This document shows, piece by piece, positions 1-64,000 of a DNA stretch of 64,000 bases. The first letter of the stretch is position 1. Each line of letters opens with the position of its first letter. The notes beneath the pieces were generated by a model. That model ran no database searches and had not been told where the DNA came from. It saw only the letters and a list, made by a program, of their open reading frames with translations. The position numbers and the translations under genes were made by a program. This DNA comes from an uncultured Porphyromonadaceae bacterium. GTDB lineage: Bacteria > Bacteroidota > Bacteroidia > Bacteroidales > UBA12481. The stretch covers positions 15,572-79,571 of the forward strand of contig CAZEKJ010000007.1 of the NCBI GenBank assembly GCA_964512915.1, in the 5' to 3' direction.

Positions 1-1
1 C

Positions 2-1831
2 GATTACGGCATTAGGGCCGAACTCACGGCAACGACACGGGTGGGTATTCATCGGTATACATTTCCGGCAGCCGGACCGGCCCACATCATCCTCGACCTG
101 ATGTCGGGGATTTATAATTATCCCGATAAAAATGTCTGGACCTTTCTGAGGGTTGAAAACGACACCCTGGTTACCGGCTATCGCCAGACCAACGGCTGGG
201 CCCGTACCCGTACGGTCTATTTTGCCATGACCTTTTCCAAACCGATCAGCCATTACGGGCAGCGGAAATATGACCAGGCCGTATACCGCGGTTTCTGGAG
301 GAAGTTTGATGAAACAAAGGATTTCCCCGAGATGGCCGGGCGGCAGATCCGAACCTGGTTTGATTTCGATGTGAAAGCCGGTGAATCGGTGATGGTAAAA
401 TTTGCCCTGTCGCCGGTCAGCACGGTTGGCGCCGTCAAGAACCTGCAGGCCGAAGCACCCGGCTGGGATTTCACTGCCATGCGGAAGCAGGGTCAGGAAT
501 CCTGGAACCGGGAGCTTGGGAAAATCCAGGTGGAAACGATGAACGAAGAGCACAAAAGGGTTTTCTATACCGCTCTGTATCATGCCTTTCTCAGTCCGGC
601 CACCTTTATGGACGTCGACGGAATGTACCGCGGCCTCGATCAGAACGATCATCAGGCTAAAGGATTTACCAACTATACCGTATTCTCGTTGTGGGATACC
701 TATCGGGCTTTGCATCCTCTCTTTAACGTGATCCAGCCGAAGCGGAATGCCGACATGGTGAAATCCATGATGGCCCATTACGATCAGAGCGTGCACAAGA
801 TGCTGCCGGTGTGGTCGCATTACGGAAACGAGAACTGGTGCATGATCGGGTACCATGCGGTTCCTGTTCTGGCTGACGCATACCTCAAGGGAAATCTCGA
901 TATGGATCCCGCACAATTGCTTGAGGCTATGGTTACCACGGCTTCCAATGGCCGTTACGACGGGCTTGAATATTATATGAAAATGGGCTATGTGCCTGAA
1001 GACAAGAACGGTTCGTCTGTTTCAAAGACACTGGAATATGCGTATGACGACTGGTGCATTGCGGAATTTGCAAAAAAAACGGGAAATCAGAAGGTTTATG
1101 AGCAATTCCTGAAACGCTCGGAGAACTATCGGAACGTCTATGACCCGGCGATCGGGTATATGCGGCCGAAACTTTCCGATGGAACCTGGAAGCCGGAATT
1201 CAATACGCTATCGACTCATGACCAGGGATTTATCGAGGGAAATGCCTGGAATTACAGCTTATATGTACCCCATCAGGTGGATCAGATGATACAGCTGATG
1301 GGCGGGCCCAAACCCTTTATCCGTCATCTGGATTCTCTTTTTACGATGAAGCTCGATGACTCCTTCTTTGCGCAGACAGAGGATATTACCCGTGACGGTT
1401 TGATCGGCAATTATGTCCATGGCAATGAACCCGGCCACCATATTCCTTACCTGTACAACTGGGCCGGGGCACCGCAGAAAACGCAGGAGCGGGTGCGGAT
1501 GATCATGGAAACCATGTATCACGATGCGCCCGACGGACTTTGCGGCAACGATGATGCGGGCCAGATGTCGGCCTGGTATATTTTCAGCGCCCTGGGATTC
1601 TACCCGGTTTGCCCGGGATCCGATCAGTATGCCATCGGGAGTCCGCTGGTAAAATCGGCCACGCTGACGCTGGAAAACGGAAAGACGCTCACGATAGAAA
1701 CCATCAACCAGTCGCCTGATTATGTTCATGTTAAGAAGGTTCTGGTTAACGGCACCGAGATCAAGCGGAATTACCTGACTCATGGGGAGGTGGCGGGGGG
1801 TGGGAGGATTACGTTTGTTATGCAGAAGTAA
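2..1831 (+). CDS. Glycoside hydrolase family 92 alpha-mannosidase (5' end cut by window edge)
   Basis: Frame open from nt 2 (AELTATTRVGIHRYTF). GH92-type motifs GNEPGHHIPYLYNW and CGNDDAGQMSAWYIF. Stop TAA at 1829-1831. Confidence 0.9.
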   Translation, partial: DYGIRAELTATTRVGIHRYTFPAAGPAHIILDLMSGIYNYPDKNVWTFLRVENDTLVTGYRQTNGWARTRTVYFAMTFSKPISHYGQRKYDQAVYRGFWRKFDETKDFPEMAGRQIRTWFDFDVKAGESVMVKFALSPVSTVGAVKNLQAEAPGWDFTAMRKQGQESWNRELGKIQVETMNEEHKRVFYTALYHAFLSPATFMDVDGMYRGLDQNDHQAKGFTNYTVFSLWDTYRALHPLFNVIQPKRNADMVKSMMAHYDQSVHKMLPVWSHYGNENWCMIGYHAVPVLADAYLKGNLDMDPAQLLEAMVTTASNGRYDGLEYYMKMGYVPEDKNGSSVSKTLEYAYDDWCIAEFAKKTGNQKVYEQFLKRSENYRNVYDPAIGYMRPKLSDGTWKPEFNTLSTHDQGFIEGNAWNYSLYVPHQVDQMIQLMGGPKPFIRHLDSLFTMKLDDSFFAQTEDITRDGLIGNYVHGNEPGHHIPYLYNWAGAPQKTQERVRMIMETMYHDAPDGLCGNDDAGQMSAWYIFSALGFYPVCPGSDQYAIGSPLVKSATLTLENGKTLTIETINQSPDYVHVKKVLVNGTEIKRNYLTHGEVAGGGRITFVMQK

Positions 1832-2030
1832 CAGGCCTCCCTGCGGTCGGCTAAGAGGCTCCGCTTCGCTCCGCTAACAGGGGCTAAAGCCCTAACAGGC
1901 CATAGCGTTAATGCATTATTAGCGCGAAGCGCCTGTTCCCGTAGCGAAGCGGAGCCTTTTAGCGAGGCGTAAGCCGAGCCTCTTAGCCGAGCGCAGCGAG
2001 GCTTGTTAGCGAGCGCAGCGAGCCTGTTAC
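1832..2030. repeat. Imperfect palindrome of about 200 bp built from about 22-nt units (approx. TTAGCCGAGCGCAGCGAGGCC)
   Basis: The left half carries the units inverted (AGGCCTCCCTGCGGTCGGCTAAG...) and the right half carries them direct. Flush with the GH92 stop (1829-1831) and the radical SAM stop (2031-2033). Confidence 0.8.
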
Positions 2031-2912
2031 TTAGAATAATCGCAGCTGCTCCTCACTCCCCCCCCGATGTTCTCTGGCCGGAGCCACGTACACCTCCCAC
2101 GGCCCGAACTCTGCCTGCAAGGACCGGATCAGCGGGCGAAGGGTGGATTTGTAGGATTCATCTGCGTTGGCGCCGGTATACAATCTTGAAATATCGGGAT
2201 AGATCCCGGGCAATTCCTGCCGGATCATTTTCATAAAGGGTTCACGTGTGCTGCCGCGCAAATGCAGGGTACCGGTTTCAACAAAGTTCACGCGGGCGGA
2301 TCGGGCACTTTCGAAGATCCCTCTCAGGTTTTCAGGAGAATCCGTGAGAAAGGGAATAAGCGGCATGACCAGCACGCCGGTACGGCAGCCGATATCCCGG
2401 AATGCGGGCAGCATAGCCAGCCGCTGTGCCGTTGGGGCGGAATCAGGCTCCGTCTTTTTCCGGATGGATTCATCCAGGATGGAAACCGATATGATCACTG
2501 AAACCGGAGCAACCAAGGCTAGCTCACGGATAAGTTCAAGGTCGCGCAGGGGAAGTATGGATTTGGTTACAATGGTCAGCGGATTCCTGTGCCGGATAAA
2601 GGTTCGGATCACATCCGGCATCAGTCGGTATTGCTCTTCAGCCGGCTGGTAGGCATCGGTAACCCCGCCCACATTTACAGGTTCATGGGTCCAGCCTCGC
2701 TTCGACATTTCACGGTCGAGCGGCTCCACAATGTTGGTCTTGACGTAAATATCCCGGAAGAAATCAGCGTCCTCGAGGTACCGGTGCGAATATCGGGCAA
2801 AACAGTATGTGCAACCATGCCCGCAACCCCTGTAGATATTTACATCCCAGTTGGTTGCAAAAGTGTTCTCATGAAAATGCAGGGCCGATTTGGCCTGTAC
2901 CTCTTTGATCAT
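2031..2912 (-). CDS. Radical SAM protein, SplB/COG1533-like (DNA repair photolyase-like family)
   Basis: 293-aa ORF with the CxxxCxxC cluster motif in NIYRGCGHGCTYCFARYS. Layout matches the PA0069/SplB-like radical SAM family. Confidence 0.75.
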   Translation of the reverse strand: MIKEVQAKSALHFHENTFATNWDVNIYRGCGHGCTYCFARYSHRYLEDADFFRDIYVKTNIVEPLDREMSKRGWTHEPVNVGGVTDAYQPAEEQYRLMPDVIRTFIRHRNPLTIVTKSILPLRDLELIRELALVAPVSVIISVSILDESIRKKTEPDSAPTAQRLAMLPAFRDIGCRTGVLVMPLIPFLTDSPENLRGIFESARSARVNFVETGTLHLRGSTREPFMKMIRQELPGIYPDISRLYTGANADESYKSTLRPLIRSLQAEFGPWEVYVAPAREHRGGSEEQLRLF

Positions 2913-3018
2913 TAACTGAGCATTGTAAGGATCAAAAGATAATCATTTTTATTTTCGAAAGGGTACGGGATAAGTGGGATTTGTCTTATTGAATCCGTCC
3001 AGCCTAAATCGAGTTTCC

Positions 3019-3108
3019 TAATTAGCGCGAAGTGCCAATTAGCCGACCGCAGGGAGGCCATTTAGCCGAGCGCAGCGAGGCCAATTAGCGACCGCAGGGA
3101 GCCAATTA
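3019..3108. repeat. Tandem array, about 4 units of AATTAGCCGACCGCAGGGAGGCC-type 21-23-mers
   Basis: Units read at 3019, 3037, 3060 and 3083. The last partial unit AATTA supplies the TAA stop (3106-3108) of the minus-strand gene. Confidence 0.85.
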
Positions 3109-4842
3109 CTTATTCTGGCAAAACTGCAACATCCGCTGATAATAATTCTCCGGCGGCGGGCCACCCTCGTGAAGGGTCCTGACACCAGCCTCCTTGCAGG
3201 TGGCATTGAAAGATTCCAGAATGTCCTTCATCTCGGTCCGCAATTCATAACCGGAATCTGTTTTCATAAACCATCCGCGCCTGGAATATTTCTGATACAG
3301 TCCGATCTCCATCGTGGCATACTGAATGGGGAGTTCATAGGTTTTCACATGAAGCAGATAAGCCGGCTGATTTTTCACGGCTTCTTTAGCCTGGCGGAAA
3401 TAGCCGAAATATCTTTTGAAATTGCCCTCCGACAAAAAAGTATACTGATGAGCGGTAGGATGACCATAAATACCAAGATCCTCGCGGGTTTTCGCAATTT
3501 CGCCCTGGAGGGTATCGAGATAGGTCTGGATAAAAGGAGCCGCCGGACCGAAATATCCCTTCATGAAATCAGTGGTAAGGGAATCCGTATTTACCTCCGG
3601 ATTCCAAAGCAGGCGTGAAAGCAGATAAAATTTCAGCTCGGAGAATTCATGCCCCACATCCGCGTTGGCCTGCTGGAAATGCTCGAACACGTTGTTTTTC
3701 ACAAACAGCTGTATATTAGGCTGGAGCACATGCATGTTGGGAAACGGGGTTACGTGGTGGGCGAAATTCACGGTGTAGTCCCACAGGTATATACGTTTTG
3801 TGATCTTACCCCAGTCGACAATATCCTTCAGGAAAGAGGTGCTGCGGTAATCTTCTGCAATCGGCTCACTCCGGTTCATCTCGATGGTGCAGAGCATGAT
3901 CTGCACGTTTTCCTCGGGTCTGGTCTTTAACGGCGCCGAACGGCTGAACTGATAGGCCAGGGTTGAGATGACCTTATCCGGAAACATCCGCGCCACTTCG
4001 TTCACGAAGCGGATAACCGGTCCCGACCCACTCCCCTCCTCAGCGATGATTTCTTTACACTTATCACACTGGCAGCAGGCATTGTAGTCGTTCTGACTAA
4101 CCGACCAAATCAGTTTGTCGGGCTGTGCATCCATCGCCAATTTCAAATTTGCCGTCATGATCCTCAGCACTTCCGGATGAGATAAACAGGGCTGTTCAGG
4201 AATACGCTTCCCGTCAACCAGGGCAAAATACTCCGGATGGGTGGTAAAATAATCCTGCGGCGGGAAAAACTGATTCATCGTATGAACATAATATCCAACG
4301 GGAAAATCATCAAACATGAGATCGGCACGATGCCAGTCCTGGAAATCCGGATCTTCGGTAAACCGGCTGAACACATTCCGGTAAACGTTCACCGGTTGAT
4401 CCGAAAAAGATTGCTCAGGCAGTCGGATGGTTTTCTTCTCAGGCACCACTTCGAACCCTGGTGCATACATCCGGCAACCGAGTTGCCTTTCCAGAATCTC
4501 GATCACCCCGTAAATGCAGCCCTTGTGACTACCTCCGAGGATCGCCAAGCGGTTCCCTTCAGTTTTCAGCGAAAAGCCATCCTTATTGGTGATCCCGGCA
4601 TCGGTATGAATAACCACCACCTTTTCAGGCAAGGCATCCAGACCCTCAACAATAGGAATCTCTGCCCCGCTGATTTTCTTAACGTACGATTGCAGAAACC
4701 ATGCCGCCCTTTCCTCCTGGGCCGTCGGCTTATCCGGAATGTGTATACGGTATTCCGATTTACCTCCACCGGTCAGCCTGATCCCAGTCTCACCACTACA
4801 GCCTGCGAGAAGAATCGCTAAAAAAATTCCAAGGTTTTTCAT
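3106..4842 (-). CDS. DUF4838-type lipoprotein (glycoside-hydrolase-like), short paralog
   Basis: The internal ATG at 4842 gives the lipoprotein signal MKNLGIFLAILLAGCSG. The longer ORF start at 5034 overlaps the neighbouring gene. About three quarters identical by eye to the gene at 5731-7947. Confidence 0.8.
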   Translation of the reverse strand: MKNLGIFLAILLAGCSGETGIRLTGGGKSEYRIHIPDKPTAQEERAAWFLQSYVKKISGAEIPIVEGLDALPEKVVVIHTDAGITNKDGFSLKTEGNRLAILGGSHKGCIYGVIEILERQLGCRMYAPGFEVVPEKKTIRLPEQSFSDQPVNVYRNVFSRFTEDPDFQDWHRADLMFDDFPVGYYVHTMNQFFPPQDYFTTHPEYFALVDGKRIPEQPCLSHPEVLRIMTANLKLAMDAQPDKLIWSVSQNDYNACCQCDKCKEIIAEEGSGSGPVIRFVNEVARMFPDKVISTLAYQFSRSAPLKTRPEENVQIMLCTIEMNRSEPIAEDYRSTSFLKDIVDWGKITKRIYLWDYTVNFAHHVTPFPNMHVLQPNIQLFVKNNVFEHFQQANADVGHEFSELKFYLLSRLLWNPEVNTDSLTTDFMKGYFGPAAPFIQTYLDTLQGEIAKTREDLGIYGHPTAHQYTFLSEGNFKRYFGYFRQAKEAVKNQPAYLLHVKTYELPIQYATMEIGLYQKYSRRGWFMKTDSGYELRTEMKDILESFNATCKEAGVRTLHEGGPPPENYYQRMLQFCQNK

Positions 4843-4859
4843 GCTGAAATGACAATTAA

Positions 4860-5669
4860 TTACGATAATCTCTCTCTGAGTTTTGCCGTGTGCCGGTTCG
4901 AAAGATTGGTGATCCAGCGAAGCAGAAACATCGGGCCCATTTTCCGGTTCTCTGCTGCTACCTGCCGGCTCACGGCATCGTAGGATGCATGAACTCCGTG
5001 GTCTTGCAGAACAATACCGGAAAAACATGCACAATCAGTCCTGCCATCCCAATCAATTGATGGAGTATTCGTCTGCGAGACGATGCCTTTAGCAACCGCA
5101 ACCTGATAGGTTAGCTTGTCCATCGTGACATCGCAGGCAACCCATTTCCCGTCCAGGTAGCACTCGCACCAGGGATGGATCGTGATGATCTCCGGCAGCT
5201 TTTTATAAAGCATATTGCTCACGATCCCTTTCAATGAACTCCTGTTTAGGGAAACCTGATGATAACGCGCCGGGATGCCCACGGAACGAGCCATGGCAAC
5301 CATCAGGTTATTCTTGGTAATGCACCAACCCAGCCTGGAACTAAGTGTGGCTGAAGCTTTCTCATCCGCCTCTGATAAACCGAACAGGCATTCATCCCGT
5401 ACAAAATAAAAAAGCTTGACAGCTGCTTCTCTTGGCGATTGGCAATTCTCAGTCAATTGAGCCGCTTTTTTTGAAATTTCAGGATTTTCGCTGTCGCATA
5501 AATCGGTAGGACTGACATAAGCCTGAAGTTCTGCCGGATAGGAGAATTTTTTTGTTTTTTGCAGTGCGGTTGCACTCGTTTGGGCAATCGATACAATGGG
5601 AGCAAGAAATGCGCAGGTCACTATGGCGGTAATAAAACCACCAGACAAGAAGGTCCGCCGGGAATTCAT
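4860..5669 (-). CDS. Transglutaminase-like cysteine peptidase superfamily protein with TAT-like signal
   Basis: N-terminal SRRTFLSGG motif. Transglutaminase-core-like GWCITKNNLMVAMARSVGIPARY, with later His and Asp candidates. Confidence 0.65.
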   Translation of the reverse strand: MNSRRTFLSGGFITAIVTCAFLAPIVSIAQTSATALQKTKKFSYPAELQAYVSPTDLCDSENPEISKKAAQLTENCQSPREAAVKLFYFVRDECLFGLSEADEKASATLSSRLGWCITKNNLMVAMARSVGIPARYHQVSLNRSSLKGIVSNMLYKKLPEIITIHPWCECYLDGKWVACDVTMDKLTYQVAVAKGIVSQTNTPSIDWDGRTDCACFSGIVLQDHGVHASYDAVSRQVAAENRKMGPMFLLRWITNLSNRHTAKLRERLS

Positions 5670-5730
5670 AGACTTAGTTTTAGGGTTTTACCCTTCTAAG
5701 CTAAAAAAGCTTTGTTTAAAAACCAACTAT

Positions 5731-7947
5731 TTATCTGACAATCAGCTCATCCAGAAACACCCACGATGCCCCGCCCGCGCTGGGGTGCCATTTTGGGTTT
5801 TTCATGGTTCCCGAGATCTTGAATTTTACATATCTCAACGGCCTTTTCGCCGGCTTGAATTGATAGACTCGGGTCACCTCTTCCTTCTTTTGATCAAAAC
5901 CTGGCGAAGAAGTACCAATAGATAGGTAATTATTACCGTCAGAGGATATCTGGCAATTAACGGATGCCGGATGAAATATCCAGCTTTTAGGATCATAAAG
6001 TGAACTCACCTGGATGGTATCCGGATTTTGAACCGAACCCAGATCAAGGGTTATCGAAAAGTCTTTTGCCTCCCATCCCAGCCAGTGGACCTTATAATCG
6101 CTTGCGCCGCGGACACCGTTGGTCAGGTAATTAATATCCCCGGATGAGTATTTATCAGAGGGCATTGGCTCAGCAGTCACTTTCTGATGAAAAGCCAGGT
6201 TTCCCTCGATTTTCAGATCAATAAACCGGAGTGTCGACTGGTAGTAGTTCTCCGGGGTCAGGCCCGCCTCGCTCAAAGTTCTCACGCCAGCCTCCTTGCA
6301 GGTGGTATAGAAGTCCTCCAGCATCTCCCTCATCGTCAATCGTATATCGTAATTCGTCCCTTCCTGCGTGAACCAGCCGCGTGAGGAGAACATCTGGTTT
6401 TTTCCGATTTCCATGGCTGCATACTGAACCGGAAGTTCATAGGTTTTAACATGCAGGAGATAGTCGGGCTGATCCTTTACCAAATCCCGTGCCTGCCTGA
6501 AGTACTCGAGATATCGGGCTACATTGGATTCAGACAGAAAGGTATTCTGATGTGCGGTGGGATGTCCGTAAATATCGAGCCACTCCTTCGTTTTGTAAAT
6601 CTCACCCTGAAGGGTATCAAGGTAGGTGCGGACAAAGGGTGCGGCCGGACCGAAATATCCGTTCATGAAATCGGTGATGATGGAATCGGCATTACTATCG
6701 GGATTCCAGAGCAGCCGGGAAATCAGGTAGGATTTCAGCTCGGAAAACTCATGGCCTACATCCGTATTACTCTGCTGGAAATGCTCGGAAACATTGTTCT
6801 TCACGAACAGCTGGATATTTGGCTGCAGCACGTGCATATTGGGAAACGGGGTGGTATGGTGGGAGAAATTCACCGTATAATCCCACAGGTAGATGTGCTT
6901 CGAGATCTTGCCCCAGTCTACAATATCCTTCAGGAACGATGCGCTCCTCGGATCCTCGGCAATCGGCTGGCTGCGGTTAAGCTCGATGGTGCAGAGCATG
7001 ATCTGAACGTTCGGTTCGGGTTTGGTCAGTTTCGGGGCCTGGCGGCTGTACTGGTAGGCCAGGGTGGAAATAACCTTATCGGGGAAGGCTTTGGCCACCT
7101 CATTGACAAACCGGATCACCGGACCGGCCGGACTGCCTTCCTCTTCGATGATTTTCCTGCAGTCGTCGCACTGACAATAGGAGAAATTATCATTCTGGCT
7201 CACGGACCAAAGGATTTTATCGGGCTGCTTTGCCATCTCCTCCTTCAGTTTCGCCAGGGTTATCTTAAGAACCTCCGGATCTGAGGTGCAGATCTGATCA
7301 ATGATACGCTTGCCGTTCATCAGGGCATAATACTCAGGATGTTTCTGGAAATATTCCTGCCAGGGAACCAGGGTATTAAAGGTGTGTACATAATATCCCC
7401 TTGCAAAAAACTCATCATTAATATCGATCCGCTGCCAGTCCTGATAATCCGGATTCTCCGCCGACATTCTGCCATAGGCATTCCGGTAAGAATTTACAGG
7501 CTGGCCCGCAATGTACAAAGACGGAATCCGTATCGTCGGATTAGCTGGTACCACTTCGAAACCCGGCGCATACATCCGGCATCCGAGCTGTTTCTCCAGC
7601 AGTTCAATAACCCCGTAAATACACCCCTTATGGTTTCCTCCGAGAATAGTGAGGCGATCTCCGGTGGCGGTCACCGAAAATCCATCGGAATTTGTGATTC
7701 CTCCCCCAGTCTGGATTATCACCGATTTCTCAGGCAGATCGCTGAGCCCCTTAACCACGGGGATCTCCGCCCCGCTGATCTTTTTCACATACGTTTGTAA
7801 AAACCAGGCAGCCCGTTCCTCCTGAGCCGATGGCTGCTCCGGGATCCGTATCTGATACTCAGTTTTCCCCCCGGTGACTAACCTGATTCCGGAACCCCCG
7901 GTACAGCCCGCCAGGGCAATCAAAAGTACGACAAGAATATTTTTCAT
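5731..7947 (-). CDS. DUF4838-type lipoprotein with C-terminal F5/8 type C (discoidin/CBM32-like) domain
   Basis: The ATG at 7947 gives MKNILVVLLIALAGCTGG. Collinear with 3106-4842, plus a C-terminal extension of about 160 aa (NLAFHQKVTAEP...WVFLDELIV). Confidence 0.8.
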   Translation of the reverse strand: MKNILVVLLIALAGCTGGSGIRLVTGGKTEYQIRIPEQPSAQEERAAWFLQTYVKKISGAEIPVVKGLSDLPEKSVIIQTGGGITNSDGFSVTATGDRLTILGGNHKGCIYGVIELLEKQLGCRMYAPGFEVVPANPTIRIPSLYIAGQPVNSYRNAYGRMSAENPDYQDWQRIDINDEFFARGYYVHTFNTLVPWQEYFQKHPEYYALMNGKRIIDQICTSDPEVLKITLAKLKEEMAKQPDKILWSVSQNDNFSYCQCDDCRKIIEEEGSPAGPVIRFVNEVAKAFPDKVISTLAYQYSRQAPKLTKPEPNVQIMLCTIELNRSQPIAEDPRSASFLKDIVDWGKISKHIYLWDYTVNFSHHTTPFPNMHVLQPNIQLFVKNNVSEHFQQSNTDVGHEFSELKSYLISRLLWNPDSNADSIITDFMNGYFGPAAPFVRTYLDTLQGEIYKTKEWLDIYGHPTAHQNTFLSESNVARYLEYFRQARDLVKDQPDYLLHVKTYELPVQYAAMEIGKNQMFSSRGWFTQEGTNYDIRLTMREMLEDFYTTCKEAGVRTLSEAGLTPENYYQSTLRFIDLKIEGNLAFHQKVTAEPMPSDKYSSGDINYLTNGVRGASDYKVHWLGWEAKDFSITLDLGSVQNPDTIQVSSLYDPKSWIFHPASVNCQISSDGNNYLSIGTSSPGFDQKKEEVTRVYQFKPAKRPLRYVKFKISGTMKNPKWHPSAGGASWVFLDELIVR

Positions 7948-7962
7948 CTCTCTTATAATTAG

Positions 7963-8018
7963 CACATTATCACATTAGCACATTATCACATTGGCACATT
8001 GTCACATTGTCACATTGA
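7963..8018. repeat. (CACATTNN)x7 octamer array in a divergent promoter region
   Basis: Seven contiguous 8-nt units. Ends 16 nt upstream of the ATG at 7947. Confidence 0.9.
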
Positions 8019-8121
8019 GGGTTAATTCTTTAGGTAAAAATACCGAATCTGCGAATATGAGGGAACAGTATCTTTCGGGGTTGGGCAAATAGTTCTATAA
8101 CAAAACCTAAATCATAAAGCA

Positions 8122-9429
8122 ATGAAACTTAAAGGCGAGATCCTTCCTGGTTATATTTTCCCGAAAAAATACACTAACTACCTTTTTTCATTACTCTTCC
8201 TGCTTTACATGTTCGATTATATCGACAGGATGGTTGTGTCGGCATTGCTTCCCTATATCAAGGCTGAATTCGGGACCAGCGACACCAAGCTGGGGATGCT
8301 GATGTCGGCTGTATACCTTTCGATTGTCATTCTTACTTTTCCCATTTCCCTGATCATTGACCGTTGGAGCCGCAGGCGGACCATCGGAGTTATGGCGGCT
8401 CTCTGGAGTCTGGCCACAGCCGCTGCAGCCCTGACCAAAAGCTTCGGTGCCCTGGTGACCACCCGTACCTTCATCGGAATTGGAGAAGCAGGCTATGCAC
8501 CCGGTGGATCAGCCATGATCTCAGGCCTCTATCCGGAGGAAAAACGTTCCTGGATGATGGGTCTATGGAATGCGGCCATTCCGCTAGGAAGTGCGATCGG
8601 TGTTGCCGGTGGCGGATTTATAGCAGCCCATTGGGGATGGCGCAGCGCTTTTGGGATCGTTGCATTGCCCGGGCTCATCATCGCACTGCTGTTTTTTTTC
8701 AGCAAAGATTACAAGACTGTCAAGCTTATAAAAAACAAGAAAGACAGGGTGAAGGGTGAAAATATTGTCAAGATAAAAATGACCACTAAGGACATGATCC
8801 GGGAATTCTCGGAGAAGCCCTCCCTCCTTTTCACCTATTTTGGGATGATGATGGTGGTTTTTACAACCACCTCCCTGCTGTTCTGGCTGCCCAGTTATTT
8901 CAGCCGCGAATACGGGATTCCGGAATCTCAGTCGAGCACCAAGGCATCACTGGTGATGCTGCTGGCTATTGTCGGGGCTCCGCTGGGAGGCTGGATTGTT
9001 GACCGCTGGCGCCGGAAGAAGCTGAATGCCCGACTGGTATTTCCGGGCATCACCTCCGTAGTAGCTGCGTTAGCCTGTTTTCTGGCCTTCGGGGTGCTAA
9101 GGGATGGTATGCAATATATCGCTCTTCTGATTTTCGGGGTTACCGTAACCATGTTTATCCCTGCAGCGGGTGCCGTAACACAGGATCTGGTGCATCCCGG
9201 CCTTCGGGCTACCTCCTATGCCATTGCAGTCGTCATTCAGAATTCACTGGGTGCCATGCTCGGACCGGTTGTAATCGGAGCCATCTCCGAAGCCACCAGC
9301 CTGGGTACCGCTCTTACCATTATGCCGCTCTTTGTGCTGGGTGCCGGCGTGCTGTTCCTGATCGGATCCCTGTATTATAAAAAGGATATCGCGAAGGTTG
9401 ATAAAATAGAGCTGGAAGCGGGAGAATAG
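8122..9429 (+). CDS. MFS transporter
   Basis: 435 aa with about 12 hydrophobic segments. MFS signature-like DRWSRRRTIG loop after TM2. Confidence 0.8.
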   Translation: MKLKGEILPGYIFPKKYTNYLFSLLFLLYMFDYIDRMVVSALLPYIKAEFGTSDTKLGMLMSAVYLSIVILTFPISLIIDRWSRRRTIGVMAALWSLATAAAALTKSFGALVTTRTFIGIGEAGYAPGGSAMISGLYPEEKRSWMMGLWNAAIPLGSAIGVAGGGFIAAHWGWRSAFGIVALPGLIIALLFFFSKDYKTVKLIKNKKDRVKGENIVKIKMTTKDMIREFSEKPSLLFTYFGMMMVVFTTTSLLFWLPSYFSREYGIPESQSSTKASLVMLLAIVGAPLGGWIVDRWRRKKLNARLVFPGITSVVAALACFLAFGVLRDGMQYIALLIFGVTVTMFIPAAGAVTQDLVHPGLRATSYAIAVVIQNSLGAMLGPVVIGAISEATSLGTALTIMPLFVLGAGVLFLIGSLYYKKDIAKVDKIELEAGE

Positions 9430-9436
9430 GGCAACA

Positions 9437-9596
9437 GGCAGAAGGCAGAAGGCAAAAATTAGTCTTAAGTCCTTATGGCTTAAGAAACAAGTTTAAGTAA
9501 CAAGTTAGGGCAGTAGGGCCGCATATATGTGGCCTTTTCTGCCCTTTTACTTTTTTCCTATTACTAATTTCTGCCTTCTGCCTTCTGCCCTCTGCC
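9437..9596. repeat. GGCAGAA-armed palindromic element, subfamily A
   Basis: Left arm GGCAGAAGGCAGAAGGCAAAAATTAGT, right arm ACTAATTTCTGCCTTCTGCCTTCTGCCCTCTGCC. The core shares CTTAAGTCCTTA with the copy at 63151. Confidence 0.9.
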
Positions 9597-9643
9597 TTAT
9601 TTCAGGTCTTTTCCATACCTTAGGGCACACAAACCATCAAGCC

Positions 9644-11083
9644 ATGAAAAGAATAACCGCTTTTATCTTAGCCGCCCTGACGATCGGCTCTTTCTCCTGC
9701 AAAAAGGAGGACACAACCGGTATAGATCTCACGATTCTCAGTGAAGTAGTCAAACCCTATAATTATGAAGAAAATGGCCAGATGAAAGGGATTGTGGTTG
9801 AAGCAGTTGAAGTCATTCTCAGCGAACTTCAATTATCAAACCCGATCGAGATGAGCAGCAACTGGGATGCTATCTACCAGCGGCTGAAAACGGAAGACAA
9901 CATCATGGTCCTTACAACCGGCTTCAATGCGGAAAGAAAGGACCTGTTCAAGTGGGCAGGACCGGTAGCGCTGCTTCAGGTCGGCTTTGTCACGGTCTCT
10001 TCCTCCGACCTTCAGCTTGCCTCAGTTGCCGAAGCTAAAGAGCTTCAGTCCATCGGAATCGTTAAATCCTTTTTCACCGCAGAGATCCTAAGGGATCTTG
10101 GATTCACCAACCTGGTCGAATACGAAAATGCAGTAGCCCTGATTCAGGCATTATACGCAGGAAATGTTCAGGTCATTTTCGAAAACCTGAACATGCTGCA
10201 GACGGTCGCCGCTGACAATGACCTCGACAGATCCCGGCTGAAAAGCGTCATGACCTATTCCACCTCGCAGGCCTACCTGGCCTTTTCGAAAAATGTTTCA
10301 GACAAGATCGTTGAGACCTGGCAGGGAAAGCTGGATGAGCTGAAAGATGACGGATCCCTCCAGGAAATGTATGACCGGTATCTACCCGGCACCACTGCTC
10401 CGGGCAGGCTCACTATTTTCACCGAAACCAACCCTCCGCAGAATTTCTACGATTATACAGGTTTACTGACAGGGAGCTCGGTAGATATGGTCAAGGCCAT
10501 GATGCTGGAGATGGGAACCGACAATCCCCTGATTCTCACCAATTGGACCGATGGGTACGCGCAGGTTCAGATGGCTCCTAATACAATGGCATTTAGCACA
10601 TTGCGATCTGAAGCCCGCGAAGATATGTTTCAATGGGTGGGACCGGTTTGCAAAAAAAGATACTGCTTTTTCGTTCGGGCTGATACGGACTATTCGATCA
10701 AAACACTCGATGATGCCCATCACCTGCGGTCGGTAGCCACCGTAACAGGATGGTCATCCGAAGAGGAGCTTATCGCGCTGGGATTCTCCAACCTGGTTAC
10801 TTTCGACACGCCCCAGCTTGTACTCCAGAAGCTCCTCGATGGGGATGTTCCCTGCGTGGTTCTCAATGATATTTCCATCCGCCTCCTTCTGCAGGAACTT
10901 AACCACGCACCCAAGGACGTCAGAAAAGAGCTCATCCTTTCCGAAGGCCAGACTTACCTGGCTTTCTCCCTGAATACCGATGAAACCTATATTGACCAGT
11001 GGACCGCCGCCTATAACAAGATCGTTTCAAGCGGCAAGCTGAAACAGATATGGGATGAGTGGTATCCGGATATAGACTGGTAG
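9644..11083 (+). CDS. Lipoprotein with two tandem periplasmic solute-binding (SBP_bac_3-like) domains
   Basis: The ATG at 9644 gives MKRITAFILAALTIGSFSCKKE. The sequence upstream of it is translated repeat. Two similar halves (PYNYEENGQMKG... and PPQNFYDYTGLLTG...). Confidence 0.7.
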   Translation: MKRITAFILAALTIGSFSCKKEDTTGIDLTILSEVVKPYNYEENGQMKGIVVEAVEVILSELQLSNPIEMSSNWDAIYQRLKTEDNIMVLTTGFNAERKDLFKWAGPVALLQVGFVTVSSSDLQLASVAEAKELQSIGIVKSFFTAEILRDLGFTNLVEYENAVALIQALYAGNVQVIFENLNMLQTVAADNDLDRSRLKSVMTYSTSQAYLAFSKNVSDKIVETWQGKLDELKDDGSLQEMYDRYLPGTTAPGRLTIFTETNPPQNFYDYTGLLTGSSVDMVKAMMLEMGTDNPLILTNWTDGYAQVQMAPNTMAFSTLRSEAREDMFQWVGPVCKKRYCFFVRADTDYSIKTLDDAHHLRSVATVTGWSSEEELIALGFSNLVTFDTPQLVLQKLLDGDVPCVVLNDISIRLLLQELNHAPKDVRKELILSEGQTYLAFSLNTDETYIDQWTAAYNKIVSSGKLKQIWDEWYPDIDW

Positions 11084-11125
11084 GGGCACAGGGGCACAAG
11101 GGCACAAGGGCACAAGGGCACAAGG
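11083..11125 (+). repeat. (GGGCACARG)n G-rich octamer/nonamer array
   Basis: Five G-tracts immediately after the stop TAG at 11081-11083. Confidence 0.9.
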
Positions 11126-11129
11126 CTCC

Positions 11130-11224
11130 CGTCTCTTAGTCTCTTAGTCTCTTGGTCTCTCAGTCTTAAAGTCTCTCAGTCTTAAAGTCTCTCAGTCTTA
11201 TAGTCTCTCAGTCTCTCAGTCTTC
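11130..11224. repeat. (AGTCTCTC/AGTCTTAA)n octamer array
   Basis: About 12 units. The 3' end and the TGA stop (11208-11210) of the minus-strand gene lie within it. Confidence 0.9.
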
Positions 11225-12566
11225 TTAACGCGGCCAGCGTGCACGTTACGCTCGTCATGTACACCGGGTTCTGCGCGTACCCGTCAGGGGGGTAGACGCA
11301 TTCATACGGTCCGCCATTTTCCGGGTTGCCGGAGCGGAAATCCGTCCGGCGAAGGTGATCAATGTATTCTTTTGCCAGATTTCCCGCTGCTGCGGTATCC
11401 ACCAGGCTGATGGCAAAGCAGACCCGTCCGGTGGGCGTGCCCCAGTAGGCACCGTTCTGGTAACGGTTCATCCCCGCAGCGGCTTTTTCCCACATGGTTG
11501 CATCACTGAAATTTCCGTTTGTTGGCACATGCCGGATCTGACCCTCCTTCGAGATTGTCCCCTCAGCATATGCTTTCGCCAGTGCCAGGGCGGCCCAGGT
11601 CTGGGCGGGCTCATCCAGCGCCCCGATATATACCGCATAGGCAGTGGCCCAAACATCGGGCTGGGCGCTCGTGCCCGTTGTGGCCCGGAGCATTCCGGAT
11701 TCGTCCGCAAAGAGGGGTGCCAGTCCGGAACGGATCAACAGTGCAATCTTCCGGTATTCGCCGGCAGCAGTTGTGTCCCCGGTCATCAGGAACAACTCGG
11801 ACAGTTCAAGGGCCGACTGGTATTTAAGCAGCGATCCGAAGCAGACATCGCCGGTCATCCCGACGATGTCACGGAAACCGAAATCGCAGGTCTGAAAAGC
11901 AGGGTTAATGGTGGCCATGCCCGTGACCGGATTTTCAGGCACCATGGCAAAGGCCAGCACCAGCCGTTCGGCCAGGGAGCGTGAACCCACCTTCTGATCC
12001 AGAATATCGGCATTTCCTGTTATACTGATATAGTACCAGGCCATGTGGATAAAGTAGTACTGATCGCAATAGGGTGGGAGCCGCCAAATTGGATTTCCCT
12101 GATCCTCATAGCTGTACGTTCCGGGAAAATAGACCGGAAGTCCGTCGATGAACCGGATGTGATCGGGGATGGAACCTGTGGGCACCAGGCTTCCGCCGCC
12201 GGTAATCCACGACTGATCGGCCTGCCGTTCAGCGGTATACATCAGCATATTCAGCTGCTCCGTATCCGTGATAAATCCCGATTCGAGGCTCATCGCATAA
12301 TCGCGGATCCAGAACGACGGATAGCAGTCGCGCCCGCCCGGCCTGATCAAGGTAATCCCGGTATTATTGGGTCCAAACGCCCGGATCGCCTCGGGCAGAT
12401 CCTGTCCGGACAGAACCCGCGAGCTGTCAACCACCGCCCGCGTGAGGCCTTCCAGAAACTGCATGTCCTCCTTCGCCAGTTGTTGTGAATAAGCCTGTAC
12501 TCCGCTAACTATCAGGCTTAGTAAAAAAGAGCAGGCAATCAGGGCCTGCCGGGCCGGGGTTCTCAT
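11208..12566 (-). CDS. Secreted hypothetical protein, possibly (alpha/alpha)6 glycoside-hydrolase-like
   Basis: Signal peptide MRTPARQALIACSFLLSLIVSGVQAYSQ. Motifs such as PSFWIRDYAMS and YQNGAYWGTPTG resemble six-hairpin GH folds. The last codons and stop lie inside the 8-mer repeat array. Confidence 0.5.
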   Translation of the reverse strand: MRTPARQALIACSFLLSLIVSGVQAYSQQLAKEDMQFLEGLTRAVVDSSRVLSGQDLPEAIRAFGPNNTGITLIRPGGRDCYPSFWIRDYAMSLESGFITDTEQLNMLMYTAERQADQSWITGGGSLVPTGSIPDHIRFIDGLPVYFPGTYSYEDQGNPIWRLPPYCDQYYFIHMAWYYISITGNADILDQKVGSRSLAERLVLAFAMVPENPVTGMATINPAFQTCDFGFRDIVGMTGDVCFGSLLKYQSALELSELFLMTGDTTAAGEYRKIALLIRSGLAPLFADESGMLRATTGTSAQPDVWATAYAVYIGALDEPAQTWAALALAKAYAEGTISKEGQIRHVPTNGNFSDATMWEKAAAGMNRYQNGAYWGTPTGRVCFAISLVDTAAAGNLAKEYIDHLRRTDFRSGNPENGGPYECVYPPDGYAQNPVYMTSVTCTLAALRRLRD

Positions 12567-12627
12567 TTTGATTCTATCTTTAGTTCGAAATTTAGCATAA
12601 ACTAAGAATTCGGCCAGAAAAAGTTAT

Positions 12628-12713
12628 GGGGGCACAGGGGCACAAGGGCACAAGGGCACAAGGGCACAGGGGCACAGGGGCACAGGGGCACAAGGGCACA
12701 GGGGCACAAGGGG
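12628..12713 (+). repeat. (GGGCACARG)n array, 11 G-tracts
   Basis: Read directly from the sequence. Lies between divergent genes (starts at 12566 and 12775). Confidence 0.9.
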
Positions 12714-12774
12714 GGCGCTTGACTAACTCCGTCCTTTAGGGCGGAGATTGCGGAATAATGCCGACCTTCGCAGC

Positions 12775-13698
12775 ATGATGGCAAAACGAATCATTCTGGC
12801 ATCGGAGGAGAAGAGTTCCCTTCATCCCAGGAATCCGCACCGGTTCCGGTATGATTTTCCAAAACTGATTGAAAGCTGCCCGGAACTCGGGCCTTTTGTA
12901 TCGGTAAATCAGTATAACAACGAGTCGATTGATTTTGCCAACCCCGATGCGGTGATGGCGCTCAACCGGGCATTGCTGAAACATTTCTACGGGATTATCT
13001 GGTGGGACATTCCGGCAAATTATCTTTGCCCGCCTATTCCCGGCCGTGCAGACTACATTCACTATATGGCTGATCTGCTGGCAGAAGGCAATGGAGGTAT
13101 TCCTCCCCGGGGAGAACAAGTCAGGGTGCTGGATATCGGGACCGGAGCCAACTGTGTTTATCCGATCCTGGGGATCCGGGAGTATGGCTGGTCTTTTGTC
13201 GCATCAGAAACAGATCCGGTTGCTCTCGAATCCGCAGCAAAAATCATAAAGAAAAACCCGGTGCTGAAAGACCTGATTGAACTTCGGCCGCAGAAGGTGA
13301 GGGATGATATCTATCGCGGCATTGTGCAGCCGGGCGAGCAGTTCGACCTGTCGATCTGCAATCCGCCATTCCATGCCTCACAGGCCGAAGCAACTGCAGC
13401 AACAGGACGGAAGATCGCCAAACTAAACCCCGGCAGGAAGACGAAAATCGTCCAGAATTTTGGCGGACAGAGTGCTGAACTGATTTATGAGGGCGGTGAG
13501 CAAGCCTTCATCAGGCGCATGATCCAGCAAAGCGCGCGGATTCATAGCCAGTGCAAATGGTTCTCGACGCTCGTTGCAAAAAACGACCATCTTCCCGCGA
13601 TTTACAAATCGCTGGATATCGCCCGGGCAGCCGAAGTCCGCACCATCAACATGGCGCAGGGACAAAAGGTCAGCCGCGTGGTTGCCTGGAGGTTTTAA
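12775..13698 (+). CDS. rlmF: 23S rRNA (adenine-N6)-methyltransferase, RlmF/YbiN-like
   Basis: Collinear with my recollection of E. coli RlmF: LHPRNPHRFRYDF, CPPIPGRADYIHYMADLL, the NPPFH catalytic motif, and MAQGQKVSRVVAWRF at the C terminus. The ATG at 12775 is preferred over the TTG at 12748. Confidence 0.85.
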   Translation: MMAKRIILASEEKSSLHPRNPHRFRYDFPKLIESCPELGPFVSVNQYNNESIDFANPDAVMALNRALLKHFYGIIWWDIPANYLCPPIPGRADYIHYMADLLAEGNGGIPPRGEQVRVLDIGTGANCVYPILGIREYGWSFVASETDPVALESAAKIIKKNPVLKDLIELRPQKVRDDIYRGIVQPGEQFDLSICNPPFHASQAEATAATGRKIAKLNPGRKTKIVQNFGGQSAELIYEGGEQAFIRRMIQQSARIHSQCKWFSTLVAKNDHLPAIYKSLDIARAAEVRTINMAQGQKVSRVVAWRF

Positions 13699-13879
13699 TC
13701 CCGAACGGCAAATACAACGGGCAGAAACTGATCAGGCTGGTAAGGACAAAAACCCCGGCCAGAACCAGGATCACAATACCCCAGGTACCGGTGATCACCT
13801 CTGTGAAATACAGCACTACAAACAAAACTGCGACCAGGATGCGAAGGATCCGGTCAAGATTTCCCATGTTCTTTTTCAT
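13670..13879 (-). CDS. DUF2892 (YgaP C-terminal-like) small membrane protein
   Basis: 69 aa with GNLDRILRILVAVLF...SFCPLYLPFG, the typical DUF2892 pattern. Its 3' end overlaps the rlmF 3' end by 29 nt. Confidence 0.75.
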   Translation of the reverse strand: MKKNMGNLDRILRILVAVLFVVLYFTEVITGTWGIVILVLAGVFVLTSLISFCPLYLPFGIKTSRQPRG

Positions 13880-13929
13880 TGGTTAAAAGTTTGATATGGG
13901 GGTATAACGTAAAGGGAGGGGAAAAGTTC

Positions 13930-13995
13930 GGGCACAAGGGCATAAGGGCATAAGGGCATAGGGGCAGGGGGGCATAGGGGCATAGGGGCATAGGG
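13930..13995 (+). repeat. (GGGCATARG)n array
   Basis: GGGCACAAGGGCATAAGGGCATAAGGGCATAGGGGCAGGGGGGCATAGGGGCATAGGGGCATAGGG. Confidence 0.9.
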
Positions 13996-14046
13996 AAGCA
14001 TACCTGAATCTAATTTTCGAAACTCAACACTCTGTGTTCGAATCTC

Positions 14047-15462
14047 TCAATTCCCACCTGTCACTTTTCTTATAAACATCTGATATAGTGCCAGCTCCAG
14101 TACAACCGGTCTATATCCTTCTGCTATTGAATCGGGAATTTCTGCTTTCTTTTTTGTCAGATAAAAGCTTTCCGGAGTGCGTGGATCGAGACTGATATTT
14201 GCTTCGCGGCTGAGGTAGGCGATGAGGCGCCAGTCGGAGCATAGGGTATCAGGAACTGATATATGGGAGCCGGCCGGAACGGTGGAAGTGATTTTCCGAA
14301 CATCAGCAAGAAGAGTGTGGTCACGGACCGGTTTTAAATTCAAGATCACGGAGAGAATCAGAAAGAAAACAACAACGCCTGCAGCGAGCCACCTCAAAAG
14401 GGGTGTTTCTGTAAGCAGGGCAGGATTTCGGCGCATTTCGCCGAAGGGAACCAGGAGTGACATACCAATGGCAATGAAGGGAATAGACGGCACCAGGTAA
14501 TAATCGTGCTGCTTCAGTGTCAGGATCAAGGGGAGGGAAGCCGTTAGGCCTGCAAGAATGAAGAACCATCCCAGCCGCATGATTCTGGATCCGCCGGCAT
14601 CCTCATCTTTCTTACTGATAGCAGCTATGATCAGAATAATTAATAACGGCGTACCGGTAACGGATATCAGATCAAGCAGGATCCCAAAGCGTCCGTCCCC
14701 GCTGATTTCGCGCTCATTTGCCAGTGACGGCAGCAGTTGCTGACTGATATAGTTCCCGATTGAATGGCTTGCCTCCGGCATCAGAAGGCTGAGCATCCCA
14801 AAAAGAGCTACCGGAACGAGAATAAGAATCAGCGTTTCCAGGAGGGCACGACCGATACCTTTCTTTCCCCCAACGATCCACCAAAGCGCCGGCATCATCA
14901 GCGGAAACAATCCGACCGGCCCCTTGGTGAGGAAGGCTGCCAGAATGCAGGTGCCGGCCGGCAGCAGCCACCAGAATTGCTTTTTCAGCATCGCTTTCCC
15001 GGTGAACCAGGTAGCGCCCAAAACAAAAATGGTGAGTGTGTTTTCGAGCATATTATTCCGATAGGACCAGAAAACCACCGGAGTGGCGATCCAGAGGAGG
15101 ACCGGCAGCCACCACAGGGCTTTCCGCTGCGGCGTATCGGAAAAAAGGATCCAGACCCTGGCCAGCAGGTACAGGCTCACCAGTGCCGTGAACAGCGTGT
15201 ATATCCGTTCGGTGGCCAGTCCGTCCCCGAACACCCGGAAGAAGAGCGACTGAATTCCGAAAGCCAGCGGGGGATGCTCGAAGAACTGCGGATAGAGAAT
15301 ATCGGTATAATGCGGAGCCCAGAAGGTTCCCAGCCCGTGAGCCAGGTTGCGGGAGATCGCCGCATAGGTGACCCCGTCGAGGAACATCCCGTCCCGTACA
15401 ATCCAGGGGAGGAGGAGGCCGAGGAAGAGGGCGGCGGAGAGGAGGTACTGCGGGCGGATCAT
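14047..15462 (-). CDS. ArnT/PMT-like (GT39/GT83-type) membrane glycosyltransferase
   Basis: 471 aa and polytopic. N-terminal DGMFLDGVTYAAISRNLAHGLGTFW is typical of this family. Confidence 0.7.
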   Translation of the reverse strand: MIRPQYLLSAALFLGLLLPWIVRDGMFLDGVTYAAISRNLAHGLGTFWAPHYTDILYPQFFEHPPLAFGIQSLFFRVFGDGLATERIYTLFTALVSLYLLARVWILFSDTPQRKALWWLPVLLWIATPVVFWSYRNNMLENTLTIFVLGATWFTGKAMLKKQFWWLLPAGTCILAAFLTKGPVGLFPLMMPALWWIVGGKKGIGRALLETLILILVPVALFGMLSLLMPEASHSIGNYISQQLLPSLANEREISGDGRFGILLDLISVTGTPLLIILIIAAISKKDEDAGGSRIMRLGWFFILAGLTASLPLILTLKQHDYYLVPSIPFIAIGMSLLVPFGEMRRNPALLTETPLLRWLAAGVVVFFLILSVILNLKPVRDHTLLADVRKITSTVPAGSHISVPDTLCSDWRLIAYLSREANISLDPRTPESFYLTKKKAEIPDSIAEGYRPVVLELALYQMFIRKVTGGN

Positions 15463-15494
15463 GTAGTAAATCTAAGAAAGTTGGCGGTTAAAAA

Positions 15495-15680
15495 CAGTTG
15501 CCGGTTGCCGGTTGCCAGTTGCCGGTTATTTCGCTCTGGTGTCATTCCGGTGAAAACCGGAATCTCCGAATTGGGTGTGAGTGTGAGTGTGGGTGTGAGT
15601 GTGATGGGGATTTCTGACTTCCGTCAGGATGACAGTTCGGGCGAAATAACCGGTAACCGGCAACCGGTAACCGGCAACTG
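15495..15680. repeat. Nested palindromic element: 40-nt heptamer arms (GTTGCCG family) enclosing two GTCAT...GAAA-type hairpins and a (GTGTGAG)n tract
   Basis: Arms at 15495-15534 and 15641-15680 are complementary with 3 mismatches. Inner hairpins at 15541-15564 and 15609-15633. Confidence 0.85.
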
Positions 15681-15684
15681 ATCT

Positions 15685-17115
15685 TCAGTCCCTCACACAC
15701 CTCACCGAGTACCCGTTCGAGAGCGTTCCGCGGGTTGACCAGAAGTTGTTTTGCGACCCGTAGAGTATTCGAACGAGGTAGTATCCGTTGGAGTAGGCGG
15801 AGGACCAATAAACGGTGTTTTCGCCCAGGCCGTAAAAACCGTTTCCAGACCGGGCTCCTGCCGGGACGGCTCCAAAACCGCTCGAGTTGTTTCCGTTGCC
15901 GCCTTCAAGCCAGCCGCTTACCGACTTGAGTTTCAGCCCGGGATTTTCGCCAAGGAAGTCGGTCAGAAACCAGAAGTCAGTGCCATCGGGCAGATGCCAG
16001 CCTGGCGGACAGGCCCGGATGGCCGCTTCATAGTTATAGAGAACCCCGTAGTTGCGGTAATGGCTGGTTGTCTTTGCTGATGCCGTGTCGGCCCCGTCAT
16101 AGTTGTATACATAATATCGGGCTGCCTTTTCAGACCCGGCGGACGGCGGAAAAACCTGCGGCAGGTAATCGAGGTTCTCGGCCATCCAGGTCTGGCTTCC
16201 GATAATCCTCGTCCGGTAAATTCGATTGCTGCGCCGGTCGAGCATCGTTCCGTTCAGGGCCAGCTTATGCATACTGATGTCCAGAACCTGCTGCGGTTCA
16301 TTAATAGCGATTCGGGCTTCGTACGTATCGAACCTGTACTCTTCGTTGGTCGCCTTCCTGGCCCGGATATAGCGGTTGCCAAGCGGCACCCCCTGAATCT
16401 GGTAGAATCCGGTGGAGCCGGTGGTCACCGTGAGGCCGCTTTCCTGTCCATCGGGGTTAAGCATCACCACCACCGCGCCGCTCACCGGCAGGCTGTCCTG
16501 ATCTTTCACGTATCCGTAAATCTTGCCGGTCAGTTTGACCGATACCATCGCCAATCGTGCTGTGGTCCAGCTGTTTTCGTTGATCTTGACGCTTTGATTG
16601 ACAATTCCGAAATCTTCCCGTTCGGCAACCAGAGTGTAGGTGCCGATCGGCAAGTGCTGCAGCTGGAAAAGGCCCGTGCTGTCGGTTATGATACTCCGGT
16701 CACCCACGGTTACGGTCACTCCTGGAACCATGATTGCCGTGCCCTTGAAGAAGGCGCTCCCTTCGAGGTTTCCGTACAGAACTTCGGTTAGCGTGATCGG
16801 GTAGTCCATACTTGCCTCCTCATCGCCATCGGTTACGCTAACGGTAAGGGTATAGGTTTTCCCGGTTCCGTCGAGCGGCGATTTCCATTTCGTCTGAAAC
16901 CCCGTGGCGCCGTCAGGAAACTCCCCGGCATCGCACTGCCATGAGTAACTCAGCAGGTCACCGTCCTCATCGGAAGCGCTTGCCGTGAAAGTGAAGAGTG
17001 CTCCTGCATTGCGCTTTTCGGGGCTGCAGAGGATCTTCTGAATTACGGGTGGATGGTTGCGCTCGCAGGCTGCAAGCGTCAGAATCATCATCAGGCTATA
17101 CAGTATCTTTTTCAT
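15685..17115 (-). CDS. Lipoprotein with PKD-like and CarboxypepD_reg-like domains and a C-terminal FISUMP (Fibrobacter succinogenes major paralogous) domain
   Basis: MKKILYSLMMILTLAACE signal. C-terminal pattern IGSQTWMAENLDY...GVLYNYEAA...CPPGWHLP...GYSVRCVRD. Confidence 0.8.
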   Translation of the reverse strand: MKKILYSLMMILTLAACERNHPPVIQKILCSPEKRNAGALFTFTASASDEDGDLLSYSWQCDAGEFPDGATGFQTKWKSPLDGTGKTYTLTVSVTDGDEEASMDYPITLTEVLYGNLEGSAFFKGTAIMVPGVTVTVGDRSIITDSTGLFQLQHLPIGTYTLVAEREDFGIVNQSVKINENSWTTARLAMVSVKLTGKIYGYVKDQDSLPVSGAVVVMLNPDGQESGLTVTTGSTGFYQIQGVPLGNRYIRARKATNEEYRFDTYEARIAINEPQQVLDISMHKLALNGTMLDRRSNRIYRTRIIGSQTWMAENLDYLPQVFPPSAGSEKAARYYVYNYDGADTASAKTTSHYRNYGVLYNYEAAIRACPPGWHLPDGTDFWFLTDFLGENPGLKLKSVSGWLEGGNGNNSSGFGAVPAGARSGNGFYGLGENTVYWSSAYSNGYYLVRILYGSQNNFWSTRGTLSNGYSVRCVRD

Positions 17116-17149
17116 TTTGTCCTGGGGGACGAGTAAAGATAAGAAAAAA

Positions 17150-17280
17150 GGCAGAAGGCAGAAGGCAGAAATTAGTAAGAGGTTAAAAGACAGAAGTAAT
17201 AAGTTAGAGCAGAGGCACCCTTCTTTCTTTTTACCTATTTCTTCTTCCTAATTTCTGCCTTCTGCCTTCTGCCCTCTGCC
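17150..17280. repeat. GGCAGAA-armed palindromic element, subfamily B
   Basis: Arms GGCAGAAGGCAGAAGGCAGAAATTAGTAAGAGG and CTTCTTCCTAATTTCTGCCTTCTGCCTTCTGCCCTCTGCC. The right end is flush with the GH95 stop (17281-17283). Confidence 0.9.
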
Positions 17281-19623
17281 TTATATAGCCTTCTTCCGCT
17301 CGCCCGGGCTCAGGGTTACGGCAACCTGTTTACCGGCATATGTGATGTCTGCTGTTCCACCGGTTTTCGAGCTCACATAAGCCTCTGTAATCTGTCCGTC
17401 TTTCCATTTCAGGTCGAACACAAAGCCTCCGCGGGCGCATAAACCTTTGTAGGAGCCGGTGTTCCAGGCTTTTGGTAAGGCCGGCAGCAGGCGGATCACG
17501 CCGCCGTGCGACTGGATCAGCATCTCGGCGATGCCGGCGGTGCCGCCGAAGTTGCCGTCGATCTGGAAGGGCGGATGGGTGTCGAACAGGTTTTTCATCG
17601 TACACTTCCGAAGCAGGCTCAACACGTTCTGATAGGATTTTTCACCATCCTGCAGCCGGGCATACTGACAAATGATCCAGGCTCGGCTCCAGCCGGTCTG
17701 ACCGCCGCCGAACGATAGCCGCCGCTCGATGGTAGCCCGTGCGGCATTGTAAAGCTCAGGCGTTTCAGGCGTGAACTGGCCCAGCGGGTAGAGTCCGAGC
17801 AGGTGCGACATGTGCCGGTGTCCCGGCTCCACCTCCTCATAATCCTCGATCCACTCCTGGATCACCCCTTTGGAATTGATACGGACCGGGGGCATGCGTT
17901 TCTGTGCGGCCTCGAGTTTAGCAGCAAACTCCGTGTCGGTGCCGAGAATCCGGCAGGCCTCCCGGCAATTATCAAACATCGTGTTCAATATCTCGATATC
18001 CACGGTGGCTGCATAGGTCAGCGCCGAGCTTTCCCGGGTTTTGGTGCCCGGAATCAGGAAGGCGTTTTCCGGACTATGTGAAGGATTTGTAACCAGATAG
18101 CCCTCGGGCGATTCCACCAGAAATCCGAGTACAAACTCGGCTGAGCCCTTCATCATCGGCCATGCCACGTTGCGCAGGAAGGCGGTATCGCCGGTGAAAA
18201 GGTAGTGCTCATACACCGTGAAAGTCATCCACGGCCCGTTCAGCGGCGTGATGCCCCATACCCCGTCGGCCACGCCGGTGCGGCCAAATGGGTCCACCAG
18301 GTGATGGAAAACCCACCCGTCGGTTCCGTACATTTCTTTGGCGGTAACCGTGCCCGGCTTAACAAGCTGTTCCATAAAGTTCACCAGCGGCAGTGCGGTT
18401 TCCGACAGGTTGCACACCTCAGCCGGCCAGTAGTTCATCTGGAGATTGATATTGGTATGGAAATCAGAATTCCAGGCCGCATTCATGTCCTTGTTCCAGA
18501 TCCCCTGCAGGTTGGCTGGCAGCTGTGCAGCACCGCGCGACGAGCCCATCAGGAGATAGCGGCCGTACTGGAAATACATAGCCAGCAAGGCATTATCTTC
18601 CCCGCCCTCTTTCATTTTGGCCAGCCTCACATCGGTTGGCAGCGAATCCAATTCTGATCCGCCCAGGTCGAGATCAACCCGGTTAAACATCGGCTGATAT
18701 TCCGCCAGATGCCGTTTCATCAGGTTTTTATCGGTCTGATTTTTAGCCTCATCCAACGTTTTCGCGCATACCGCCGCCGGATCGATGGACCGGTCGAAGT
18801 CCAGTTTGGTCAGGGAATAATCGGAGGCGGCGGCAAAACGCAGGCTTACCGAATTCGCCCCATCGATTGTCATCCCGGCGGAAGCCGGGATCCCCTGGCC
18901 ATTGTGCGTAATCCTCGCCTCCCCGGCAAATTTCATGTGTGCTCCGGCCGGACCGCTGCCGGCATCCTCGCCGTCGATGATCTGGCCGTTGAGGTGGATG
19001 GTACCATCGCTGTCGGTGGTGATCACGGCATCTTTTTCGCGGGTCATGGAAATCGTTGCATCGATTTTGCCTCCATCCAGGGCTTTGATATTGATGATCA
19101 GGATATTATCGGGAACCGAAGCGTATACTTCCTGCCGGTATTTCTTGCCGTCGACGGTAAATTCGGTGGCTGCTACCCCGGTTTTCAGGTCGAGCGACCG
19201 GCGGTATTCCGTTGGCTCGCTCTTCCAGCCGTAATCGATCAGCAGGTCGCCCAGAGGCTGATAGGAGCGGATCCGGGGTGGGGTTCCGAGCATATGGTCA
19301 TTCGCCAGCTGCCAGGCTTCCTTGAAACGGCTCTCAAACAGGGCCTTCTGGATTTCAGGCAGGTGCTGCAGGGAGCCCGGATTGTTGTTGTTCACCGGAC
19401 AGCCAGCCCAGATGCTCTCCTCGTTGATCTGGATCCTCTCATGCGTGGCATTGCCGAAAACCATGGCGCCCAGCCGGCCGTTGCCCACAGGCAGGGCTTC
19501 GTTCCAGTCCTTGGCGGGCTGGTTGTACCACAGAGTGAGATGGTTTGCATCAGGCTTTGAACCCGGATTTCCACAGCCGGTAAGCATAGCTAACCCGGCC
19601 AAAACAAAGAAAATATTTTTCAT
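17281..19623 (-). CDS. Glycoside hydrolase family 95 (alpha-L-fucosidase-like)
   Basis: N-terminal LWYNQPAKDWNEALPVGNGRLGAMVFG...ERIQINEESIWAG is typical of GH95. 780 aa. Lipoprotein signal. Confidence 0.85.
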   Translation of the reverse strand: MKNIFFVLAGLAMLTGCGNPGSKPDANHLTLWYNQPAKDWNEALPVGNGRLGAMVFGNATHERIQINEESIWAGCPVNNNNPGSLQHLPEIQKALFESRFKEAWQLANDHMLGTPPRIRSYQPLGDLLIDYGWKSEPTEYRRSLDLKTGVAATEFTVDGKKYRQEVYASVPDNILIINIKALDGGKIDATISMTREKDAVITTDSDGTIHLNGQIIDGEDAGSGPAGAHMKFAGEARITHNGQGIPASAGMTIDGANSVSLRFAAASDYSLTKLDFDRSIDPAAVCAKTLDEAKNQTDKNLMKRHLAEYQPMFNRVDLDLGGSELDSLPTDVRLAKMKEGGEDNALLAMYFQYGRYLLMGSSRGAAQLPANLQGIWNKDMNAAWNSDFHTNINLQMNYWPAEVCNLSETALPLVNFMEQLVKPGTVTAKEMYGTDGWVFHHLVDPFGRTGVADGVWGITPLNGPWMTFTVYEHYLFTGDTAFLRNVAWPMMKGSAEFVLGFLVESPEGYLVTNPSHSPENAFLIPGTKTRESSALTYAATVDIEILNTMFDNCREACRILGTDTEFAAKLEAAQKRMPPVRINSKGVIQEWIEDYEEVEPGHRHMSHLLGLYPLGQFTPETPELYNAARATIERRLSFGGGQTGWSRAWIICQYARLQDGEKSYQNVLSLLRKCTMKNLFDTHPPFQIDGNFGGTAGIAEMLIQSHGGVIRLLPALPKAWNTGSYKGLCARGGFVFDLKWKDGQITEAYVSSKTGGTADITYAGKQVAVTLSPGERKKAI

Positions 19624-19767
19624 GGCTGTAAATTATTCATCAGTATCATCGGCATGGCTATCAGCAAGGTCAGGAGTCCATGCTTTTTCAAGAGTTCAGA
19701 TTTAGTACTCCAATATTAGCGAACTGTGGCGGCAATCGCAATACGGATTTAGAGCTACTTTGGCTCT

Positions 19768-19865
19768 TTAACCACAATAGGCTCAATAGGACACAATAGA
19801 TTTTAAAATCAATAAGGACGGATGTATCCGTCCCTACTGTGTTCTGTTGTGCCTACTGTGGTTAA
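19768..19865. repeat. Palindromic element with (CACAATAG-like) octamer arms and a central hairpin
   Basis: TTAACCACAATAGGCTCAATAGGACACAATAG ... GGACGGATGTATCCGTCC ... CTACTGTGTTCTGTTGTGCCTACTGTGGTTAA. The arms pair with 5 mismatches in 32. Confidence 0.8.
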
Positions 19866-19905
19866 GAAAATGAAATCCTGCTACTTGTATCAATCCCACT
19901 CAATG

Positions 19906-20534
19906 CTAATCGGGGTTCAGGTAGTTCTTGGCCACCTCGGTATCCTGTTTTTTAATCGATTCACCCGGCCAGTTTGTTAATCCCATATTGGGTTTCCCAG
20001 CATCTGCGCGGTTTAATAGTAGTTCTGCGGCTGTTTGGCCCGTCACAGCCCAATGAAATTTGTTTTGAACAATGGCAAAAAAATCGAGGGTTTTCTGATG
20101 TCACGGATCCGGGAAAGCAACTCATCAAAATAGTTACTTCGGGCCAGTTTTAAACGCTCGTCATCCAATACAAAACCTTTGATTATGTATTCTTTAAGTC
20201 GGGTTGTTGCCCAAATACGAAAATGGGTTGCTATCGATGACTGAACACGATAGCCAACCGATATTATCACGTCAAGGTTATAAAAGTATACCTCACGTTT
20301 AACAGAACGTTTACCCTCCTTCTGAACTTGTGCAAATTTTGCACAAGTTGACAATTCGTCCAATTCAGCTGATTGATAGATATTTGAAATATGTTTAGTA
20401 ATTGAAGTCCGATCTGTTTGGAATAAATCAGCTATCTGGTATTGAGATAGCCAGATAGTCTCGTCCTGTAACCTTACATCAATCTTCGTATTCCCTTCAG
20501 GACTTCGATAAATTATTAACTCACCGTTTTTCAT
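19906..20534 (-). pseudogene. RhuM-family gene, decayed (frameshift plus internal deletion)
   Basis: The N-terminal 150 aa match RhuM (IYRSPEGNTKIDVRLQDETIWLSQYQIADLF...). The ORF then breaks after RIRDIR. A different frame at 19906-20042 still encodes the RhuM C terminus (NMGLTNWPGESIKKQDTEVAKNYLNPD*). Confidence 0.7.
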
Positions 20535-21657
20535 CTGTCGCAAATGCTATTATTTTTTCGATATCTAGTTTAACGATTACCGGATTATCACCGGCGCCTA
20601 AAATCAGTTTCCTGTCTTGAAAAAATCTTTGCCAGCTTTTCGATTGAACGGCTTCCGAGGGGGTCAGGTAAAGGTATAGTTCATCTTTATCCGTCAGGTG
20701 GAAAGCCGGACCCAGGGAGCCTGAGAAGCTGGGTTCATCCGGCAGTGTCCATAAGGTTCTATCTTCCTTACGAAATAGATAATGCTGAAAAAGAACCTCG
20801 CTCTTCAGCAAATCCTTTCCGGTATATAAGTATACAAAGCTCTTGTTTTCCAGAACCTTTACTGCTACCCACAAGCCGGGATCCTCCGACCGCTTATGAA
20901 GTTCCTCCGGAAACGGATCTGCCCCGATCGAGTATTTGCCGAAATCGAGCCGGTACTTTTCCTGTATTCCGGTGGAGGTAATTTCGTATACCTTGCTGAT
21001 GATCGGTTCGCAGAACAGAACGGATGACTTGCCCGATGAACTAAAAGTAAGCATACTGAATGCCTGAGCTCCTTCCGTATTTTTAAGCATGGAATCCGCC
21101 TTTTCACCGGTCTGGCGGTCGACTGAGGTGATTTTGTGCTCGAAAAAAGATCCATAGAAAAAGTATTTCCCTAATCCGGGGCTCAGGATAAAGGACCAGG
21201 TGGGAAACTCAAGGATGCTCTTTTTTGAAAGAAACGTTCCATCGTGTGAGTAGCAGCAAAGCTCGGTCTGCGGGAAACCGGTCAGTAATTCAATCTGGCT
21301 GCCGGTGATGATTCCCTCATTTAGTCTCACATATTCACCCGGACCCTTGCCCATTTTTCCGATTGTATTCAGGAATTCACCTTGTTGACCAAAGCGGAAA
21401 ACCTTTTCGGCAGACTTATCGAGGATATAATAATCATCGATACAATCCAGAAAAAAGAAGGTCCTTCCGATCATGCACTCCGATGTCGTTGCCAGAGGGT
21501 AAACTGCAGCATTTTCAAGGAGGCTGCTGACCTCCATTTCATGTATGGGACCGCTGATGAAAGGGATGGTTATAACCGGATCCGGAGTTTTTGAGCAAGC
21601 CGGCAGGACCAGAGTATGGAAAGCAATAGCCCTGATAATGAATGCTTTTGATGACAC
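20521..21657 (-). CDS. 6-bladed beta-propeller lipoprotein (BF3164-like family)
   Basis: Lipoprotein signal ending LPACS, with a GTG start. Hallmark GKMGKGPGEY motif. C-terminal GDNPVIVKL. Confidence 0.7.
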   Translation of the reverse strand: MSSKAFIIRAIAFHTLVLPACSKTPDPVITIPFISGPIHEMEVSSLLENAAVYPLATTSECMIGRTFFFLDCIDDYYILDKSAEKVFRFGQQGEFLNTIGKMGKGPGEYVRLNEGIITGSQIELLTGFPQTELCCYSHDGTFLSKKSILEFPTWSFILSPGLGKYFFYGSFFEHKITSVDRQTGEKADSMLKNTEGAQAFSMLTFSSSGKSSVLFCEPIISKVYEITSTGIQEKYRLDFGKYSIGADPFPEELHKRSEDPGLWVAVKVLENKSFVYLYTGKDLLKSEVLFQHYLFRKEDRTLWTLPDEPSFSGSLGPAFHLTDKDELYLYLTPSEAVQSKSWQRFFQDRKLILGAGDNPVIVKLDIEKIIAFATDEKR

Positions 21658-21830
21658 TTTAAGTTGGATATTAAGAATATCAAGTTAAACATTTCCGTTC
21701 AGGGATAAGTCACTTCCTCATCCGTCAATGCTGAAAAAGCTTTACAAATCGTGAAAAACACTTATAAAAGGCATGAATCCGTGAAAAACGGTTACAAAGA
21801 AAGGTATTCGCTTATCTGCGACACCGGATC

Positions 21831-22187
21831 CTATTTGAAAAGAAAAATTACAGGATTTGAATCATAATCAATAACACTGCAAATAGAATCCAGCACTGGG
21901 TATCTTTTTGCCATCTCTTTAGAGCCAATTTCTGTTTTAAGTGTATTGTATTTATCGATCAAAGCCGTTGCCTGATAATGGATTGCCACATATTCCCCAT
22001 TCAGGACATTGCTTACCGGAATTGTTAAAAACATACCAAGAAGATCATTCGCACCCATTGATGGTCCAAAACATTGGACCTCGTCTGCTTTGCGGACAAT
22101 TTGAATATTAAGAGTTGGGTCGCCACTAGCCTGACCCCAAAGGAAGTTAAAGATCAGGCGCCTGCAGAAGGCTCCCTTTTTGAAGTC
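21831..22187 (-). pseudogene. C-terminal remnant of a second 6-bladed beta-propeller gene
   Basis: Open frame with no credible N terminus. It ends ...DYDSNPVIFLFK, like the C terminus of the neighbouring full-length paralog. Confidence 0.4.
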
Positions 22188-22354
22188 TTAGGATTCGACG
22201 AAGGATTTGCAGCAAAAGCCCAATTCAGATCCGTTACAAAAATCTGGGGACGAAATTTCCATTCCAAGGTTTTTTTCGCATCTAAATAGTAAGAGAAAAC
22301 TCTGTGCTAATTACCCATAATGGGAACTTTTTACTATCTTTAATCCCTGTAACC

Positions 22355-22675
22355 ATGAGAGTGATCAAGGAGAAAACCGTGTACAATATTTGTCAAATTG
22401 GGAAATACAAATCAGGTGGAGATAACCTGACGGCTTGGCTGAACAAAGCAAAGGAAGCCAAATGGACGGGTCCGGCCGATGTAAAAAAGACCTTCCCTAA
22501 AGCCAGTATCATTGACAGCAAGCGTGTGGTTTTTAACATCAGGGGAAATGAATTCAGGCTGGTTGTGGATATCGAATATCGCCTGCATTCTGTTTTCATT
22601 ATTTGGTTCGGCACTCATCAGGAATACGAAGTTGTTGATATAAAAAGACTTAGGTATGGAAATAAGAATTATTAA
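22355..22675 (+). CDS. higB: Type II toxin HigB-like (mRNA interferase)
   Basis: MRVIKEKT...AWLNKAKEAKWTGPADVKKTFPKASII...VVFNIRGNEFRLVVDIEY...IIWFGTHQEY matches the HigB family pattern. Overlaps the downstream antitoxin gene. Confidence 0.8.
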   Translation: MRVIKEKTVYNICQIGKYKSGGDNLTAWLNKAKEAKWTGPADVKKTFPKASIIDSKRVVFNIRGNEFRLVVDIEYRLHSVFIIWFGTHQEYEVVDIKRLRYGNKNY

Positions 22676-23045
22676 AACTGAAGAACAGTACGAAGAGGCC
22701 TGCAGCCGGTTTTACGAACTAATGCATTCTTCTGAGGATCCGATTGACCCGGATACACCGGTCGGCGAGGAAATGGAACTTTTGGGCATTCTGATTGAGC
22801 AATATGAAAAGAAACACTACCCGATTGATCCACCGGATCCCATTGAAGCCATACTTTTTCACATGGATCAGCATAGCCTGAAACAGAAAGATCTGGCCCC
22901 CTATTTCGGGGGTAAAACCAAAATTTCGGAAGTTCTGAACCGGAAGCGACCGCTTTCCCTGCGCACCATCACTCTGCTTCATGAGAACCTGGGAATTCCG
23001 CTGGAATCGCTCATCCACTCGAAACGAAAAGCGATCGCGGGATAA
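22656..23045 (+). CDS. higA: HigA-like antitoxin, HTH (XRE-type) domain
   Basis: 129 aa. The N-terminal half is typical of HigA partners (IKTEEQYEEACSRFYELM). C-terminal HTH (KQKDLAPYFGGKTKISEVLNRKRPLSL). Confidence 0.75.
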   Translation: MEIRIIKTEEQYEEACSRFYELMHSSEDPIDPDTPVGEEMELLGILIEQYEKKHYPIDPPDPIEAILFHMDQHSLKQKDLAPYFGGKTKISEVLNRKRPLSLRTITLLHENLGIPLESLIHSKRKAIAG

Positions 23046-23055
23046 GCGACAATGG

Positions 23056-24169
23056 CTACTCTATCCTGATTGCCCGTTTCGTCTCCCCAATTCCATCCCT
23101 GGATAACCGGAAAAAATAAACGCCGCAGGCCCGTATTATCGAACCCATTCCAGGTTACGGTGTAGATTCCCGGATCTTTTTCCGCACTCATAAGGGTTGA
23201 TACCCGGGCTCCGGCAGCATTGTAAGCCTCAAGGGTTACCTTGACCCTTTTGTCCAATTCAAAGCGGATCATCAGGCTCGTTGTGAAAGGATTCGGAAAG
23301 ATGGAACAAGAAACCGGATCCCGGTCAACCGGGTTGACGCCGGTAGCTTCGGTGGTGCAGGGTATCCGGGCCCATGAGTTCGTTCCGTACAGGGTAATGA
23401 GGATTGAATGATCATTGGGATCATACGTCGGATACACCATGTTTCGACCGTTATAGATCCCCCTGGGTGCGGCGATAAAATCAGGATCAAACCGATAGAC
23501 GCTGGTGAGGTAGTATCCGCCTACGTAATAATACCCGAACTTATCCCTGACGATTCCATCGGGGCTGTTGAAAGTGGTCGACCGGAGGGTGGTAACCGTT
23601 GTATCGGCCAGACTGATGGATTGAATCAGCGAGGGACTAGGGGAATCACCGATAATCACGATCCGGTTCTTCTCCTTTTCGAGTAGTATGCCATTAGGCT
23701 TTTTGAGGCCGTTCCCTTTGGCAAAAACCCACCATTTATGGTCGCTCAGGCGCAGCCGGTAAATCTCGTTCAGGTTGGGACAGGAGATAAACAGGTGACC
23801 GGCTGAATCATAGGCCACACTGGAGAGGTAATCAGCTGCGTTACCGGTTACTGTCAGGTTTAAAACCTGCTGTTTGGTAATCAGGTTATATGCGTAAATT
23901 TTCCGGTCGTTTCCCACCCCATAGAGGGTATCCCCTACAATTTCACAACCGTCAACGAATCCCGCATTCTGTAAGAAATAGGTCTGAGCACCTGTTGAAT
24001 CAATCTGAACCAGCGCGCCGGTGTCATAATTTGAAACCAGCAGCCGGTTGCGCGCGGCATCCACAACGATTTTCTGCGGCGCTCGCAGAAGGTTCTGAGC
24101 CTGGGTAAGTTCACAGGAAAACAGGGCAAAAAAGATTGCCAGAGTTTTGTACGTCAATGTTTTATTCAT
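23056..24169 (-). CDS. Secreted beta-propeller-like protein with T9SS C-terminal sorting domain; needs a frameshift near 23122-23134
   Basis: Signal peptide, then repeated propeller-like segments. CTD begins IFPNPFTTSLMIRFEL...YNAAGARVSTL...YTVTWNGFDNTG. The canonical ending GVYFFRL...TKRAIRIE* is in another frame and stops at 23056. Confidence 0.6.
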
Positions 24170-24268
24170 TTTGCAAGGAGTTAAGTGGTCAAAGCTGGCT
24201 CACTTTCTCCCATAGTATATCCCACCATAAGACGTAATAATCTGCAAAAAGCTACAATCCCGATATTT

Positions 24269-24298
24269 GATGGGCCCGAAGTCACCCCCGGGCCCATC
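24269..24298. terminator. Perfect 10-bp GC-rich hairpin (GATGGGCCCG / CGGGCCCATC) downstream of the GH127 gene
   Basis: Inverted repeat read directly from the sequence, with a 10-nt loop. Adjacent to a CTTTCTT repeat tract. No clear U-tract on the minus-strand transcript. Confidence 0.4.
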
Positions 24299-24326
24299 TT
24301 TAATCTTTCTTCTTTCTTCTTTGATC
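24298..24326. repeat. CTTTAATCTTTCTTCTTTCTT pyrimidine repeat tract
   Basis: The 21-mer is the exact reverse complement of 43394-43414. Abuts the GH127 stop at 24327. Confidence 0.8.
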
Positions 24327-27026
24327 TTATTTTTTCACCCACACTTGCGACGTAATCTCCCTACGATCCTTCTCCCCGGCAGTCTCCCGGTTGTTTCTTG
24401 CATAGTTCGGTATTGCCAGGAGCGGTGATCCGTCGGCCCAGGTGCCTTTGATGGCCACGACTCCGCGGAGGAGATCCGGCATCCAGACGGCTGAAAGGGA
24501 ACCGCTGCCCAGCGGCTTGTCAATATCGGGCTGATCGGCCTTTTCAAAGCTGTAAACCATCGGGCCATATTTCAAGGCTACCCGGCCGCGGTCGGCGACA
24601 ATATGTTCACTGGCAGTTACTTTCTGGACTTCCATCGGAATTTCAAGTTCGATTTTGTCGCCGGCAGCCCAGGTACGGGTAATCGGGGCATATCCATTGA
24701 CCACCTTGTAATCCGCGGCTTTGCCATTCACCATCAGGGATTTCAGGCCGTTAACCTCCTTATCGGGGGTATAGAGTATGCTGGTGGTCCTGTTGGGAAC
24801 CCTCACATATACCGTAAACTGCTTGCTCTGTTTGGGGTTCACGGTAATGGCAACCTTGCCGCTCCAGGGGTAGTTGGTCTCCTGAACCATCTCGATATCG
24901 GTTCCTACGATCCGTTCCACGTTGATTTTACTCCCGATGTACATATTCACATAAATTCCGTCGGTGCCCTTAACATAGGTCCAGGTGGGGATCATCAAGA
25001 GAGTTCTCGGAATGTTTCCGACGCAGCAGGGGCACACATGCCAGTCGTAGCGGGATTCCCCCGATACCAGTGCATTGTCATAGAAGAAGTTCTTTGCATC
25101 GAGATCGAGCGAGCCCAGCAGTGCATTGTAAATCGTCTCCTCGTAGCAGTCGACATATTTGGCATCATGGTACGCCAGGTTCATCTTCCAGTCGAAAAAT
25201 ATCATGCCGCAGCTGGAGCAGGCTTCGCAATAGGCATGGTTGCCCAGGGAATAGTCTTCGCCGAACCCTTCAGAAGTTTCGCCGCTGCCGATGCCGCCAG
25301 TTATGTAGATTTTCTTATCCATGATATTGTCCCAGAGCGACATGGTGGCACTCTGATAATCGATGTCCCCGGTCTCAGCCGAAACATCCGCCATTCCGGA
25401 ATAGGTATAGGCTGCGCGGACCGCATGACCGACTGCCTTGTATTGCTGCTGAACCGGCACATGGCTCTGATCGTACTCGTCCCCACCATCGCGGTTGTCG
25501 AGCAGGAACTTGGCCAGTGCAATGTAGCTGTCGCCGTGGTTCCCGCCTTCCATGTCATTCACAAAGCGTCCGAAACGCACCAATCCCTGTTCCATCTGCT
25601 GGTGTCCATCGAACCACTTGATCTTATCGGGCCCGATATTGGCTACCCAGCAGTCGGCCAGTTTTTTTGCTGCATCGTACAGCCGTTTGTCCTTGCCGTC
25701 GGTGAGGGTATAATGGTTAATGGCCGATTCAATAAAGTATCCTGCCACATAGCCTTCGTGGTTCCCGCGCGTTTCGGGGGCCCAGCGGGATTTCCAACGG
25801 GTGGTGTCGCGCAGGGTAAAGGCGGTCTGCAGGTAGCCGTCGGGCTCCTGGGCGGCCAGAATCTTGGGAATCCAGTCCTCCAAAGTAGCCTTCATCTTTT
25901 CATGAGCTTTGATGATCTCCGGATCGCCATGCGGGTCAACCATCAGGGCAATACTCATCGATTCAACGGTCTGGTGCACCCAGGCATTGGAGAAAACATA
26001 ACCCAGATGTTTGCCGTGGGGCAAGCCTTTCAGCGCCTTGGCAGCCTCAATGAAGTTGTCCATCCCGCCCTGACCGGTTTTCAGGTCGGTGCGGTTGATC
26101 TGGTCAATGCACCAGGGGATCCAGTTGACCATGATCATTTTAGCGCGGTCGTTCCAGAGAGGGCTGTTGATGGTATATTTCTTGGTATAAACCACATCGA
26201 GCCGTTCGGCCGGCGGCGGTGCCTGCACTTTTACTTTAATGGTTGAGGTGGACTTTTCTTTGCCCTCCATCGCGGTGAGCATCAGGACATAGTCTCCAAG
26301 TTCCGTAATCGTGGCGGTCGTTTCCATGGCTTTGGCATCGGCGAACACAACCTGGCCGGGACCTGACACCTTGCTCCACCGGGAGCCGGTTAATCCGGTC
26401 ACCGATTTGGCGCTGCCCGACAGATACGTTTTCCCGCCGCTGATAAGGACCCGGTCATGACCCGCGGAAATCACCGGTGGTACGATGGGGGCATCAGCCG
26501 AAGGAAACACTTTCCATTCCACCACGTTGGCAGCCAGGGAGGCAGCAGAATCCACATCAATCCTGAGTTTCGTGGTGGAAACCGCATCAAAGCTGGTTGT
26601 ATTGTATTTCCCGTTTTCCAGCCCCATACCTTTCGGATTCTTAACGGGAACATAGGCGGAGCCGTCCCAGTACTGAATGCGGTAATTCAGAGGAAACGGG
26701 AATCCCTGCTTGTAATCCCATAGGAAAACATCGATTTTATCGGTTTTTACCGGCTGAAGCCAGGTATATTCCACCCACTGAGCCTGGGCCGGACGACGCG
26801 GTCCGCGTCCCGAACGGGGCCTGAAGGGAAGGGTATCCGTGGGAGTCAAACCGTCGTTCATGGCGGCAATCCAGTTCCCGTAAGTCATCGAACCATCGGG
26901 AGTGGCAATTTTCGCGAGGTTGCGCTCACCGGTTGCAGTTTTCAGGGAGCTGCAGCTGATCCAGACGGCGGCTGACAGGCCGATCAGGATCATGGATAAA
27001 ACAGGGAGAAGGTGTTTTGCTTTCAT
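24327..27026 (-). CDS. Glycoside hydrolase family 127 (beta-L-arabinofuranosidase/DUF1680-like) with N-terminal discoidin-like and Ig-like domains
   Basis: GHAVRAAYTYSGMADV, HEGYVAGYFIESAINHY and Cys-rich CEACSSCGM and CPCCVGNIPR motifs are typical of GH127. 899 aa with a signal peptide. Confidence 0.8.
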   Translation of the reverse strand: MKAKHLLPVLSMILIGLSAAVWISCSSLKTATGERNLAKIATPDGSMTYGNWIAAMNDGLTPTDTLPFRPRSGRGPRRPAQAQWVEYTWLQPVKTDKIDVFLWDYKQGFPFPLNYRIQYWDGSAYVPVKNPKGMGLENGKYNTTSFDAVSTTKLRIDVDSAASLAANVVEWKVFPSADAPIVPPVISAGHDRVLISGGKTYLSGSAKSVTGLTGSRWSKVSGPGQVVFADAKAMETTATITELGDYVLMLTAMEGKEKSTSTIKVKVQAPPPAERLDVVYTKKYTINSPLWNDRAKMIMVNWIPWCIDQINRTDLKTGQGGMDNFIEAAKALKGLPHGKHLGYVFSNAWVHQTVESMSIALMVDPHGDPEIIKAHEKMKATLEDWIPKILAAQEPDGYLQTAFTLRDTTRWKSRWAPETRGNHEGYVAGYFIESAINHYTLTDGKDKRLYDAAKKLADCWVANIGPDKIKWFDGHQQMEQGLVRFGRFVNDMEGGNHGDSYIALAKFLLDNRDGGDEYDQSHVPVQQQYKAVGHAVRAAYTYSGMADVSAETGDIDYQSATMSLWDNIMDKKIYITGGIGSGETSEGFGEDYSLGNHAYCEACSSCGMIFFDWKMNLAYHDAKYVDCYEETIYNALLGSLDLDAKNFFYDNALVSGESRYDWHVCPCCVGNIPRTLLMIPTWTYVKGTDGIYVNMYIGSKINVERIVGTDIEMVQETNYPWSGKVAITVNPKQSKQFTVYVRVPNRTTSILYTPDKEVNGLKSLMVNGKAADYKVVNGYAPITRTWAAGDKIELEIPMEVQKVTASEHIVADRGRVALKYGPMVYSFEKADQPDIDKPLGSGSLSAVWMPDLLRGVVAIKGTWADGSPLLAIPNYARNNRETAGEKDRREITSQVWVKK

Positions 27027-27094
27027 TATCAGGATAATTAGAATAAGGGTACAATATACACTTTATCCTGAAAGCAAACAATGTTATGCAGCAA

Positions 27095-28171
27095 TTAAAA
27101 CTCTCCGCGGAGTCTGGTTACCGTTTCAAAAATCGTCCGGACCTTGCTGTCATCGGTTTTGTCATCCATATTTATGCAGCAAACGCCGGTCAGATAGGGG
27201 TTTTCCGACTCGTGTACCAGTCGGGAGATGGTTTCTGCAAGGGCTGTTTCGGAGTATTGGTTGAGAGTGACCGGATCCAGCCTGATATTCAGGAAAGTAT
27301 GGGGCAGGTGTTTCCGCAACTCTTTCACATCGCCGCCCCAGCCCACATCCAGAAAATCGAGATTTAGTATTCTGGCAAAGGAAGACGCATACCGGTGGGG
27401 ATCATTTCCGCAGTAGTGAATTCCGAAGGGCCTGAATTTCCGGCTCCACCCAAGGTCTATGGGCAGCAGGAAATCATCATACTGTTCGGTTGAGATCATG
27501 GTATGGGAGCACTCCGAATGCAGGAATATGGGCTGTTTGATATGCCTGACATTCCGGTTTACGGAAATGGAGCTCGTTCCGGTTTCCGCAGCGATGCCGG
27601 TCACAAACCTTTCAACAACCTCCGCCAGAAGCTCAAATTGCCGCCTGACCTCATCGGGCTGAATAAAGAGGTCGGTAAATACATTTTGACCGGTGAGGTC
27701 GAGGGCGATATTAAGGACACCGCCCCAGTTAACATCCCCGGTAAGGTATCCGTAACTCTTTTTGAGTGAATCCAGCAGGGTGGTCAGGCGCTTAAAAGCC
27801 TCACTGCTGAAAGCCGCATCCGCGTTGATTTTCAATTCATCCATCCCGGCCGGGATCACCTGCGGGGCGGAGTCCTCCTGATAGAGAACCTTGCAGCCCA
27901 GCATTTCCGAAAGGATATAGCCGGCAGCATTGTGAACGGCTCCGACAAGCGGAAGGTTCTGATCACGGTTTTCCCCAAGCCCGAACTCCCCGAAGCGGTC
28001 GTACAGAACTCTTTCCATTTTCCGCTCCGATTCCACCCTCTTCAGGGGATGGTAGAAAAAATCCCGGTCGAAACTGATTCCGGCATGATGGTACCACCAC
28101 GATGGATGAAAAACCATATCCACCGGCAACATTCCACATTCAATAAAAGGATTCTTGTAAGATACTGACAT
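27095..28171 (-). CDS. Uroporphyrinogen decarboxylase (URO-D)-fold family protein, function unknown
   Basis: 358 aa. Pattern resembles URO-D/MtaA-like TIM-barrel proteins found in glycan loci. The start abuts the stop of the upstream gene. Confidence 0.5.
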   Translation of the reverse strand: MSVSYKNPFIECGMLPVDMVFHPSWWYHHAGISFDRDFFYHPLKRVESERKMERVLYDRFGEFGLGENRDQNLPLVGAVHNAAGYILSEMLGCKVLYQEDSAPQVIPAGMDELKINADAAFSSEAFKRLTTLLDSLKKSYGYLTGDVNWGGVLNIALDLTGQNVFTDLFIQPDEVRRQFELLAEVVERFVTGIAAETGTSSISVNRNVRHIKQPIFLHSECSHTMISTEQYDDFLLPIDLGWSRKFRPFGIHYCGNDPHRYASSFARILNLDFLDVGWGGDVKELRKHLPHTFLNIRLDPVTLNQYSETALAETISRLVHESENPYLTGVCCINMDDKTDDSKVRTIFETVTRLRGEF

Positions 28172-29563
28172 TTAGACGATTATTTTTGTATTTCCACCTT
28201 TTTCCAGGTTGATGTCCATGTTGGGCTTGTTGGTTTTCCAGGCTCCGGCAGTAAAATCGGGGATATCAATTGAATTTGACCGGTTAAGGACCGACCATTG
28301 GCTGAGGGGCAGGATGGAACTCCAGGCGGCGGCATCATATACATCCTGATCCAGCGGCAGCCCGTTACGCAGGCAGTCGATCAGCCTCCAGTCCTCCATC
28401 AGGTCGGTGCCCCCGTGGCCGGCGCCGGTTTGCCGGGCCAGTTCGGTAAGCTGGGTGGTGATCTTTGGAGTATATTTTTCTTCGATAGCCTTGAACTCCT
28501 CCGGGGAAACCCAGTTATGGTTGCCGTTTGCCAGTTTAGGCGGCTGGGGATCGTACAAGGCAGTTCCTTTGGTACCGTATATCCCGTGGATCAGGTTATG
28601 CGGCGAAGGCGAGGTGGCATCGTGCTGCACGGTGATGGTCCGGCCGCCGGTTGTTCGGATGGTTGTAACGCTCATGTTGCCCCGATAGCTCTTCTCTGCA
28701 AAGGGCTTAAAGAAATCGTCCTTGCCGGCCAGCTCCTGCGCCCTGGCCTTCATCATAAAATCGTTGCTCTCCACCGAAACCAGGTACTCAAACTTATCGC
28801 CCCGGTTGATGTTCATGATGGTGCTCACCGGCCCCAGTCCGTGTGTTGGGTATATATTTCCCTTGTGGTTGGCATACTGCTTCAGCCACCACATGTCCCA
28901 ATACATGTTTTTGGAGAAATTATTCCCCATCTTGCTGGTGTTGTAGGCGCAGTCGCCATGAACCACCTCGCCGAAGAACCCTTGCCGGGCCAGGTTCAGC
29001 GTGAGCAGCTGGAAAGGCAGATAACAGTAATTTTCCATCATCATGATATGGCGGCGGGTCTGCTCTGCGGTTTCAACCAGCTGCCAGCACTCCTCGATGG
29101 TACCGGCTGCCGGCACTTCGGAAGCTACGTGCTTACCGTGCTTCATCGCATAAACCGACATCATGGCGTGCATGTACCAGGGGGTTGTAACGATAATCAG
29201 ATCGATATCTTCCCTTTCGCAAACCTTTTTCCAGTCCTCGGCTCCGGTGTACACATCCGGATTGTGCCGGGTTCCCTCCAGGCGTTTCTTTGCCGCATTT
29301 ACTTTTTCAGGCCTGATATCGCACAGTGCCTTGATCTCGGTTCCTTCGATCAGATTCATTGTGGCCATATGCGCCGGTCCGCGCTGCCCCATCCCGATAA
29401 TTCCGATCCGTACTTTATCCAGCGGGGGTGCGGCGAAGCCCGACATGTTAAAGCGCTGCTCATGTTTCTTTTCCAGGGATCCGGCCATCAGCCGGGTTGC
29501 GGCGGCCAGGCCGATGCCGGCGATGCCGGAGACTTTAAGGAAATTACGACGATTGGATTTCAT
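28172..29563 (-). CDS. TAT-exported Gfo/Idh/MocA oxidoreductase, GH109-like
   Basis: Twin-arginine signal MKSNRRNFLKVSGIAGIG. Rossmann motif RIGIIGMGQRG. Length and layout typical of GH109 NAD-dependent glycosidases. Confidence 0.75.
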   Translation of the reverse strand: MKSNRRNFLKVSGIAGIGLAAATRLMAGSLEKKHEQRFNMSGFAAPPLDKVRIGIIGMGQRGPAHMATMNLIEGTEIKALCDIRPEKVNAAKKRLEGTRHNPDVYTGAEDWKKVCEREDIDLIIVTTPWYMHAMMSVYAMKHGKHVASEVPAAGTIEECWQLVETAEQTRRHIMMMENYCYLPFQLLTLNLARQGFFGEVVHGDCAYNTSKMGNNFSKNMYWDMWWLKQYANHKGNIYPTHGLGPVSTIMNINRGDKFEYLVSVESNDFMMKARAQELAGKDDFFKPFAEKSYRGNMSVTTIRTTGGRTITVQHDATSPSPHNLIHGIYGTKGTALYDPQPPKLANGNHNWVSPEEFKAIEEKYTPKITTQLTELARQTGAGHGGTDLMEDWRLIDCLRNGLPLDQDVYDAAAWSSILPLSQWSVLNRSNSIDIPDFTAGAWKTNKPNMDINLEKGGNTKIIV

Positions 29564-29615
29564 GTTACTGGTTACTGGTTGCTGGTTACTGGTTACCGGT
29601 TGCCGGTTGCCGGTT
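29564..29615. repeat. Heptamer array (GTTACTG/GTTGCTG/GTTACCG/GTTGCCG)x7.4
   Basis: Fills the spacer between the stop at 29621 and the ATG at 29563, with zero gap to the ATG. Confidence 0.9.
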
Positions 29616-29620
29616 AAAGG

Positions 29621-31234
29621 TCAAAGGTTTGAAGTAAAGAACTTCATTAGCGAAGGCAAATCGATTTCATGGGCGCCGGGGTGGGCGATGAGTTCCACTT
29701 TTTCAGGGTGTTTCAGATCGGAATATATTATCCTGATCTCTTTCATGGCTTCGCTGGCAAGTTCGACGGTGAAATCGGCCTTGGGTTCCTTTAAGCCGTT
29801 CTGGCATTGGAGGGCTCTCGGGGCAATCAGGGAATAGATATCCGCAAAGTCAACAAGTTCGCGCAAACCGGGAAATTTCCAGCACATGCAGTGGCCCTTC
29901 TCCATCTGGTCCATGCGCGTGAGGAAGCCGGAGCTCACGGTTGCTTTGATACGGGTATCCATGGCGCCGAGCCACATCGACATCTCCCCGCCCAGCGACA
30001 GGCCGCCGCAGCCGATCCGATTCGGGTCAACCTGGGGCAAGGATTCCAGGTAGTCCACGCAGCGCATGAGGTCCCAGAGCCGCTCGCCCATCAGGGTGCG
30101 GTCCTTTTCATAGATCTCGTGCTGGCTGACCACCGTGGCGATGGTCACGAATTTCTTTTTCGCCAGTTCGGTTGCGAATCCTTTATAAATATTCGGCTCG
30201 TACACGCTGTAGGGTTTCCCGCCATGTCCGTGGATACAGACCACGGCCGGGTATTCTTTCCCCTTACCCTTCGGGGTAGTCAGAATAACCTTCATCCGCC
30301 TGCCGGCAGTTGAATTGATCTCCATCTCGCGGAGGGTGTATTCCCCTTTATCTTCCACCCGGATCTCTTTCGGATTCAGGGCGATTTTTCCCTTTTGCAG
30401 TAACAGATCGTCCATTTTCATCATCCTGGCGAAGTCGTTCCGCAGCTCCTCCTGCCATGCGATTGCCAATTCGGGTGAACGGCTGGTATACTGCCGGGTT
30501 CTGATATCGATCCCGGGTAAAAGGGGCATTTCAATCAAGCCCGATAGTTGGTTATAGATGGCCCCGATAACCTTGACATGGCCATGTCCGGCAGCTTCAC
30601 TAATCAGGGAGCTCCGGGTCACTGCACTGACATTCAGCGCTACGTTTTCAAGGATGGCCTGATCGAGCAGCTCTTCATGATCCGGGTTGACTTTCCGGGC
30701 TGACCCGACTGCCGGGTTGATCCTCCTGATGATTGAAGGGATACTGCCGGGAGCCTCCCCGCCTTCAACAGCAGCCGTGACGGCTCCGCAATGATCATGT
30801 CCAAGGACCACAACGAGCGGGGCATGCAGATGCTCCACCCCATATTCAATGCTTCCCATTGCTACGGAATCTACCACGTTGCCAGCTACCCGGACGACAA
30901 ACAGGTCGCCCAAACCCTGGTCAAAGATCAGTTCCGGCGGCACCCTGGAATCCGAGCAGGAAACGATAACCGCAAAAGGGTGCTGCCCGTGGTTCAGCAG
31001 TTCTGCCCTTTTTATTTTACCCAGATGATCAGCCAGCATGGCTTCTTTTGCAAATCGTTTATTCCCCTCAACGAGGAGTTTCAGGGCTTCGTCCGGGGAG
31101 GATATCACGGATGCACGGTTGTATTGTCCGCTGCTGCCAGAGACCTGAGCCTGAATGCCTGAGGCTGAGATGAAAATCAGAATGATGGCTGCCAGCAAGC
31201 AGAAAGTTGCCGGGCTGAATTTTATTCGTGTCAT
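29621..31234 (-). CDS. Secreted fusion: beta-class carbonic anhydrase domain plus alpha/beta-hydrolase (esterase-like) domain
   Basis: Signal peptide. Beta-CA motifs CSDSRVPPE and GHDHCGAV. C-terminal half has HGHGG and the nucleophile elbow GGLSLGG. No stop between the halves. Confidence 0.75.
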   Translation of the reverse strand: MTRIKFSPATFCLLAAIILIFISASGIQAQVSGSSGQYNRASVISSPDEALKLLVEGNKRFAKEAMLADHLGKIKRAELLNHGQHPFAVIVSCSDSRVPPELIFDQGLGDLFVVRVAGNVVDSVAMGSIEYGVEHLHAPLVVVLGHDHCGAVTAAVEGGEAPGSIPSIIRRINPAVGSARKVNPDHEELLDQAILENVALNVSAVTRSSLISEAAGHGHVKVIGAIYNQLSGLIEMPLLPGIDIRTRQYTSRSPELAIAWQEELRNDFARMMKMDDLLLQKGKIALNPKEIRVEDKGEYTLREMEINSTAGRRMKVILTTPKGKGKEYPAVVCIHGHGGKPYSVYEPNIYKGFATELAKKKFVTIATVVSQHEIYEKDRTLMGERLWDLMRCVDYLESLPQVDPNRIGCGGLSLGGEMSMWLGAMDTRIKATVSSGFLTRMDQMEKGHCMCWKFPGLRELVDFADIYSLIAPRALQCQNGLKEPKADFTVELASEAMKEIRIIYSDLKHPEKVELIAHPGAHEIDLPSLMKFFTSNL

Positions 31235-31271
31235 AGTTTATCAGTTGATTGAGTAATCCAAGATACAGGTT

Positions 31272-31790
31272 CTATTTCAAAATCAGGACATACTTCTGTT
31301 CAGTCAGTTCCATGCCCCACACCGTATGGGTCTGCTCCTCCTCAATAACAAATCCGTGCCGCTCATACATTCTCCGCGCCTCTTCAAGGAGGCTCACCGT
31401 CCAGAGGATGATCCGGCTGTACCCCTGTTCACGGGCGAATTCGATTAGCCCTGTCATCAACCTTCCGCCCAGCCCGCGGCCTCTTACCGACTCATCCACA
31501 TAATACCAGCGAAGTTGCCCGATTTCAGCCGAAACTTCGGCCAGTGCGACACATCCTTGAACTGAGCCTTCCTCACCGATAAGCCAGATTCTCTCCCTCG
31601 GGGATGCCCGGTCAACCAGTTCGGTCAGCGGTTTTCTGACATATTCCCCGAACTCATGGTTAAACCCGTAGTTCCTGTTGTAATAGTCAGCGTGGTACTG
31701 AACGATAGCGTCAATATCGGCGGCACTGATAATCGATCTGAGATTAGGAGTACTCTGCATACGATTATTCATGATATCTTTAAAATCCAA
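31272..31790 (-). CDS. GNAT family N-acetyltransferase
   Basis: 172 aa. The acetyl-CoA motif region VDESVRGRGLGGRLM is typical of GNAT. Confidence 0.75.
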   Translation of the reverse strand: MDFKDIMNNRMQSTPNLRSIISAADIDAIVQYHADYYNRNYGFNHEFGEYVRKPLTELVDRASPRERIWLIGEEGSVQGCVALAEVSAEIGQLRWYYVDESVRGRGLGGRLMTGLIEFAREQGYSRIILWTVSLLEEARRMYERHGFVIEEEQTHTVWGMELTEQKYVLILK

Positions 31791-31804
31791 TCAAACTTAA
31801 CCAA

Positions 31805-33160
31805 ATGAAAAGAATTATCCTTGTTCTGGTCTCCCTGGTTGCTGGCCTGCACGGATTTAGCCAGGGTCTTCAGTTTGAGAAAGCTGAATATGTTGCACGC
31901 CGCGAAAAACTGATGAAAGAGTGCCCGGATGGAATTATCCTCGTAATGGGAGCCTCGGCCCGTCCGGATTACTATCCGTTTATCCAGAACAACAACTTCC
32001 TCTATCTGTGCGGGATAGAGCTCGCTGATGCCTTTATTGCGATTGACCCGGTAAAAAAAGAGACGGTCCTCTTTGCCACCGTCAACAACTGGTACCTGAG
32101 AGAAACCGGCATCCCGGAAGATCTGATCACCAACCCCCTCGCCTACGCCGGCATCACCAAAATCCTGCCCACCAAAGACCTCCATACCTACCTCACTTCC
32201 TCAACCCCTTCAACCAATTCAACCAATTCAACCAATTCAACCAAAATCTACACCTGCTTCCTCCCCGAGGAGCTCCCCCGCGAGTGCTCCGGCGAAAAGG
32301 CCGGTTCCCTGAATAACACGCTGACCCGGAATCCCTGGGACGGCCGCCTGACAAAGGAGATGCAATTTGTTGAGCAGCTGAAGAAGCAGATTCCCGGAGC
32401 AGAAGTAAAAGATTGCTCGAAACAGATCCACAGCCTCCGGACCATCAAGTCACCTGCCGAGATCGCACTCATGCGCGAAGCGGGAAAAATCGGGGTTGAG
32501 GCTCATAAGGCGGTGATGAAAGCAACAAAACCCGGGGTTAATGAGTATGAGCTGGCCGCTCTGTTTGAATACACCTGCAAGCGGCTTGGGGCTGAGGAGC
32601 TGGCATACTACACGATCATCTGCACAGCAGAAAACCACACCGACCTGCATCACCATGGCTATCGGCGGACTCTGGAGGACGGTGATTTCCTGGTGGTCGA
32701 CGGCGGACCTGACCTGCATAATTATGATATCGACATCACCACATCATTTCCGGCCAACGGGAAGTTCACGCCGCGGCAGAAAGAAATTTACGAAGCCTGC
32801 AATGCCGTCCATGAGGCCTGTATGAAAGTATACCGTCCGGGGATTACCACCCAGCAGTGCAATAAGGAGGTGGCTGAAGTTCTTGAAAAGCTGGGATTTG
32901 ATACCAAATCAGAACTGATCCGCAATTTTGGCGCCGGATTCGGGCATTACGTGGGCATGGCCGTGCATGATGTCGGCGGGAGTCCAAAAGTTTTGGAACC
33001 CGGAATGATTTTTGCCAACGAACCGCTGGCCGTTTTTGCCAAGGAAAACCTTGGAGTACGCATTGAAGACACCATCCTGATAACAGAAAATGGGTGTGAG
33101 AATCTGACGAAGGGGATACCGAGGACGGTGGAGGAGATTGAGAGGTTTATGAAAAAGTAG
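31805..33160 (+). CDS. Xaa-Pro aminopeptidase (M24B family), secreted
   Basis: Signal peptide, creatinase-like N domain, and pita-bread domain with DGGPDLHNYDIDITTSF, HYVGMAVHDVG and VRIEDTILIT metal-ligand contexts. Confidence 0.8.
   Translation: MKRIILVLVSLVAGLHGFSQGLQFEKAEYVARREKLMKECPDGIILVMGASARPDYYPFIQNNNFLYLCGIELADAFIAIDPVKKETVLFATVNNWYLRETGIPEDLITNPLAYAGITKILPTKDLHTYLTSSTPSTNSTNSTNSTKIYTCFLPEELPRECSGEKAGSLNNTLTRNPWDGRLTKEMQFVEQLKKQIPGAEVKDCSKQIHSLRTIKSPAEIALMREAGKIGVEAHKAVMKATKPGVNEYELAALFEYTCKRLGAEELAYYTIICTAENHTDLHHHGYRRTLEDGDFLVVDGGPDLHNYDIDITTSFPANGKFTPRQKEIYEACNAVHEACMKVYRPGITTQQCNKEVAEVLEKLGFDTKSELIRNFGAGFGHYVGMAVHDVGGSPKVLEPGMIFANEPLAVFAKENLGVRIEDTILITENGCENLTKGIPRTVEEIERFMKK
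32201..32245 (+). repeat. In-frame 9-nt tandem repeat (TCAACCAAT)x5 inside the M24 peptidase gene
   Basis: Encodes STPSTNSTNSTNSTK between the N-terminal and catalytic domains. Confidence 0.9.
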
Positions 33161-33297
33161 GGCAGAAGGCAGAAGGCAGAAGGCAGAAATTAGTAAGAAG
33201 AAAGAGGTTAGAAGAAAAAAGGATCTTCGGCCCTAACTTCTTTCTTATTTCTTCTTACTTTTTACTAATTTCTGCCTTCTGCCCTCTGCCCTCTGCC
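33161..33297. repeat. GGCAGAA-armed palindromic element, subfamily B
   Basis: Exactly fills the gap between the convergent stops TAG (33158-33160) and TTA (33298-33300). Arms of 4 heptamers plus ATTAGTAAGAAG-type extensions. Confidence 0.9.
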
Positions 33298-35265
33298 TTA
33301 TTGAAGTTCCCTCCAGTCCTCGGTATTGCGCAGAACTTCCATCCTCAGCGCCGACATCCAGCTCACCAGCCAGTCGTGAAAGTAGCCAGGCTGACCGCTC
33401 CAGCGGGTCTGGAAGTAGGCTTCGGTTTGGGAGCCAGCCGGGCGGATCACTCCATGGTAAGGGGTTTTTCCGTCGGCAATGCACAGGTTACCATTATCCC
33501 AGGTGGCGAGAGCTTTTTCGCGCCAAATCAGGTTTCCGGTATATTTTGCGAGTTTCAGCCACTCCGGAACCAGCCACATGCCGAATGCATCAATATGATG
33601 ATGCTGGGTGGAAACGGCTGTTCCGCCGAAGGTATCGTACCCGTACTTCTTAAAATCGGAACTGTCGGATACCGGAACGGAATAGTGCCACATCCAGGAG
33701 GAGAGGTACCAGGAGGTTTTTTCGGCTTTATCCAGATAGGCGGAGTCGCCCGTGGCTTCAAAAAGCATCAGGGCTGCGCGCAGAATCGGCAATGACGACT
33801 CCTTGTCGATGCACCAGGTATCGAGCGCCCCGGCCGAAGTAAACCCATTCCGTGCAAACTCATCGAAATAAAAATCATAGGCCCTCTTTGCGGAAGCCAG
33901 GTAGGCATTGTTACCGGTAGCAGTGTAAGCTCTCATCATTCCGGGAATGATGAATGCACCCACGCTGCCTTCTCGGTAGAGGCAGGTTCCATCGGGTTTC
34001 CAGCCCTTGCCGTACTGTCCGGAGGCCTGCTGGTCCGAGAGCATGAAATCACAGATTCCCAGGGCGATGTCCTTATAATTGCTGCGGTCGATGCCGCATT
34101 TTTTGGTGGTTTCGTATGCCACCAGGAAATCGGCAGCAGCCTGACCGAGGTTACAGGCATCCACCACCTCCTCACTCTTTTCAATTCCGATAATATAGTC
34201 GAAATGCGTTCGGATCAGTCCGTTTGGCTGGGGCGCATATTTCGCCCAGGTATCCAGGCAAAGCAATCCCTTGTCGAGGGATTCCTGGTCTTTATTCCGG
34301 AGATAATCTTCAAGCAGCGAAATTGAAATACTGGCATTCTGCCCCGCCCATCCGATCTCGTATTTCCAGCCGGGCCGCTGAATCCAGCCTCCGTCGCGGA
34401 GCCAGAGTCCGATGCTGAATCCCCTGAATACTCCTTCCTCGGCCCACAGGCTCTCTTTAACAAAGCGTGTTGCCAGATTCCAGGCCTCCTGGGGTTCCGG
34501 CCGGGTAAGATCCGGATGCGGAATAATCTCCCAGGCTTTGCCCAGGAAGGTTTTAACTGCGGCATGATCGGGCAGGACCGGTGTTACCACAAGAACCGCG
34601 CTCATCACCAGGGTCTCCCCCTCTTTCAGTGTTAGATTGTCCCGGAATCCCGGAGCATACTGGTCGCGGTTGCTGTATCTCAGCGGCATCTCCTCCTCCG
34701 GCCAGATCAGCCGGTGGGTGGTTTTCGCCGATTCCGGCATCAGGGAGCAGGAGAAGGGTGTGCCTTTAGCGTCTAGGTCTCCCCACAAGGCCACCGCCCA
34801 TTTGCGGCCCTCCGAATAGGTGGCTCCCGGAACGGCCGATCGGGAAAAGGAGAAGCTCCACCAGGCTCCGTCCTTCTGAAATCCCTTGGGCTCAAGGCCC
34901 CTGCCCCATTCGTTGCCATTATAGCTGACCGACGGGATCATGAGCCACTCAGCCTTTCCCGGAACGGTAAAATCCAGGGTAAGCCTCAGGCTGTCAAGGC
35001 TATGCCCCGAAACATTCTTTATGGTTCGGGTGATCCTGTAAACGCCTTCACTTATCGGAATAATTTTTTCTGATGATTTAAGACCGTCGATGGCTAACGG
35101 AGTAATTGCACCAACGGTATCCCTCCCTTCGGTCAGCCATTGAACCTTGCCCGATTTTTGCCAGGAAAAGCCAGCCGTATTCGTTTTGCAGTTCTGAATC
35201 AGCAGCAATCCAAAAAGGGCGGCCCCGGTGAGGAGCACAACAGAAAACAAGGGTATCTTTTTCAT
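33298..35265 (-). CDS. Hypothetical lipoprotein-like protein, possibly (alpha/alpha)6 toroid enzyme
   Basis: 655-aa ORF with an N-terminal signal. The C-terminal half has repeated helical-hairpin-like motifs. No family recognised with confidence. Confidence 0.5.
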   Translation of the reverse strand: MKKIPLFSVVLLTGAALFGLLLIQNCKTNTAGFSWQKSGKVQWLTEGRDTVGAITPLAIDGLKSSEKIIPISEGVYRITRTIKNVSGHSLDSLRLTLDFTVPGKAEWLMIPSVSYNGNEWGRGLEPKGFQKDGAWWSFSFSRSAVPGATYSEGRKWAVALWGDLDAKGTPFSCSLMPESAKTTHRLIWPEEEMPLRYSNRDQYAPGFRDNLTLKEGETLVMSAVLVVTPVLPDHAAVKTFLGKAWEIIPHPDLTRPEPQEAWNLATRFVKESLWAEEGVFRGFSIGLWLRDGGWIQRPGWKYEIGWAGQNASISISLLEDYLRNKDQESLDKGLLCLDTWAKYAPQPNGLIRTHFDYIIGIEKSEEVVDACNLGQAAADFLVAYETTKKCGIDRSNYKDIALGICDFMLSDQQASGQYGKGWKPDGTCLYREGSVGAFIIPGMMRAYTATGNNAYLASAKRAYDFYFDEFARNGFTSAGALDTWCIDKESSLPILRAALMLFEATGDSAYLDKAEKTSWYLSSWMWHYSVPVSDSSDFKKYGYDTFGGTAVSTQHHHIDAFGMWLVPEWLKLAKYTGNLIWREKALATWDNGNLCIADGKTPYHGVIRPAGSQTEAYFQTRWSGQPGYFHDWLVSWMSALRMEVLRNTEDWRELQ

Positions 35266-35672
35266 TTTTGGTCAGTTTGTGTCGGAAGGCCGGCTGCACG
35301 CCAGCCAAACATCCCGCCGGTCATATTGTAAACTCTTGTAAATCCATGCTTTCGCATTTTTTTCATGGCTCCTCCGCTCCTGACCCCGCTCGTGCAATAC
35401 ACCAGATAAATCGGTTTCTTGTTGAGGAGCGATACGGATTCTTCAAAAAGGCTTCCCCAAAAATCGATATTGATGGCTCCCTTGATATGGCCCGCCTCAA
35501 ATTCGCCCGGGGTACGTACATCCAGAATGACGAGGTCGGTTTTCCCTTCGTGATTCCGGATCAGTGTATCGGCCTGGGCAACGCGGATGTTTTTGTGGTA
35601 ATTTTCCCCGGAGGCAGAGTGAAAACTCAGCGAAGCGAAGAATGCGACCAAGAGTAGAGACCTGGGGGACAT
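35262..35672 (-). CDS. Rhodanese-domain sulfurtransferase, secreted
   Basis: DVRTPGEFEAGHIKGAINI and the active-site loop YCTSGVRSG. Its stop overlaps the start of the downstream gene (ATGA). Confidence 0.8.
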   Translation of the reverse strand: MSPRSLLLVAFFASLSFHSASGENYHKNIRVAQADTLIRNHEGKTDLVILDVRTPGEFEAGHIKGAINIDFWGSLFEESVSLLNKKPIYLVYCTSGVRSGGAMKKMRKHGFTRVYNMTGGMFGWRAAGLPTQTDQK

Positions 35673-35866
35673 GTTGCTGGTTGCTGGTTACGGGTATCGG
35701 GTATCGGGTATCGGGAGTCGGTTAAGGGGCTCTCCGTGGAATAGGATTTCCGCTTTCGCAGAAGTGATACCATCGGAGAGCCCTGTTCCCAACAACTGAT
35801 ACCCGATACCCGATACCAAATCGTAAATTGTCAATCGTAATTCCTCCGTCGTCCGTCGTCGGTCGG
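35673..35866. repeat. Composite spacer: heptamer array, GGTATCG-armed palindrome with a 10-bp inner stem and a GAAA-type hairpin, then TCGTAA and CCGTCGT repeats
   Basis: Arms at 35692-35715 and 35796-35817. Inner stem GGGCTCTCCG/CGGAGAGCCC at 35727-35736 and 35774-35783. Hairpin unit at 35745-35768. Confidence 0.85.
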
Positions 35867-37039
35867 TTACGCCGCTTTCCGCGCGTAGAGTCCGGCCATC
35901 AGGATATATAACATACAGCCGATGACCACAAAGATGCTGGCGGAGCCGCCCATATTCTGGCTGACGAGGCCCATCAGCGGCGGAATGATCGCACCGCCGG
36001 AAACGGCCATGATCATCAGGCCCGATATTTCGTTGACCCTTTCCGGGAGTTTATTTACCGTGATGGAGAAGATCAGCGGGAAGAGGTTACCGGAACCCAG
36101 ACCTACCACGAATATGCAGATTTTGCCGACCAGGTCGGTAGGCGCCAGGATCATGCCAACCGCACCCATGATGGTGAGAAGAGTGGTCAGGATCAGGAAG
36201 GGTTTCGGCTTGAAGAAGTTCAGAAGGACCGCTCCGAGGAAGCGGCTGATCATGAGCGCAGCAAAATAGATGCTGATACCCCGGGAAGCTTCTTCAAGGC
36301 TGATGTCAAAGTTCTTCTGCAGATAATTGGCGATATTGGAGTTCATTCCCACATCGGAGCCTACCACGAGGAAGATGCCGAGAACCATAAGGAGAACCAG
36401 CGGGTTGCCCAGCAGCTTGAAGCAGGAGCTGAAGGTTGCGGGTTTCTTATCGGTTTTGGTTTCATCAATTTTGGTGACATACAGCCATAAAACGGCCAGG
36501 AAGGAGGTTATGGCATACACGGCGAAAACCAGTTTCCAGTCGCCCATTGAGCTGGCCATGAGGGTGGCAAGGATCGGTCCGATCAGGGAAATGATCGCCT
36601 TTACAAATTGGGTAAGGCTCATGAAACTGCTGAATTTCGACACCGGGGTCACGTCATGAAGAAGCGGATTGGCCGAAACCTGAACGATGGTGTTACCGAT
36701 ACCCAGGAGGATAAAAGCCACCAGCATCAGGGGAAAAGAATAGAGTGACTCCGACAGGTAGGTGACCATCGGCAAGGCCATGCCAAGGCCGGTGACACCC
36801 ATACCAATGTTGAGAATCTTCTTTTTGCCATAGCGGTCGAGAAGGAGGCCCGTTGGAACGGAAAGAAGGAAAAACCAGACGAATGCCATGGACGGAATCA
36901 GCTGGGCGACCGAATCGGTCAGGTTGAAATCCTTCTGGGCATACCCTGCGGAGACTCCCACGATATCTACGAATCCCATCACGATGAACGACATGAACAC
37001 CGGAAGGATCTGTTTCATATTGACTTTTACTGCTGACAT
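35867..37039 (-). CDS. MFS sugar transporter (FucP/GluP-like)
   Basis: 390 aa and polytopic. Lies immediately upstream of a ROK kinase gene. Confidence 0.65.
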   Translation of the reverse strand: MSAVKVNMKQILPVFMSFIVMGFVDIVGVSAGYAQKDFNLTDSVAQLIPSMAFVWFFLLSVPTGLLLDRYGKKKILNIGMGVTGLGMALPMVTYLSESLYSFPLMLVAFILLGIGNTIVQVSANPLLHDVTPVSKFSSFMSLTQFVKAIISLIGPILATLMASSMGDWKLVFAVYAITSFLAVLWLYVTKIDETKTDKKPATFSSCFKLLGNPLVLLMVLGIFLVVGSDVGMNSNIANYLQKNFDISLEEASRGISIYFAALMISRFLGAVLLNFFKPKPFLILTTLLTIMGAVGMILAPTDLVGKICIFVVGLGSGNLFPLIFSITVNKLPERVNEISGLMIMAVSGGAIIPPLMGLVSQNMGGSASIFVVIGCMLYILMAGLYARKAA

Positions 37040-37060
37040 ATTGTTTGTTGGTTTATCGGA

Positions 37061-37999
37061 TTAATTCATTTTTTCAACTAAGGAATAAATCTTGGTCCAA
37101 TAGGCCGGGTCGAGCAGCCGTGCGCTGCCGATGATGGCGGCGTCTTCCTTGAGTTCCGACCAGGCGATCCGGGTTTTGCAGTCCATCGAATCGAGCGATT
37201 TCTGGAAGGCAGGCATAAAGAGGTCTGCGGCGCCGGCCATGTTCCCCCCGATCACAAGCACCTCGGCCTCGAATTTATTGAGCCATTCTCCAAGAAACGC
37301 GCCGGCGTTGGTTCCGTACTCCACGAATAGTGCCGCAACCTTTGGATCTTTGCGCGCGATATCTGCAATCTCGCGCACCCCGGGCAATGTTTCTCCGGTA
37401 AGTGCAGCGTAATTTTTTACAAACCAGCGTGTTGAAAAATAGTCATCGGCGATACCTTCTTTAAAAGGCAGGTGCCAAACACAACCCATCTGGGGTGTAT
37501 CCTCCCTTTCCACCACGGGCAGTCCGCTATCAATAAAGGCCGATCCGAATCCGGTGCCCAGCGTTATGGCGACCGATTTCCGGGTTCCTTCGGCCGATCC
37601 GAGCCAGGCCTCGCCAACAGCAAAAGCCGAGGCATCGTTCATATACCGGAACGACAGTTTTGGCGACAGCTTGAGTTTTTTCCGGATACCCTCTGTGACA
37701 TTCACCCCATACAGGCCCAGGTATTTCTCCACGCGCTCAAACAAGGCAATTCCCTTCAAATAATCGAACGGCCCGGGCATGGCGAACCCGATCCCTGCCA
37801 TCTCCCCGACTTCAATCCCGAGGATCGCCTCACCAATCGCTTCGGCCCAGACGCCGAGGATCACATCGGCCGAAGCCGTATTGTCAACAGGCAGGGTTAC
37901 ACGGGATTCGGGAAGGATCATCTGATGTTCAAGATCAATCAGGGCGCAAGAGATATGGCTACCGCCAATATCGGTCCCGACAGCATATTTATGACTCAT
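37061..37999 (-). CDS. ROK family sugar kinase
   Basis: The ATG at 37999 gives MSHKYAVGTDIGGSHISCALIDL (ATP-binding DxGG motif), with a later ROK-type glycine-rich region. The upstream extension of the ORF has no support. Confidence 0.8.
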   Translation of the reverse strand: MSHKYAVGTDIGGSHISCALIDLEHQMILPESRVTLPVDNTASADVILGVWAEAIGEAILGIEVGEMAGIGFAMPGPFDYLKGIALFERVEKYLGLYGVNVTEGIRKKLKLSPKLSFRYMNDASAFAVGEAWLGSAEGTRKSVAITLGTGFGSAFIDSGLPVVEREDTPQMGCVWHLPFKEGIADDYFSTRWFVKNYAALTGETLPGVREIADIARKDPKVAALFVEYGTNAGAFLGEWLNKFEAEVLVIGGNMAGAADLFMPAFQKSLDSMDCKTRIAWSELKEDAAIIGSARLLDPAYWTKIYSLVEKMN

Positions 38000-38109
38000 G
38001 TTGGTTATTGGGTTTTGTTTAATTCCGGTAAAAATAGTTATTTGCTTTATAACATCGGAATCCCTATTATGGACCCTGATATTTGTTCTGGCATTCAAAG
38101 ATTTCCCAC

Positions 38110-39768
38110 ATGAAAACACAAACTCCTTCCCGGATCTTTCCTCTTTCTTCTTTCTTCTTTCTTCTTTCTTTCGCCTTTCGCCTTTCGCCTTTCGCCTTAA
38201 CGGCCCAGGTTATCCCCGATGCGTTATACTCCCGGGCCGAGCGCACCAGCTTCATGGAAACCTCGCTCAACGCGGATGTGCTGAATTTTGTGGATGCACT
38301 GGAGAAGGCTTGTCCACTGGTTACAACAGAAACTATCTGCACCACAAAACTGGGCAACCCGGTGAAGCTGGTGATCATGGCAAATCCGAGGGTTTCAACT
38401 CCCGAGGAGGCCCGGAAATCCGGGAAGCCGGTAATTTATATTCAGGCTAATATTCATTCCGGGGAGGTTGAAGGCAAGGAAGCCTCGATGCAGCTGATGC
38501 GGGAGATCGCCTATGGTCCGCTGAAGAGGCTACTCGACAATCAGATTGTGATGTTTTGTCCGAATTACAATCCGGATGGCAATGATAAACTGGGTGAGAA
38601 CCGGCCATCGCAGGAAGGCAGTCCGAAACTGACCGGAGTTCGTCCGAATGGCGATGGGCTCGACCTTAACCGGGAAGGGATGAAGGCTGAAGCCACCGAA
38701 ATGAAAGGCCTCCTGAAGAATGTTTTTGTCCGATGGGATCCGGCGCTCTTCATGGATCTTCATACCGATAATGGTTCCTGGCACGGATATATCTGCAATG
38801 TGGCTCCATCCTTTCAAACCGCCGCAATGCCAGAGCCCACCAACTTTACCTATGTTCTGCTGAAAGATGCCATGCAGCGGGTTATGTCCCGCTCCGGGCT
38901 GCCGATATACTGGCACGGATATCTGAATATGAGGCCCAATACCCAGGCTACTTTCACAGCCTATGACCACCTGCCGCGGTATATTGCGAATTATGTCGGA
39001 CTGCGAAACCGGATGGGAATTCTGAGCGAAGCTTTTCCCCATGATCATTTCGAGAAAAGGGTTCTTTCAAATTATTACCTGATACTATCCGTTCTTGAAT
39101 ATACCGGCAGCCATGCCAAAGAGATTCAGGAGATGCTGGCCAAAGCCGATCAGGAAACCATTGACCTGGTAAAGGCTCAGGCCGGCATCCTTCAGCGCGG
39201 CGTAAAATATCAGCTTGCTGAGGAGCCGGAGCCGGTTACCATGCTGATAAGGCAAACCGAGCCTTATACCCCGGAAGGGAGCACCCGCCAGCGTTTCCGT
39301 CCAACCGGAAAGCTCGGCTATGTGGAAAACGTAAAACACTCCAACCATTTCGTGCCCACGAAACTCAGCACCGTGCCCCGCACCTACATTTTCCCTGCCG
39401 AACTGGCAAAGGTGGCTGAAAAGCTAAGAGAGCACGGGATCGTGGTTAAGACCCTGGATAAAAAGGCTAAAGTGACAGGTGAAGAATTTGTCATCAGCAA
39501 ATTCACACAAAACCAGCGCGAAGGGTACGGCGGTCACAAGGTCGTTACTCTCGAGGGAGAATTCAAGCCGGTGAAAACAACCATCCCGGCCGGGTCCTTC
39601 TATGTCGACCTCGCCCAGCCGCTGGCCTGGCTAGCTTTCTACCTTCTTGAACCACAATCGGATGACGGACTGGTGTATTGGAATTATTTCGATGAATTCC
39701 TGATGAAGAAGGGGGTTGAGAAGGGTGGGGTGGGGTATCCGGTGGTGAAGACAACGCAGGAGTTGTAG
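38110..39768 (+). CDS. M14 family zinc carboxypeptidase, secreted
   Basis: IQANIHSGEVEGKEA (HxxE), NYNPDGND, LDLNRE and DLHTDNGS motifs. The N-terminal hydrophobic core is encoded by tandem repeats. Confidence 0.8.
   Translation: MKTQTPSRIFPLSSFFFLLSFAFRLSPFALTAQVIPDALYSRAERTSFMETSLNADVLNFVDALEKACPLVTTETICTTKLGNPVKLVIMANPRVSTPEEARKSGKPVIYIQANIHSGEVEGKEASMQLMREIAYGPLKRLLDNQIVMFCPNYNPDGNDKLGENRPSQEGSPKLTGVRPNGDGLDLNREGMKAEATEMKGLLKNVFVRWDPALFMDLHTDNGSWHGYICNVAPSFQTAAMPEPTNFTYVLLKDAMQRVMSRSGLPIYWHGYLNMRPNTQATFTAYDHLPRYIANYVGLRNRMGILSEAFPHDHFEKRVLSNYYLILSVLEYTGSHAKEIQEMLAKADQETIDLVKAQAGILQRGVKYQLAEEPEPVTMLIRQTEPYTPEGSTRQRFRPTGKLGYVENVKHSNHFVPTKLSTVPRTYIFPAELAKVAEKLREHGIVVKTLDKKAKVTGEEFVISKFTQNQREGYGGHKVVTLEGEFKPVKTTIPAGSFYVDLAQPLAWLAFYLLEPQSDDGLVYWNYFDEFLMKKGVEKGGVGYPVVKTTQEL
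38136..38196 (+). repeat. (TTCTTTC)n(GCCTTTC)n pyrimidine heptamer tract inside the M14 gene 5' end
   Basis: The tract is built from the reverse-complemented units (GGCGAAA and GAAGAAA families) of the purine tract at 43352-43414. Encodes the hydrophobic core FPLSSFFFLLSFAFRLSPFA. Confidence 0.9.
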
Positions 39769-39830
39769 GGCATAAGGGCACAAGGGCACAGGGGCACAGG
39801 GGCACAGGGGCACAAGGGCACAAGGGCACA
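39768..39830 (+). repeat. (GGGCAYARG)n array, 8 G-tracts
   Basis: Starts at the stop TAG (39766-39768) of the M14 gene. Confidence 0.9.
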
Positions 39831-39884
39831 GTCTTACAGTCTCTCCGTCTCTCCGTCTCTCCGTCTCTCCGTCTCTCCGTCTTC
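39831..39884. repeat. (CCGTCTCT)n octamer array
   Basis: GTCTTACAGTCTCTCCGTCTCTCCGTCTCTCCGTCTCTCCGTCTCTCCGTCTTCC. Abuts the stop (39886-39888) of the minus-strand gene. Confidence 0.9.
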
Positions 39885-39885
39885 C

Positions 39886-40329
39886 TCAGTGCCTGTGGAA
39901 AACCTTGCCCACAATCTTCCATCCGTCCTTGAATTTATACAGGTGCAGGTAGTCTGTAAAAATCAACTTGCCTTCCCTGCGAAGCTGGATCTTTGCCATG
40001 GCAGCGGATCCGGTTACGTCGATCATCAGGTAATCACAGGTGGTTTTAACAGCAGGACCATTCGGACTCTTTTCTTTGCCGAGCCGGGTGGTTTCTTTCC
40101 ATGTGTAAATCGGGAGTAAATTAACCGTTGTTCCGTTATCTGCCATGCTCAGGAGCACAAAGCAGGGGTGAAACCCTTTGTCGATTTCTGCCGGGTCGCC
40201 CAGGTTATGGATGCCATCGATATAGGCTTTCTGGATTACCTGCTTAATCTGATCTTCTTCCGATTGCGCGATTAATGCACTGATTGACAATAAACTGAAC
40301 AGAAAAACAAACAAAATACTTTTTTTCAT
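39886..40329 (-). CDS. Secreted NTF2-like/putative lumazine-binding family protein
   Basis: 147 aa with a signal peptide. Pattern IKQVIQKAYIDGIHN...DYLHLYKFKDGWKIV resembles the Lumazine_bd_2/SnoaL-like fold. Confidence 0.5.
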   Translation of the reverse strand: MKKSILFVFLFSLLSISALIAQSEEDQIKQVIQKAYIDGIHNLGDPAEIDKGFHPCFVLLSMADNGTTVNLLPIYTWKETTRLGKEKSPNGPAVKTTCDYLMIDVTGSAAMAKIQLRREGKLIFTDYLHLYKFKDGWKIVGKVFHRH

Positions 40330-40407
40330 ATTGTTGGGAATTACTGGTTTTATCTGGTTAAAAGTAAGAGTTTATCCGCTATTTTTAGGGCTCAGGAATC
40401 ACACAAA

Positions 40408-41703
40408 ATGCGCCTTCCAAGACCTCCGCGATTTATTTTCGTTCCGGTCATCATTATGGCCATGCTGCTGGTTTTACAATTGGCTGGACAGAACCCTGAA
40501 GATCACAGTCGGGATAGCCTAAAAAATTACGAAAAGACCCGCATCGAAGGACGTTCCTATTGGTCAGCTTTCGTCAATACCGGTCCCTATATCAGGAAAT
40601 ATATATCCAAACGGCCCGAAACCAGCCCGGAAATCTCGGAATATTTCAGAAAACAGGAAGAGATTGTTAGCCAGCTAAAGACTGAACATTCCGAGTCCGG
40701 AGAATTAAGCCTGGCCTTTATCGGGGACCTGATGTGGATATGGTATGGCTGGGAGCGATTCCTGTCGCCAGAAGTACTGGCTGAACTGGAACGACACGAC
40801 GTGGTTCTGGCAAACCTGGAAACACCTGTCGATCCGTCGCGGCGTGTTTCTTTCCCCGTTCCCGATCATCCGTCATACAATTCCCCGGTTGAGTTATTGA
40901 CCTCATTCTACAGTAAAACAAAAAGGGTAAATACCCTGACAGCGGTATCTTTTGCCAATAACCACACGTTTGACAGGGGAGAGGATGGCGCACGGGCAAC
41001 ACTCGGCGTACTTGATTCCCTCGGGATCGGACATTCGGGCGTTATCAGGCCGGAAATCCAGAAAAAACCGTACTATCTGATAGAAAAAAATGGCATCCGG
41101 ATCGGATTCTACGCGACTTGCTGGGGAACGAACAAAGGGGAAGTAGGGCACGAGGGCACAGGGGCACATGGGCATGAGGGATTGAGGGTGAATGTGATTC
41201 AGGGACTTGCTCCGTTAAATCAGGACAAAATTGACCTGTCGGAGGTGAAGTCGGTTCTTGGCCAAATGGCTCAGGATTCGCTGGATTTTAAGATAGTCAG
41301 TATCCATTGGGGGTTTGAATTTGAGTTCTATCCCGATCCGGTCATCATGGAGGTTGGACACCAGATCGTGGCTTCTGGCGCAGACCTGATTATCGGTTCT
41401 CATCCGCATGTTCAGCAGCCGAATGAAATCTGTTTTCTCAACGGGTATCGCGGGGATATCGCTCCATTCCTGATTTTAACGCCGGATTCGGTCCCTCGCA
41501 AGGCACTGATTGCCTATTCACTGGGCAACTTTTGTACACCGATGTACACTCGGACTCACCGAACAGGGCAGATTCAGTCACTACGCCTGTATCGACATCC
41601 TGAAACCGGCCGGATCGATTGGACGATACCGGAAGTCAAGAAGATATATAATGAAAATGGCCGGAAATGGCGTACATTTAGAAGGTTAACCCTGGCATCA
41701 TGA
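40408..41703 (+). CDS. CapA/PGA_cap family metallophosphatase-like protein
   Basis: LAFIGDLMW, FANNHTFDRGEDG, VSIHWGFEFEFYPD, GADLIIGSHPHVQQP and AYSLGNF motifs. Contains an in-frame degenerate G-rich repeat. Confidence 0.8.
   Translation: MRLPRPPRFIFVPVIIMAMLLVLQLAGQNPEDHSRDSLKNYEKTRIEGRSYWSAFVNTGPYIRKYISKRPETSPEISEYFRKQEEIVSQLKTEHSESGELSLAFIGDLMWIWYGWERFLSPEVLAELERHDVVLANLETPVDPSRRVSFPVPDHPSYNSPVELLTSFYSKTKRVNTLTAVSFANNHTFDRGEDGARATLGVLDSLGIGHSGVIRPEIQKKPYYLIEKNGIRIGFYATCWGTNKGEVGHEGTGAHGHEGLRVNVIQGLAPLNQDKIDLSEVKSVLGQMAQDSLDFKIVSIHWGFEFEFYPDPVIMEVGHQIVASGADLIIGSHPHVQQPNEICFLNGYRGDIAPFLILTPDSVPRKALIAYSLGNFCTPMYTRTHRTGQIQSLRLYRHPETGRIDWTIPEVKKIYNENGRKWRTFRRLTLAS
41137..41190 (+). repeat. 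Degenerate in-frame G-rich octamer array inside the CapA-like gene
   Basis: GGGGAAGTAGGGCACGAGGGCACAGGGGCACATGGGCATGAGGGATTGAGGGTG encodes GEVGHEGTGAHGHEGLRV. Confidence 0.75.
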
Positions 41704-42317
41704 ATAAAATAATTACGATCCTGATTACCTGTTTCATCTCCACAGGTTTAATGGGGCAGACTAAGTCAGCCAAAATCATTGAAGATTTGAAAACCGCCTA
41801 TAACGGCGAATCATCCGCTAGTGCAAAGTATGCAAAATATGCCGAAGTGGCTAAAAAAGAGGGATATCTCAATATTGCCCGGATGTTTGAAGCCACCTCG
41901 AAAGCTGAATCCTTTCATGCGGCAAACCATCTGGCGGTGATGAAGAAACTTGGCGGCAGTGTCAGCGGTCCGGTTTTGGAACCGGTCAAGCCGGGCACCA
42001 CGGCTGAAAATCTGGCCGATGGGATCAAAGGTGAGACCTGGGAATATGAAACGATGTATCCCCCGATGATTAAAGCAGCCGAAACAGCGGAACTTTATGA
42101 TGCGGTAACCACCTTCCGGTATGCCCGTGATACGGAGAAACGCCACAAGGTGATATACGAAAAGGCGCTCACAGCGCTAAAAGCGGGTCAGGAAAAGTCG
42201 GTTTCTGCAGTATGGTACGTATGCCCAACCTGCGGAAATACTTATAATTCTGCAGATCTGGCGGTTTCCTGCGAATTCTGTGGCACGCTAAGGCCTAGGT
42301 TCCTTATCTTTCAATAA
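41700..42317 (+). CDS. Rubrerythrin family protein with N-terminal signal-like segment
   Basis: Two ExxH diiron motifs (KAESFHAANH, DTEKRHKV) and a C-terminal CPTCG...CEFCG rubredoxin-like site. The start overlaps the capA-like stop (ATGA). Confidence 0.8.
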   Translation: MNKIITILITCFISTGLMGQTKSAKIIEDLKTAYNGESSASAKYAKYAEVAKKEGYLNIARMFEATSKAESFHAANHLAVMKKLGGSVSGPVLEPVKPGTTAENLADGIKGETWEYETMYPPMIKAAETAELYDAVTTFRYARDTEKRHKVIYEKALTALKAGQEKSVSAVWYVCPTCGNTYNSADLAVSCEFCGTLRPRFLIFQ

Positions 42318-43319
42318 TCCTTTACAGATTTCCCGGACCTCTTGTGCAAACAGGTCTGGTTCTTCCCAGTGCGGACTGTGCCCGCTGTTTTCGAACCAGG
42401 TAAATTCTTTTTTTGGTGCCTTGATGGTCTTAAACCAGGCTTCAACCACCGGGAATGAGGTATTGTAATCATACCGGCCTGCCATTAGGTATACCGGAAC
42501 TTCAAACTCTGTGGTACCGGTAAAATCCACCGAAATAAGTTCCGGATAAAGTTTTCTGCCATCGCGGAATACGGGCGTAATCCAATCGAGAGAATTATAA
42601 TCGGAGTACTCCATCAGGGCACGATTTTCATACAGGGTATCATGGTCGTTGATCCGGTATTTTACGAGCAGGATGCGGTGCCGGATCATATCATCCCATC
42701 CATTCTGATATCCTCCGGCGACAGAAAACGGGATGCTCGCTTCGGCCAGGATGGTTGCTGAATCGCCCGCTTCGCTTGCCAGTCTGATCAGCTGCTCCCT
42801 GGCAATCGAGTCTCCCATTTTCAGGTTCACCACCTGTCCCATACCGATATAACCGGCATAATCATCAGGAAAGAGCTTTATAAGATTTATCCCGATAACC
42901 GATCCCCAGCTGTGTCCTGCCAGGTAAATCTTTTCTACGCCGAATTTCGTTTTCAGAAACTGTGTGAGTGCATGCGCATCGTCCACATACAGTCCAATGG
43001 TCAGGGGAACCAGTGTATCTGATTCTGATTTTCCGCAGTTACGCTGATCCCAGGAAACCATGGTTACATCCTTGAACAGGCTGGCGTTGCGCGACCGGAT
43101 CATTGGGGTAGCCGGCCAGGCCGGACCCCCGTGAATAAACAGGAGAACCGGATTGCGGTCTGATTCTCCATGAATCTCAATGTACTGGTTAACCCCATTG
43201 AGATTAAGCATCAGGCTGGTGTCAGCGGGCAGGCCGCTATCCGGCGACTTTTTGCAGGATACATTTATTCCCGGCGCAACAGCAATGATTGCCAGAGCCA
43301 GGATCAGAAATTTTTTCAT
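42288..43319 (-). CDS. Alpha/beta hydrolase (S33 prolyl aminopeptidase-like), secreted
   Basis: FIHGGPAWP oxyanion region and GHSWGS nucleophile elbow. Signal peptide. Confidence 0.75.
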   Translation of the reverse strand: MKKFLILALAIIAVAPGINVSCKKSPDSGLPADTSLMLNLNGVNQYIEIHGESDRNPVLLFIHGGPAWPATPMIRSRNASLFKDVTMVSWDQRNCGKSESDTLVPLTIGLYVDDAHALTQFLKTKFGVEKIYLAGHSWGSVIGINLIKLFPDDYAGYIGMGQVVNLKMGDSIAREQLIRLASEAGDSATILAEASIPFSVAGGYQNGWDDMIRHRILLVKYRINDHDTLYENRALMEYSDYNSLDWITPVFRDGRKLYPELISVDFTGTTEFEVPVYLMAGRYDYNTSFPVVEAWFKTIKAPKKEFTWFENSGHSPHWEEPDLFAQEVREICKGLLKDKEPRP

Positions 43320-43351
43320 TGGAATCGTCTTGTTCTTAAAGATAGGGGATC

Positions 43352-43450
43352 AAGGCGAAAGGAAAAAGGCGAAAGGCGAAAGAAAGAGAAAAGAAGAAAG
43401 AAGAAAGATTAAAGATTAAAGAAAGAGTTAAGATTGAAAAGAAATTAAAG
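43352..43450. repeat. Purine-rich repeat tract (GGCGAAA)n(GAAGAAA)n(GATTAAA)n
   Basis: Read directly from the sequence. Lies in the divergent region between the starts at 43319 and 43523. Confidence 0.85.
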
Positions 43451-43476
43451 ATGATATTCACCCAACCACTATCTTT

Positions 43477-43522
43477 AACCGGCAACCGGCAACCGGTAAC
43501 CAGTAACCAGTAACCAGCAACC
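43477..43522 (+). repeat. (AACCGGC/AACCGGT/AACCAGT/AACCAGC)x6.5 heptamer array flush with an ATG
   Basis: Ends ...AACCAGCAACC, directly followed by the ATG at 43523. Confidence 0.9.
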
Positions 43523-44806
43523 ATGTCCAACCTCACAGCCAAGATCGGCTCCTTCCGCTGGCGAATTCTCGCCCTTCTGTTCATGGCCACCACCATCAAC
43601 TATATCGACCGCAGTATTCTCGGCGTTTTAGGACCAACGCTGCGCGACAAGGTTTTCGGCTGGACCGTTCAGGATTATGCCAACATCACAATCGCTTTTC
43701 AGCTGGCTTATGCGATTGGCTTGCTGAGCATGGGCGGGATTATTGACCGGCTCGGCACAAAAAAAGGGTATACACTTTCCATAGCGATATGGAGTGCTTT
43801 TGGCATGATGACGGCCCTGGTAACACGAAGCATGGGCTGGATCGGATTTGCGTTTGTCCGGTTTGGACTCGGACTGGGTGAGTCGGGTAACTTTCCGTCG
43901 GCCGTTAAAACGGTTGCAGAGTGGTTTCCCAGGAAGGAGCGCGCATTTGCCACCGGGTTGTTCAATGCCGGAACGAATGTCGGGGCCATCATAGCCCCGC
44001 TCTTTGTGCCGCTTGTGGTTAAAAATGATGGCACCAACTGGCAGATTGCCTTTCTGATGTCAGGGATTTTCAGCGTGACCTGGATCATCCTGTGGAACCG
44101 CACCTACCAGCGGCCGGAAATGCATCCGAAACTATCCGAGGCAGAGCTTGAATATATCCTGAGCGACCAGGTGGTTGAGACCACTGAAAAGGTTCCCTGG
44201 AAAAATCTTTTCCCCATAAAGGAAACATGGGCTTTTGCAGCCGCAAAGGTCCCGGATGCCGTCTGGTGGTTCTACCTGTTCTGGGGCGGTTTTTTTCTCA
44301 ATGCCCGGTTTGGACTGGAGTTGAGAGGCCTGGCCTTACCTTTGATCATTATTTATGTTATCGCTGATATCGGAAGTATTTTCGGAGGATACCTTTCCGG
44401 CTTTTTCATTAACAAGGGGTGGTCAGTAAACAAAGCCAGGAAGGTCACCCTGCTGATTTTCGGCACCCTGGTTCTGCCTGTAACACTCGCCCCGCTGGTT
44501 TCGAACCAGTGGGTGGCTGTACTGCTGATCGCGCTGGCCGCTGCAGCCCACCAGGCCTGGTCGGCTAATGCCTTCACCCTCGTCTCCGATGTGTTCCCGA
44601 AAAAAGCAGTTGCTTCGGTGGTTGGAATTGGCGGAATGGTAGGGGCTGTTTCCGGGATCGTGGCAAACCTTGCCCTGGGCAAAGTGCTCACCGATGCGGG
44701 CCCGCATGGCTATGTCTATGCTTTCCTGGTTGCTGGAGCCATGTACCTGATCATGCTCAGCATCATTCACCTGATCATGCCGAAAATGACTCCGGTGAAG
44801 ATTTGA
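43523..44806 (+). CDS. MFS transporter, hexuronate (ExuT)-like
   Basis: N-terminal WRILALLFMATTINYIDRSILGVLGP is typical of the ACS/ExuT subfamily. 427 aa. Confidence 0.75.
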   Translation: MSNLTAKIGSFRWRILALLFMATTINYIDRSILGVLGPTLRDKVFGWTVQDYANITIAFQLAYAIGLLSMGGIIDRLGTKKGYTLSIAIWSAFGMMTALVTRSMGWIGFAFVRFGLGLGESGNFPSAVKTVAEWFPRKERAFATGLFNAGTNVGAIIAPLFVPLVVKNDGTNWQIAFLMSGIFSVTWIILWNRTYQRPEMHPKLSEAELEYILSDQVVETTEKVPWKNLFPIKETWAFAAAKVPDAVWWFYLFWGGFFLNARFGLELRGLALPLIIIYVIADIGSIFGGYLSGFFINKGWSVNKARKVTLLIFGTLVLPVTLAPLVSNQWVAVLLIALAAAAHQAWSANAFTLVSDVFPKKAVASVVGIGGMVGAVSGIVANLALGKVLTDAGPHGYVYAFLVAGAMYLIMLSIIHLIMPKMTPVKI

Positions 44807-44828
44807 TAATGCTCCAAAACTAAAAAAC

Positions 44829-45776
44829 ATGAGAACTGTTCTTACATCTCTATTCTGCCTGATCCTGCTCGGATTGACTGGCTGCAGCGGGTCATTTCCA
44901 ACCGACAAGCCCATAGTTGAAGGTTTCATCGATGTAACCGGCGGTAAGGTTTATTACAGGATCGTGGGAGCCGACAAGCCTGGAATCCCCCTTTTGGCTC
45001 TTCACGGCGGCCCCGGAGCCGCACATGATTATCTTGAGCCCCTGGAAGCCCTGGCCGATGAGCGTCCGGTGATCTTTTACGATCAGTTAGGCTGCGGCAG
45101 CTCCGACCGGCCGGGTGACACGACCCTCTGGACCCTCGAACGATTTGTGGATGAGCTGGCAACAATCAGGAAAGAGCTGGGATTAAAAAAGGTGCACATC
45201 ATGGGACAGTCATGGGGCAGCATGCTGGCCGCCGAATATATGGTTACAAAAAAACCCGCCGGAGTTGTGAGCCTGATCTTTTCCGGCCCCTGTCTGAGTG
45301 CGTCACGCTGGATTACCGACCAGCACGCCTGGATCAGCCAGATGCCCGATTCGATGCAGAACGCCATTCGGATTGGCGAGGAAACCGGAAATTTTGCGAC
45401 CCCCGAATACCAGAGTGCGCTCAACTACTTCTATTCCATTCATGTCTGCCGGATGAACCCATGGCCCGATTGCCTGAACCGTTCCCTGGCCAAGATGGGT
45501 GTGGATGTTTATGAGTACATGTGGGGACCCAGCGAATTCACCGCCACCGGAACCCTTAAGAATTTTGACCGCACCGGTGAAATGACCGGAATAAAAGTTC
45601 CAACCCTGTTTACCTGCGGGGAGTTCGACGAGGCGACCCCGGCAACTACCGCCTGGTACCAAAGCCTGCTCCCAGGATCAGAACTAAAAGTATTTCAGGA
45701 CGCCTCGCACGAGCACCATCTGGAAAAAGAATCCGAATATATCGCCGCAGTCAGGGAGTTTATCGGGAAACAATAA
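44829..45776 (+). CDS. Proline iminopeptidase-family hydrolase (S33), lipoprotein
   Basis: LHGGPGAAHDYL and GQSWGSMLA motifs. Signal LILLGLTGCSG. Confidence 0.8.
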   Translation: MRTVLTSLFCLILLGLTGCSGSFPTDKPIVEGFIDVTGGKVYYRIVGADKPGIPLLALHGGPGAAHDYLEPLEALADERPVIFYDQLGCGSSDRPGDTTLWTLERFVDELATIRKELGLKKVHIMGQSWGSMLAAEYMVTKKPAGVVSLIFSGPCLSASRWITDQHAWISQMPDSMQNAIRIGEETGNFATPEYQSALNYFYSIHVCRMNPWPDCLNRSLAKMGVDVYEYMWGPSEFTATGTLKNFDRTGEMTGIKVPTLFTCGEFDEATPATTAWYQSLLPGSELKVFQDASHEHHLEKESEYIAAVREFIGKQ

Positions 45777-47175
45777 TTCCGTATGGCGGAAGATGGATCC
45801 GGATCGATTCCAATCTGCTGTCCGCGGGCTCCGCAAAAAGAACCTCGCCCAGGTAACCATTAACTGAATAGTGCGGCTTCTCGAGTTCCTGCAAAGTTCC
45901 CGTCAGGTTGATGGCAACCCAGATCCAGTTTTTAAAATCGCCCAGAGTCCTGACAAAAGTAATGACCCCAGGATTATCATTCGGAAGTATCCGGACCTCA
46001 CCGTGTGCCAGGGCCGGGTATTGTTTCCGCAAGGAAATCAGCGTTTTATAAAAATTCCAGAGGGAATTCGGATCCTTGATTTGCTCTTCCACGCTAATCC
46101 CGTCGTTTGCCTTGCCATATCGCTTGTCCCACCAGATTCCTGAATTTTTGTACCAGTGGGCCATACCCGGACCTTCTGTGTTCTTGTACCATTCGAAGGC
46201 TTCCCGCCTTGAAATCTGGTCTCCGTCGGTAGGCACCTCATGCTTGATTCCTTTCATCCCGATTTCCTGACCGTAATAGATCAGGGGCGTTCCTTTCAGC
46301 AGCAGGTTAAAGGCCGCACCCACCTTTTCCCTGGCCAGATCCCCGTTCATCAGGGAGGCAAAACGATCCACATCGTGATTCTCAATAAAAATCAGCTGGT
46401 CCTTGCCGGGGGGAGTCATCAGATACGTGGTATCCAGCTTGTTCTGGATCTGGTTCTTGTCGAGGGAATTGATGGCCATGTACAAGGGAAAGGCAAAAAC
46501 AAGATCGAGGTCCGCCTTCTTGAAAATCTCCGTCCCATACTCCATCCAGTTGGCCTGCTCCCCGATAATCCGGATATTTGGATTTATTGCCCGGAGTTCA
46601 TCAAAAAGCGGCTTCCAGAAACCAGCATAAAGATTGGTTAACCTGCCCGTAAAGTCGAGGTCATCCATGATGTGATCGATGCGGAACCCATCCACTCCGT
46701 CGTCGAACTTCCCGTCCTTGTTGGGATCCAGAAAGTAGTGGTAGAGATCATAGAAATATTTTTTTACCTCCGGATGATTCAGGTTGGCCATATTGAGACC
46801 CCGGGAGGTTCCGTCATAGGATATCACCTTTCCCCAGGGTGTTCCAGCCAGCTGATAATCCGGCTTGCTGGCATACCAATCGGAGCCCTCGGTTACATAC
46901 TGGGTCTCCATATCGAGGTAAAACCTCATTCCCCGCTTATGGATCTCCCTGAGCAGTTCCGTGAATTCCTTCATGGTGCCGTATTCCGGATCAATCTTCC
47001 AATAATCCTTGGCGAAATAATTGTGATAGGATTCAGATTCCATCAGCGGCAGCGTGAGAATCGAGGTAACCCCCAGATCCTGCAGGTAATCGAGCTTCTT
47101 TTTCAGTCCGTTAAGATCCCCGATCCGGTCGCCGTTGCTGTCATAAAAGCTTCTCGGCAGCACGTAATAAACCAC
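45760..47175 (-). other. GH13 alpha-amylase-family catalytic module
   Basis: GH13 conserved regions: YYVLPRSFYDSNGDRIGDLNG, DGFRIDHIMD, IIGEQANW and FIENHDVDRF. Confidence 0.85.
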
Positions 47176-50100
47176 CTCAGGAGCCGGTTTCTTTGTCTCC
47201 GGCTCAAACTCAATCATCTGGGTGACATACTTTTCCTTCGATTCCGGGAACCGAAACTCCCGCTCCTCAATGATCCGGTCGCGGATCACCCGGATCTTTC
47301 CCCCGCTGCCGCTCAATCCCTCCACTTTAACCCGATATGTTGCCCCGGCAAGTTCATCGGAAATAATCTTGAAACCGGTGGATGAGTCGCCGGGTGCCGG
47401 ATGATGAACAACAGGCAGTACCCCGATACCACCGCTGTGATTGACGATCACCCGGATCTTATCATAGAGGGGAGCCATAGGAGTAATGCTTTGCCGGAGT
47501 TGTGAGAAATCGCCCGGGATTTTTGCTACAAGTCTTCCGATATCGATGGTACCCCCCTCAATCCGTGTACCGGGAAGCAGCTCAATATCCATTCCTATAT
47601 ATATTCGCGTGGTATCGGCAGCCTGATCTCCGGTTTTACTGCGCACGAAATCCAGCTGAGTCTGGCCGGTTCGCCTCACCTGCGTCATGGAAAAGGAGTG
47701 AACCCCGATCCGGATATTCTCAACGGTCACCGAATCCCAATCCATGGGGAACTCCGGATTCAGGTATACATAATTTTTAATCGCATCGGGTTTGAATCCC
47801 AGCATCCCGTCGATGGCCGGCTGGATCACCATGGTTTCGCTCCAGCACTGATGGCGGCATACCCCGAAATATTTGTATTGGGTGCCATGGAGCACCTCCT
47901 CAATATAGCCCAGCGACCAGTTTTTGTAAATCAGCAGGTTGCTCATCAGTTTAGAGTACCCCTGAGCGGAATTGCCGGCCGCAAAATCTCCGAGGGAAGC
48001 CCAGCCGGTAAAGAGCGGCCACACACTTCCTGTATGGTAACCACCCGGCGCGAAGAATTTCGCCTTTTCACTCACGATCCGGGTTCCCCAGTCGGTGGTG
48101 AAATTGGGTGACGCGATCCTGTCAACCACGGCCCTTTTCTGTTCCTGGCTCCTGATCTGTCCCCAGTGCAGGGGGATGGCCGTCATCACCGAGGGCTCGG
48201 TCATGTAGGTGCCATCCTTGAAAATCCCGTGGTTGAAGAATTTCGTTTCCGGGTTCCAGAATCCGGTGTTCAGTTTATCCAGAACCACTTTCGCCTCATC
48301 GGTATATTTTGTTTGCAGTTCTTTAAGCCCGATATTTTCAGCCATATACGCTGCCTGCCCCAGTGCTTCGGCCCAACAGGAGACCATATACTGCGTGGTA
48401 TGGGTGACATAAAGATCACCGCCCTCTTCCCAGCCGTGTCCCTGCTGGGTGTTCTCGATCAGGTGGTCGCGGTCGGTATCGGTGGAATAACAGAAATCGA
48501 TGGCCTTTTTAATGAATGGCCACTCCTTGCGGATGAAAGCGGTGTCGCCGGAGTGATGTAAGTATTTGCCAGCCAAAACTATATAAAGAGGTGTGGCATC
48601 CGCCGCATCAAAATGTGCGATGCCTGAGGTGGTCAGTTCATGGTAGATTTTTCCTGAAACGTCCTGATACCTGGAAAAAAGCTCCAGGATGGTTTTTACA
48701 CGTTCAAAATCGCCATAATCGAGAACGGCAAACCCGCTCCAGACGGCATCCCGACCGAAATACCACGCGTAGCCTGGACGGCCGTTGACTTTTTGGGCTC
48801 CGTTCCAGCCGTAATCCGTGGTAGCGTATCCCGCAACCAGTGAGCGGCCCACACCGGGGGTATTCACGATAAACCGGTCGCTGCCCACCAGTGCCCACTT
48901 ATAGCCGGTATTGAAATCGGCATCCGGACCGGTGATGGTCAGTTTTCCATTGAAGAGTGATTTTGCATAATCCACAGCTGCAGCATAAACGGCATCCGGC
49001 TTCATCGCCGCCCTGCGGTAGGCTGAAACAGCCTCGGTGACACCGGTAGCCGAGGTCCCCAGCACCACATCGGCCATACTTTCCGGTTCCATGACCGTCT
49101 CCAAGGTTAGTGCCACCCTGAGTCCCTGATCCGGAGATCCGGTTTTAGCCGTAACAGGCACATTCATCCCGATGGTCATGGCGAAATCGCCCGATTTATC
49201 CCTGACAACCCAGGCGTTCAGCACCTCATTCCAGGAGTAGCGGATTTCGCCGGTAACCTTTTCCGAATAGGGCCACATAAACCGGAGGTTGCTTTTCAAG
49301 CTGATTACCAGATCGATCGGCTGGTCCCCGGAATAAGCATAGTGGATCACCGCATTCCCGTCGGTCGGGTGTACGGTGATGATCTCCTTCAGGAGGCTTT
49401 CCCCGAATGCGTAGATCCGGGTAAAAGATTCCGGTCTAACCTCGATGGCCGGTTTCAATGTATTCAGCGCGATTTCCTTATCGGGATTATGCATTCTGAT
49501 TTTAACCTGATAATCGCGCAGAGCCATAACCGGATGCGCCCACACCTCATCGATCCCGCCGGGCTCCTTGCCCAGAATCACCATTCTCTCGCCGGCAATA
49601 TCCCACATGTTCTTAGGCTGGGCCGTGGCCTTGAGGGTGATCTCACTATCATGCTGCACCCAGGGCTCAGGCTTCCCTAACCACAACTTTATACCTGCTT
49701 CTTCTTCCTGATTTCTGCCCTCTGCCCTCTGCCCTCTGCCTTCCTCTTCAGCTACGACAGGCGGTCCATAATCCCAATTCCTCACCTGGCTCACCATCGT
49801 CTGGCCGTCCAGGTAATCCAGCACATTCCGGGTAAATTTTTCCAGATGGGAGCTGTTATAATTGGGCATGTCATAATCCAGATAGGCCCCGATGGCCAAA
49901 ATTTTTCCTTTTCCCAGGGTGTATTCCGTGATCAGTTTATTCTGATCATAGAGGAATATGTATGCCCAGTCAACCGCTACAACCTTTCCGTCGGGAACAG
50001 CCTCTCCGAACCATCCTACTCTCCGTACATTGATGTCCTGTTTTGGCGCATAGACATAGGCCCCGCCAAGCATCCCGTCGAAAATCGGGTGACTGCGGAA

Positions 50101-51630
50101 GGCGTGCAGTCCCAGTTTCCGGCCGTTTCCTTCATCCACCAGTTTCGTATAGGAAACCGTTGGGGCCACCTTCTCCACCCCCAGGTATGGGAGCAATCTG
50201 ACAGCGTCCATGGTCAGCAGCAGGCTGCCGCCCTGCTCAACATGCCTGCGAAACTTCCCGGCCCACTCCGCTGCCTTTTTATCCAGGTCAACGGTTGAAT
50301 CCGGCTCGTGATACCAGAGCACTTTGCCATAGGGGGTTGGGGTCCCCGCTTTCGCGGGGATGACAAGTGCATCTGCACCATCCGGGTTCGCCGGGATGAC
50401 AAGAGCCTGATCTTGAATATCTTGTTTCTTTCTTTCGCCCCCGGGTCGAGCCCGGGGCAGGCTTTTCGCCTTTCGCCTTTCGCCTTGTTTCTCCAGCGCA
50501 ACCCCCTGCTCCCAATTTACGACATACTGCCACCAATTATTCAGATGCCCGTCCTCCGGATTGATCCCTTCGAAATGCGGAATATGGCTGAACCACCAGC
50601 TCATGTACCCTTCGTGTGAACATTGCCACTCGGAACAGTCCACCGTTCGGGTCATATCGGGCTTAATATCAGGATAATAGTTCCATCCATCGGCACATGT
50701 GGTAACCGGCGTTTTGTTCACCCAGTCATAATCAAACATGCCGTTGGGGGGAAAATGGATATTCCCGATGTTCGCCAGTCCGGGGTGTGTTTTGTTGAAG
50801 CGGGTATATTTCTCCCAGTTGTTGGGGACGGGCTCGTTATAATCCCAGCGGCCGTAAAGGTGCCACATCACGGATTCGAAGCGGTGACCGTAGCTTTCGA
50901 GTGCCAGCGACATTTTCCGTTCGTAGTTCAGTCCCATTACCACCAGAAGTTCCTTGTTCGAAGTGGTGGTTGTGGGTTCGGAGTTGAGCCAGAAGCCGGT
51001 GGCGCCGCAATAGTTGGATTCCCACATGCCTCCGTAAGGAAACGACCAGACCCACACCTCATTGATCTGATTTTTATCGCGCATTTTGTCGAAGCCGTAG
51101 TGCTCCACAAACTCCTTGTAATCGAAATGCGTTCCGGTCTCCTTGAGGGTTTTCCAGTCGGGCTCCATCAGCAGGTTGACCATCTCATCGGTGCCGAGCA
51201 TCACATTATTATCGTTCCTCCGGGAGAAGAACTTCCCGTCATCGATGATCTTTACCACCTCATACTGTACCACCCCATGGCTGATCTTTTCCAGGGCGGC
51301 CTCGTACTCCCGGTTCAGCACCATCGGATCGTTCCACATGAAGGTGCGGCCCGGGGTTTTCACCACCTCATGGAGCCGCTTGCCGCCATATTGAGGCAGC
51401 GCCGGATCCTGGATGACGACCGCGACTTTCACCTTGATGGGCTTGGCGGGGGGGAGCTGGGCGAAGGCAGAAGGCAGAGGGCAGAAGGCAGAAATCAGTA
51501 AGAAGAAGGAAGGAAGAAGGAACAGGTTTCTGCCAGCCTGTAGCTTCAGAGCCGGAGCGGAGCTGGGACATAAAACCCCGGGCTGAACCCCGGGGTTACT
51601 GATGTCTGTCGAAGACGATTTTCTAATCAT
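45760..51630 (-). CDS. 1956-codon composite ORF: unknown module A, unknown module B, glycogen-debranching (GDE_C/amylo-alpha-1,6-glucosidase-like) module, GH13 alpha-amylase-family module
   Basis: Uninterrupted frame. Module junctions consist of repeat modules otherwise seen in intergenic DNA. Whether it is one polypeptide is uncertain (see findings). Confidence 0.55.
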   Translation of the reverse strand: MIRKSSSTDISNPGVQPGVLCPSSAPALKLQAGRNLFLLPSFFLLISAFCPLPSAFAQLPPAKPIKVKVAVVIQDPALPQYGGKRLHEVVKTPGRTFMWNDPMVLNREYEAALEKISHGVVQYEVVKIIDDGKFFSRRNDNNVMLGTDEMVNLLMEPDWKTLKETGTHFDYKEFVEHYGFDKMRDKNQINEVWVWSFPYGGMWESNYCGATGFWLNSEPTTTTSNKELLVVMGLNYERKMSLALESYGHRFESVMWHLYGRWDYNEPVPNNWEKYTRFNKTHPGLANIGNIHFPPNGMFDYDWVNKTPVTTCADGWNYYPDIKPDMTRTVDCSEWQCSHEGYMSWWFSHIPHFEGINPEDGHLNNWWQYVVNWEQGVALEKQGERRKAKSLPRARPGGERKKQDIQDQALVIPANPDGADALVIPAKAGTPTPYGKVLWYHEPDSTVDLDKKAAEWAGKFRRHVEQGGSLLLTMDAVRLLPYLGVEKVAPTVSYTKLVDEGNGRKLGLHAFRSHPIFDGMLGGAYVYAPKQDINVRRVGWFGEAVPDGKVVAVDWAYIFLYDQNKLITEYTLGKGKILAIGAYLDYDMPNYNSSHLEKFTRNVLDYLDGQTMVSQVRNWDYGPPVVAEEEGRGQRAEGRNQEEEAGIKLWLGKPEPWVQHDSEITLKATAQPKNMWDIAGERMVILGKEPGGIDEVWAHPVMALRDYQVKIRMHNPDKEIALNTLKPAIEVRPESFTRIYAFGESLLKEIITVHPTDGNAVIHYAYSGDQPIDLVISLKSNLRFMWPYSEKVTGEIRYSWNEVLNAWVVRDKSGDFAMTIGMNVPVTAKTGSPDQGLRVALTLETVMEPESMADVVLGTSATGVTEAVSAYRRAAMKPDAVYAAAVDYAKSLFNGKLTITGPDADFNTGYKWALVGSDRFIVNTPGVGRSLVAGYATTDYGWNGAQKVNGRPGYAWYFGRDAVWSGFAVLDYGDFERVKTILELFSRYQDVSGKIYHELTTSGIAHFDAADATPLYIVLAGKYLHHSGDTAFIRKEWPFIKKAIDFCYSTDTDRDHLIENTQQGHGWEEGGDLYVTHTTQYMVSCWAEALGQAAYMAENIGLKELQTKYTDEAKVVLDKLNTGFWNPETKFFNHGIFKDGTYMTEPSVMTAIPLHWGQIRSQEQKRAVVDRIASPNFTTDWGTRIVSEKAKFFAPGGYHTGSVWPLFTGWASLGDFAAGNSAQGYSKLMSNLLIYKNWSLGYIEEVLHGTQYKYFGVCRHQCWSETMVIQPAIDGMLGFKPDAIKNYVYLNPEFPMDWDSVTVENIRIGVHSFSMTQVRRTGQTQLDFVRSKTGDQAADTTRIYIGMDIELLPGTRIEGGTIDIGRLVAKIPGDFSQLRQSITPMAPLYDKIRVIVNHSGGIGVLPVVHHPAPGDSSTGFKIISDELAGATYRVKVEGLSGSGGKIRVIRDRIIEEREFRFPESKEKYVTQMIEFEPETKKPAPEVVYYVLPRSFYDSNGDRIGDLNGLKKKLDYLQDLGVTSILTLPLMESESYHNYFAKDYWKIDPEYGTMKEFTELLREIHKRGMRFYLDMETQYVTEGSDWYASKPDYQLAGTPWGKVISYDGTSRGLNMANLNHPEVKKYFYDLYHYFLDPNKDGKFDDGVDGFRIDHIMDDLDFTGRLTNLYAGFWKPLFDELRAINPNIRIIGEQANWMEYGTEIFKKADLDLVFAFPLYMAINSLDKNQIQNKLDTTYLMTPPGKDQLIFIENHDVDRFASLMNGDLAREKVGAAFNLLLKGTPLIYYGQEIGMKGIKHEVPTDGDQISRREAFEWYKNTEGPGMAHWYKNSGIWWDKRYGKANDGISVEEQIKDPNSLWNFYKTLISLRKQYPALAHGEVRILPNDNPGVITFVRTLGDFKNWIWVAINLTGTLQELEKPHYSVNGYLGEVLFAEPADSRLESIRIHLPPYGIIVSR
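47176..49692 (-). other. Glycogen debranching enzyme-like (GDE_C) module
   Basis: YFGRDAVWSGFA, ADATPLYIVLAGKY, GHGWEEGG and GGYHTGSVWPLFTGWAS motifs are typical of amylo-alpha-1,6-glucosidase-type (alpha/alpha)6 enzymes. Confidence 0.7.
49698..49740. repeat. Single arm of a subfamily-B GGCAGAA element inside the composite ORF
   Basis: CTTCTTCTTCCTGATTTCTGCCCTCTGCCCTCTGCCCTCTGCC is followed by TTC where intact copies have TTA. No partner arm is present. Confidence 0.85.
49741..50340 (-). other. Module B of the composite ORF (unknown function, about 200 aa)
   Basis: PYGKVLWYHEPDS...NWDYGPPVVAEEE. A GTG lies at its start. Ends exactly where intact repeat copies carry a stop codon. Confidence 0.45.
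50341..50484. repeat. Composite of intergenic-type modules inside the composite ORF
   Basis: On the minus strand: (GGCGAAA)x3, GC hairpin CCCCGGGCTCGACCCGGGG, GAAAGAAAG, then two GTCATCCC...GAAA/GAAC hairpin units (50379-50400 and 50341-50364). Confidence 0.85.
50485..51459 (-). other. Module A of the composite ORF (unknown function, about 325 aa after the repeat-encoded N terminus)
   Basis: Compositionally normal coding sequence, PAKPIKVKVAVVIQDP...NNWWQYVVNWEQGVALEKQ. No family recognised. Confidence 0.5.
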
Positions 51631-51718
51631 TCCAGAGAGTTGTTATAATGAATACCTTATAAGACTTTAAAATTTTCACTTTCCTTTCTGCCTTTCTGCC
51701 CTCTTGCCCTTCTGCCCT
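51460..51718. repeat. GGCAGAA-type element whose left arm is translated as the N terminus of the composite ORF
   Basis: Left arm at 51460-51525 (GGCGAAGGCAGAAGGCAGAGGGCAGAAGGCAGAAATCAGTAAGAAGAAGG). Right arm at 51679-51718 (CTTTCCTTTCTGCCTTTCTGCCCTCTTGCCCTTCTGCCCTA). The ORF ATG at 51630 lies in the core. Confidence 0.7.
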
Positions 51719-51747
51719 ATTTTGTCTCAGTCCCGTTTCGTATCACC

Positions 51748-52764
51748 TCAGTCGGCGCCAACATTAATCTCAAGATCATATTCCCTGCATTCGCCCGGTT
51801 CCAGAAACAGCAGGGTGCCGCTTTCGCGGGCGGGAGCCTGACCCATGGTGGGGTTGGTTCCCGGTTCAAGGCCCGTAACATACTCACCTTTCCCCCAATG
51901 CTGCCAGTTGATCAGCCAGGGCAATTGCTCTTTGCGGAATTTCAGGCTGAACCGCACTCCGATATTCTTGTTCAGGATGCCGCATTCGCACCAGCCTTTT
52001 TTATCGGGCTTACTATCGATAAAGGCGCACGCTTCGCCGGTTCCGCAGTGCAGGTCGAGCGGAGGCGGACAGGTTTTGAAGGAGCCCCCTTCATGAAAGA
52101 TCAAATCATCCAGCTCCCCTCCGCGCGAGTCCCACTCTCCATCCCAGAAAATCTCCGAACCTTCGTCAACCAGGGGCCAACCCAGATTCACGTGATATAA
52201 AAGCATGTGCGGCGCAGGAATGTTTCCCCGGTTGGTCACCTTGTCGCGGATTCGTATCAGGGATTCTCCCAGCTTGCCGGAAATAGTCCGCTCAAGCTCC
52301 AGCTTCAGCCCGAATACCCGTGATTGTCTCATCACTCCCGAAATGCTGAAATCCAGCTTGCCCATTGCAGGATCGGGCTGGTTGATGCTGCGGATCTCGG
52401 CCTGGCTATATCCGATCTGCCCGTGAAGTCCGCGATCACCATACTCATCATTCTCCGGACTCCCCATGTGATCCAATCCGCAGGTGGTCACCAGTCCGCC
52501 GCCCCAGTGCCGGAGCCAGTCGAGCCCGCTCTGGTAACTTGCAGGCGGGGTTTTGACTCCATGATGGCTGATCCAGGCCAGGCCATGCTGGTTATAAAAG
52601 GCTTCGGCAATGTCCATCCCTCTGTCAAGAACCACTTTGAATCGTAATCCCGATCCGGTATTGATCCAGGCAACCCTTACTCCGCGACCTGCACCGTTAT
52701 CCAGAACAGCGGTTTCAATGCCGCCAACCTGATACGGATGGCTGATTTTATCTTTCCAGTTCAT
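51748..52764 (-). CDS. Aldose 1-epimerase family protein (DUF4432, mutarotase-like)
   Basis: N-terminal pattern VGGIETAVLDNGAGRGVRVAWINTGSGLRFKVVLDRGMDI is typical of DUF4432. The start overlaps the upstream stop (TAATG). Confidence 0.7.
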   Translation of the reverse strand: MNWKDKISHPYQVGGIETAVLDNGAGRGVRVAWINTGSGLRFKVVLDRGMDIAEAFYNQHGLAWISHHGVKTPPASYQSGLDWLRHWGGGLVTTCGLDHMGSPENDEYGDRGLHGQIGYSQAEIRSINQPDPAMGKLDFSISGVMRQSRVFGLKLELERTISGKLGESLIRIRDKVTNRGNIPAPHMLLYHVNLGWPLVDEGSEIFWDGEWDSRGGELDDLIFHEGGSFKTCPPPLDLHCGTGEACAFIDSKPDKKGWCECGILNKNIGVRFSLKFRKEQLPWLINWQHWGKGEYVTGLEPGTNPTMGQAPARESGTLLFLEPGECREYDLEINVGAD

Positions 52765-54845
52765 TATTTCTTTTTATAACTGATTAACATTGATTTTGTC
52801 GTCTCTTTCAGAATCAGGTCGAGGTTTTCCATCAACTCTTTTCCTGATTTGCTAACCCTGATATTCTCATCCTCGATGAATAACTCATACGTGGCCTGGG
52901 GATCTATCCCCCGGAGTTTTACCCCGATTTTTTCGATCGGACAGGCCGGCCGGCGGAAAGCCATGATAATGCCGTCTCCCTCTTTGGGCCTGTTCAGCTG
53001 GTAGGCGAGCCAGACTGAGTCGGAGGTAATGTTATCGCCTGAGGTAAGCGGGTAAAAATCGGAATAATAGAAAGGCCTGAGCCGCTTAAAATCGGCGATG
53101 TATTTCTGCAGTGCGGGGAGGGAATATCCGCCCCGGTCGAGATCCCATCCGGTTATCATAGCGGTGCTCATGCTGGAGCGGAACGTGTAGGGATTCAGGG
53201 TAATATTTCCCGTGCCATGCAAAGGAAGATAGTAACTCAACCCTACCGTATGACACTGATAACCATTGGGTTCTCCATAATTATAATCGGTCCTCCAGAG
53301 CGGGGAACTCACCGAGGTGGTTTCCAGGTCGATCCGGCGGCCACCGCTGGCGCAATTATCGATAATAAGATTGGGAAACCGCTTGTGCAGGCCGTTCCAG
53401 TAAGCATACAAACCTTCGATGTGCCGGATCTCCGACATGCCCTCGCGGCCCGGCTTGTCGTTATACATCCAGTAAAGCCAGGGATCAAAATTGAAATCCT
53501 GGCGATAGTAATCGATCCCCTCTTTTTCAATCATGTCGCCGATATATTTCGTCAGCCATGCGCAGGCTTCCGGATCGCCAAGATTAAAGAGCGCATTGGT
53601 CCGGTTCACCCGGTTGTAGGGTTCACGGGTTACTGAGTCGGGAATTCGGATAATATACTTGTCGAGCTCCTTATCCCACTGCGTTCCTTTATACACCCGT
53701 TCAGGCTCGAACCAGAGAATAAATTTGGCCCCAACCTCGTGCACCGCATCGGTTACCGGTTTGAGTCCGCGGGGGAAATTCAGCTTGTTGACGGTCCAGT
53801 TTCCAACGTTTGACCACCAGGTTCCGCAGCCGGTATACCAGCCGGCATCGATCCAGAGGACCTCGGGAACAATCCCGAACTGCCGGTGCCGGTAAGCCAT
53901 GGCGATAGCATGGGTTTCCGTGGCGCAGCTGTGTTCGTTGCAGGGTTCCGGACCGTATCCGGCCAGGTTGCTTGCAAAAGGAAGCTCATTGGGCTTCCCG
54001 TTGATTTTCCAGGTGTGGTGCGCAAGAATAAACTGGCGGAACTGATTGTGTCCGGTCATAATGTCCTCTCCCTTCCAGAAAAGCATCGCAATCCGGGGAG
54101 TGCGAAACTCTTCATCGGGATACAAAAAGAGGTTCATCCGTTCCATGCCCGATTTGAGTGAAACCGACTGATCATCGGTCTTCAGCAAATCCGCGTACCA
54201 TTTGCCCGTCCAACCCACTGCAGCAATGATTCCCTGATTACCGGGAACCTCGATATTGAAGAACGGGAATGCATTATTTTCCGATGAACGGCCTCCGGGA
54301 GGGGTCATATAAAAGCTTTTGCCCGCCGTGAGTTCGTCCTGAAGCATCTCGAAATCATTTCGGGTGGCGCTGCTGCCGCGGGAATGGTGAAGAGTAAAGG
54401 TCCCTTTTTGCTCGTACCTGAAAACCTGGTCGATCACTTTCACTTTTTCCAGCTGCCGGGTATTCTTTTTTGAATTATTCTTAAAGTTCAATACCCACTC
54501 GATGGCAGGAAAATCCTTAAAACAGGTGACCTTGCAGGTCGCGGTGAGTCCCGTTTGAGGATCCTTGTAGGTAAAAATATATTCCTGAATGGCGGGATCC
54601 GCCGGCGGAACCACCGTCTTGCGGAAATCCCACTGCCTGAGAAAGGTTTTAGACTCTTTCCCGTTGTATACAAAAGAGAAGGGGGGAATCCTGCCTTTTG
54701 TAAAATTTGTTTCTGCCCACTTGCATGCATCAAAGGCTCCGGCACCCGCACCGGTTTTGTCCCACGCGGCCCCGGGGAGTCTGATGCCGGTGACTGACAG
54801 CATCAGCATAAGGAGCAAGGCTGTTTTTTTCATTTGTTTTGACAT
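52764..54845 (-). CDS. GH36-like alpha-galactosidase family protein, secreted
   Basis: WIDAGWY and DNCASGGRRIDLE...WRTDY motifs are typical of clan GH-D (GH36/GH27). ATG at 54845 or 54833 precedes a signal peptide. Confidence 0.65.
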   Translation of the reverse strand: MSKQMKKTALLLMLMLSVTGIRLPGAAWDKTGAGAGAFDACKWAETNFTKGRIPPFSFVYNGKESKTFLRQWDFRKTVVPPADPAIQEYIFTYKDPQTGLTATCKVTCFKDFPAIEWVLNFKNNSKKNTRQLEKVKVIDQVFRYEQKGTFTLHHSRGSSATRNDFEMLQDELTAGKSFYMTPPGGRSSENNAFPFFNIEVPGNQGIIAAVGWTGKWYADLLKTDDQSVSLKSGMERMNLFLYPDEEFRTPRIAMLFWKGEDIMTGHNQFRQFILAHHTWKINGKPNELPFASNLAGYGPEPCNEHSCATETHAIAMAYRHRQFGIVPEVLWIDAGWYTGCGTWWSNVGNWTVNKLNFPRGLKPVTDAVHEVGAKFILWFEPERVYKGTQWDKELDKYIIRIPDSVTREPYNRVNRTNALFNLGDPEACAWLTKYIGDMIEKEGIDYYRQDFNFDPWLYWMYNDKPGREGMSEIRHIEGLYAYWNGLHKRFPNLIIDNCASGGRRIDLETTSVSSPLWRTDYNYGEPNGYQCHTVGLSYYLPLHGTGNITLNPYTFRSSMSTAMITGWDLDRGGYSLPALQKYIADFKRLRPFYYSDFYPLTSGDNITSDSVWLAYQLNRPKEGDGIIMAFRRPACPIEKIGVKLRGIDPQATYELFIEDENIRVSKSGKELMENLDLILKETTKSMLISYKKK

Positions 54846-54948
54846 TGGTTTACCCTGCAATTTACAAGTTCCCCGCCGGGATTCCCAAGCATACAACCGA
54901 TTGATTTTTTGCTATTTTTGAACCGTCTAAACCAGGGAGGGTACCATA

Positions 54949-55695
54949 GTGACATCGCTCAAAGGGCGGCTTCGGTCTCCTGTTTTTTCCTTTATTACGG
55001 TTCCGATATTTGTGGTCCTGTACACTTTTACTGGTGTTACAGCCCTGATTACCTGGCCGTTTGCTTTTTCAAGACAGAAGCGGACAGTACGTAAAATTAT
55101 TCGCTTCTGGTCCTTCTCCATTTTCTTTTTAATGGGCAAGCGATTAAAGGTCAAGGGTATTGAAAATATCGAGCCCGGAAAGAAATATATCCTCCTGGCC
55201 AACCATGCCAGCCTCTTTGACATCACCGCCATCCTGGCCTTTTATCCGGGGATCTCCTGGTTTGGCCGGGAACACCTTTTACGGGTTCCCGTGTTCGGGC
55301 ATATCCTGAAAATGATCGATTATATCCCGATGAGCCGGGCCGATGTTAAAAATACGCGGCGCATGCTGGACCAGCTGGTAAAAAAATCCGAAGGACATTC
55401 CATCGCGATGTTTCCTGAAGGAACACGGACCCCGTCAGGTGAAATCAGCAATTTCCGGAGGGGTTTTATCCACGTAATACGATCCACCGACCTTGAGGTC
55501 CTGCCGGTAACCCTGAACGGATTTCATTCATTAAAGCCAAAAAACAGGTTCTGGATAGATTTCGGATCAAGAATCAACGTAATCATCCATCCGCCCATAC
55601 CCAACGAATCCCTTAAACAACAAACCGATCTGGAGATCGTCCACACAGTCAGGACCATCATCCAATCGGCTTACCAGCAACAACACAAACATTGA
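54949..55695 (+). CDS. 1-acyl-sn-glycerol-3-phosphate acyltransferase (PlsC/LPLAT family)
   Basis: HX4D motif (NHASLFD) and FPEGTRT motif. GTG start. Confidence 0.8.
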   Translation: MTSLKGRLRSPVFSFITVPIFVVLYTFTGVTALITWPFAFSRQKRTVRKIIRFWSFSIFFLMGKRLKVKGIENIEPGKKYILLANHASLFDITAILAFYPGISWFGREHLLRVPVFGHILKMIDYIPMSRADVKNTRRMLDQLVKKSEGHSIAMFPEGTRTPSGEISNFRRGFIHVIRSTDLEVLPVTLNGFHSLKPKNRFWIDFGSRINVIIHPPIPNESLKQQTDLEIVHTVRTIIQSAYQQQHKH

Positions 55696-55697
55696 TT

Positions 55698-56624
55698 ATG
55701 GAACAGCAAAATAAAAAGGAGTGGGCCTTTATTGTTAATCCGATCGCAGGGAACGGATTCGGCCTGAGCTATCTTCCAACCGTGAAGGCCATGATTGAAA
55801 AGTACGGGATTCTTGCAGATGTTGTTCTTACCGAGCGTCATGGTCATGCAACCGAACTCGCACAAGCATTTGCTGATCAAGGATATAAATACATTATCGG
55901 GGTGGGTGGCGACGGTACCCTGAACGAGATTTCCCGCCCGTTGATCAACAACCTGAATGTCACCGTCGGCATTATTCCGGCGGGTACCGGAAACGATTTT
56001 ATCCAGATTCTCGGACTTCCCAACCGGTTCACGGAGCAGGACTGGGATACTTTTTTTAAGTTAAATGTAATATTGATGGATGCCGGTTCGGTGAACGGAA
56101 TGTATTTCATCAACGGCATGGGCCTGGGCTTCGATGCACAGGTTGCTGCTGAAAACTATACGAAACCAGGAGAAACCAAACGCGGAGGAAAAAACAAGTA
56201 TATCTGGCACATTGTGAAAACCCTTCTGTTTTTCAGGGAGAAACATGTGATCATGAAGTCAAACGGGGAAAGAAAGGAAACCAACTGCTTTATCAATACC
56301 ATCGCCAACGGGCGGCGATTTGCCGGAAGCTTTTTCCTTACGCCCAAAGCCATAGCCAACGACGGGCTCCTGGATGTTTGCAGCATCAAGAAGCTCAATC
56401 TTATCGAGCGGTTCCAGCTGTTATTGATGGTTCCGAAAGGCACCCATATCCACGACCACCGGGTAAACTACTACCAAACGGCACATATCAGCCTTGAATT
56501 CACCGAAGAGGTGCCCTTCCATGTCGACGGCGAACTCCATTTTGCAAAGGAATTTGATGTGAAGGTGCTGCCCGGGGCGTTGAGGATGATTTATAACCCG
56601 GGGGGACCGCATTACTTTCAGTGA
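55698..56624 (+). CDS. Diacylglycerol/lipid kinase (YegS/BmrU family)
   Basis: FIVNPIAG and GGDGTLNE motifs. The ATG at 55698 is preferred over the TTG at 55692. Confidence 0.8.
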   Translation: MEQQNKKEWAFIVNPIAGNGFGLSYLPTVKAMIEKYGILADVVLTERHGHATELAQAFADQGYKYIIGVGGDGTLNEISRPLINNLNVTVGIIPAGTGNDFIQILGLPNRFTEQDWDTFFKLNVILMDAGSVNGMYFINGMGLGFDAQVAAENYTKPGETKRGGKNKYIWHIVKTLLFFREKHVIMKSNGERKETNCFINTIANGRRFAGSFFLTPKAIANDGLLDVCSIKKLNLIERFQLLLMVPKGTHIHDHRVNYYQTAHISLEFTEEVPFHVDGELHFAKEFDVKVLPGALRMIYNPGGPHYFQ

Positions 56625-56785
56625 CCAGTTACCGGTTGCCAGTTGCCGGTTGCCGGTTGGGCCAGAACTGTCATTCCGGCGAAAGCCGGAATCCCCTGAC
56701 AAGTGCTCCGGGGCCTGGGATCCTGACTTTCGTCAGGATGACAGTTCCGGCCCAACTGGTAACTGGTAACCGGCAACTGGCAACT
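56625..56785. repeat. Nested palindromic element, same architecture as 15495-15680
   Basis: Heptamer arms at 56625-56663 and 56749-56785. 10-bp stem GAACTGTCAT/ATGACAGTTC. Hairpins at 56670-56693 (GAAA loop) and 56719-56742. The left arm is flush with the stop at 56622-56624; the right arm ends 11 nt from the stop at 56797-56799. Confidence 0.9.
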
Positions 56786-56796
56786 TCTCCCAAGAG

Positions 56797-58170
56797 TCAG
56801 ATCTCTTCCCCAATACTATACGGCGGCCGGTAATTCCGCGTCAGCATCATATCGGCCTCCGGATCACTGGCAAATTTCTCGTGACTGCCCATGAAGTGAA
56901 CCTCACGGTTGAGCCGGTAGGATATGTTGGCCAGGTGCGGAAGGGCCGACGACATGAAACCCTCCTGAATATCGCAGTTGAGATCTTCATCTTTCCCTGA
57001 CCGGATGGAATCCAGAAAGTTGGCATAATGTTCGGATCCTCCGGGGGCTGCCCGGTACGTGGGATCCACCGGCTTCTCGGCGGCAGGCTTGTCGGACCCG
57101 GCAAACGAGTCTTTCTCCCTTTTCCTCCAGGCTTTCCAGGTGCTCCCGTTGATTTCCAGATACCCTTCCGTGCCGTAAAAAATATTCCCGATCTTGATAT
57201 TCAGGTTCCCTTCGCCGTTGGTATAAGCCCCCCGGGTCTCAAACTCGAAAATCTGGCCGTTGGCATATTTAAAGACTGAAGCCTGGGTATCCGGGGTTTC
57301 CTGGGAGCACTCGCGTTTGGTAAACCCGTATATCCCCCCGCTGGAGTAAATCGCGACAGGATGCTCATTCTGGCCCAGGCCCCATCGGGCTATATCAAAC
57401 TGATGCGGGCCCTGGTTTCCGGTGTCTCCGTTGCCTGTATCCCAGTGCCAGTGCCAGTTGTAATGCACGCGTTTTTCATTGTAGGGACGTAGCTGGGCAG
57501 GCCCGAGCCACCTGTCGTAATGCAGGGTTGCCGGCGGAGTGCTGTCCCTGGCGATCCCGAAAGAATCCCTGGGCTTCAGACAGAGGCCACGGGCCATGTA
57601 AACCTCCCCGATACCGCCCTCCCGCAAAAACCGTAATGCTTCCATTACCTGCGGAATCGACCGGTTCTGGAAACCAACCTGAACCCTTACATTATACTTC
57701 CTGGCGGCTTCCACCATTTTGCGGCCTTCAAAAACATTGTGACAGGCAGGCTTTTCAACATATACATGTTTGCCAGCCTGACAGGCCCAGATCGTTCCCA
57801 GGGCATGCCAGTGGTTTGGTATGGCCATTGAAACCGCATGTATCTCCTTGTCATCGAACACCTTACGCATGTCCCACTCGGTTGCCGGGCGATATCCGGT
57901 CAGTTTTTCAGCATTATCCGCCCGCTCCTTAAAAAACTGCTCATCCGCATCGCACAGGGTTTTAATCCTGACATTCCGGTCGTCCTTCAGGCTGGCATAG
58001 GTGTTGATATGCCCTCCACCCTGGCCCCGTATACCGATGATGGCCAAATTGATCCGTTCATTTGATCCGATAATTGATCCATAGGATTTGGCAGAAAAAC
58101 CCATGCCTCCGATGGCAATGCCTGCGGTTCCCACCAGGCTCTTTTTGATAAAATCTCTTCGTTCGGTCAT
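56797..58170 (-). CDS. TAT-exported Gfo/Idh/MocA family oxidoreductase
   Basis: Twin-arginine signal MTERRDFIKKSLVGTAGIA. Rossmann motif LAIIGIRGQGGGH. Confidence 0.8.
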   Translation of the reverse strand: MTERRDFIKKSLVGTAGIAIGGMGFSAKSYGSIIGSNERINLAIIGIRGQGGGHINTYASLKDDRNVRIKTLCDADEQFFKERADNAEKLTGYRPATEWDMRKVFDDKEIHAVSMAIPNHWHALGTIWACQAGKHVYVEKPACHNVFEGRKMVEAARKYNVRVQVGFQNRSIPQVMEALRFLREGGIGEVYMARGLCLKPRDSFGIARDSTPPATLHYDRWLGPAQLRPYNEKRVHYNWHWHWDTGNGDTGNQGPHQFDIARWGLGQNEHPVAIYSSGGIYGFTKRECSQETPDTQASVFKYANGQIFEFETRGAYTNGEGNLNIKIGNIFYGTEGYLEINGSTWKAWRKREKDSFAGSDKPAAEKPVDPTYRAAPGGSEHYANFLDSIRSGKDEDLNCDIQEGFMSSALPHLANISYRLNREVHFMGSHEKFASDPEADMMLTRNYRPPYSIGEEI

Positions 58171-58262
58171 AGTAGTTGGTTGCTGGTTACTGGTTGCTGG
58201 TTCTGGTTGCCGGTTGCCGGTTACCGGTTACCGGTTACTGGTCACTGGTCACTGGTCACTGG
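58171..58262. repeat. 12-unit heptamer array drifting from GTTGCTG to GTCACTG
   Basis: Fills the spacer between the stop at 58256-58258 (inside the last unit) and the ATG at 58170. Confidence 0.9.
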
Positions 58263-59128
58263 TTTTTCCATTGGTCGTTTAGGGTTAGGAATGCGCGCGG
58301 CAGGTCTTCGTTTTTCCAGGAGCCCTCAATGGAGATGCCTCCGTGATAGCGTATTTTCTTCAAGGCCTCAAAGTAAGGACGAAAGTCATCTCCATCCATT
58401 CCGGGCGCTGTGCGGGTTCTGAGTTCGGCAATATGGCAATGAACCAGAAGATCACCGGCATCCAAAATGGAGGAGGGCCCTTCATTTTCCCGCATCATGT
58501 GAAAAATGTCTGCTAAAACTCTGATATTCTTATCGTTAACTTCTCTTGCGATCGAAGTGGCCTCGGTTACGGTATTGATAAAATTGCATTCCGATTTTTG
58601 CAGGCTTTCTATGGCGATGGTCACATGGTATTTCCGCGCAACCGGACCCATTCTTTTCAGCAGGCTTACAAATTGGTTCCGGGCTTCTGACCGGTCGAAC
58701 TCTTCGGGGATCGAACGGGCTCCCGAACTGCCAAATACGATGATCCGGATCCCGGCCTGTTCCGCCCTCCGGAAGGCCACCTCTGCATAGCTCAGAACCG
58801 TATCGTGCCTGGCTTCCGGTCCGGTTACCTTAAGTGTTCCCGGAAGGAATCCGTTGCAGGCAATTACCGGCAGCTTGCAGGTATCAAATTCGGCCATTTT
58901 CTTCTGGAACTCTTCATCAGGTTTTCCGGGCATCAGGTCGCGTCCCACACTCCCTTCCAGGTACCGGAAGCCCGCTTGTTTCAGTATAGATGCGTTTGAC
59001 AGGGAGGTGCAAACGCCGAACTGTGGACCCTGCTCTCGTGCCGATGCTCCGATCCTTGTGGCCGGTTTGCATGCGGGTAACCCGATAAGAACGGCAGCTA
59101 TCAGGATAAGAAGAGGCCTGTTTTTCAT
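58256..59128 (-). CDS. Sugar phosphate isomerase/epimerase (xylose isomerase-like TIM barrel), lipoprotein
   Basis: 290 aa. AP_endonuc_2-like pattern (IRIIVFGS..., ESLQKSECNFIN, HCHIAE). The stop lies in the heptamer array. Confidence 0.7.
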   Translation of the reverse strand: MKNRPLLILIAAVLIGLPACKPATRIGASAREQGPQFGVCTSLSNASILKQAGFRYLEGSVGRDLMPGKPDEEFQKKMAEFDTCKLPVIACNGFLPGTLKVTGPEARHDTVLSYAEVAFRRAEQAGIRIIVFGSSGARSIPEEFDRSEARNQFVSLLKRMGPVARKYHVTIAIESLQKSECNFINTVTEATSIAREVNDKNIRVLADIFHMMRENEGPSSILDAGDLLVHCHIAELRTRTAPGMDGDDFRPYFEALKKIRYHGGISIEGSWKNEDLPRAFLTLNDQWKNQ

Positions 59129-60504
59129 TCCGTTGAGCGGATAAAATCAACCGATTCGTTAAGAATATCCGCAATTCTTCCGAGCCAATCGAGATGCTCG
59201 GGCTTCATCAGTACGGATCTGAGGCTGGTAATCGTCTCCCGGTCCTGCTCCATTCCTGCCGTGCTAAGATCGAAGAACCGGCAGGGGAGCTCGGCCAGGG
59301 CGAGGTGAAGGTTCCGGCGGCCGGCCTCTTCGAATATTTTTCGTGAGAGTTTGGATGCTTCGGAAACGGATCCCGCCCTCGGAGCCCAGATCACGATATC
59401 AAGCTCCGGCGGAAATGCGGTAATATAGCGGGGATTGGATTCCAGATAGTTATAAAATTCAATGGCCGCCTGACGTCCTTTTTCCAGAAGTCTGGCGAAT
59501 TCACCGTGTCGTACCAGAGGGAGAAGTCGTTGTGTGGCCCAGAGGGCAACGGCTGAGGCTCCGGGACGGCTGCATTCGAGACTGATTTCGCCCAGGTGCA
59601 TTTCATCGGAACTGAAGTAGGTATAGGGTGAATCGTGCTTATAAAATTTCCCCACGGCGGGGTCGCGGAAAAGCACGCATCCGCATCCGTAAGGCTGCAT
59701 GCCATGTTTGTGCGGATCCACCACGATGGAGTCAACGGCAGTGAGCTTTTCATAAACTGCACGGGTTGAGGGGACCAGGTTTTCCACCAGGGTGAAATAG
59801 CCGCCATAAGCCGTATCGGCATGAATGCGGAACCCATACTTTTCCTGAAGCCTGATAAGCTCAGGAAGAGGATCCGTGGCGCCTGTCGCAGTGGTTCCAA
59901 TCGTTGCGACCACCGTTCCGACAGGCTCCGAATCCAGTATTTTACGGAGTGCATCCGTGTCCATCCGGCCAAATGAATCGACAGCGACGGAACGGAACGG
60001 CAACCCCAGGACCTTGGTTAACCTTTCATGTGTATAGTGGGCCTGTTTTGAGGCCACGATCAGTTTGCCGGGATTCAGCTGGCCGGAGACCCAGAGCGCT
60101 TCGAGGTTCGCCATGGTTCCGCCGCCGGTGAGGTGCCCCAGAAACTCCTTCCAGCCAAACATTGCGGCAATCTCAGCCACCGCCTCCTTCTCCATTCGTG
60201 AGCTGGCACGCCCGCCGTCGAGGGCATGATTATTCGGGTTGATATAAAGCGAAAGCATATAGGCCAGCCGCGCCATGGGATGCGGCGGTTTCAGCATCTG
60301 CCCCGCATACAGCGGATGGAAATAGGGGAAATTATCCTTCATCCTGCCGGCAACCTCCAGCATCACTTCCTCCAGTCGGGCCAGATCAGTGCTTCCCTCT
60401 TCAAACGACTCCAGCATCTGAAACCCTGAATTCAGCTCTTTCAGTGCTGTTTCCAGAATTTTCAATGACTTCAGTTCAAGCCCGACTGATATACCTTCTT
60501 TCAT
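59125..60504 (-). CDS. PLP-dependent group II decarboxylase-like enzyme
   Basis: VDPHKHGMQPYGCGCVLFRD contains the PLP-lysine context (HK). Fold-type I layout. Its stop overlaps the downstream start (ATGA). Confidence 0.75.
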   Translation of the reverse strand: MKEGISVGLELKSLKILETALKELNSGFQMLESFEEGSTDLARLEEVMLEVAGRMKDNFPYFHPLYAGQMLKPPHPMARLAYMLSLYINPNNHALDGGRASSRMEKEAVAEIAAMFGWKEFLGHLTGGGTMANLEALWVSGQLNPGKLIVASKQAHYTHERLTKVLGLPFRSVAVDSFGRMDTDALRKILDSEPVGTVVATIGTTATGATDPLPELIRLQEKYGFRIHADTAYGGYFTLVENLVPSTRAVYEKLTAVDSIVVDPHKHGMQPYGCGCVLFRDPAVGKFYKHDSPYTYFSSDEMHLGEISLECSRPGASAVALWATQRLLPLVRHGEFARLLEKGRQAAIEFYNYLESNPRYITAFPPELDIVIWAPRAGSVSEASKLSRKIFEEAGRRNLHLALAELPCRFFDLSTAGMEQDRETITSLRSVLMKPEHLDWLGRIADILNESVDFIRSTE

Positions 60505-60550
60505 AATTACTCAATGGTTGCCCTGCAATTTACTACATTTCTTAATTCCC

Positions 60551-60587
60551 GACTGGTCACTGGTCACTGGTCACTAGTCACTACTCC
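60551..60587. repeat. (GTCACTG-family) heptamer array overlapping a gene 3' end
   Basis: GACTGGTCACTGGTCACTGGTCACTAGTCACTACTCC. The TAG stop (60574-60576) and the last 3 codons of the SGNH hydrolase lie in it. Confidence 0.85.
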
Positions 60588-61242
60588 TCAATCCCACCGC
60601 CTTCCCCACCGCCTCACGCCAAATCTCGTAACCTTTCCGGTTCAGGTGAAGCCCGTCATCCAGGAACAGTTCCTGCCTGGGCTTTCCTTCCGCATCAAGC
60701 ATCAACTTCCATATATTAATGTATCGCACCCCCCGGGTCCGGCGCGCGAATTTCCTCAGGGATTCGTTTAAGGTAAGATAGTCTCCACTGAGGCGCCATC
60801 GGGCCAGGCTGGGCTTGGCTGACAGGAACCAGATCCTGGCACCGGGCTGCTTCGAGTGAATCAAGGCGACCAGTTTGCCGGCCTGACTGATGATCGAATC
60901 AACACTTGTCCCATATTCGATATCGTTATCCCCCTCATATACAATTACTTTAGCCGGATGATAACGTACAATAAGCAGGTCAGCATAGAATAGAAGGTCA
61001 CTCATGTGTGACCCTCCGAATCCGGTATTAACCAGGTTAACTCCCGGGAAATCGGTTTTGAGTCCCTCCCACAACCGAATACTTGAACTTCCGGTAAACA
61101 GGACCAGCTCACCGGAATCCGATTGGCTGGCATTCTCTGCCTTCAACCGGTCGACCTCGCCCTGAAATCTGGCGGGATCCTGTGCGGCTGACTGCAATAT
61201 CGCAGCACCCGTTAAAAGAAGGGCAAGGAGGAATGGTTTCAT
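60574..61242 (-). CDS. SGNH/GDSL hydrolase (esterase), secreted
   Basis: Blocks FTGSSSI (Ser), GFGGSH, YEGDND and DDGLHLN (Asp-x-x-His). Confidence 0.8.
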   Translation of the reverse strand: MKPFLLALLLTGAAILQSAAQDPARFQGEVDRLKAENASQSDSGELVLFTGSSSIRLWEGLKTDFPGVNLVNTGFGGSHMSDLLFYADLLIVRYHPAKVIVYEGDNDIEYGTSVDSIISQAGKLVALIHSKQPGARIWFLSAKPSLARWRLSGDYLTLNESLRKFARRTRGVRYINIWKLMLDAEGKPRQELFLDDGLHLNRKGYEIWREAVGKAVGLRSSD

Positions 61243-61278
61243 TTTGTGGAATTAAATAGTAACGAGTAAATTTAGCAT

Positions 61279-63150
61279 ATGAAAACCATTATTTTCCTAT
61301 CTGCCCTGGCGCTTTTTTGCTCCTGCAACCAGACTCCAACCACCACGATTTTCGTTGGTTCAGAGGGTAACGATCTTAACACAGGTTCAAAAAATGAGTC
61401 CCTTCGAACACTTGAAGCAGCTCAGAAGCTTGTTCGTGAAATGCGGGAAAAAGAACCCGGAAAATCCGTAAAAGTTATCCTCGGAGCAGGTACCTGGCAT
61501 ATTGATAAGCCTCTGTTTTTTGGTTCTTCTGACGGGGGATCCGGAAAGGCAACCGTTACCTGGGAAGGCCAGCCCGATGGCGGGACCGTGATTTCCGGCG
61601 GTACGCTGATCGGCGGTTTCAGGGATGAAGGGTATGGGATCTGGTGGGCGCCGGTCGACAGCACCAGAGTTTTTGAACAGCTCTATGTTAATGGAGTCCG
61701 CGCTACCCGAGCCCGTTACCCGAATATGGATGATCCCAAGCCGAGAATCTACCTGGATCATTCCTCCTGGATTTACAATCAGGACTCGACGGTAAAAAAT
61801 ATTAAAGTCACGCTGCGCGACAGCACCCTGACGGATCGTCTTTTTCTTGGAAATACCTGCGAGGTGGTCGTCTTCAAGGACTGGACGATATCCCGGTTTC
61901 ATGTTTCCGGCTTTATATCTGAACCGCCCGCCCTGCTGCTAAAGCCGCCGTTTGCACTGTTTGACGGACCCTACAATTCGATTTTTGCCGGAAATTCAAA
62001 CCGGTACAGCTGCTATCTCGAAGGGGATCCCACCTTCGTGGACCAACCGGGCGAATGGGCGCTCGATAGGGCTGGCAGCCGGGTGTTTTACAAACCGCTG
62101 CCTGGACAGACCCTTGAGAGTGTTACGGTGATTGCGCCCATGGCACAGCAGCTCGTGGTTATGAAAGGAGACGCGGAAAGTCCAATTACGAATTTAGAGT
62201 TCCGAAGTATAAGGTTTGAAAATGCCGCATACCTGTTGCCGGAATATAATCACGATGGGATGCAGGCTGCTTTTTATTATCCGGGAAATTCGGAAAAAAC
62301 GACTGGCCCGGGTCTGATTCCTCCAGCCATCGAGATGGCATGGGCGGAAAATTGCAAGGTTTCGGACTGTACCCTGCGAAACATTGGCGGGAATGGCATT
62401 TACCTTCGTGAGGGGTGTCGGAATAACCGGATAAAAAATAGTATTGCCGAAGATATCGGAGGGAACGGGGTCATGATCGGGCTCACGTTTGACCCGAAAG
62501 CGGACTCGCCACTCCTGCCTGTCAACAACGTGGTCACCGGATCCACCATCCATAATTGCGGGGTCGGGTTTCACGGCTCGGTCGGGATTTGGCTCGGCTT
62601 CTGCGCGGAAAATGAAATATCGGACTGTGAGGTATATGACCTTCCGTACACCGGCATTTCGGTGGGCTGGCAGTGGAATCCGCAACCCACCTCCTCGAAA
62701 AACAACCGCATCCTGAATAACCGTATTCATCACGCCATGCAGATGCTTGGCGACGGTGGCGGAATTTATACCCTCGGATTCCAGCCGGGTTCCGTCATAT
62801 CAGGAAATGAAATTCACGATATCCTGAGGAGCGAACTGAACCATGCCTCAGACAATAACGGGATGTTTATCGATGAAGGCAGCAAGGGGTACCTGATTGA
62901 GAACAACACCATACGAAACACGGCACATACCAGCATCCGCGGCCACCGGGCTGCCGGAGTAGAGCTTATCGGAAACACCTTTTATTCCGGCGAACAGGCT
63001 GCCATCAGCCACACCCCGCCTTACGAAGCCATGATCTTCGTGAACAAAGACACCACAGTGTCCTGGAAAAACCCCGGATGGCCAGTGGAGTGGGGGTATC
63101 CGGAGAAGATTACGGCGTTTACGATGAAAGGGAATACCTTTAAGAAATAA
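61279..63150 (+). CDS. Right-handed parallel beta-helix repeat lipoprotein (pectate-lyase-fold)
   Basis: Signal LSALALFCSCNQ. Repeated NxxIxNxGGNGI-type turns (NIGGNGIYL, DIGGNGVMI, GDGGGIYT). Confidence 0.7.
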   Translation: MKTIIFLSALALFCSCNQTPTTTIFVGSEGNDLNTGSKNESLRTLEAAQKLVREMREKEPGKSVKVILGAGTWHIDKPLFFGSSDGGSGKATVTWEGQPDGGTVISGGTLIGGFRDEGYGIWWAPVDSTRVFEQLYVNGVRATRARYPNMDDPKPRIYLDHSSWIYNQDSTVKNIKVTLRDSTLTDRLFLGNTCEVVVFKDWTISRFHVSGFISEPPALLLKPPFALFDGPYNSIFAGNSNRYSCYLEGDPTFVDQPGEWALDRAGSRVFYKPLPGQTLESVTVIAPMAQQLVVMKGDAESPITNLEFRSIRFENAAYLLPEYNHDGMQAAFYYPGNSEKTTGPGLIPPAIEMAWAENCKVSDCTLRNIGGNGIYLREGCRNNRIKNSIAEDIGGNGVMIGLTFDPKADSPLLPVNNVVTGSTIHNCGVGFHGSVGIWLGFCAENEISDCEVYDLPYTGISVGWQWNPQPTSSKNNRILNNRIHHAMQMLGDGGGIYTLGFQPGSVISGNEIHDILRSELNHASDNNGMFIDEGSKGYLIENNTIRNTAHTSIRGHRAAGVELIGNTFYSGEQAAISHTPPYEAMIFVNKDTTVSWKNPGWPVEWGYPEKITAFTMKGNTFKK

Positions 63151-63290
63151 GGCAGAAGGCAGAAGGCAAAAATTAGACTTAAGTCCTTAATCCTTAAGTA
63201 AAAAGTTAAGTATGAAGGAGGGCACAAAGCCAACCTTTTTACTTTTCTATCTTATTTCTTTTTACTAATTTCTGCCTTCTGCCTTCTGCC
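63151..63290. repeat. GGCAGAA-armed palindromic element, subfamily A
   Basis: Exactly fills the gap between the convergent stops TAA (63148-63150) and CTA (63291-63293). Confidence 0.9.
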
Positions 63291-64000
63291 CTATTTCTTA
63301 ATAATAATCGCTTCCCCGAACCCCAGCGCCTTCAACTGCACCGCCTGCGTAGCAGCGTCTCCCGCAATTACATAGAACATCCGGGTTGGATCGATATATT
63401 TCTGAGCCAAAGCCTTGTGCTGATCCACCGTCATGTTCCGGATGGTCTCCTGCTCGCCCTTAACGTAATCAACCGGCAGGTTGTACATGCTGATATCAGC
63501 AAGCATGCCGGTTAGCGCACCCAGGGTTTCAAAGTTCTGTGCGTAGGATTTGATCAGGTAGCTTTGGGTCTTGGCCAGTTCTTCCTCCGGAATGCCGTTT
63601 CGGTAGTTCTCCATCAGGCTTTTAAAAATCTGCAGAGACTCAAGCGTTGCCGAGGATCGTACCATCGAAGAAGCGGTGAAAGGGCCGGGGATATAGGTTC
63701 CGCTGAAGGACGTGCTGGCTCCGTAGGTAAATCCCTTCTGCTCCCGGAGAACCTGATTCACGAGCGAGAGGAAGTTTCCGCCAAGATGGTCATTCATCAC
63801 AGTAGCCGCAAAGTAGTCGGGGTCGGATTGGGCAAGAGCCAGGCTTCCTATTCGGATCACCGACTGCTTGGCACCGGGGACATCGACCACTATAATCTCC
63901 GATTTCTGAAGCGGTTCCGGAACGGGATAAACCGGAAATACCAACTCTTTGGCCGGCCATTTCGAAACCAGACCATTGAGTGATTTAACAACTTTTTCTT
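63291..64000 (-). CDS. M16 (pitrilysin/insulinase) family peptidase, C-terminal part (5' end outside window)
   Basis: Frame open to the window edge. The pattern GAKQSVIRIGSLA...DPDYFAATVMNDHLGGNFLSLVNQVLREQKGFTYGA is typical of the M16 C-terminal domain. Confidence 0.75.
   Translation of the reverse strand, partial: EKVVKSLNGLVSKWPAKELVFPVYPVPEPLQKSEIIVVDVPGAKQSVIRIGSLALAQSDPDYFAATVMNDHLGGNFLSLVNQVLREQKGFTYGASTSFSGTYIPGPFTASSMVRSSATLESLQIFKSLMENYRNGIPEEELAKTQSYLIKSYAQNFETLGALTGMLADISMYNLPVDYVKGEQETIRNMTVDQHKALAQKYIDPTRMFYVIAGDAATQAVQLKALGFGEAIIIKK

Follow-up and report, generated by a model that had tools for sequence, protein, structure and literature searches.

The short tandem arrays and hairpins that occupy the intergenic spacers of the window (the whole 64-kb stretch of DNA analyzed here) are, on balance, probably gene-less derivatives and solo arms of cassettes that carry a PF05635 gene, remodelled by slippage. 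Judged by sequence comparison, the PF05635 gene family is associated with flanking heptamer arrays across phyla, and the arms around the gene give the hairpin design a candidate parent element. Such common arms point to a shared origin for long-unexplained bacterial heptamer repeats.

The tandem arrays themselves are real. A tandem-repeat finder check of the window (TRF) listed 79 rows, which merged into 35 arrays (period 6 to 9; at least three copies) covering 1,473 nt, compared with zero to one array in each of 30 dinucleotide-preserving shuffles. Period 7 was the histogram peak (23 arrays), followed by period 8 (6 arrays), and two arrays were of 23-mers. On a corrected gene map, arrays were present in 21 of 27 spacers of ≥50 nt and accounted for 31.7% of 4,805 intergenic nt versus 0.47% of 59,099 coding nt. 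These counts bear out an earlier note on this DNA, which had described the spacers as built of short tandem repeats from at least ten unit families; every family that it named was recovered (GGCAGAA, GGCGAAA, GAAGAAA, the GTTRCYG series, GGGCAYAR, GTGTGA, GTCTCTCN, CACATTNN, CACAATAG and the ∼23-mer TTAGCCGAGCGCAGCGAGGCC). Short-read ENA contigs L013 and L020 terminate within arrays (L013 inside that of 33161..33299), as would be expected were the arrays an assembly or sequencing artefact. The probability of this is close to nil and the reading is refuted: an independent contig, L019, matched the window at 100% identity over 3,202 nt and exactly reproduced the whole 194-nt composite at 35673-35866, dozens of unrelated assemblies contain the GGCAGAA family, and heptamer arrays are found in finished plasmids.

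RNA folding confirmed ten palindromic regions (1829-2033, 9430-9600, 15490-15684, 17145-17283, 19765-19868, 33158-33300, 35670-35869, 56622-56790, 63148-63293 and 51463-51718). Nine had a minimum free energy (MFE) of -48 to -117 kcal/mol and z scores of -6 to -13.5 against shuffles; the tenth, 51463-51718, is given without z and was absent from the earlier list. Gene-less hairpin elements span 130 to 260 nt and follow a plan of outer heptamer array, inner degenerate heptamer array and variable core, after which both arrays return inverted. The recurring architecture of array, core and inverted array, described in the earlier note, is borne out in the ten folded regions; the other elements are solo arrays or composites (Table 1). 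At 11084-11222 and 39767-39882, both GGGCACAR+GTCTCTCN composites, and in region 43352-43523, folding revealed no hairpin (z about 0). Good pairing was confined to the outer 25 to 40 bp of the arms, inner arms matched each other within a copy no better than they matched arms from other copies, and no covariation supporting a conserved RNA was found. Many GGCAGAA-family copies have A-runs 5′ and T-runs 3′, giving them the look of terminators. Of the roughly ten extreme hairpin elements, most begin 0 to 6 nt 3′ of a stop codon. Among 96 metagenome stretches matching the pattern GGCAGAAGGCARAAATTAG were 16 more complete GGCAGAA palindromes of like plan, in both orientations, and about 17 of 20 GGCAGAA copies start 0 to 6 nt from the stop of a long open reading frame (ORF). 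The reported flush contact with stop codons holds, for these 16 copies from other genomes as well. The array at 12629..12712 fits a putative G-quadruplex motif.

Table 1. Arrays, composites and palindromes in the window (MFE in kcal/mol)
Position	Strand	Feature	Evidence	Context
1832..2030	.	Palindromic composite, ∼22-23-nt units (TTAGCCGAGCGCAGCGAGGCC family)	TRF period 23; MFE -117/-110, z -8.9/-6.3	Flanked by convergent stops of GH92 gene (1831) and radical-SAM gene (2031)
3013..3108	-	Direct array, 23-mer TTAGCCGAGCGCAGCGAGGCC family, ∼3.3-4 copies	TRF, sequence; modest fold, z -3	Flush with DUF4838 gene stop (3106)
7958..8016	.	Solo octamer array CACATTRN x7.4	TRF	Divergent spacer
9430..9598	.	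GGCAGAA-family palindrome: (GGCAGAA)n ATTAGT - core - ACTAAT (TTCTGCC)n	Sequence; fold MFE -87.5, z -11.9	Begins at MFS gene stop (9429)
11084..11222	.	Non-palindromic composite: GGGCACAR x5.2 (11084-11125), then GTCTCTYA x11.5 (11131-11222)	TRF; fold z -2.9/+1.9	Convergent genes; read in the direction of the gene preceding it, each array is purine-rich
12629..12712	+	Solo octamer array GGGGCACA x10.5, GGG tracts at 5-nt spacing	TRF score 133-152	Divergent spacer
13930..13995	+	Solo octamer array GGGCATAG x8.2	TRF, sequence	Between PMT_2 gene stop (14047) and small minus-strand ORF
15497..15678	.	GTTGCCG-family palindrome; core of small hairpins GTCATTCCGGTGAAAACCGGAATC and TCTGACTTCCGTCAGGA plus GTGTGA x5 array	TRF, sequence; MFE -93/-109, z -11 to -11.6	
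17148..17282	.	GGCAGAA-family palindrome	Sequence; fold z -8.2/-10.5	Flush with GH95 gene stop (17281), then T-run on transcribed strand
19773..19865	.	CACAATAG-type imperfect palindrome; central hairpin GGGACGGAT...ATCCGTCC	TRF; MFE -47.8, z -9.0	
24295..24328	-	Purine-rich array (AAAGAAG on minus strand)	TRF, sequence	Directly 3′ of GH127 gene stop (24327); then GGGCCC...GGGCCC hairpin
29564..29616	-	Solo array GTTRCYG x7.6	TRF, sequence	Entire 57-nt spacer; coding strand (AACCRGY)n reaches ATG at 29563
33161..33299	.	GGCAGAA-family palindrome	Fold MFE -83, z -13/-10	Exactly between convergent stops of aminopeptidase gene (33160) and 655-aa gene (33298)
35673..35866	.	Composite (array, hairpin core, array): GTTGCTG x2.4, CGGGTAT x3.6, hairpin core, GATACCC x2.9, AAATCGT x3.3, TCCGTCG x3	TRF, sequence; fold z -9.2	
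38135..38198	+	TCTTTCT x5 + CTTTCGC x4.4, coding	Alignment with L014, L017 orthologues	Encodes hydrophobic core of peptidase M14 signal peptide (FPLSSFFFLLSFAFRLSPFAL)
39767..39882	.	Second composite, GGGCACAR x8 + GTCTCTCC x5.5	TRF; z -0.7/+1.3	Convergent genes
41145..41174	+	AGGGCACA x3.8	TRF; translation	In frame in PGA_cap ORF (GEVGHEGTGAHGHEG)
43352..43523	+	Purine-rich GGCGAAA/GAAGAAA arrays (43352-43452), then (AACCRGY) x6.7	TRF, sequence; unstructured, z +0.8	Divergent spacer; flush with ATG at 43523
49714..49740	-	(GGCAGAG)n half-arm	Sequence	In frame in 1956-aa ORF
50330..50486	-	(GGCGAAA)3, GC hairpin, two GTCATCCC..GGGGAC hairpins	Sequence; core motifs	In frame in 1956-aa ORF; GTCATCCC..GGGGAC hairpins translated as 'VIPAKAG'
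51463..51718	.	Fifth GGCAGAA-type palindrome, 256 nt	Sequence; MFE -105.7, arms paired	After DUF4432 gene stop; pyrimidine arm translates as signal-peptide-like N-terminus of 1956-aa ORF
56625..56785	.	GTTRCCG-family palindrome with both core hairpins of 15497-15678	Fold MFE -110/-105, z -13.5/-11.5	Between convergent genes
58177..58264	-	Solo array, GTTRCYG/GTCACTG series, x12.7	TRF, sequence	Takes up spacer from stop (58256) to start (58170)
60552..60582	-	Solo array ACTGGTC x4.4	TRF, sequence	At GDSL-lipase gene stop
63149..63290	.	GGCAGAA-family palindrome	Fold MFE -64/-68, z -9.6/-8.3	Exactly between convergent stops (63150, 63291)

Most arrays were intergenic, as had been noted, but several are in frame (38135-38198, 41145-41174 and three within the 1956-aa ORF) and one encodes a conserved signal peptide, for which orthologues in L014 and L017 retain (C)TTTCGC/CTTTCTC units at the matching place. 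ORFs extend into arrays because units without A or T contain no stop codon in any frame, and arrays free of stop codons would be absorbable into coding sequence as signal peptides or linkers. Abutment on start codons, also claimed earlier, holds in part and is in part an effect of ORF calling, the gene called at 9527, downstream of palindrome 9430..9598, having its true start near 9644. Arrays in signal-peptide coding sequence and directly 5′ of ATG codons might indicate contingency loci, in which changes in unit number switch genes via promoter spacing or frameshifts in 5′ coding sequence such as signal peptides; a 7-nt unit is not divisible by 3, and heptamer repeats govern hmw expression in Haemophilus (PMC8262952). 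We regard such switching as highly improbable, since most arrays follow stops or lie between convergent housekeeping or glycan-degradation genes, comparison of the window with the ENA contigs showed no differences in array length, and the M14 signal-peptide array stays in frame in three species.

The elements were gained lineage-specifically and are missing from orthologous sites in relatives. At the 33161..33299 junction, the window carries an element of 137 nt, and in syntenic relatives (L014-L018; 66 to 68% amino-acid identity) both stops overlap by 4 nt (CTAA/CTAG); similarly, the 23-mer palindrome after the GH92 orthologue was absent in L107 and the GGCAGAA element after the GH95 orthologue was absent in L068. 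Closely related strains yielded no filled/empty site pair; all such pairs involved relatives with a divergence of 20% or more. No target-site duplication was seen. Between L142 and L143 (97% identity), the number and order of heptamers differ, indicating unit-wise turnover. This turnover, the many solo arrays, the ordinary transition bias between adjacent units (57:17) and the dominance of period 7, as in a prokaryote-wide survey (Mrazek 2007, as cited in PMC4679880), would all be consistent with ordinary long simple-sequence repeats that arose by slippage in situ and were paired by terminator selection, with neither mobility nor a link to any gene. We consider this unlikely, though not negligibly so, given that copies across loci and genomes have core hairpins and unique junctions outside the repeats (ATTAGTCTTAAG...) in common, that elements occupy sites with zero spacer in relatives, and that replicons with a low background have heptamer arrays solely next to a PF05635 gene.

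The gene was found within arms of the same kinds in other genomes. GGCAGAA...ATTAGT arms surround a 116-aa gene in L035, L038 and L099, as do GGCAGAA-type arms in L055, L065 and L086 (GC 0.62). This gene matches PF05635 (2.5e-17), TIGR02436 (6e-25) and PDB 2RLD (2e-14), and the cassette protein (∼120 aa) is a four-helix bundle of PF05635/TIGR02436, the family to which the 23S rRNA intervening-sequence protein and Avd of diversity-generating retroelements belong. An HMM search recovered eight PF05635 genes or remnants in 604 kb of metagenome contigs, two of them with other arms (TAATGTGC/GCACATTA in L100; GATGTGCT in L109). In L100 (9390-9720), a four-helix-bundle gene remnant lies inside inverted arms of the CACATTRN family, the unit family of 7958..8016, and in Euhalothece the ACTGGTC unit (58177..58264 series) forms the arm of a four-helix-bundle cassette. 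Metagenome loci were selected via the GGCAGAA arm, a bias from which L100, L109 and the protein-selected sets alone are free. When PF05635 genes were chosen by protein similarity alone, period-7 arrays flanked 15 of 18 contexts in five phyla: arrays abutted the gene in 11 of 14 plasmid contexts (from Nostocales, Planktothrix, Euhalothece, Chondrinema, Treponema and Chlorohelix), inverted on both sides in 9 of the 11, and were present in four of four additional genome or metagenome contexts. Control regions of 50 kb each from a Euhalothece and a Treponema plasmid had heptamer arrays only beside or within ∼1.3 kb of the PF05635 gene. Both PF05635 genes in a 50-kb stretch of a Nostoc flagelliforme plasmid are enclosed directly by inverted arms of 4.7 units and are adjoined by gene-less palindromes with like arms. 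The 64-kb window itself held no PF05635 gene or detectable remnant, and the cassette link of heptamer arms to this gene was not found in the searchable literature.

Conversely, the palindromes could be the older component, serving the host as terminators or structured spacers, with PF05635 genes as homing passengers in their hairpin loops; the arrays would then be targets of the cassette and not parts of it, and insertion would proceed as into 23S rRNA helices. Classical intervening sequences sit in rRNA hairpin loops, cargo occupies the loops of palindromes that are typical in other respects, and gene-less palindromes outnumber gene-bearing ones. This order of events is nonetheless distinctly unlikely, as the Euhalothece and Treponema plasmid regions offer no gene-free heptamer arrays as targets and arm units vary by lineage yet always accompany a PF05635 gene.

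If the window elements instead derive from PF05635 cassettes, the hairpin plan would be the scaffold of a small and widely distributed cassette that carries the PF05635/TIGR02436 gene in its full form. The window elements would be miniature cargo-less derivatives and arm remnants, solo arrays having the appearance of single cassette arms, and gene-less hairpins and solo arrays would have colonised the few intergenic bases of a very compact genome from an uncultured member of the Bacteroidia, with unit-wise slippage remodelling arm length and unit order. The arms may pair in the transcript to form a long stem that would terminate transcription in both directions and/or be processed by RNase III, by analogy with the RNase III processing of rRNA intervening sequences. 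With such a stem, insertions could be tolerated even where genes are tightly packed. Elements are presumably flush with stops because ancestral spacers were ∼0 nt and non-essential DNA was lost. The GGCAGAA, CACATTRN and ACTGGTC families of the window are arms of PF05635 cassettes elsewhere; the GTTGCCG+core, 23-mer, CACAATAG, GGGCACAR and GTCTCTCN families may belong with them by analogy of design only. No nuclease, transposase or recombinase activity is known for PF05635 proteins.

Heptamer arrays and their inverted pairs are already known from cyanobacteria (STRR), Xanthomonas and the TAACTGA repeats. The earlier note had been unable to place this combination, yet precedents exist: long simple-sequence repeats dominated by heptamers (Mrazek 2007, as cited in PMC4679880), GGGAATC arrays of Xanthomonas, 70 to 75 pairs of which are inverted, along with arrays within 50 bp 3′ of stop codons (Rehm 2015, PMC4692102), and heptamer arrays in five Bacteroidetes (MacGregor 2015, PMC4679880). 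Its choice of STRR and REP/BIME as comparators was sensible. Being intergenic, palindromic, high-copy and often located after stop codons, the elements might be REP/BIME- or REPIN-like and owe their movement to a RAYT (IS200/IS605-type Y1 transposase) acting in trans from another part of the genome, the visible portion of the genome being only 64 kb. We judge this very unlikely: in line with the earlier note, Pfam searches of all window ORFs of ≥120 aa detected no transposase, integrase or Y1 transposase, and the cargo in relatives is PF05635, not RAYT. REP/BIME membership is not supported: REPs are 20- to 35-nt hairpins with a conserved GTAG head, whereas the arms of the window elements are 20- to 45-nt tandem arrays. 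The cargo-less window elements would stand to the full PF05635 cassette much as MITEs do to an autonomous element beside them.

Searching the whole window with TRF returned 79 rows, which merged into 35 arrays (period 6-9, at least 3 copies; 1473 nt), against 0-1 array in each of 30 dinucleotide-preserving shuffles of the window. The modal period was 7 (23 arrays), with 6 arrays of period 8 and 2 of 23-mers. On a gene map drawn from the largest non-overlapping open reading frames (ORFs) and then corrected by Pfam matches and N-terminal inspection, intergenic DNA came to 4805 nt (7.5% of the window); arrays made up 31.7% of intergenic nucleotides versus 0.47% of coding DNA and were present in 21 of 27 spacers of ≥50 nt. 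An earlier note, written from the sequence alone, had described modular palindromic tandem-repeat elements in most spacers; its arrays are confirmed by these counts, and every unit family it named was recovered by TRF and in the sequence. Head-to-tail arrays of 5-11-nt, mostly 7-nt, units beyond chance, with a strong intergenic bias, are the properties by which heptamer LSSRs and STRRs are recognized. An assembly artefact, an outcome that the earlier note had allowed for, is refuted: one independent ENA short-read contig (L019) matched the window with 100% identity across 3202 nt that take in all of the composite at 35673-35866, and two others from the same organism stopped inside arrays (L013 at 2577-2602 and L020 at its end; window 33161 and 35714). 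No differences in array length were found between the window and the ENA contigs, which were either identical or ended inside arrays. Special mutagenesis (e.g., by a deaminase) was rejected as the source of unit variants, as transition:transversion ratios between neighbouring units were ordinary (57:17 in the window; 554:321 in metagenome loci). The arrays explain why short-read assemblies shatter at gene boundaries in this genome. As contigs of this organism end precisely at arrays, the lineage's MAGs are probably fragmented at gene boundaries and probably under-report the elements.

In ten window elements, inverted 7-8-nt arrays bracket a central segment (see table). Nine palindromic regions had RNA minimum free energies of -48 to -117 kcal/mol (z of -6 to -13.5 against shuffles), and the tenth (51463-51718) folded at -105.7 kcal/mol with its arms paired (fold energy only). 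Three arrays lacking an inverted partner were also folded and did no better than shuffles; the hairpin model leaves the non-palindromic composites unexplained. Copies of the GGCAGAA type within the window share 63-82% identity among themselves, and the family is therefore old. The 23-mer family had no exact match among 132 loci outside the window. A hairpin motif recurs in the element cores, with one copy inside a GH95 gene; it presumably resembles the short palindromic repeat that gives 'VIPAKAGI' pseudo-peptides in many genomes.

Repeat elements and associated features (window positions unless a contig is named; signs in parentheses are strands)
Feature	Position	Remark
GGCAGAA-type palindrome	9430-9598	
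GGCAGAA-type palindrome	17148-17282	
GGCAGAA-type palindrome	33161-33299	
GGCAGAA-type palindrome	51463-51718	
GGCAGAA-type palindrome	63149-63290	
GTTRCCG palindrome	15497-15678	two core hairpins in common with the next
GTTRCCG palindrome	56625-56785	
Other palindromic composite	35673-35866	
Other palindromic composite	19773-19865	
23-mer palindrome	1832-2030	
GGGCACAR+GTCTCTCN composite	11084-11222	no inverted partner; folded as 11081-11210
GGGCACAR+GTCTCTCN composite	39767-39882	no inverted partner; folded as 39766-39888
Further array	7958-8016	no inverted partner
Further array	12629-12712	no inverted partner
Further array	13930-13995	no inverted partner
Further array	29564-29616	no inverted partner
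Further array	43352-43523	no inverted partner; folded as 43345-43525
Further array	58177-58264	no inverted partner
Further array	60552-60582	no inverted partner
(AACCRGY)n abutting ATG	gene starts 29563, 35672, 43523, 58170	four genes
Hairpin motif GTCATTCCGGCGAAAGCCGGAATC	15541-15564, 56670-56693, 50341-50364 (-), 18869-18892	read through as VIPAKAG
CTTTCGC/TCTTTCT array	38135-38198 (+)	signal-peptide core of peptidase M14
M14 signal-peptide array, in frame	38110-38210 (+); L014 10411-10500; L017 6979-7060	three species
AGGGCACA octamer array	41145-41174 (+)	30 nt; encodes GEVGHEGTGAHGHEG
9-nt repeat TCAACCAAT	32201-32244 (+)	4.9 copies
1956-aa ORF	45760-51630 (-)	
TTCTGCC arm in 1956-aa ORF	residues 36-56	
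GGCGAAA plus 'VIPAKAG' hairpins in 1956-aa ORF	residues 381-440	
GGCAGAG in 1956-aa ORF	residues 630-640	
537-aa ORF	29621-31234 (-)	
Low-GC region	20000-23050	GC 0.42-0.47

Three-base units (GGCAGAA, GGCGAAA, GGGCACAR, GTTGCCG and GTCTCTCC) are free of stop codons on either strand; ORF finders therefore read through them, and arrays can be coding. This explains the extension or fusion of genes by ORF callers in this genome: the ORF called at 9527, for example, has its true start near 9644, with a lipoprotein signal peptide. The array in the signal peptide of peptidase M14 is conserved in two relatives, the window version being 4 residues longer, and an octamer array lies in frame within a PGA_cap domain ORF. 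The 1956-aa ORF, an in-frame read through three repeat elements, comprises an unannotated N-terminal part, a GDE_C/MGH1-like domain and an alpha-amylase domain; it represents either a true fusion whose linkers derive from repeats or a merger of several genes via stop-free arrays. The 537-aa ORF, with a beta-carbonic anhydrase domain (88-232) and an esterase/alpha-beta-hydrolase domain (314-443), may be another fusion. The 9-nt repeat within the aminopeptidase P gene also occurs in the independent contig L013 and may account for the 8 residues by which this protein exceeds that of relatives (451 versus 443 aa).

Genes of the window are Bacteroidota-like (GH92, GH95, GH127, DUF4838 and others), and the closest genomes, at 57-68% amino-acid identity, are MAGs of Bacteroidales or 'Porphyromonadaceae'. 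In the syntenic relatives L014-L018, the aminopeptidase gene and a convergent 655-aa gene overlap by 4 bases (CTAA or CTAG), at exactly the junction where the window carries a 137-nt GGCAGAA palindrome, and at two other orthologous stops relatives of ∼79% nucleotide identity are also without the window's elements. It follows that this lineage acquired the elements at sites with essentially no spacer. Within the window, the low-GC region holds RhuM-family, DUF5128 beta-propeller and HigB toxin genes, and its 646-nt spacer is array-free; the region resembles an island that was acquired independently of the array-rich backbone.

The GGCAGAA family is dispersed well beyond the window, with its junction GGCAGAAGGCARAAATTAG in 96 metagenome stretches. 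A further 16 complete palindromes from the metagenome, in both orientations, follow a common plan: (GGCAGAR)3-6, ATTAGT, degenerate CTTAAGA/ATAAGAA heptamers, a variable core and then the mirror image, frequently preceded by an A-run and followed by a T-run. Orthologous copies in the comparison contigs L048 and L111 (flanks ∼80% identical) have kept their arms around unrelated cores. Compensatory evolution of the inner stems was considered and found unsupported, as a copy's own left arm scored no better against the reverse complement of its right arm (mean of 23.4) than did cross-copy pairs (22.4); only the outer 25-40 bp are therefore a reliable stem. For ∼17 of 20 copies, 0-6 nt separate the element's start from a long ORF's stop. 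This flush position is most simply the outcome of insertion into spacers of ∼0 nt combined with a deletion bias, though a target preference at stop codons may also produce it.

Pfam matches among the ORFs of the 64-kb window revealed no transposase, integrase or Y1 transposase, the RAYT gene included. Target-site duplications were not evident around the elements, whose flanks (TAA...TTA, AAA...TTT) are inverted and continue the palindrome. As in MITEs, the 20 GGCAGAA copies have common arms and junction with differing cores; a parent with a transposase was not found, the longer copies with the same ends carrying a PF05635 gene instead, and no pair of empty and filled sites was seen in close strains. 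To our knowledge, PF05635 proteins have no catalytic activity. REP units are 20-40-nt imperfect palindromes with a conserved GTAG-type head that occur as inverted doublets; the element sequences inspected show no such head, their arms being heptamer arrays plus the ATTAGT junction. Membership of REP/BIME and of MITEs each fails on at least one defining feature. The window contains no rRNA, its elements lying between protein-coding genes, and no tRNA that would explain them. Rfam gave no match at the gathering threshold; the miRNA-precursor models matched, all far below threshold, are generic long hairpins. The element stems are far longer than those of usual intrinsic terminators, and, judged from sequence, the A-runs and T-runs flanking many copies would be compatible with a bidirectional terminator.

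In three comparison contigs (L035, L038 and L099), GGCAGAA arms surround ∼400 nt with a 116-aa gene matching PF05635 ('23S rRNA intervening sequence protein'; 2.5e-17), TIGR02436 ('four helix bundle protein'; 6e-25) and PDB entry 2RLD (2e-14). The family is homologous to Avd of diversity-generating retroelements (PMC10053308). The same gene lies beside GGCAGAA-type arms in L055, L065 (GC 0.37) and L086 (GC 0.62); the loci of L035, L038, L055 and L099 are orthologous, those of L065 and L086 independent. In 604 kb of metagenome loci, a panel HMM identified 8 PF05635 genes or remnants, flanked by arms on both sides or on the side covered by the contig (right arm only in L065). Two of the 8 are remnants with other arms, namely TAATGTGC/GCACATTA in L100, of the window's CACATTRN family, and GATGTGCT in L109. 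The window arm families seen around the gene are GGCAGAA...ATTAGT (L035, L038, L099, L055, L065, L086), the CACATT type (L100) and ACTGGTC (Euhalothece); the remaining unit families would be tied to the cassette by design only. With the same HMM, six-frame translations of the window, palindrome cores included, gave no PF05635 gene or remnant at E ≤ 1, and the idea that the palindrome cores hold degenerate four-helix-bundle remnants was rejected on that result.

PLSDB plasmids were searched by protein only, free of arm selection, and 14 contexts were inspected. Period-7 arrays abutted the gene in 11 of these, inverted on both sides in 9 of the 11, and the remaining 3 had other short repeats. 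Arms differed between hosts: TTCGTAA/TTACGAA in Dolichospermum and N. flagelliforme, AAGTCGG/CCGACTT in N. punctiforme and N. commune, GTAAAAA in Anabaena cylindrica, CAGTKAA/TTAACTG in Chondrinema, CAGTTAC/ACTGGTC (×12.6) in Euhalothece, TTTACGA plus AATCCCC in Planktothrix, GGAAAGN (×41) and CGGAGAG in Treponema, and CATAATT in Chlorohelix. A profile search of a protein collection added a Paludibacteraceae MAG, a Riflebacteria MAG and two long JGI contigs, with heptamer arrays in all four; all 8000 scored candidates of the PF05635/TIGR02436 profile search lay at E ≤ 1e-8. As a control, 50 kb each of the Euhalothece and Treponema plasmids contained period-7 arrays only near the four-helix-bundle gene (directly beside it, apart from one Euhalothece array ∼1.3 kb away). 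In 50 kb of a Nostoc flagelliforme plasmid, both genes lay flush between inverted 4.7-unit arms, with two gene-less palindromes bearing similar arms and some solo arrays nearby; this region is the window's situation in miniature. In this species, arms are uniformly ∼4.7 heptamers (33 nt) long at the four-helix-bundle genes and the gene-less palindromes (comparison locus L133, 19524-19980, 26775-27200, 20754-20961 and 39400-39534). We take both Avd and 2RLD (5 chains) to be pentamers, and it is pure speculation that arm length is tied to the oligomer state of the four-helix-bundle protein. PF05635 genes typically sit between two members of an operon (hsdS/hsdR, cas2/cas1, helicase/methylase, RND adaptor/permease). 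Their occurrence in defence operons is recurrent (L118, L122, L123, L124, L127, L134, L136, L142), between or beside cas2 and cas1, or between the members of the pairs hsdS-hsdR and helicase-N6-methylase. In L142 and L143, from strains at 97% identity, the number and order of heptamers differ in one arm; this cassette was the sole case of array polymorphism observed.

We lean towards reading the window palindromes as gene-less derivatives, and the solo arrays as arm remnants, of PF05635 cassettes whose arms would have been remodelled by slippage. Paired in transcripts, the arms would form a long stem resembling the rRNA intervening-sequence stems removed by RNase III, and this stem would bring about transcript termination or processing where genes are tightly packed. 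The elements mark sites at which to seek transcript ends or processing in a nearly spacer-free lineage. A broader reading is possible but rather doubtful: that the heptamer arrays of many bacteria, noted over 35 years in STRR, Xanthomonas, Beggiatoaceae, Bacteroidota and other groups, are arms or remnants of one widespread, unrecognised class of selfish hairpin cassettes encoding an Avd-like four-helix-bundle protein. The Avd-like pentamer would then bind repeat units and promote cassette spread or array growth, possibly by an RNA/reverse-transcriptase route as in diversity-generating retroelements. If true, the window would represent a lineage in which a compact genome is saturated with gene-less copies that are being recruited as terminators, leaders and signal peptides. 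Among the long simple repeats of prokaryotes, no class is commoner than heptamer tandem repeats, for which we know of no accepted origin or function; PF05635/TIGR02436 is a very large protein family for which we know of no role outside diversity-generating retroelements. Because gene and arrays are physically linked, these two puzzles become one testable system, with unit binding by the protein, RNase III sites in the arms and movement of cassettes as its questions, and the recurrence of the link across phyla makes the origin of heptamer repeats directly testable.

The interpretation offered in the earlier note stands in part. Its view that the elements could not be placed does not hold: heptamer repeats are already described in other bacteria, which makes the window's elements a variant of something known. 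Like STRR and heptamer LSSRs, the window has tandem 7-nt intergenic units with many families per genome, and its ACTGGTC and AACCAGT are similar to the STRR units TTGGTCA and CCCCAGT. It differs from STRR in being a Bacteroidia genome with ∼80% of spacers occupied, in the tie of arrays to a defined palindromic element and in arms linked in relatives to a PF05635 gene. A gene-array link for STRR was not found in the searchable literature; the link in Nostoc, Anabaena and Dolichospermum plasmids is the same as in the relatives. In 23S rRNA intervening sequences, a PF05635/S23p ORF lies in a stem of inverted flanks that is cut out by RNase III. The likeness is a PF05635 gene within a long stem of inverted flanks, whereas the window elements lie between protein genes, have tandem heptamer arms and are without an ORF. 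Heptamer-dominated long simple sequence repeats go back to Mrazek 2007, as cited in PMC4679880. In Xanthomonas and Nostoc, GGGNATC arrays prefer ∼4 units and lie within 50 bp after stops, and each Xanthomonas genome has 70-75 inverted pairs of them (Rehm et al. 2015, PMC4692102). The window's GGGCACAR arrays fit a G4 motif as well, but most of its units (GGCAGAA, GTTRCYG) are not G4-prone, and Rehm et al. described a single G4-read unit family with no core or junction and no linked gene. The TAACTGA arrays of Beggiatoaceae, Cyanobacteria and five Bacteroidetes lie right before start codons, at positions where relatives lack arrays (PMC4679880); the window's (AACCRGY)n-ATG arrays behave likewise, and CAGTKAA/TTAACTG arms flank the Chondrinema gene. 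MacGregor 2015 noted next to no inverted arrangement (one case) and proposed translational regulators as binding partners, with no link to a cassette (PMC4679880). BrickBuilt, a MITE of Porphyromonas gingivalis (PMC4596501), is likewise non-autonomous and intergenic, comes from Bacteroidales and has inverted ends around a tandem minisatellite whose 23-nt period matches the window 23-mers; its repeats are internal and its inverted ends unique, whereas in the window the repeats are the arms and no target-site duplication or transposase parent was found. REP/BIME and REPIN-RAYT (PMC3116915) resemble the window in being abundant extragenic palindromes after stops, with possible roles as terminators or mRNA stabilizers, and the window differs in its tandem-array arms, with no GTAG head and no RAYT seen. 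Literature joining PF05635 genes to heptamer arrays was not found in a search that was thin on subscription journals. Within the searchable literature, then, what is apparently new is how densely arrays occupy a Bacteroidia genome, that they form defined arm-junction-core families, that some have been co-opted into coding sequence and that heptamer arms are consistently linked to the four-helix-bundle gene family.

Follow-up and report, generated by a model that had tools for sequence, protein, structure and literature searches.

The GGCAGAA palindromes of the window, meaning the whole 64,000-nucleotide stretch analyzed, belong to an undescribed intergenic hairpin repeat with tandem GGCAGAA arms. 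On balance, they are best regarded as a dispersed non-coding repeat that is specific to this lineage of uncultured Bacteroidales and behaves like REPINs and MITEs, and in the same reading the positions of the stop codons beside them are probably a property of the genes and not carried in by the repeat. The repeat would lie flush with stops because neighboring genes in a compact genome leave it almost no other room. The copies in the window and the anchor stops are as follows.

33161..33297, no strand assigned: anchor copy, occupying the entire gap between the convergent genes 31805..33160 (plus) and 33298..35265 (minus)
33158..33160, plus strand: TAG stop of the aminopeptidase P gene; its T is host sequence and its AG is in register with the arm repeat unit
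33298..33300, minus strand: TAA stop (TTA on the plus strand) of the 655-aa gene, at the codon where nine orthologues of 655 aa also stop
9430..9596, no strand assigned: subfamily A copy, directly abutting the TAG that ends the MFS transporter gene 8122..9429
17150..17280, no strand assigned: subfamily B copy, its right side flush with the TAA (TTA at 17281) of the GH95 gene
63151..63290, no strand assigned: subfamily A copy, taking up all the space between the convergent genes 61279..63150 (plus) and 63291.. (minus)
51459..51718, no strand assigned: degenerate fifth copy, with its left arm at 51459-51493 and an eroded right arm at about 51683-51718
49706..49740, minus strand: half copy (inner arm and right arm) within the 1956-aa ORF 45760..51630

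The four full palindromes lie where the initial annotation had placed them, and every gene end adjoining them is flush. Two further copies, at 51459-51718 and 49706-49740, had been missed; both overlap the 1956-aa ORF. The arms of the full copies consist of three to four tandem GGCAGAA-type units, followed by an ATTAG junction and then the reverse complement. In the anchor copy, the left arm is (GGCAGAA)x4 (33161-33188) and the right arm spans 33270-33297, while the inner part holds the ATTAGT junction and purine-rich, then pyrimidine-rich inner arms with a small loop between them. The stops on the left sides are TAG at 33158, TAA at 63148 and TAG at 9427, the last followed by a degenerate unit, GGCAACA, at the edge of the copy; those on the right read TTA at 17281, TTA at 33298 and CTA at 63291. 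Each flush stop terminates a long ORF. At the left side of the copy at 17150 there is a gene start, where the preceding bases are AAA and form no stop. The next gene start after the copy at 9430..9596, which has an orthologous copy in L125, lies 44 nt downstream (9641). The 14-mer GGCAGAAGGCAGAA, allowing up to two mismatches, occurs 28 times in the window against 0.64 expected, and the proposed subfamilies A (9430 and 63151) and B (17150 and 33161) are both recovered by alignment.

The wider sample comprised 97 sequences, namely the window and 96 loci from about 15 Bacteroidales metagenome genomes; since the loci were fetched by an arm plus junction pattern, one side per locus is ascertained. 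About 15 Bacteroidales genomes contain the arm with the junction, in more than 96 stretches altogether, and the 97 sequences yielded 42 full elements and 86 single arms. Arms range from two to seven heptamer units with ragged outer ends, the inner ATTAGT junction being the sole fixed motif. The same arms, junction and inner-arm words are found again at dozens of loci that are not orthologous, and these parts and the subfamily cores are shared by more than 10 species, which bears out the suggestion that whole elements have been duplicated. Cores are mostly unique across elements. In the JBBQOG and CAILAQ subfamilies, cores some 100 nt long appear more than once in a single genome, and do so in both orientations. 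Orthologous copies differ in how many units they have and in their unit variants. The arms form terminal inverted repeats that are 91% Watson-Crick complementary across the 42 full elements, which are multi-copy imperfect palindromes of intergenic DNA, mostly following gene 3' ends. A gene 3' end is touched by 30 of the 34 classifiable elements; relative to divergent gaps, 3' ends are favored only weakly (11:19:4 against 1:2:1, p=0.19). The arm sequence was absent from the literature searched, and a literature search on STRR and hairpins returned nothing relevant. Scanning viral contigs with three arm units recovered only unrelated simple repeats, none with the junction. The Rfam scan of the window gave no match at the gathering threshold, the anchor copy having only sub-threshold matches to generic long-hairpin microRNA-precursor models.

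Intergenic DNA makes up 8% of the window, and much of it is repetitive. Tandem arrays of 7 or 8 nt occur in 21 of its 33 intergenic gaps, including all seven convergent gaps, and cover 28% of intergenic bases versus 0.7% of coding bases, a 40-fold enrichment. Period 7 strongly dominates (213 arrays versus 41 of period 8), and locus-specific unit types are numerous. The GGCAGAA palindromes are the most widespread class among these arrays in the intergenic DNA of the genome. Other array families likewise pile up at stops, many including the stop within the repeat unit, in register, and they can also be flush with TGA.

The preference for stop adjacency noted in the window extends far beyond chance in the wider sample. 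Exactly flush sides number 25 of 87 gene-end sides in the 97 sequences, and among the 52 stops lying 0-9 nt from an arm, 25 sit exactly at the arm edge (p=3e-12). These flush stops comprise 13 TAA, 12 TAG and no TGA, where the background proportions are 47/21/31% (p=1.7e-4). Over all arm sides, A occupies position -2 in 83% and R position -1 in 84%, whereas T is found at -3 in only 50%; where -3 is not T, the A at -2 still holds (62 of 75, 83%). TAR is present at 51% of gene ends versus 28%, the chance level, on other sides (p=0.005). The outer flanks are A-rich upstream (40-49% A at -7 to -4) and moderately T-rich downstream. Thus, the initial proposal that the stop codon forms the element terminus stands in part: of a flush stop, the final two bases (AR on the left, YT on the right) belong to the element, being the end of an incomplete repeat unit, but the T of the stop is not a conserved terminus.

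Orthologous gene ends were also compared. At four independent sites, orthologues lacking the element terminate at the same codon. Relatives end the aminopeptidase in FMKK*, LMKR*, FMKH* or FMKN*, the 655-aa protein keeps its length in all nine of its closest relatives, many orthologues end in ..TFKK*, and AGE*/ALE* and DW* endings are conserved at two further sites. Contrary to the expectation of C-terminal truncation or extension, protein lengths differ between relatives by 0-2 codons only, except in L037, whose aminopeptidase is six residues longer. Empty anchor sites in relatives have overlapping stops, sharing TTAA in L133 and CTAG in L145/L146; if the ancestral stops overlapped in this way, at least one of the two present-day stops must have been rebuilt by the insertion. 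Other relatives carry unrelated palindromes at the anchor site, and close relatives have different fillers there (L144, at 95% amino-acid identity, L147, L132 and L148). Five genomes likewise differ in their fillers at site 11083. Several unrelated palindrome families repeatedly occupy, and replace each other at, exactly one nucleotide position between convergent genes.

These observations can be accommodated by the following scheme. The element is built of arms that are short tandem arrays of GGCARAR, a conserved ATTAGT junction, low-complexity inner arms (purine-rich on the left, pyrimidine-rich on the right) and a variable center. In a compact core genome whose convergent genes abut or have the TA of their stops in common, a tolerated copy must sit exactly at a gene boundary. 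The element ends in AR on its left side and YT on its right, each a partial unit, and every frame of its arms is free of stop codons; a copy landing between T and A would therefore restore a TAR on each strand, with the stop codons where they were before. The landing site would be the center of an NTAN stop overlap, or the position just after the T of a stop, with no target duplication. Other landings near gene ends may be purged by selection or yield short arm-encoded tails; about 12 genes do read into an arm and gain such tails. The sampled loci included no recent insertion for which a relative of >95% DNA identity has a clean empty site, so this landing rule draws on relatives that are 76% identical.

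Two alternatives place the stop, or part of it, in the element. The termini might truly be TARGGCAG...CTGCCYTA, with copies entering gene 3' ends, bringing their stops along and truncating or extending proteins. The exclusive use of TAA and TAG with TAG enriched, the occurrence of TAR beside arms without a gene end (TTA at 9597, for example), C-terminal differences of one or two codons (FMK* in L132 and L144; two extra codons in L096 against L105), the one stop that is necessarily new if ancestral stops overlapped, and the in-register stops of other array families all speak for this. We nevertheless consider it unlikely, given the 50% T at -3, the chance-level TAR off gene ends and the shared stops of element-free orthologues at four sites, an outcome that the initial annotation itself had named as refuting its proposal. 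The 10-nt identity between the flanks of the copy at 63151 (TTAAGAAATAR) was considered as proof of element-encoded C-termini and rejected: the genes on both sides end in ..KK-stop, and orthologues show that this ending is ancestral. Slightly less probable still is a TA-targeting MITE of the IS630/Tc1-mariner type, in which RGGCAG...CTGCCY duplicates TA, and a TA shared by two stops gives two TAR stops. The TA shared within TTAA or CTAG at the empty sites of L133 and L145 fits such an element, as do several unrelated palindrome families reading TA/R...Y/TA at the same sites and the 64 cases of TA at -3/-2 against 2-13 at adjacent offsets. However, TA is uncoupled between the two sides (8 elements with both, 7 left only, 10 right only and about 15 neither, with about 6.8 both expected), and sides free of stop selection have chance-level TAR while keeping 83% A at -2; TA target duplication was rejected as a general rule on these grounds. 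Furthermore, precise excision of the anchor copy would give CAA-TA-CTT and leave the 655-aa gene without a stop, the TGA stops flush with other families do not fit, and the sampled DNA showed no IS630-like gene.

The sole nested transposase gene is of the IS110 family; it lies inside one copy, and the arms are not its ends. The 1.8-kb insert between two arms in OW818688.1, which had been a candidate autonomous element, is an IS110-family insertion into the inner hairpin. No autonomous IS sharing the termini was present in the sampled DNA, and no RAYT, other transposase or further gene that could mobilize the elements was noticed among the scanned window proteins and about 0.7 Mb of sampled loci. 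A non-mobile origin was also weighed, in which palindromes grow in situ from terminator stems by 7-nt slipped-strand duplication and template switching between arms, and the family resemblance reflects convergent or concerted evolution. The dominance of period 7, the many locus-specific unit types, the shifting unit numbers and variants of orthologous copies, the joint change of both L148 arms to GGCGAAA/TTTCGCC, the largely unique cores, and the in-register stops of other-family arrays, as if a boundary heptamer had been amplified, would suit such growth. Heptamer slippage has also been proposed for long simple repeats of prokaryotes (Mrazek 2007, as relayed in PMC4679880). Yet identical arms, junctions and inner-arm words shared by over 10 species across dozens of non-orthologous loci, cores some 100 nt long recurring in both orientations within a single genome, half copies within a coding region, and whole non-homologous fillers swapping at one site between 95%-identical relatives make this origin improbable. 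We assign a similarly low likelihood to a dedicated process that writes hairpin or heptamer-array elements at ORF boundaries, by stop-codon homing or templated "rewriting" instead of passive survival of random insertions; on that view, the palindromes would rebuild both stops on landing and would now and then be co-opted as signal peptides or protein linkers. A dispersed repeat confined by gene packing remains our preferred reading.

As the initial annotation had suggested checking, both strands of the window hairpins were folded, and either strand gives a stable structure (-64 to -83 kcal/mol, z -8 to -12). The hairpin of about 65 bp would most likely act on RNA, as a two-way transcription barrier or as a stem protecting 3' ends between packed genes, and a terminator role is plausible. 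It is equally possible that RNase III targets this long perfect duplex, or that the duplex has a role at the DNA level only. A native terminator in every core was rejected, as a canonical GC stem with a T-run apex is found on either strand in 11 of 42 cores versus 64 of 420 random segments (15%), a weak enrichment. Pairing of inner arms with their own partner is no stronger than with cross partners (-13.6 versus -12.9 kcal/mol, p=0.08), and hence covariation gives no evidence that an RNA structure is under selection. The claim that all arm mismatches are A(left)/C(right) holds for six of seven in the window but disappears across the 42 elements (40 A.C versus 37 G.T, with 13 elements carrying both kinds). 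Neither a strand-specific G-U wobble nor a link to GC skew was found in these elements, and the idea of wobbles only in a minus-strand RNA thus fails, the asymmetry being a small-sample effect.

Several known systems resemble these elements in part. REP sequences are repetitive extragenic palindromes, and REPINs are their inverted doublets, mobilized in Proteobacteria by RAYT transposases of the IS200/IS605-like Y1 type, whose genes usually have the repeats on both sides. The present elements share with them a non-coding, multi-copy and intergenic-only character, a location mostly after 3' ends or between convergent genes, hairpins of about 100-150 nt, subfamilies per genome, and use as landing sites for IS110-family elements. 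However, their arms are variable-number heptamer arrays instead of a fixed 20-40 nt palindrome, they lack a GTAG-type head motif or fixed-length unit, they sit exactly against stop codons in Bacteroidales hosts, and the window proteins scanned included no RAYT. MITEs such as Correia of Neisseria and Nezha of cyanobacteria are similar in their 130-220 bp length, terminal inverted repeats, dispersed subfamilies and occasional in-frame gene insertion, but no consistent target-site duplication of fixed length and, in the sampled DNA, no related autonomous IS accompany the elements described here, whose ends are ragged partial units. Intrinsic (rho-independent) bidirectional terminators also form stable hairpins between convergent genes with an A-rich upstream and T-rich downstream flank, although the stem here is many times longer, the stop codon itself is paired in it, and the canonical GC stem with an apical U-tract appears in just 11 of 42 cores. 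The window arrays, mostly of 7-nt units and non-coding, also conform to LSSR/STRR heptamer arrays, a kind of head-to-tail repeat with units of 5-11 nt, to which the tandem 7-nt TAACTGA repeats may be compared (MacGregor 2015, PMC4679880). According to PMC4679880 (see also Mrazek 2007), tandem 7-nt units dominate there too and are almost exclusively intergenic, some ending 0-1 nt from a start codon, with occasional gene-end overlap. By contrast, the present arrays form inverted pairs with a conserved junction, making a hairpin element copied between loci, and pile up at stop codons instead of start codons.

Arms can also enter coding sequence. The left arm at 51459-51493 together with the inner arm, read on the minus strand, is the predicted signal peptide FLLPSFFLLISAFCPLPSAFA/Q of the 1956-aa glycosidase, and the half copy at 49706..49740 encodes EEEGRGQRAEGRNQEEEAG, an insert of 13 residues compared with the L101 orthologue. 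One arm has thus been turned into a conserved predicted signal peptide. Because arms are open in all six frames, elements lengthen ORF calls, and arms risk being misannotated as N- or C-terminal protein sequence. They also break assemblies, with several contigs terminating within arms.

The stop-flush repeat offers a concrete case in which gene packing, and not a special terminus, would account for the placement of an element. Genes in the genome abut or overlap, and nearly all the DNA between them would be secondary repeat sequence, replaced in less time than proteins take to diverge by 5%. Should the hairpins prove to be terminators, they would serve as ready-made two-way insulators of natural origin in the engineering of Bacteroidales; homing of the elements to gene boundaries, if it occurs, would represent a new targeting mode of bacterial mobile DNA.

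All four full palindromes located by the initial annotation were recovered (9430/9437-9596, 17150-17280, 33161-33297 and 63151-63290), and they follow one plan: an arm of three to four tandem GGCAGAA-type heptamers, a conserved ATTAG(T) junction, a variable centre and the reverse complement. The double-unit 14-mer of the arm occurs 28 times in the window, against 0.64 expected, and RNA of either strand of these copies is predicted to form a single long hairpin (-64 to -83 kcal/mol, z-scores -8 to -12). As had been reported, every gene end facing a copy in the window has its stop directly before the first unit. Two additional copies, previously unlisted, overlap the 1956-aa ORF 45760..51630:

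51459-51718, degenerate fifth copy
49706-49740, minus strand, lone half copy

A genome collection was scanned with a motif spanning arm and junction (GGCAGAAGGCARAAATTAG), and at least 96 stretches matched. Among the matches listed, about 15 metagenome genomes of uncultured Bacteroidales/'Porphyromonadaceae' supplied nearly all; the closed chromosome OW818688.1 is one of these, and CAYQFT01 was closest to the window, with 82-92% DNA identity across a syntenic block. Together, the window and the 96 loci hold 42 full elements, 48 single left arms and 38 single right arms. Their cores vary on a common plan, with a purine-rich inner left arm carrying TAAG-type words and a pyrimidine-rich inner right arm; in some subfamilies, a core of about 100 nt is repeated many times inside one genome, in either orientation. 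The proposed subfamilies A (9437, 63151) and B (17150, 33161) were upheld by alignment, with members of both in other genomes. This plan and these subfamilies, shared across genomes, show that the GGCAGAA palindromes are a real dispersed repeat family.

The termini had been written as TARGGCAG...CTGCCYTA (R, A or G; Y, C or T), carrying a stop codon on each strand. Across 151 arm sides with at least three units, this description holds for the AR pair but not for the T: of the bases just outside the arm edge, A stands at position -2 in 83% and a purine at -1 in 84%, whereas T stands at -3 in just 50%, and where -3 is another base, A at -2 is still at 83% (62/75). The AR pair is no more than the end of an incomplete repeat unit (GAA, GAG or AAA). 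TAR is found at 51% of sides with a long ORF end versus 28% of other sides (p=0.005), the latter being approximately the chance frequency of T once AR is fixed. A stop lies exactly against the arm at 25 of 87 gene-end sides, and 25 of the 52 stops within 0-9 nt of an arm are flush, where 5.2 would be expected at each position (p=3e-12). These flush stops comprise 13 TAA, 12 TAG and 0 TGA, compared with a background of 47, 21 and 31% (p=1.7e-4), and the TGA deficit weakens as distance from the arm grows. Given the conserved AR, the T at 50% and the restriction of flush stops to TAA and TAG, a flush stop shares its final two bases, but not its T, with the element. Approximately 12 genes without such a T read through the arm to the junction's internal TAG or TAA, which adds tails such as GRGQRAEGRN.

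The initial annotation had named identical stops in orthologues lacking the element as a result that would refute its reading of stops carried in the termini, and at four sites (33161, 63151, 9430 and 11083-11208) such orthologues stop at the same codon. The copy at 33161-33297, termed the anchor copy, lies between the convergent aminopeptidase P gene 31805..33160(+) and a 655-aa gene 33298..35265(-), whose product is 655 aa in 9/9 closest relatives. In L133 and L145/L146 (sampled loci from other Bacteroidales metagenome genomes, as are all L-numbers; 76% amino-acid identity), the spacer is absent and the convergent stops overlap as TTAA or CTAG, with TA common to both. The states of the anchor site and of site 63151, together with a second palindrome family, are as follows:

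Aminopeptidase P C-terminus, anchor site: FMKK-stop in the window; LMKR-stop in L086 (no array); FMKH-stop in L133; FMKN-stop in L145
Anchor gap, L144 (95% identity): 46-nt remnant of an unrelated palindrome family (GAGATTCGAGCGCAGAG...)
Anchor gap, L147: full 152-nt member of the GAGATTCGAGCGCAGAG... family, flush at both sides
Anchor gap, L132 (84%): GGCGCAA/TTGCGCC-armed element
Site 63151, L148 (87% identical): GGCAAAG/GGCGAAA...TTTCGCC palindrome, flush at both sides
Second palindrome family, unique (non-tandem) arms, GAGATTCGAGCGCAGAGTG...CACTCTGCGCTCGAATCTC: window 13996-14046; L125 5735-5880; L147 2291-2442; L144 2526-2572

At site 63151, the ending TFKK-stop is kept in many orthologues, and the partner gene is unchanged in length in L148 (IIKK-stop versus IIRK-stop). 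At site 9430, the window and L125 both carry the element and L065 a (GAAGGAG)n array in its place; the stop falls at an identical codon in the three. The convergent gap 11083-11208 has five different fillers in five genomes, each preceded by the same DW-stop. By these comparisons, stop positions are ancestral, and fillers replace one another in less time than 5% protein divergence takes. The second palindrome family is likewise flush with stops, and in the window the TGA at 14047 is inside its terminal sequence. Additionally, a small conserved hairpin, ccccagacttcagtctgggg, was seen in fillers of different genomes (L065 5680-5700; L096 about 1400 and 3790-3850; L108 about 2300), and one copy has a two-sided change (ccccggacttcagtccgggg).

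Taken together, the evidence is most simply accounted for if the true element ends are the partial units AR...YT and the element lands between T and A. Because genes of the lineage adjoin or overlap one another, only an insertion at a boundary would be tolerated, and since the arms are stop-free in every frame, the stop has to fall at the junction. Landing without duplication would give T-AR...YT-A, a TAR stop on each strand that keeps the old codon positions; two kinds of site would qualify, the middle of an NTAN overlap of stops and the point directly following a stop codon's T. Such landing would explain why stops keep their positions, why flush stops are TAA or TAG only, with TAG in excess, why T stands at chance level where no gene ends, and why a minority of genes carry tails encoded by an arm.

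Insertion of a transposon that duplicates TA would also fit the empty sites; it does not fit the uncoupled left and right TA, the chance-level TAR on unconstrained sides or the anchor copy, excision of which would leave no stop. Purely local growth by slippage accounts for the 7-nt periodicity and for L148, where both arms changed in concert, but leaves unaccounted the junctions and cores shared across many loci and species, which bear out the earlier suggestion that elements are copied as whole units. Two parts of the initial annotation's reading are right, AR/YT within the element and whole-unit copying; its main point is wrong, the stop positions being the genes' own.

Arms also occur within coding sequence, where their pyrimidine-rich strand encodes hydrophobic peptides. 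The 1956-aa GH13/GDE-like glycosidase has its signal peptide, FLLPSFFLLISAFCPLPSAFA followed by Q, encoded by the arm at 51459 together with the inner arm (51459-51540, minus); the peptide is conserved in the L101 orthologue as FHLPSSFLFLIFAFCLLPSAFS, again before Q. The half copy 49706-49740 (minus) encodes in frame EEEGRGQRAEGRNQEEEAG, a 13-residue charged loop insert absent from L101. In the same ORF, (TTTCGCC)x3.3 at 50464-50486 (minus) is read in frame as RRKAKGEK in a poorly conserved linker. The aminopeptidase P gene carries a 9-nt array, (TCAACCAAT)x5 at 32201-32244, in frame between its AMP_N and M24 domains, and DNA similarity to orthologues begins only past it.

Only 8% of the window is intergenic. 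Tandem arrays of period at least 6 occupy 21/33 gaps of at least 20 nt, 7/7 convergent gaps among them, covering 28% of intergenic bases versus 0.7% of coding bases; periods of 7 nt (213 arrays) and then 8 nt (41) are commonest. Of 46 gene ends, about 22 have an array or a repeat palindrome that begins at or across the stop. Non-GGCAGAA arrays also cluster there (22/90 within -3..0), many with the stop, TGA included, inside the repeat unit. Tandem 7- or 8-nt arrays make up most intergenic gaps, and their vocabulary is modest (GGGCACA(A), GTCTCTC(A), RCCGGTT, CGGGTAT/GATACCC, AAGGCGA, ATTATCAC and others); many of these arrays stand as inverted pairs, and several words are found again elsewhere in the lineage, in other genomes. 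The arrays of the window include:

7958-8016, 11084-11222, 12629-12712, 13930-13995, 15497-15678, 24295-24328, 29564-29616, 35673-35865, 38135-38198, 39767-39882, 43352-43523, 56619-56785, 58177-58264, 60552-60582: gaps made of tandem 7- or 8-nt arrays
29564-29616, 35673-35689, 43477-43523, 58177-58264: (AACCRGY)n/(RCCGGTT)n arrays, reaching start codons or stopping a few nt short of them
1832-2030, 3034-3108: palindromes/arrays of 23-nt units (GCCNGTTAGCCGAGCGCAGCGAG)
11084-11125, 12629-12712, 13930-13995, 39767-39830, 41145-41174: (GGGCACA/GGGCATAG)n arrays

The (AACCRGY)n/(RCCGGTT)n unit is self-complementary, and the array 29564-29616 is the entire spacer from stop to next start. Intergenic heptamer repeats are abundant in scattered bacteria, a few Bacteroidetes among them, and arrays ending 1 nt before start codons are on record (PMC4679880); the start-codon arrays here recall the TAACTGA repeats of that study. 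The GGCAGAA arm sequence was not found in the literature searched. Of the 23-nt-unit repeats, 1832-2030 fills an entire convergent-gene gap, flush with both stops, and 3034-3108 adjoins the stop at 3106. The (GGGCACA/GGGCATAG)n arrays have G3 tracts at 4-5 nt spacing and are formally G-quadruplex-capable; two are followed by (GTCTCTC)n between convergent genes, and since these words are non-complementary, no hairpin is formed there. A low-GC island (20000-23100, GC 42-47%) encodes a fragment of the RhuM family and, beside a putative antitoxin, a HigB-type toxin; tandem arrays are absent from the gaps between its genes, as if the DNA had been recently acquired.

A single transposase gene was seen, of the IS110 family (PF01548 + PF02371) and nested in one GGCAGAA palindrome of OW818688.1 (about 1.83 Mb; L040 7647-8000 + L102 1-1438). 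It is inserted in the loop of an inner hairpin, between GTCATCCCGACG and CGTCGGGATGAC, and the orthologous element in JBAZTE (L076 2263-2436) has no such interruption. Relatives of IS110 use REP sequences as targets, which this insertion may resemble. A conserved small-hairpin pair (tgtcattccggcgaaagccggaat + cctgactttcgtcaggatgaca), the type of site that the IS110 element hit, forms the core of RCCGGTT-armed palindromes at 15530-15640 and 56660-56750 and occurs in other genomes (L080, L094, L150).

Very stable hairpins, contact with a gene 3' end in 30/34 classifiable elements and A-rich or T-rich flanks make it a natural, if weakly supported, guess that the elements terminate transcription in both directions, or stabilise 3' ends, where genes are closely packed. 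A canonical terminator apex occurs in 11/42 cores versus 15% of random segments, element-specific covariation was not found in the inner arms, and depletion of elements from divergent gaps was not significant. The strand asymmetry noted earlier for arm mismatches disappeared in the larger sample (A.C 40 versus G.T 37). The GGCAGAA palindrome is an undescribed REPIN/MITE-like hairpin repeat made of heptamer arrays, in a host genome whose spacers are minimal and unusually repeat-filled.

Follow-up and report, generated by a model that had tools for sequence, protein, structure and literature searches.

AACCRGY heptamer arrays in a Bacteroidia genome lie forward before start codons and reversed after stop codons: candidate permissive leaders for initiation without Shine-Dalgarno sequences

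No class of long simple-sequence repeat is commoner in prokaryotes than the heptamers, for which polymerase slippage has been put forward as the cause (Mrazek 2007, in the account given in PMC4679880). For TAACTGA heptamer repeats, which are found upstream of gene starts, a translational role has been proposed (MacGregor 2015, PMC4679880), and the hairpins formed by cyanobacterial STRR between hupS and hupL have been suggested either to stabilise the transcript or to couple translation (PMC2670836). Reporter data from Nostoc led to the further suggestion that heptamer repeats modulate expression via an unidentified partner (bioRxiv 10.1101/2022.06.06.494920). In the Bacteroidia, initiation is independent of the Shine-Dalgarno (SD) sequence, and the features that tune it are low structure, adenines upstream of the start and depletion of AUG (Baez 2019, PMC6847099). 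How start sites are chosen in bacteria that ignore SD sequences is partly understood.

Here, we describe a family of AACCRGY arrays in a 64,000-nt stretch of DNA, the whole of which is referred to as the window, where the protein neighbours of the genes are Bacteroidales, Prolixibacteraceae or Draconibacterium-like. With up to one mismatch allowed, a pair of consecutive units is matched 36 times in the window against an expectation of 0.29, and TRF returned AACCRGY arrays of period 7 with 2.4–12.7 copies, all of which are intergenic according to the ORF map. A previous examination of the letters alone (the sequence-only reading) had drawn attention to four arrays at gene starts; all four exist, but the family total in the window is nine (Table 1). 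The same orientation had been claimed for the arrays at starts, and this holds for the enlarged set, with six forward arrays and no reverse array located within 50 nt upstream of a start. Three of the nine are reverse relative to the gene whose stop precedes them, and each of these is a hairpin arm. In the convergent-gene spacer, a palindromic doublet core (56660–56752) separates the two reverse-type arrays, and the array at 56753–56785 includes the unit variant closest to TAACTGA, namely TAACTGG, which differs by one base. A scan of the whole window against Rfam 15 at the gathering threshold returned no match.

Table 1. Heptamer arrays and array-armed hairpins in the window, with the leader read on the coding strand for the four array-led genes
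Feature	Position	Strand	Context	Leader and start codon
(AACCRGY) x6.6	43477..43522	+	fills the space up to ATG 43523 of a hexuronate-type MFS transporter gene	...AACCGGCAACCGGCAACCGGTAACCAGTAACCAGTAACCAGCAACC-ATG
(AACCRGY) x7.4	29564..29616	-	reaches ATG 29563 of a GH109-like TAT oxidoreductase gene	...AACCAGCAACCAGTAACCAGTAAC-ATG
(AACCAGC) x2.4	35673..35689	-	flush with ATG 35672 of a rhodanese gene	...CCCGTAACCAGCAACCAGCAAC-ATG
12.7 units (GACCAGT x3, AACCGGY x5, AACCAGY x4)	58171..58264	-	ends 4 nt before ATG 58170 of a Gfo/Idh/MocA gene	...AACCAGTAACCAGCAACCAACTACT-ATG
(GACYAGT) x4.4, forward	60552..60585	-	47 nt upstream of ATG 60504	
(AACYGGC) x4.4, forward	15497..15527	-	3' arm of a hairpin between genes; ATG 15462 follows after 34 nt	
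AACCRGY-family array, reverse relative to minus-strand genes	15647..15678	+	5' hairpin arm, 6 nt past the stop of gene 15685-17115	
Convergent-gene spacer with reverse-type arrays at 56625-56659 and 56753-56785	56625..56796	.	each array flush after a stop	
Array-armed hairpin of another family, (GGCAGAA)4...(TTCTGCC)4	33161..33297	.	fills a stop-to-stop spacer	
Hairpins similar to that at 33161..33297	9430-9598, 17146-17280, 63151-63290			

The four leader sequences reported earlier were read identically on re-check. The identities and start codons of the genes that they lead are credible, because Pfam hits fit and the N-termini are as expected, two being TAT signals (MKSNRRNFLK and MTERRDFIKK), one a signal peptide and one an MFS N-terminus. 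No common function is evident among the four genes. Three of the arrays meet the ATG without a gap, as had been stated, but the distance at the Gfo/Idh/MocA start is 4 nt if the array is taken to include the degenerate unit AACCAAC and 11 nt otherwise, rather than 8 nt. The array of the GH109-like gene begins 5 nt past the stop of an esterase/carbonic-anhydrase gene and occupies the intercistronic spacer, and that of the rhodanese gene comes downstream of a hairpin whose arms are (CGGGTAT)n/(GATACCC)n. The Gfo/Idh/MocA array spans the entire spacer from the preceding TIM-barrel gene, whose TGA stop (58256–58258) is inside the array, and the TAG stop of a GDSL lipase gene (60574–60576) likewise sits within the array at 60552–60585. 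A candidate for a Bacteroidota -7 promoter box, CTATCTTTAA (43466–43475, copied on the opposite strand near 43337–43346), would make the MFS array the whole 5' UTR; it is present in the relatives L121–123 but absent from L120, and because the motif is not conserved there the promoter assignment was not adopted and is kept as a guess.

The leaders had been described as A/C-rich, G-poor and unstructured, and this description needs adjustment. They are A-rich, and their G content of 10–17 % corresponds to the local norm of 13 %, but with only 7–10 % T they are more T-poor than G-poor. The claimed fit to Bacteroidota initiation leaders was borne out, as the composition of the forward strand is the norm for initiation regions in this genome (A 0.38, G 0.13); the reverse strand in the same position would be G/T-rich and A-poor. 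In predicted folds the ATG-adjoining units are unpaired and only the distal AACCGGY (CGG) units pair, though the leaders are no less structured than shuffled sequences (z -1.2 to +0.8). In the MFS array the AACCGGY units are distal and the three units adjoining the ATG are AACCAGY, and this CGG-distal, CAG-proximal polarity is common to three of the window arrays and their orthologues. The initiation regions of the array-led genes are the most accessible in the window, with an unpaired probability of 0.76 vs 0.63 (p=0.026, from four genes only). Forward arrays have a C:G ratio of 2–3:1 and are mostly unpaired across 45–90 nt, and RNA that is C-rich and unpaired resembles rut sites in its properties. 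That these unstructured arrays are Rho-loading (rut-like) sites which make downstream expression depend on ribosome occupancy is nevertheless extremely improbable, as the resemblance is one of composition only and the distal CGG units pair.

The bias in orientation and distance to starts, which the sequence-only reading had proposed as its test, extends well beyond the window. It was assessed in two independent samples from public genomes and metagenomes (143 + 139 = 282 arrays), with gene starts defined by a crude ORF rule as the ATG of an ORF of ≥100 aa. Distances to the ATG and to the stop were applied alike to both orientations, and were adopted because a first, ORF-based classification drew stop-free (AACCRGC)n arrays into spurious ORFs; it had placed 37 arrays 'inside' ORFs, several of them only 33–80 nt from the apparent ORF start. 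An ATG is found within 20 nt of 39 forward vs 8 reverse arrays (p=5.5e-6), and the counts are 15 vs 1 for a distance of up to 2 nt and 70 vs 20 for a distance of up to 45 nt. Directly after stop codons there are 55 reverse vs 22 forward arrays, the reverse array often forming the 5' arm of a hairpin with a forward array as the 3' arm. Orientation is also coupled to position within the spacers of tandem genes. Of the 33 forward arrays there, 22 lie closer to the start than to the stop, and of the 18 reverse arrays, 16 lie closer to the stop (Fisher p=1.5e-4); this split was replicated in the metagenome sample (p=0.03).

It had also been proposed that stop codons in all three frames of the leader prevent read-through into the ATG. 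On the forward strand, T-type units supply TAA or TGA every 7 nt, and the reverse strand is stop-free. Stops do occur in all three frames of the MFS and Gfo/Idh/MocA leaders, but only in two frames of the GH109 leader and in one of the rhodanese leader. Blocking of read-through does not explain the orientation of the arrays, because the stop-free reverse strand is the commoner one after stops and three-frame stops are present in only two of the four leaders. A fixed junction phase that supplies A at -3 was considered and rejected. In the window, A is found at -3 in four of four leaders (and at -6 in three of four), but in the wider sample the array–ATG junction has no fixed phase, many phases being represented, and A at -3 is not enriched, being present in 11 of the 27 arrays that have an ATG within ~12 nt, as the base composition of the arrays predicts.

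Comparison of the same starts in relatives, as the sequence-only reading had envisaged, revealed that the number of units varies. The MFS leader has 6.6 units in the window, 10 in L120, 4 in L121–123 and none in L124/125. The GH109 leader has 7.4 units in the window, 6.5 in L118 and 3.4 together with an inserted palindromic element in L119, and in L117 there is an assembly gap at the position of the array. The rhodanese leader has 2.4 units in the window vs 3.4 in the sister species L121–123, where AAT adjoins the ATG. Arrays at these three starts are thus retained in sister lineages that share 95–97 % protein identity (4–10, 3.4–7.4 and 2.4–3.4 units, respectively), and orthologues at 81–87 % protein identity have array-free spacers of 15–18 nt. 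The Gfo/Idh/MocA leader includes ~3 degenerate units at the ATG in L115 and is a 15-nt spacer with no array in L116 (81 % amino acid identity). A conclusion drawn from the L115/L116 locus, that the arrays are not conserved, was overturned when more orthologues were included, as they are kept in close species and absent farther out. The array is dispensable, since the orthologous genes in slightly more distant relatives lack it.

Much of this is compatible with neutral, slippage-prone repeats in short spacers, which would lie flush with the ATG because the spacers were originally ~15–20 nt long and would have been removed by purifying selection where the G/U-rich strand harms initiation. Unit number and composition turn over fast among close relatives, the same junctions can be array-free, and the junction phase is not fixed. 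In addition, arrays of several unrelated 7–8-nt families account for at least 20 % of the intergenic DNA in the window, and slippage has been proposed for prokaryotic heptamers generally (Mrazek 2007, via PMC4679880). However, the same three starts keep their arrays across lineages of ~87 % nucleotide identity while the flanking spacer has been remodelled, the CGG-distal, CAG-proximal polarity is consistent, and the coupling of orientation to position is also strong on the stop side, where the other orientation would do no evident harm. That the arrays are purely neutral is less likely than not.

The arrays on the stop side raise the question of hairpins. The paired AACCRGY arrays at 15497/15647 and 56625/56753 form hairpins and the solo start-flush arrays form none. 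In L115, the convergent spacer has 4 units rather than 5 in one arm and its core is inverted. The hairpins of the GGCAGAA/TTCTGCC type have folds of -63 to -80 kcal/mol (z-scores from -9 to -12), and the L115 orthologue of the GGCAGAA hairpin has a different heptamer on both arms (GGCAGAA to GGCTCAA) with the architecture kept. The layout of stop, reverse array, loop and forward array was also found nine times in distant phyla; in one of these cases, L040, the reverse arm directly adjoins a stop and the forward arm is 16 nt from an ATG.

Forward arrays might then be the 3' arms of hairpin elements that act as terminators, transcript stabilisers or couplers of translation, the solo arrays being remnants or pairing with reverse arrays elsewhere on the transcript. 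The paired layouts in the window and in distant phyla, the extreme stability of the GGCAGAA hairpins and the preservation of their architecture are consistent with this, as are the Gfo/Idh/MocA gene, which is led by a forward array and followed, just past its stop, by a reverse array, and the roles proposed for the STRR hairpins between hupS and hupL (PMC2670836). Yet the three longest start-flush arrays fill the whole spacer and have no reverse partner, these three are longer (6.6–12.7 units) than the paired arms (4–5 units), and for most stop-flush reverse arrays in the cross-genome sample no forward partner lies within 220 nt. We regard this explanation as distinctly unlikely. A broader proposal, in which the non-coding DNA of this lineage, and perhaps of many SD-poor bacteria, is organised by a modular code of heptamer and octamer arrays with each unit family in a defined slot, is rather unlikely; the slots would be leaders for AACCRGY, stop-flush hairpin arms for its complement and for GGCAGAA/TTCTGCC, and signal-peptide cores encoded by pyrimidine-rich arrays. 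On this proposal, the matched replacement of both hairpin arms between sister species would point away from simple slippage and towards either an active process by which arrays are generated or homogenised or strong selection on structure, and a layout running from stop to start through two arrays and a loop could be a general device for translational coupling or termination.

One AACCRGY-type heptamer recurs at unrelated genes and in many phyla, and its orientation is strict, features that would also suit multivalent sites for a protein that binds RNA or single-stranded DNA and defines a post-transcriptional regulon. There is precedent in the hypothesis put forward for TAACTGA (PMC4679880) and in the Nostoc reporter data, which suggest that heptamer repeats modulate expression (bioRxiv 10.1101/2022.06.06.494920). 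Against this, the unit sequence is loose (R, Y and GACC variants), the number of units is unconstrained and the four array-led genes share no obvious function; moreover, with several array families in one genome, each would need its own binder. Binding sites of this kind are very unlikely.

The explanation that we favour, in which confidence and doubt are about evenly balanced, is that fast-evolving heptamer repeats are retained solely in the orientation that SD-independent initiation allows, and serve as permissive leaders. The AACCRGY family, which is of the same kind as the cyanobacterial STRR and the TAACTGA repeats of the Beggiatoaceae, would have colonised the short non-coding spacers of a Bacteroidia genome, and beside start codons only the A/C-rich strand would have been retained. 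This strand resembles a normal SD-independent initiation region, as it is A-rich and G-poor, lacks AUG and UUG, and in predicted folds has unpaired AACCAGY units next to the ATG. The start-side array would then be the whole 5' leader or the intercistronic spacer, twice supplying the stop codon of the upstream gene, and may act as a permissive ribosome landing region of variable length. The G/U-rich complement would be retained directly after stops, often pairing as a 5' hairpin arm with a forward array in the 3' arm. We infer that the arrays are transcribed, that translation starts on them without other signals, and that selection rather than mutational bias sets their orientation. Judged from the sequences, a functional leader and an array that is merely tolerated in one orientation would fit alike, and the interpretation of the arrays as functional leaders is overall partly supported.

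If the arrays are leaders, they offer a natural series of variants of a minimal SD-independent leader, because they are strictly oriented, nearly free of structure and, among close relatives, differ mainly in the number of units. A clear rule can now be stated for a heptamer family, by which arrays ahead of starts are forward and those past stops are reverse, and there are practical consequences, as short-read assemblies break at the arrays and ORF callers are misled by them.

Among elements of other kinds, REP/REPIN sequences, which are short imperfect palindromes repeated between genes, often in inverted doublets and with a linked RAYT transposase, were considered but not adopted, as the solo arrays are direct repeats without a palindrome and only the cores at 15530–15646 and 56660–56752 are palindromic doublets. 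CRISPR arrays, with repeats of 23–55 nt and unique spacers, were likewise not adopted, since the units are 7 nt long, head to tail and without spacers. The arrays share slippage-prone tandem units and copy numbers that differ between close relatives with long simple sequence repeats and the repeats of contingency loci. However, contingency loci switch genes via the reading frame or promoter spacing, whereas AACCRGY arrays lie outside ORFs and steps of 7 nt alter only the length of the leader; as no on/off logic is evident, phase variation was considered but not adopted. Like the initiation regions of Bacteroidia (PMC6847099), array leaders combine a high A and a low G content with a lack of AUG and predicted accessibility. 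Unlike normal leaders of this class, which are A/T-rich and non-repetitive, they have C in place of T and do not systematically provide A at -12 and -13.

The cyanobacterial STRR are also intergenic, tandem 7-bp units able to form hairpins between genes, though they are found in another phylum and have other unit sequences (the neighbours here are of Bacteroidales type), and a start-flush, orientation-locked placement is not their defining feature. The STRR units CCCCAGT, TTGGTCA and CAACAGT resemble GACCAGT and AACCAGT. Also among the closest matches are the TAACTGA repeats, which are likewise tandem 7-base units in intergenic positions, mostly forward and a few nucleotides upstream of starts, with stop codons on the forward strand but none on the reverse, in spacers that have neither an SD sequence nor predicted structure; in both cases indels between strains occur in steps of 7 nt and the distribution across phyla is patchy. 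A leader role for heptamer arrays is not new, as the same was proposed for TAACTGA (MacGregor 2015, PMC4679880). What differs is the unit (AACCRGY, with GACCAGT variants), the host, a Bacteroidia lineage whose ribosomes, judging from the class, ignore SD sequences, the second context, reverse and flush after stops and often as a hairpin arm, and the presence in the same genome of several other 7–8-nt families, each with its own positions. The AACCRGY arrays are a new sequence family, widespread in Bacteroidota and several other phyla, of a kind of bacterial heptamer repeat that has already been described but is little studied and poorly understood.

AACCRGY heptamer arrays had been described at four gene starts in the sequence-only reading, and its four leader sequences were all confirmed on reading the DNA, but the window holds nine such arrays in total. 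Double AACCRGY units with at most one mismatch occur 36 times, against 0.29 expected from dinucleotide-preserving shuffles. [quoted passage not shown] In two cases the stop codon of the upstream gene is inside the array. The four genes behind the arrays were judged real, with credible starts, from Pfam domains and N-termini: an MFS protein (MFS_1; MSNLTAKIGSFRW...), a GH109-like oxidoreductase (Glyco_hydro_109_C and GFO_IDH_MocA; TAT signal, MKSNRRNFLK...), a rhodanese (Rhodanese; signal peptide) and a Gfo/Idh/MocA protein (GFO_IDH_MocA and C-terminal domains; TAT signal, MTERRDFIKK...). The window (G+C approximately 51 %) carries genes typical for Bacteroidia that use polysaccharides, and in protein searches falls among uncultured Bacteroidales, Prolixibacteraceae or Draconibacterium-like lineages.

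Both strands of a collection of species-representative genomes and of a metagenome collection were scanned for 3.5 AACCRGY units, and 143 and 139 arrays, respectively, were measured. The family is common in both; Bacteroidota account for most of the matches listed, with further ones from Acidobacteriota, Chloroflexota, Verrucomicrobiota, Desulfobacterota-like lineages and cyanobacteria; those listed from Streptomyces are coding. Two distances were taken, symmetrically for forward and reverse arrays: downstream from the array 3' end to the next ATG that starts an ORF (minimum length 100 aa), and upstream from its 5' end to the stop that closes an open frame of 100 codons or more. Because gene starts come from this simple ORF rule, individual distances may be wrong, but the rule is identical for both orientations. 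A bias in orientation and distance relative to start codons, on which the sequence-only reading depended, is present in the genome and metagenome samples alike; the outcome of no bias did not occur. Forward arrays outnumber reverse arrays by 15 to 1 within 2 nt of an ATG (genomes 5 vs 1, metagenomes 10 vs 0; p=5e-4), by 39 to 8 within 20 nt (18 vs 5, 21 vs 3; p=5.5e-6) and by 70 to 20 within 45 nt (34 vs 14, 36 vs 6; p=1e-7). With a stop no more than 6 nt upstream, reverse arrays outnumber forward by 55 to 22 (31 vs 12, 24 vs 10; p=2e-4). In spacers between same-strand genes, forward arrays were nearer the start in 22 of 33 and reverse arrays nearer the stop in 16 of 18 (Fisher p=1.5e-4), a bias replicated in the metagenome sample (p=0.03). 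Many start-flush arrays precede convincing N-termini (TAT and lipoprotein signals, D-aminoacyl-tRNA deacylase-like, GHMP-kinase-like).

T-type units place a TAA every 7 nt and their stops therefore rotate through the three frames, as had been proposed, but array-borne stops cover all three frames in only two of the four leaders. Backup termination was rejected as the cause of orientation, since the stop-free reverse orientation predominates directly after stop codons.

Flavobacterium johnsoniae initiates translation without SD pairing; low structure and adenines at −3, −6, −12 and −13 promote initiation, and AUG is depleted near starts (PMC6847099). The forward strand of the arrays contains no ATG or TTG. 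Array-led leaders have A 0.37–0.43 and G 0.10–0.17, in line with the window's own values of 0.38 and 0.13, and carry C in place of T. In predicted folds the AACCAGY units beside the ATG are unpaired, and only the distal AACCGGY units pair, via the self-complementary CCGG. Predicted stability was neither higher nor lower than that of shuffled sequence. Predicted accessibility from −20 to +10 among 30 ATG-start window genes was 0.76 for array-led genes vs 0.63 (Mann-Whitney p=0.026), the test group comprising only four genes. Read on the other strand, the arrays would be rich in G and T and poor in A, the opposite of the local initiation norm. The main rival explanation, that arrays are merely tolerated in the forward orientation, seems to us a real but less likely possibility, and it is not separable from a leader role on sequence data alone. 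The array–ATG junction phase varies in the cross-genome start-adjacent arrays, and A(−3) is found in 11 of 27 of them, as expected from base composition and without enrichment, both of which count against a more specific role.

Approximately one quarter of the reverse arrays flush after a stop in the cross-genome sample are accompanied by a forward array no more than 220 nt away, in the order stop, (RCYGGTT)n, loop, (AACCRGY)n. Two cases are in the window and others in distant phyla; at L040, a locus from another genome, the reverse arm starts 2 nt past a stop and the forward arm ends 16 nt short of an ATG. This reverse-arm-first polarity alone would put forward arrays by starts and reverse arrays by stops. 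As the sole source of placement it is countered in the window, where the three longest arrays flush with a start have no partner and occupy the entire spacer. A REPIN-like palindromic doublet of inverted pairs (…TGTCATYCC..CGAAAG..GGRATGACA…) lies between inverted heptamer arms at two sites, its core inverted in the sister-species locus L115 relative to the window. Relatives carry related inserts 5' of the GH109 and rhodanese genes, where the window has none.

Orthologous spacers were compared in a groundwater sister species (L115/L121, approximately 85–90 % nucleotide identity) and other close relatives, and unit number differs at all four leaders. At the MFS leader the unit count is 6.6 for the window, 10 for L120 and 4 for L121–L123, identical in three samples, and L124 and L125 (87 % protein identity) have an 18-nt spacer without an array. 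The GH109 leader has 7.4 units, 6.5 in L118 and 3.4 plus a palindromic insert in L119; the rhodanese leader 2.4, and 3.4 in the sister species; and the Gfo leader 12.7, with approximately 3 degenerate ones in L115 and an array-free 15-nt spacer in L116 (81 % protein identity). Unit polarity is common to the orthologues, with AACCGGY distal and AACCAGY proximal. Thus, close relatives keep arrays at the same starts with shifting unit number, and slightly more distant ones lack them; the arrays are dispensable and young or fast-turning. A MAG scaffold (L117) has a run of N exactly at the array site upstream of the GH109 gene and several metagenome contigs end within arrays; such repeats therefore break short-read assemblies. 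In the window, a minus-strand 343-aa ORF separates the rubrerythrin gene from the MFS gene; in L120, L121 and L124, no gene is called between these two, which are in the same orientation.

AACCRGY is one family in a repeat-rich genome, as the intergenic DNA of the window is largely made of 7–8-nt arrays of several families, which by a strict definition account for at least 20 % of intergenic bases. Rfam identified no known RNA families in the whole window. The GGCAGAA/TTCTGCC hairpins start at the first base past a stop codon and occupy entire spacers, with predicted folds of −63 to −80 kcal/mol (z-scores −9 to −12). In L115, the orthologue of the convergent spacer keeps this layout with both arms GGCTCAA/TTGWGCC. 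Further families include (GGGCACAR)n, (GTCTCTYA)n and (AAGGCGA)n/(CTTTCGC)n. The G3-N5 spacing of (GGGCACAR)n fits a G-quadruplex motif, and a related octamer is present in L124. In two cases the (GGGCACAR)n array starts at a plus-strand gene's stop codon and a (GTCTCTYA)n array comes next. Purine-rich arrays upstream of the MFS leader have different numbers of units in two samples of the same sister species (4 vs 3, 2 vs 4), where the AACCRGY array is identical. Each (ATTRKCAC)n unit has an ATG or GTG on the coding strand and the listed GTG start of the adjoining ORF falls within these repeats, which makes the true start uncertain. The 23-nt tandem repeats (about GCCWRTTAGCCGAGCGCAGCGAG, 3–4 copies) are distinct from the heptamers. 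Arrays also occur in coding sequence: (TCTTTCT)5(CTTTCGC)4, 63 nt or 21 codons, encodes the signal-peptide hydrophobic core (IFPLSSFFFLLSFAFRLSPFAL) of an M14 peptidase, with identical DNA in the sister species and a shorter (CTTTCGC) form in L124 and L125. Those in a glycoside-hydrolase-like ORF encode low-complexity peptides (…EEEGRGQRAEGRNQEEE…, …KQGERRKAK… and the signal-peptide-like …SAFCPLPSAFA…), and the L115 alignment breaks at the first of them.

Coordinates of repeats and associated features, in the window unless a locus from another genome or metagenome (L) is named
Feature	Position	Strand	Remarks
MFS leader	43477-43522	+	AACCGGC AACCGGC AACCGGT AACCAGT AACCAGT AACCAGC AACC, then ATG at 43523
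Upstream stop codons inside AACCRGY arrays	58256-58258, 60574-60576
Run of N	L117 ~3430-3525
343-aa ORF	42288-43319	-
(GGCAGAA)n...(TTCTGCC)n hairpins	9430-9598, 17146-17280, 33161-33297, 63151-63290		spacers stop-to-stop or stop-to-start
GGCTCAA/TTGWGCC hairpin	L115 5562-5683		orthologue of 63151-63290
(GGGCACAR)n	11084-11125, 12629-12712, 13930-13995, 39767-39830; also 41145-41174	+	G-rich on +; last within gene
(GTCTCTYA)n	11131-11222, 39839-39882		after (GGGCACAR)n
(AAGGCGA)n(AAGAAAG)n	43352-43423; L121 8756-8830, L122 6875-6950, L123 6416-6500		upstream of MFS leader
(ATTRKCAC)n	7958-8016		adjoins 5' end of minus-strand ORF 5731-7965
23-nt tandem repeats	1931-2029, 3034-3108		two adjacent spacers, beside gene ends
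Palindromic doublet	15530-15646, 56660-56752
Related palindromic inserts	L119 ~330-470, L121 ~3410-3500
M14 peptidase signal-core array	38134-38196; L121 5801-, L123 3468-, L124 4157-		gene start 38110
Arrays in glycoside-hydrolase-like ORF	49713-49740, 50461-50481, 51462-51489	-	ORF 45760-51630 (1956 aa)

Hence, the proposal that the arrays are functional leaders is partly supported, by the bias, but its stop-codon component does not explain orientation. The best-supported mechanism, in which we have about even confidence, is that AACCRGY is a fast-evolving repeat filtered by orientation, whose forward arrays would provide unstructured, permissive leaders or intercistronic spacers for SD-independent initiation. 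Neither the AACCRGY family with its breadth across phyla nor a quantified coupling of orientation to position (forward before starts, reverse after stops) was found in the literature searched. TAACTGA heptamer direct repeats were described in Beggiatoaceae, cyanobacteria and five Bacteroidetes, mostly forward and within a few nucleotides 5' of start codons, with stop codons on the forward strand and an open reverse strand, in spacers without SD or predicted structure and with 7-nt indels between strains, and a translational role was proposed (MacGregor 2015, PMC4679880). The cyanobacterial STRR are 7-bp tandem repeats able to form intercistronic hairpins, for which transcript stabilisation and translational coupling were suggested (PMC2670836), and heptamer repeats near start codons in Nostoc are reported to affect reporter expression (bioRxiv 10.1101/2022.06.06.494920). 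The AACCRGY arrays are of one kind with the TAACTGA repeats and STRR but have another unit, and their host belongs to a lineage in which SD-independent initiation is the rule.
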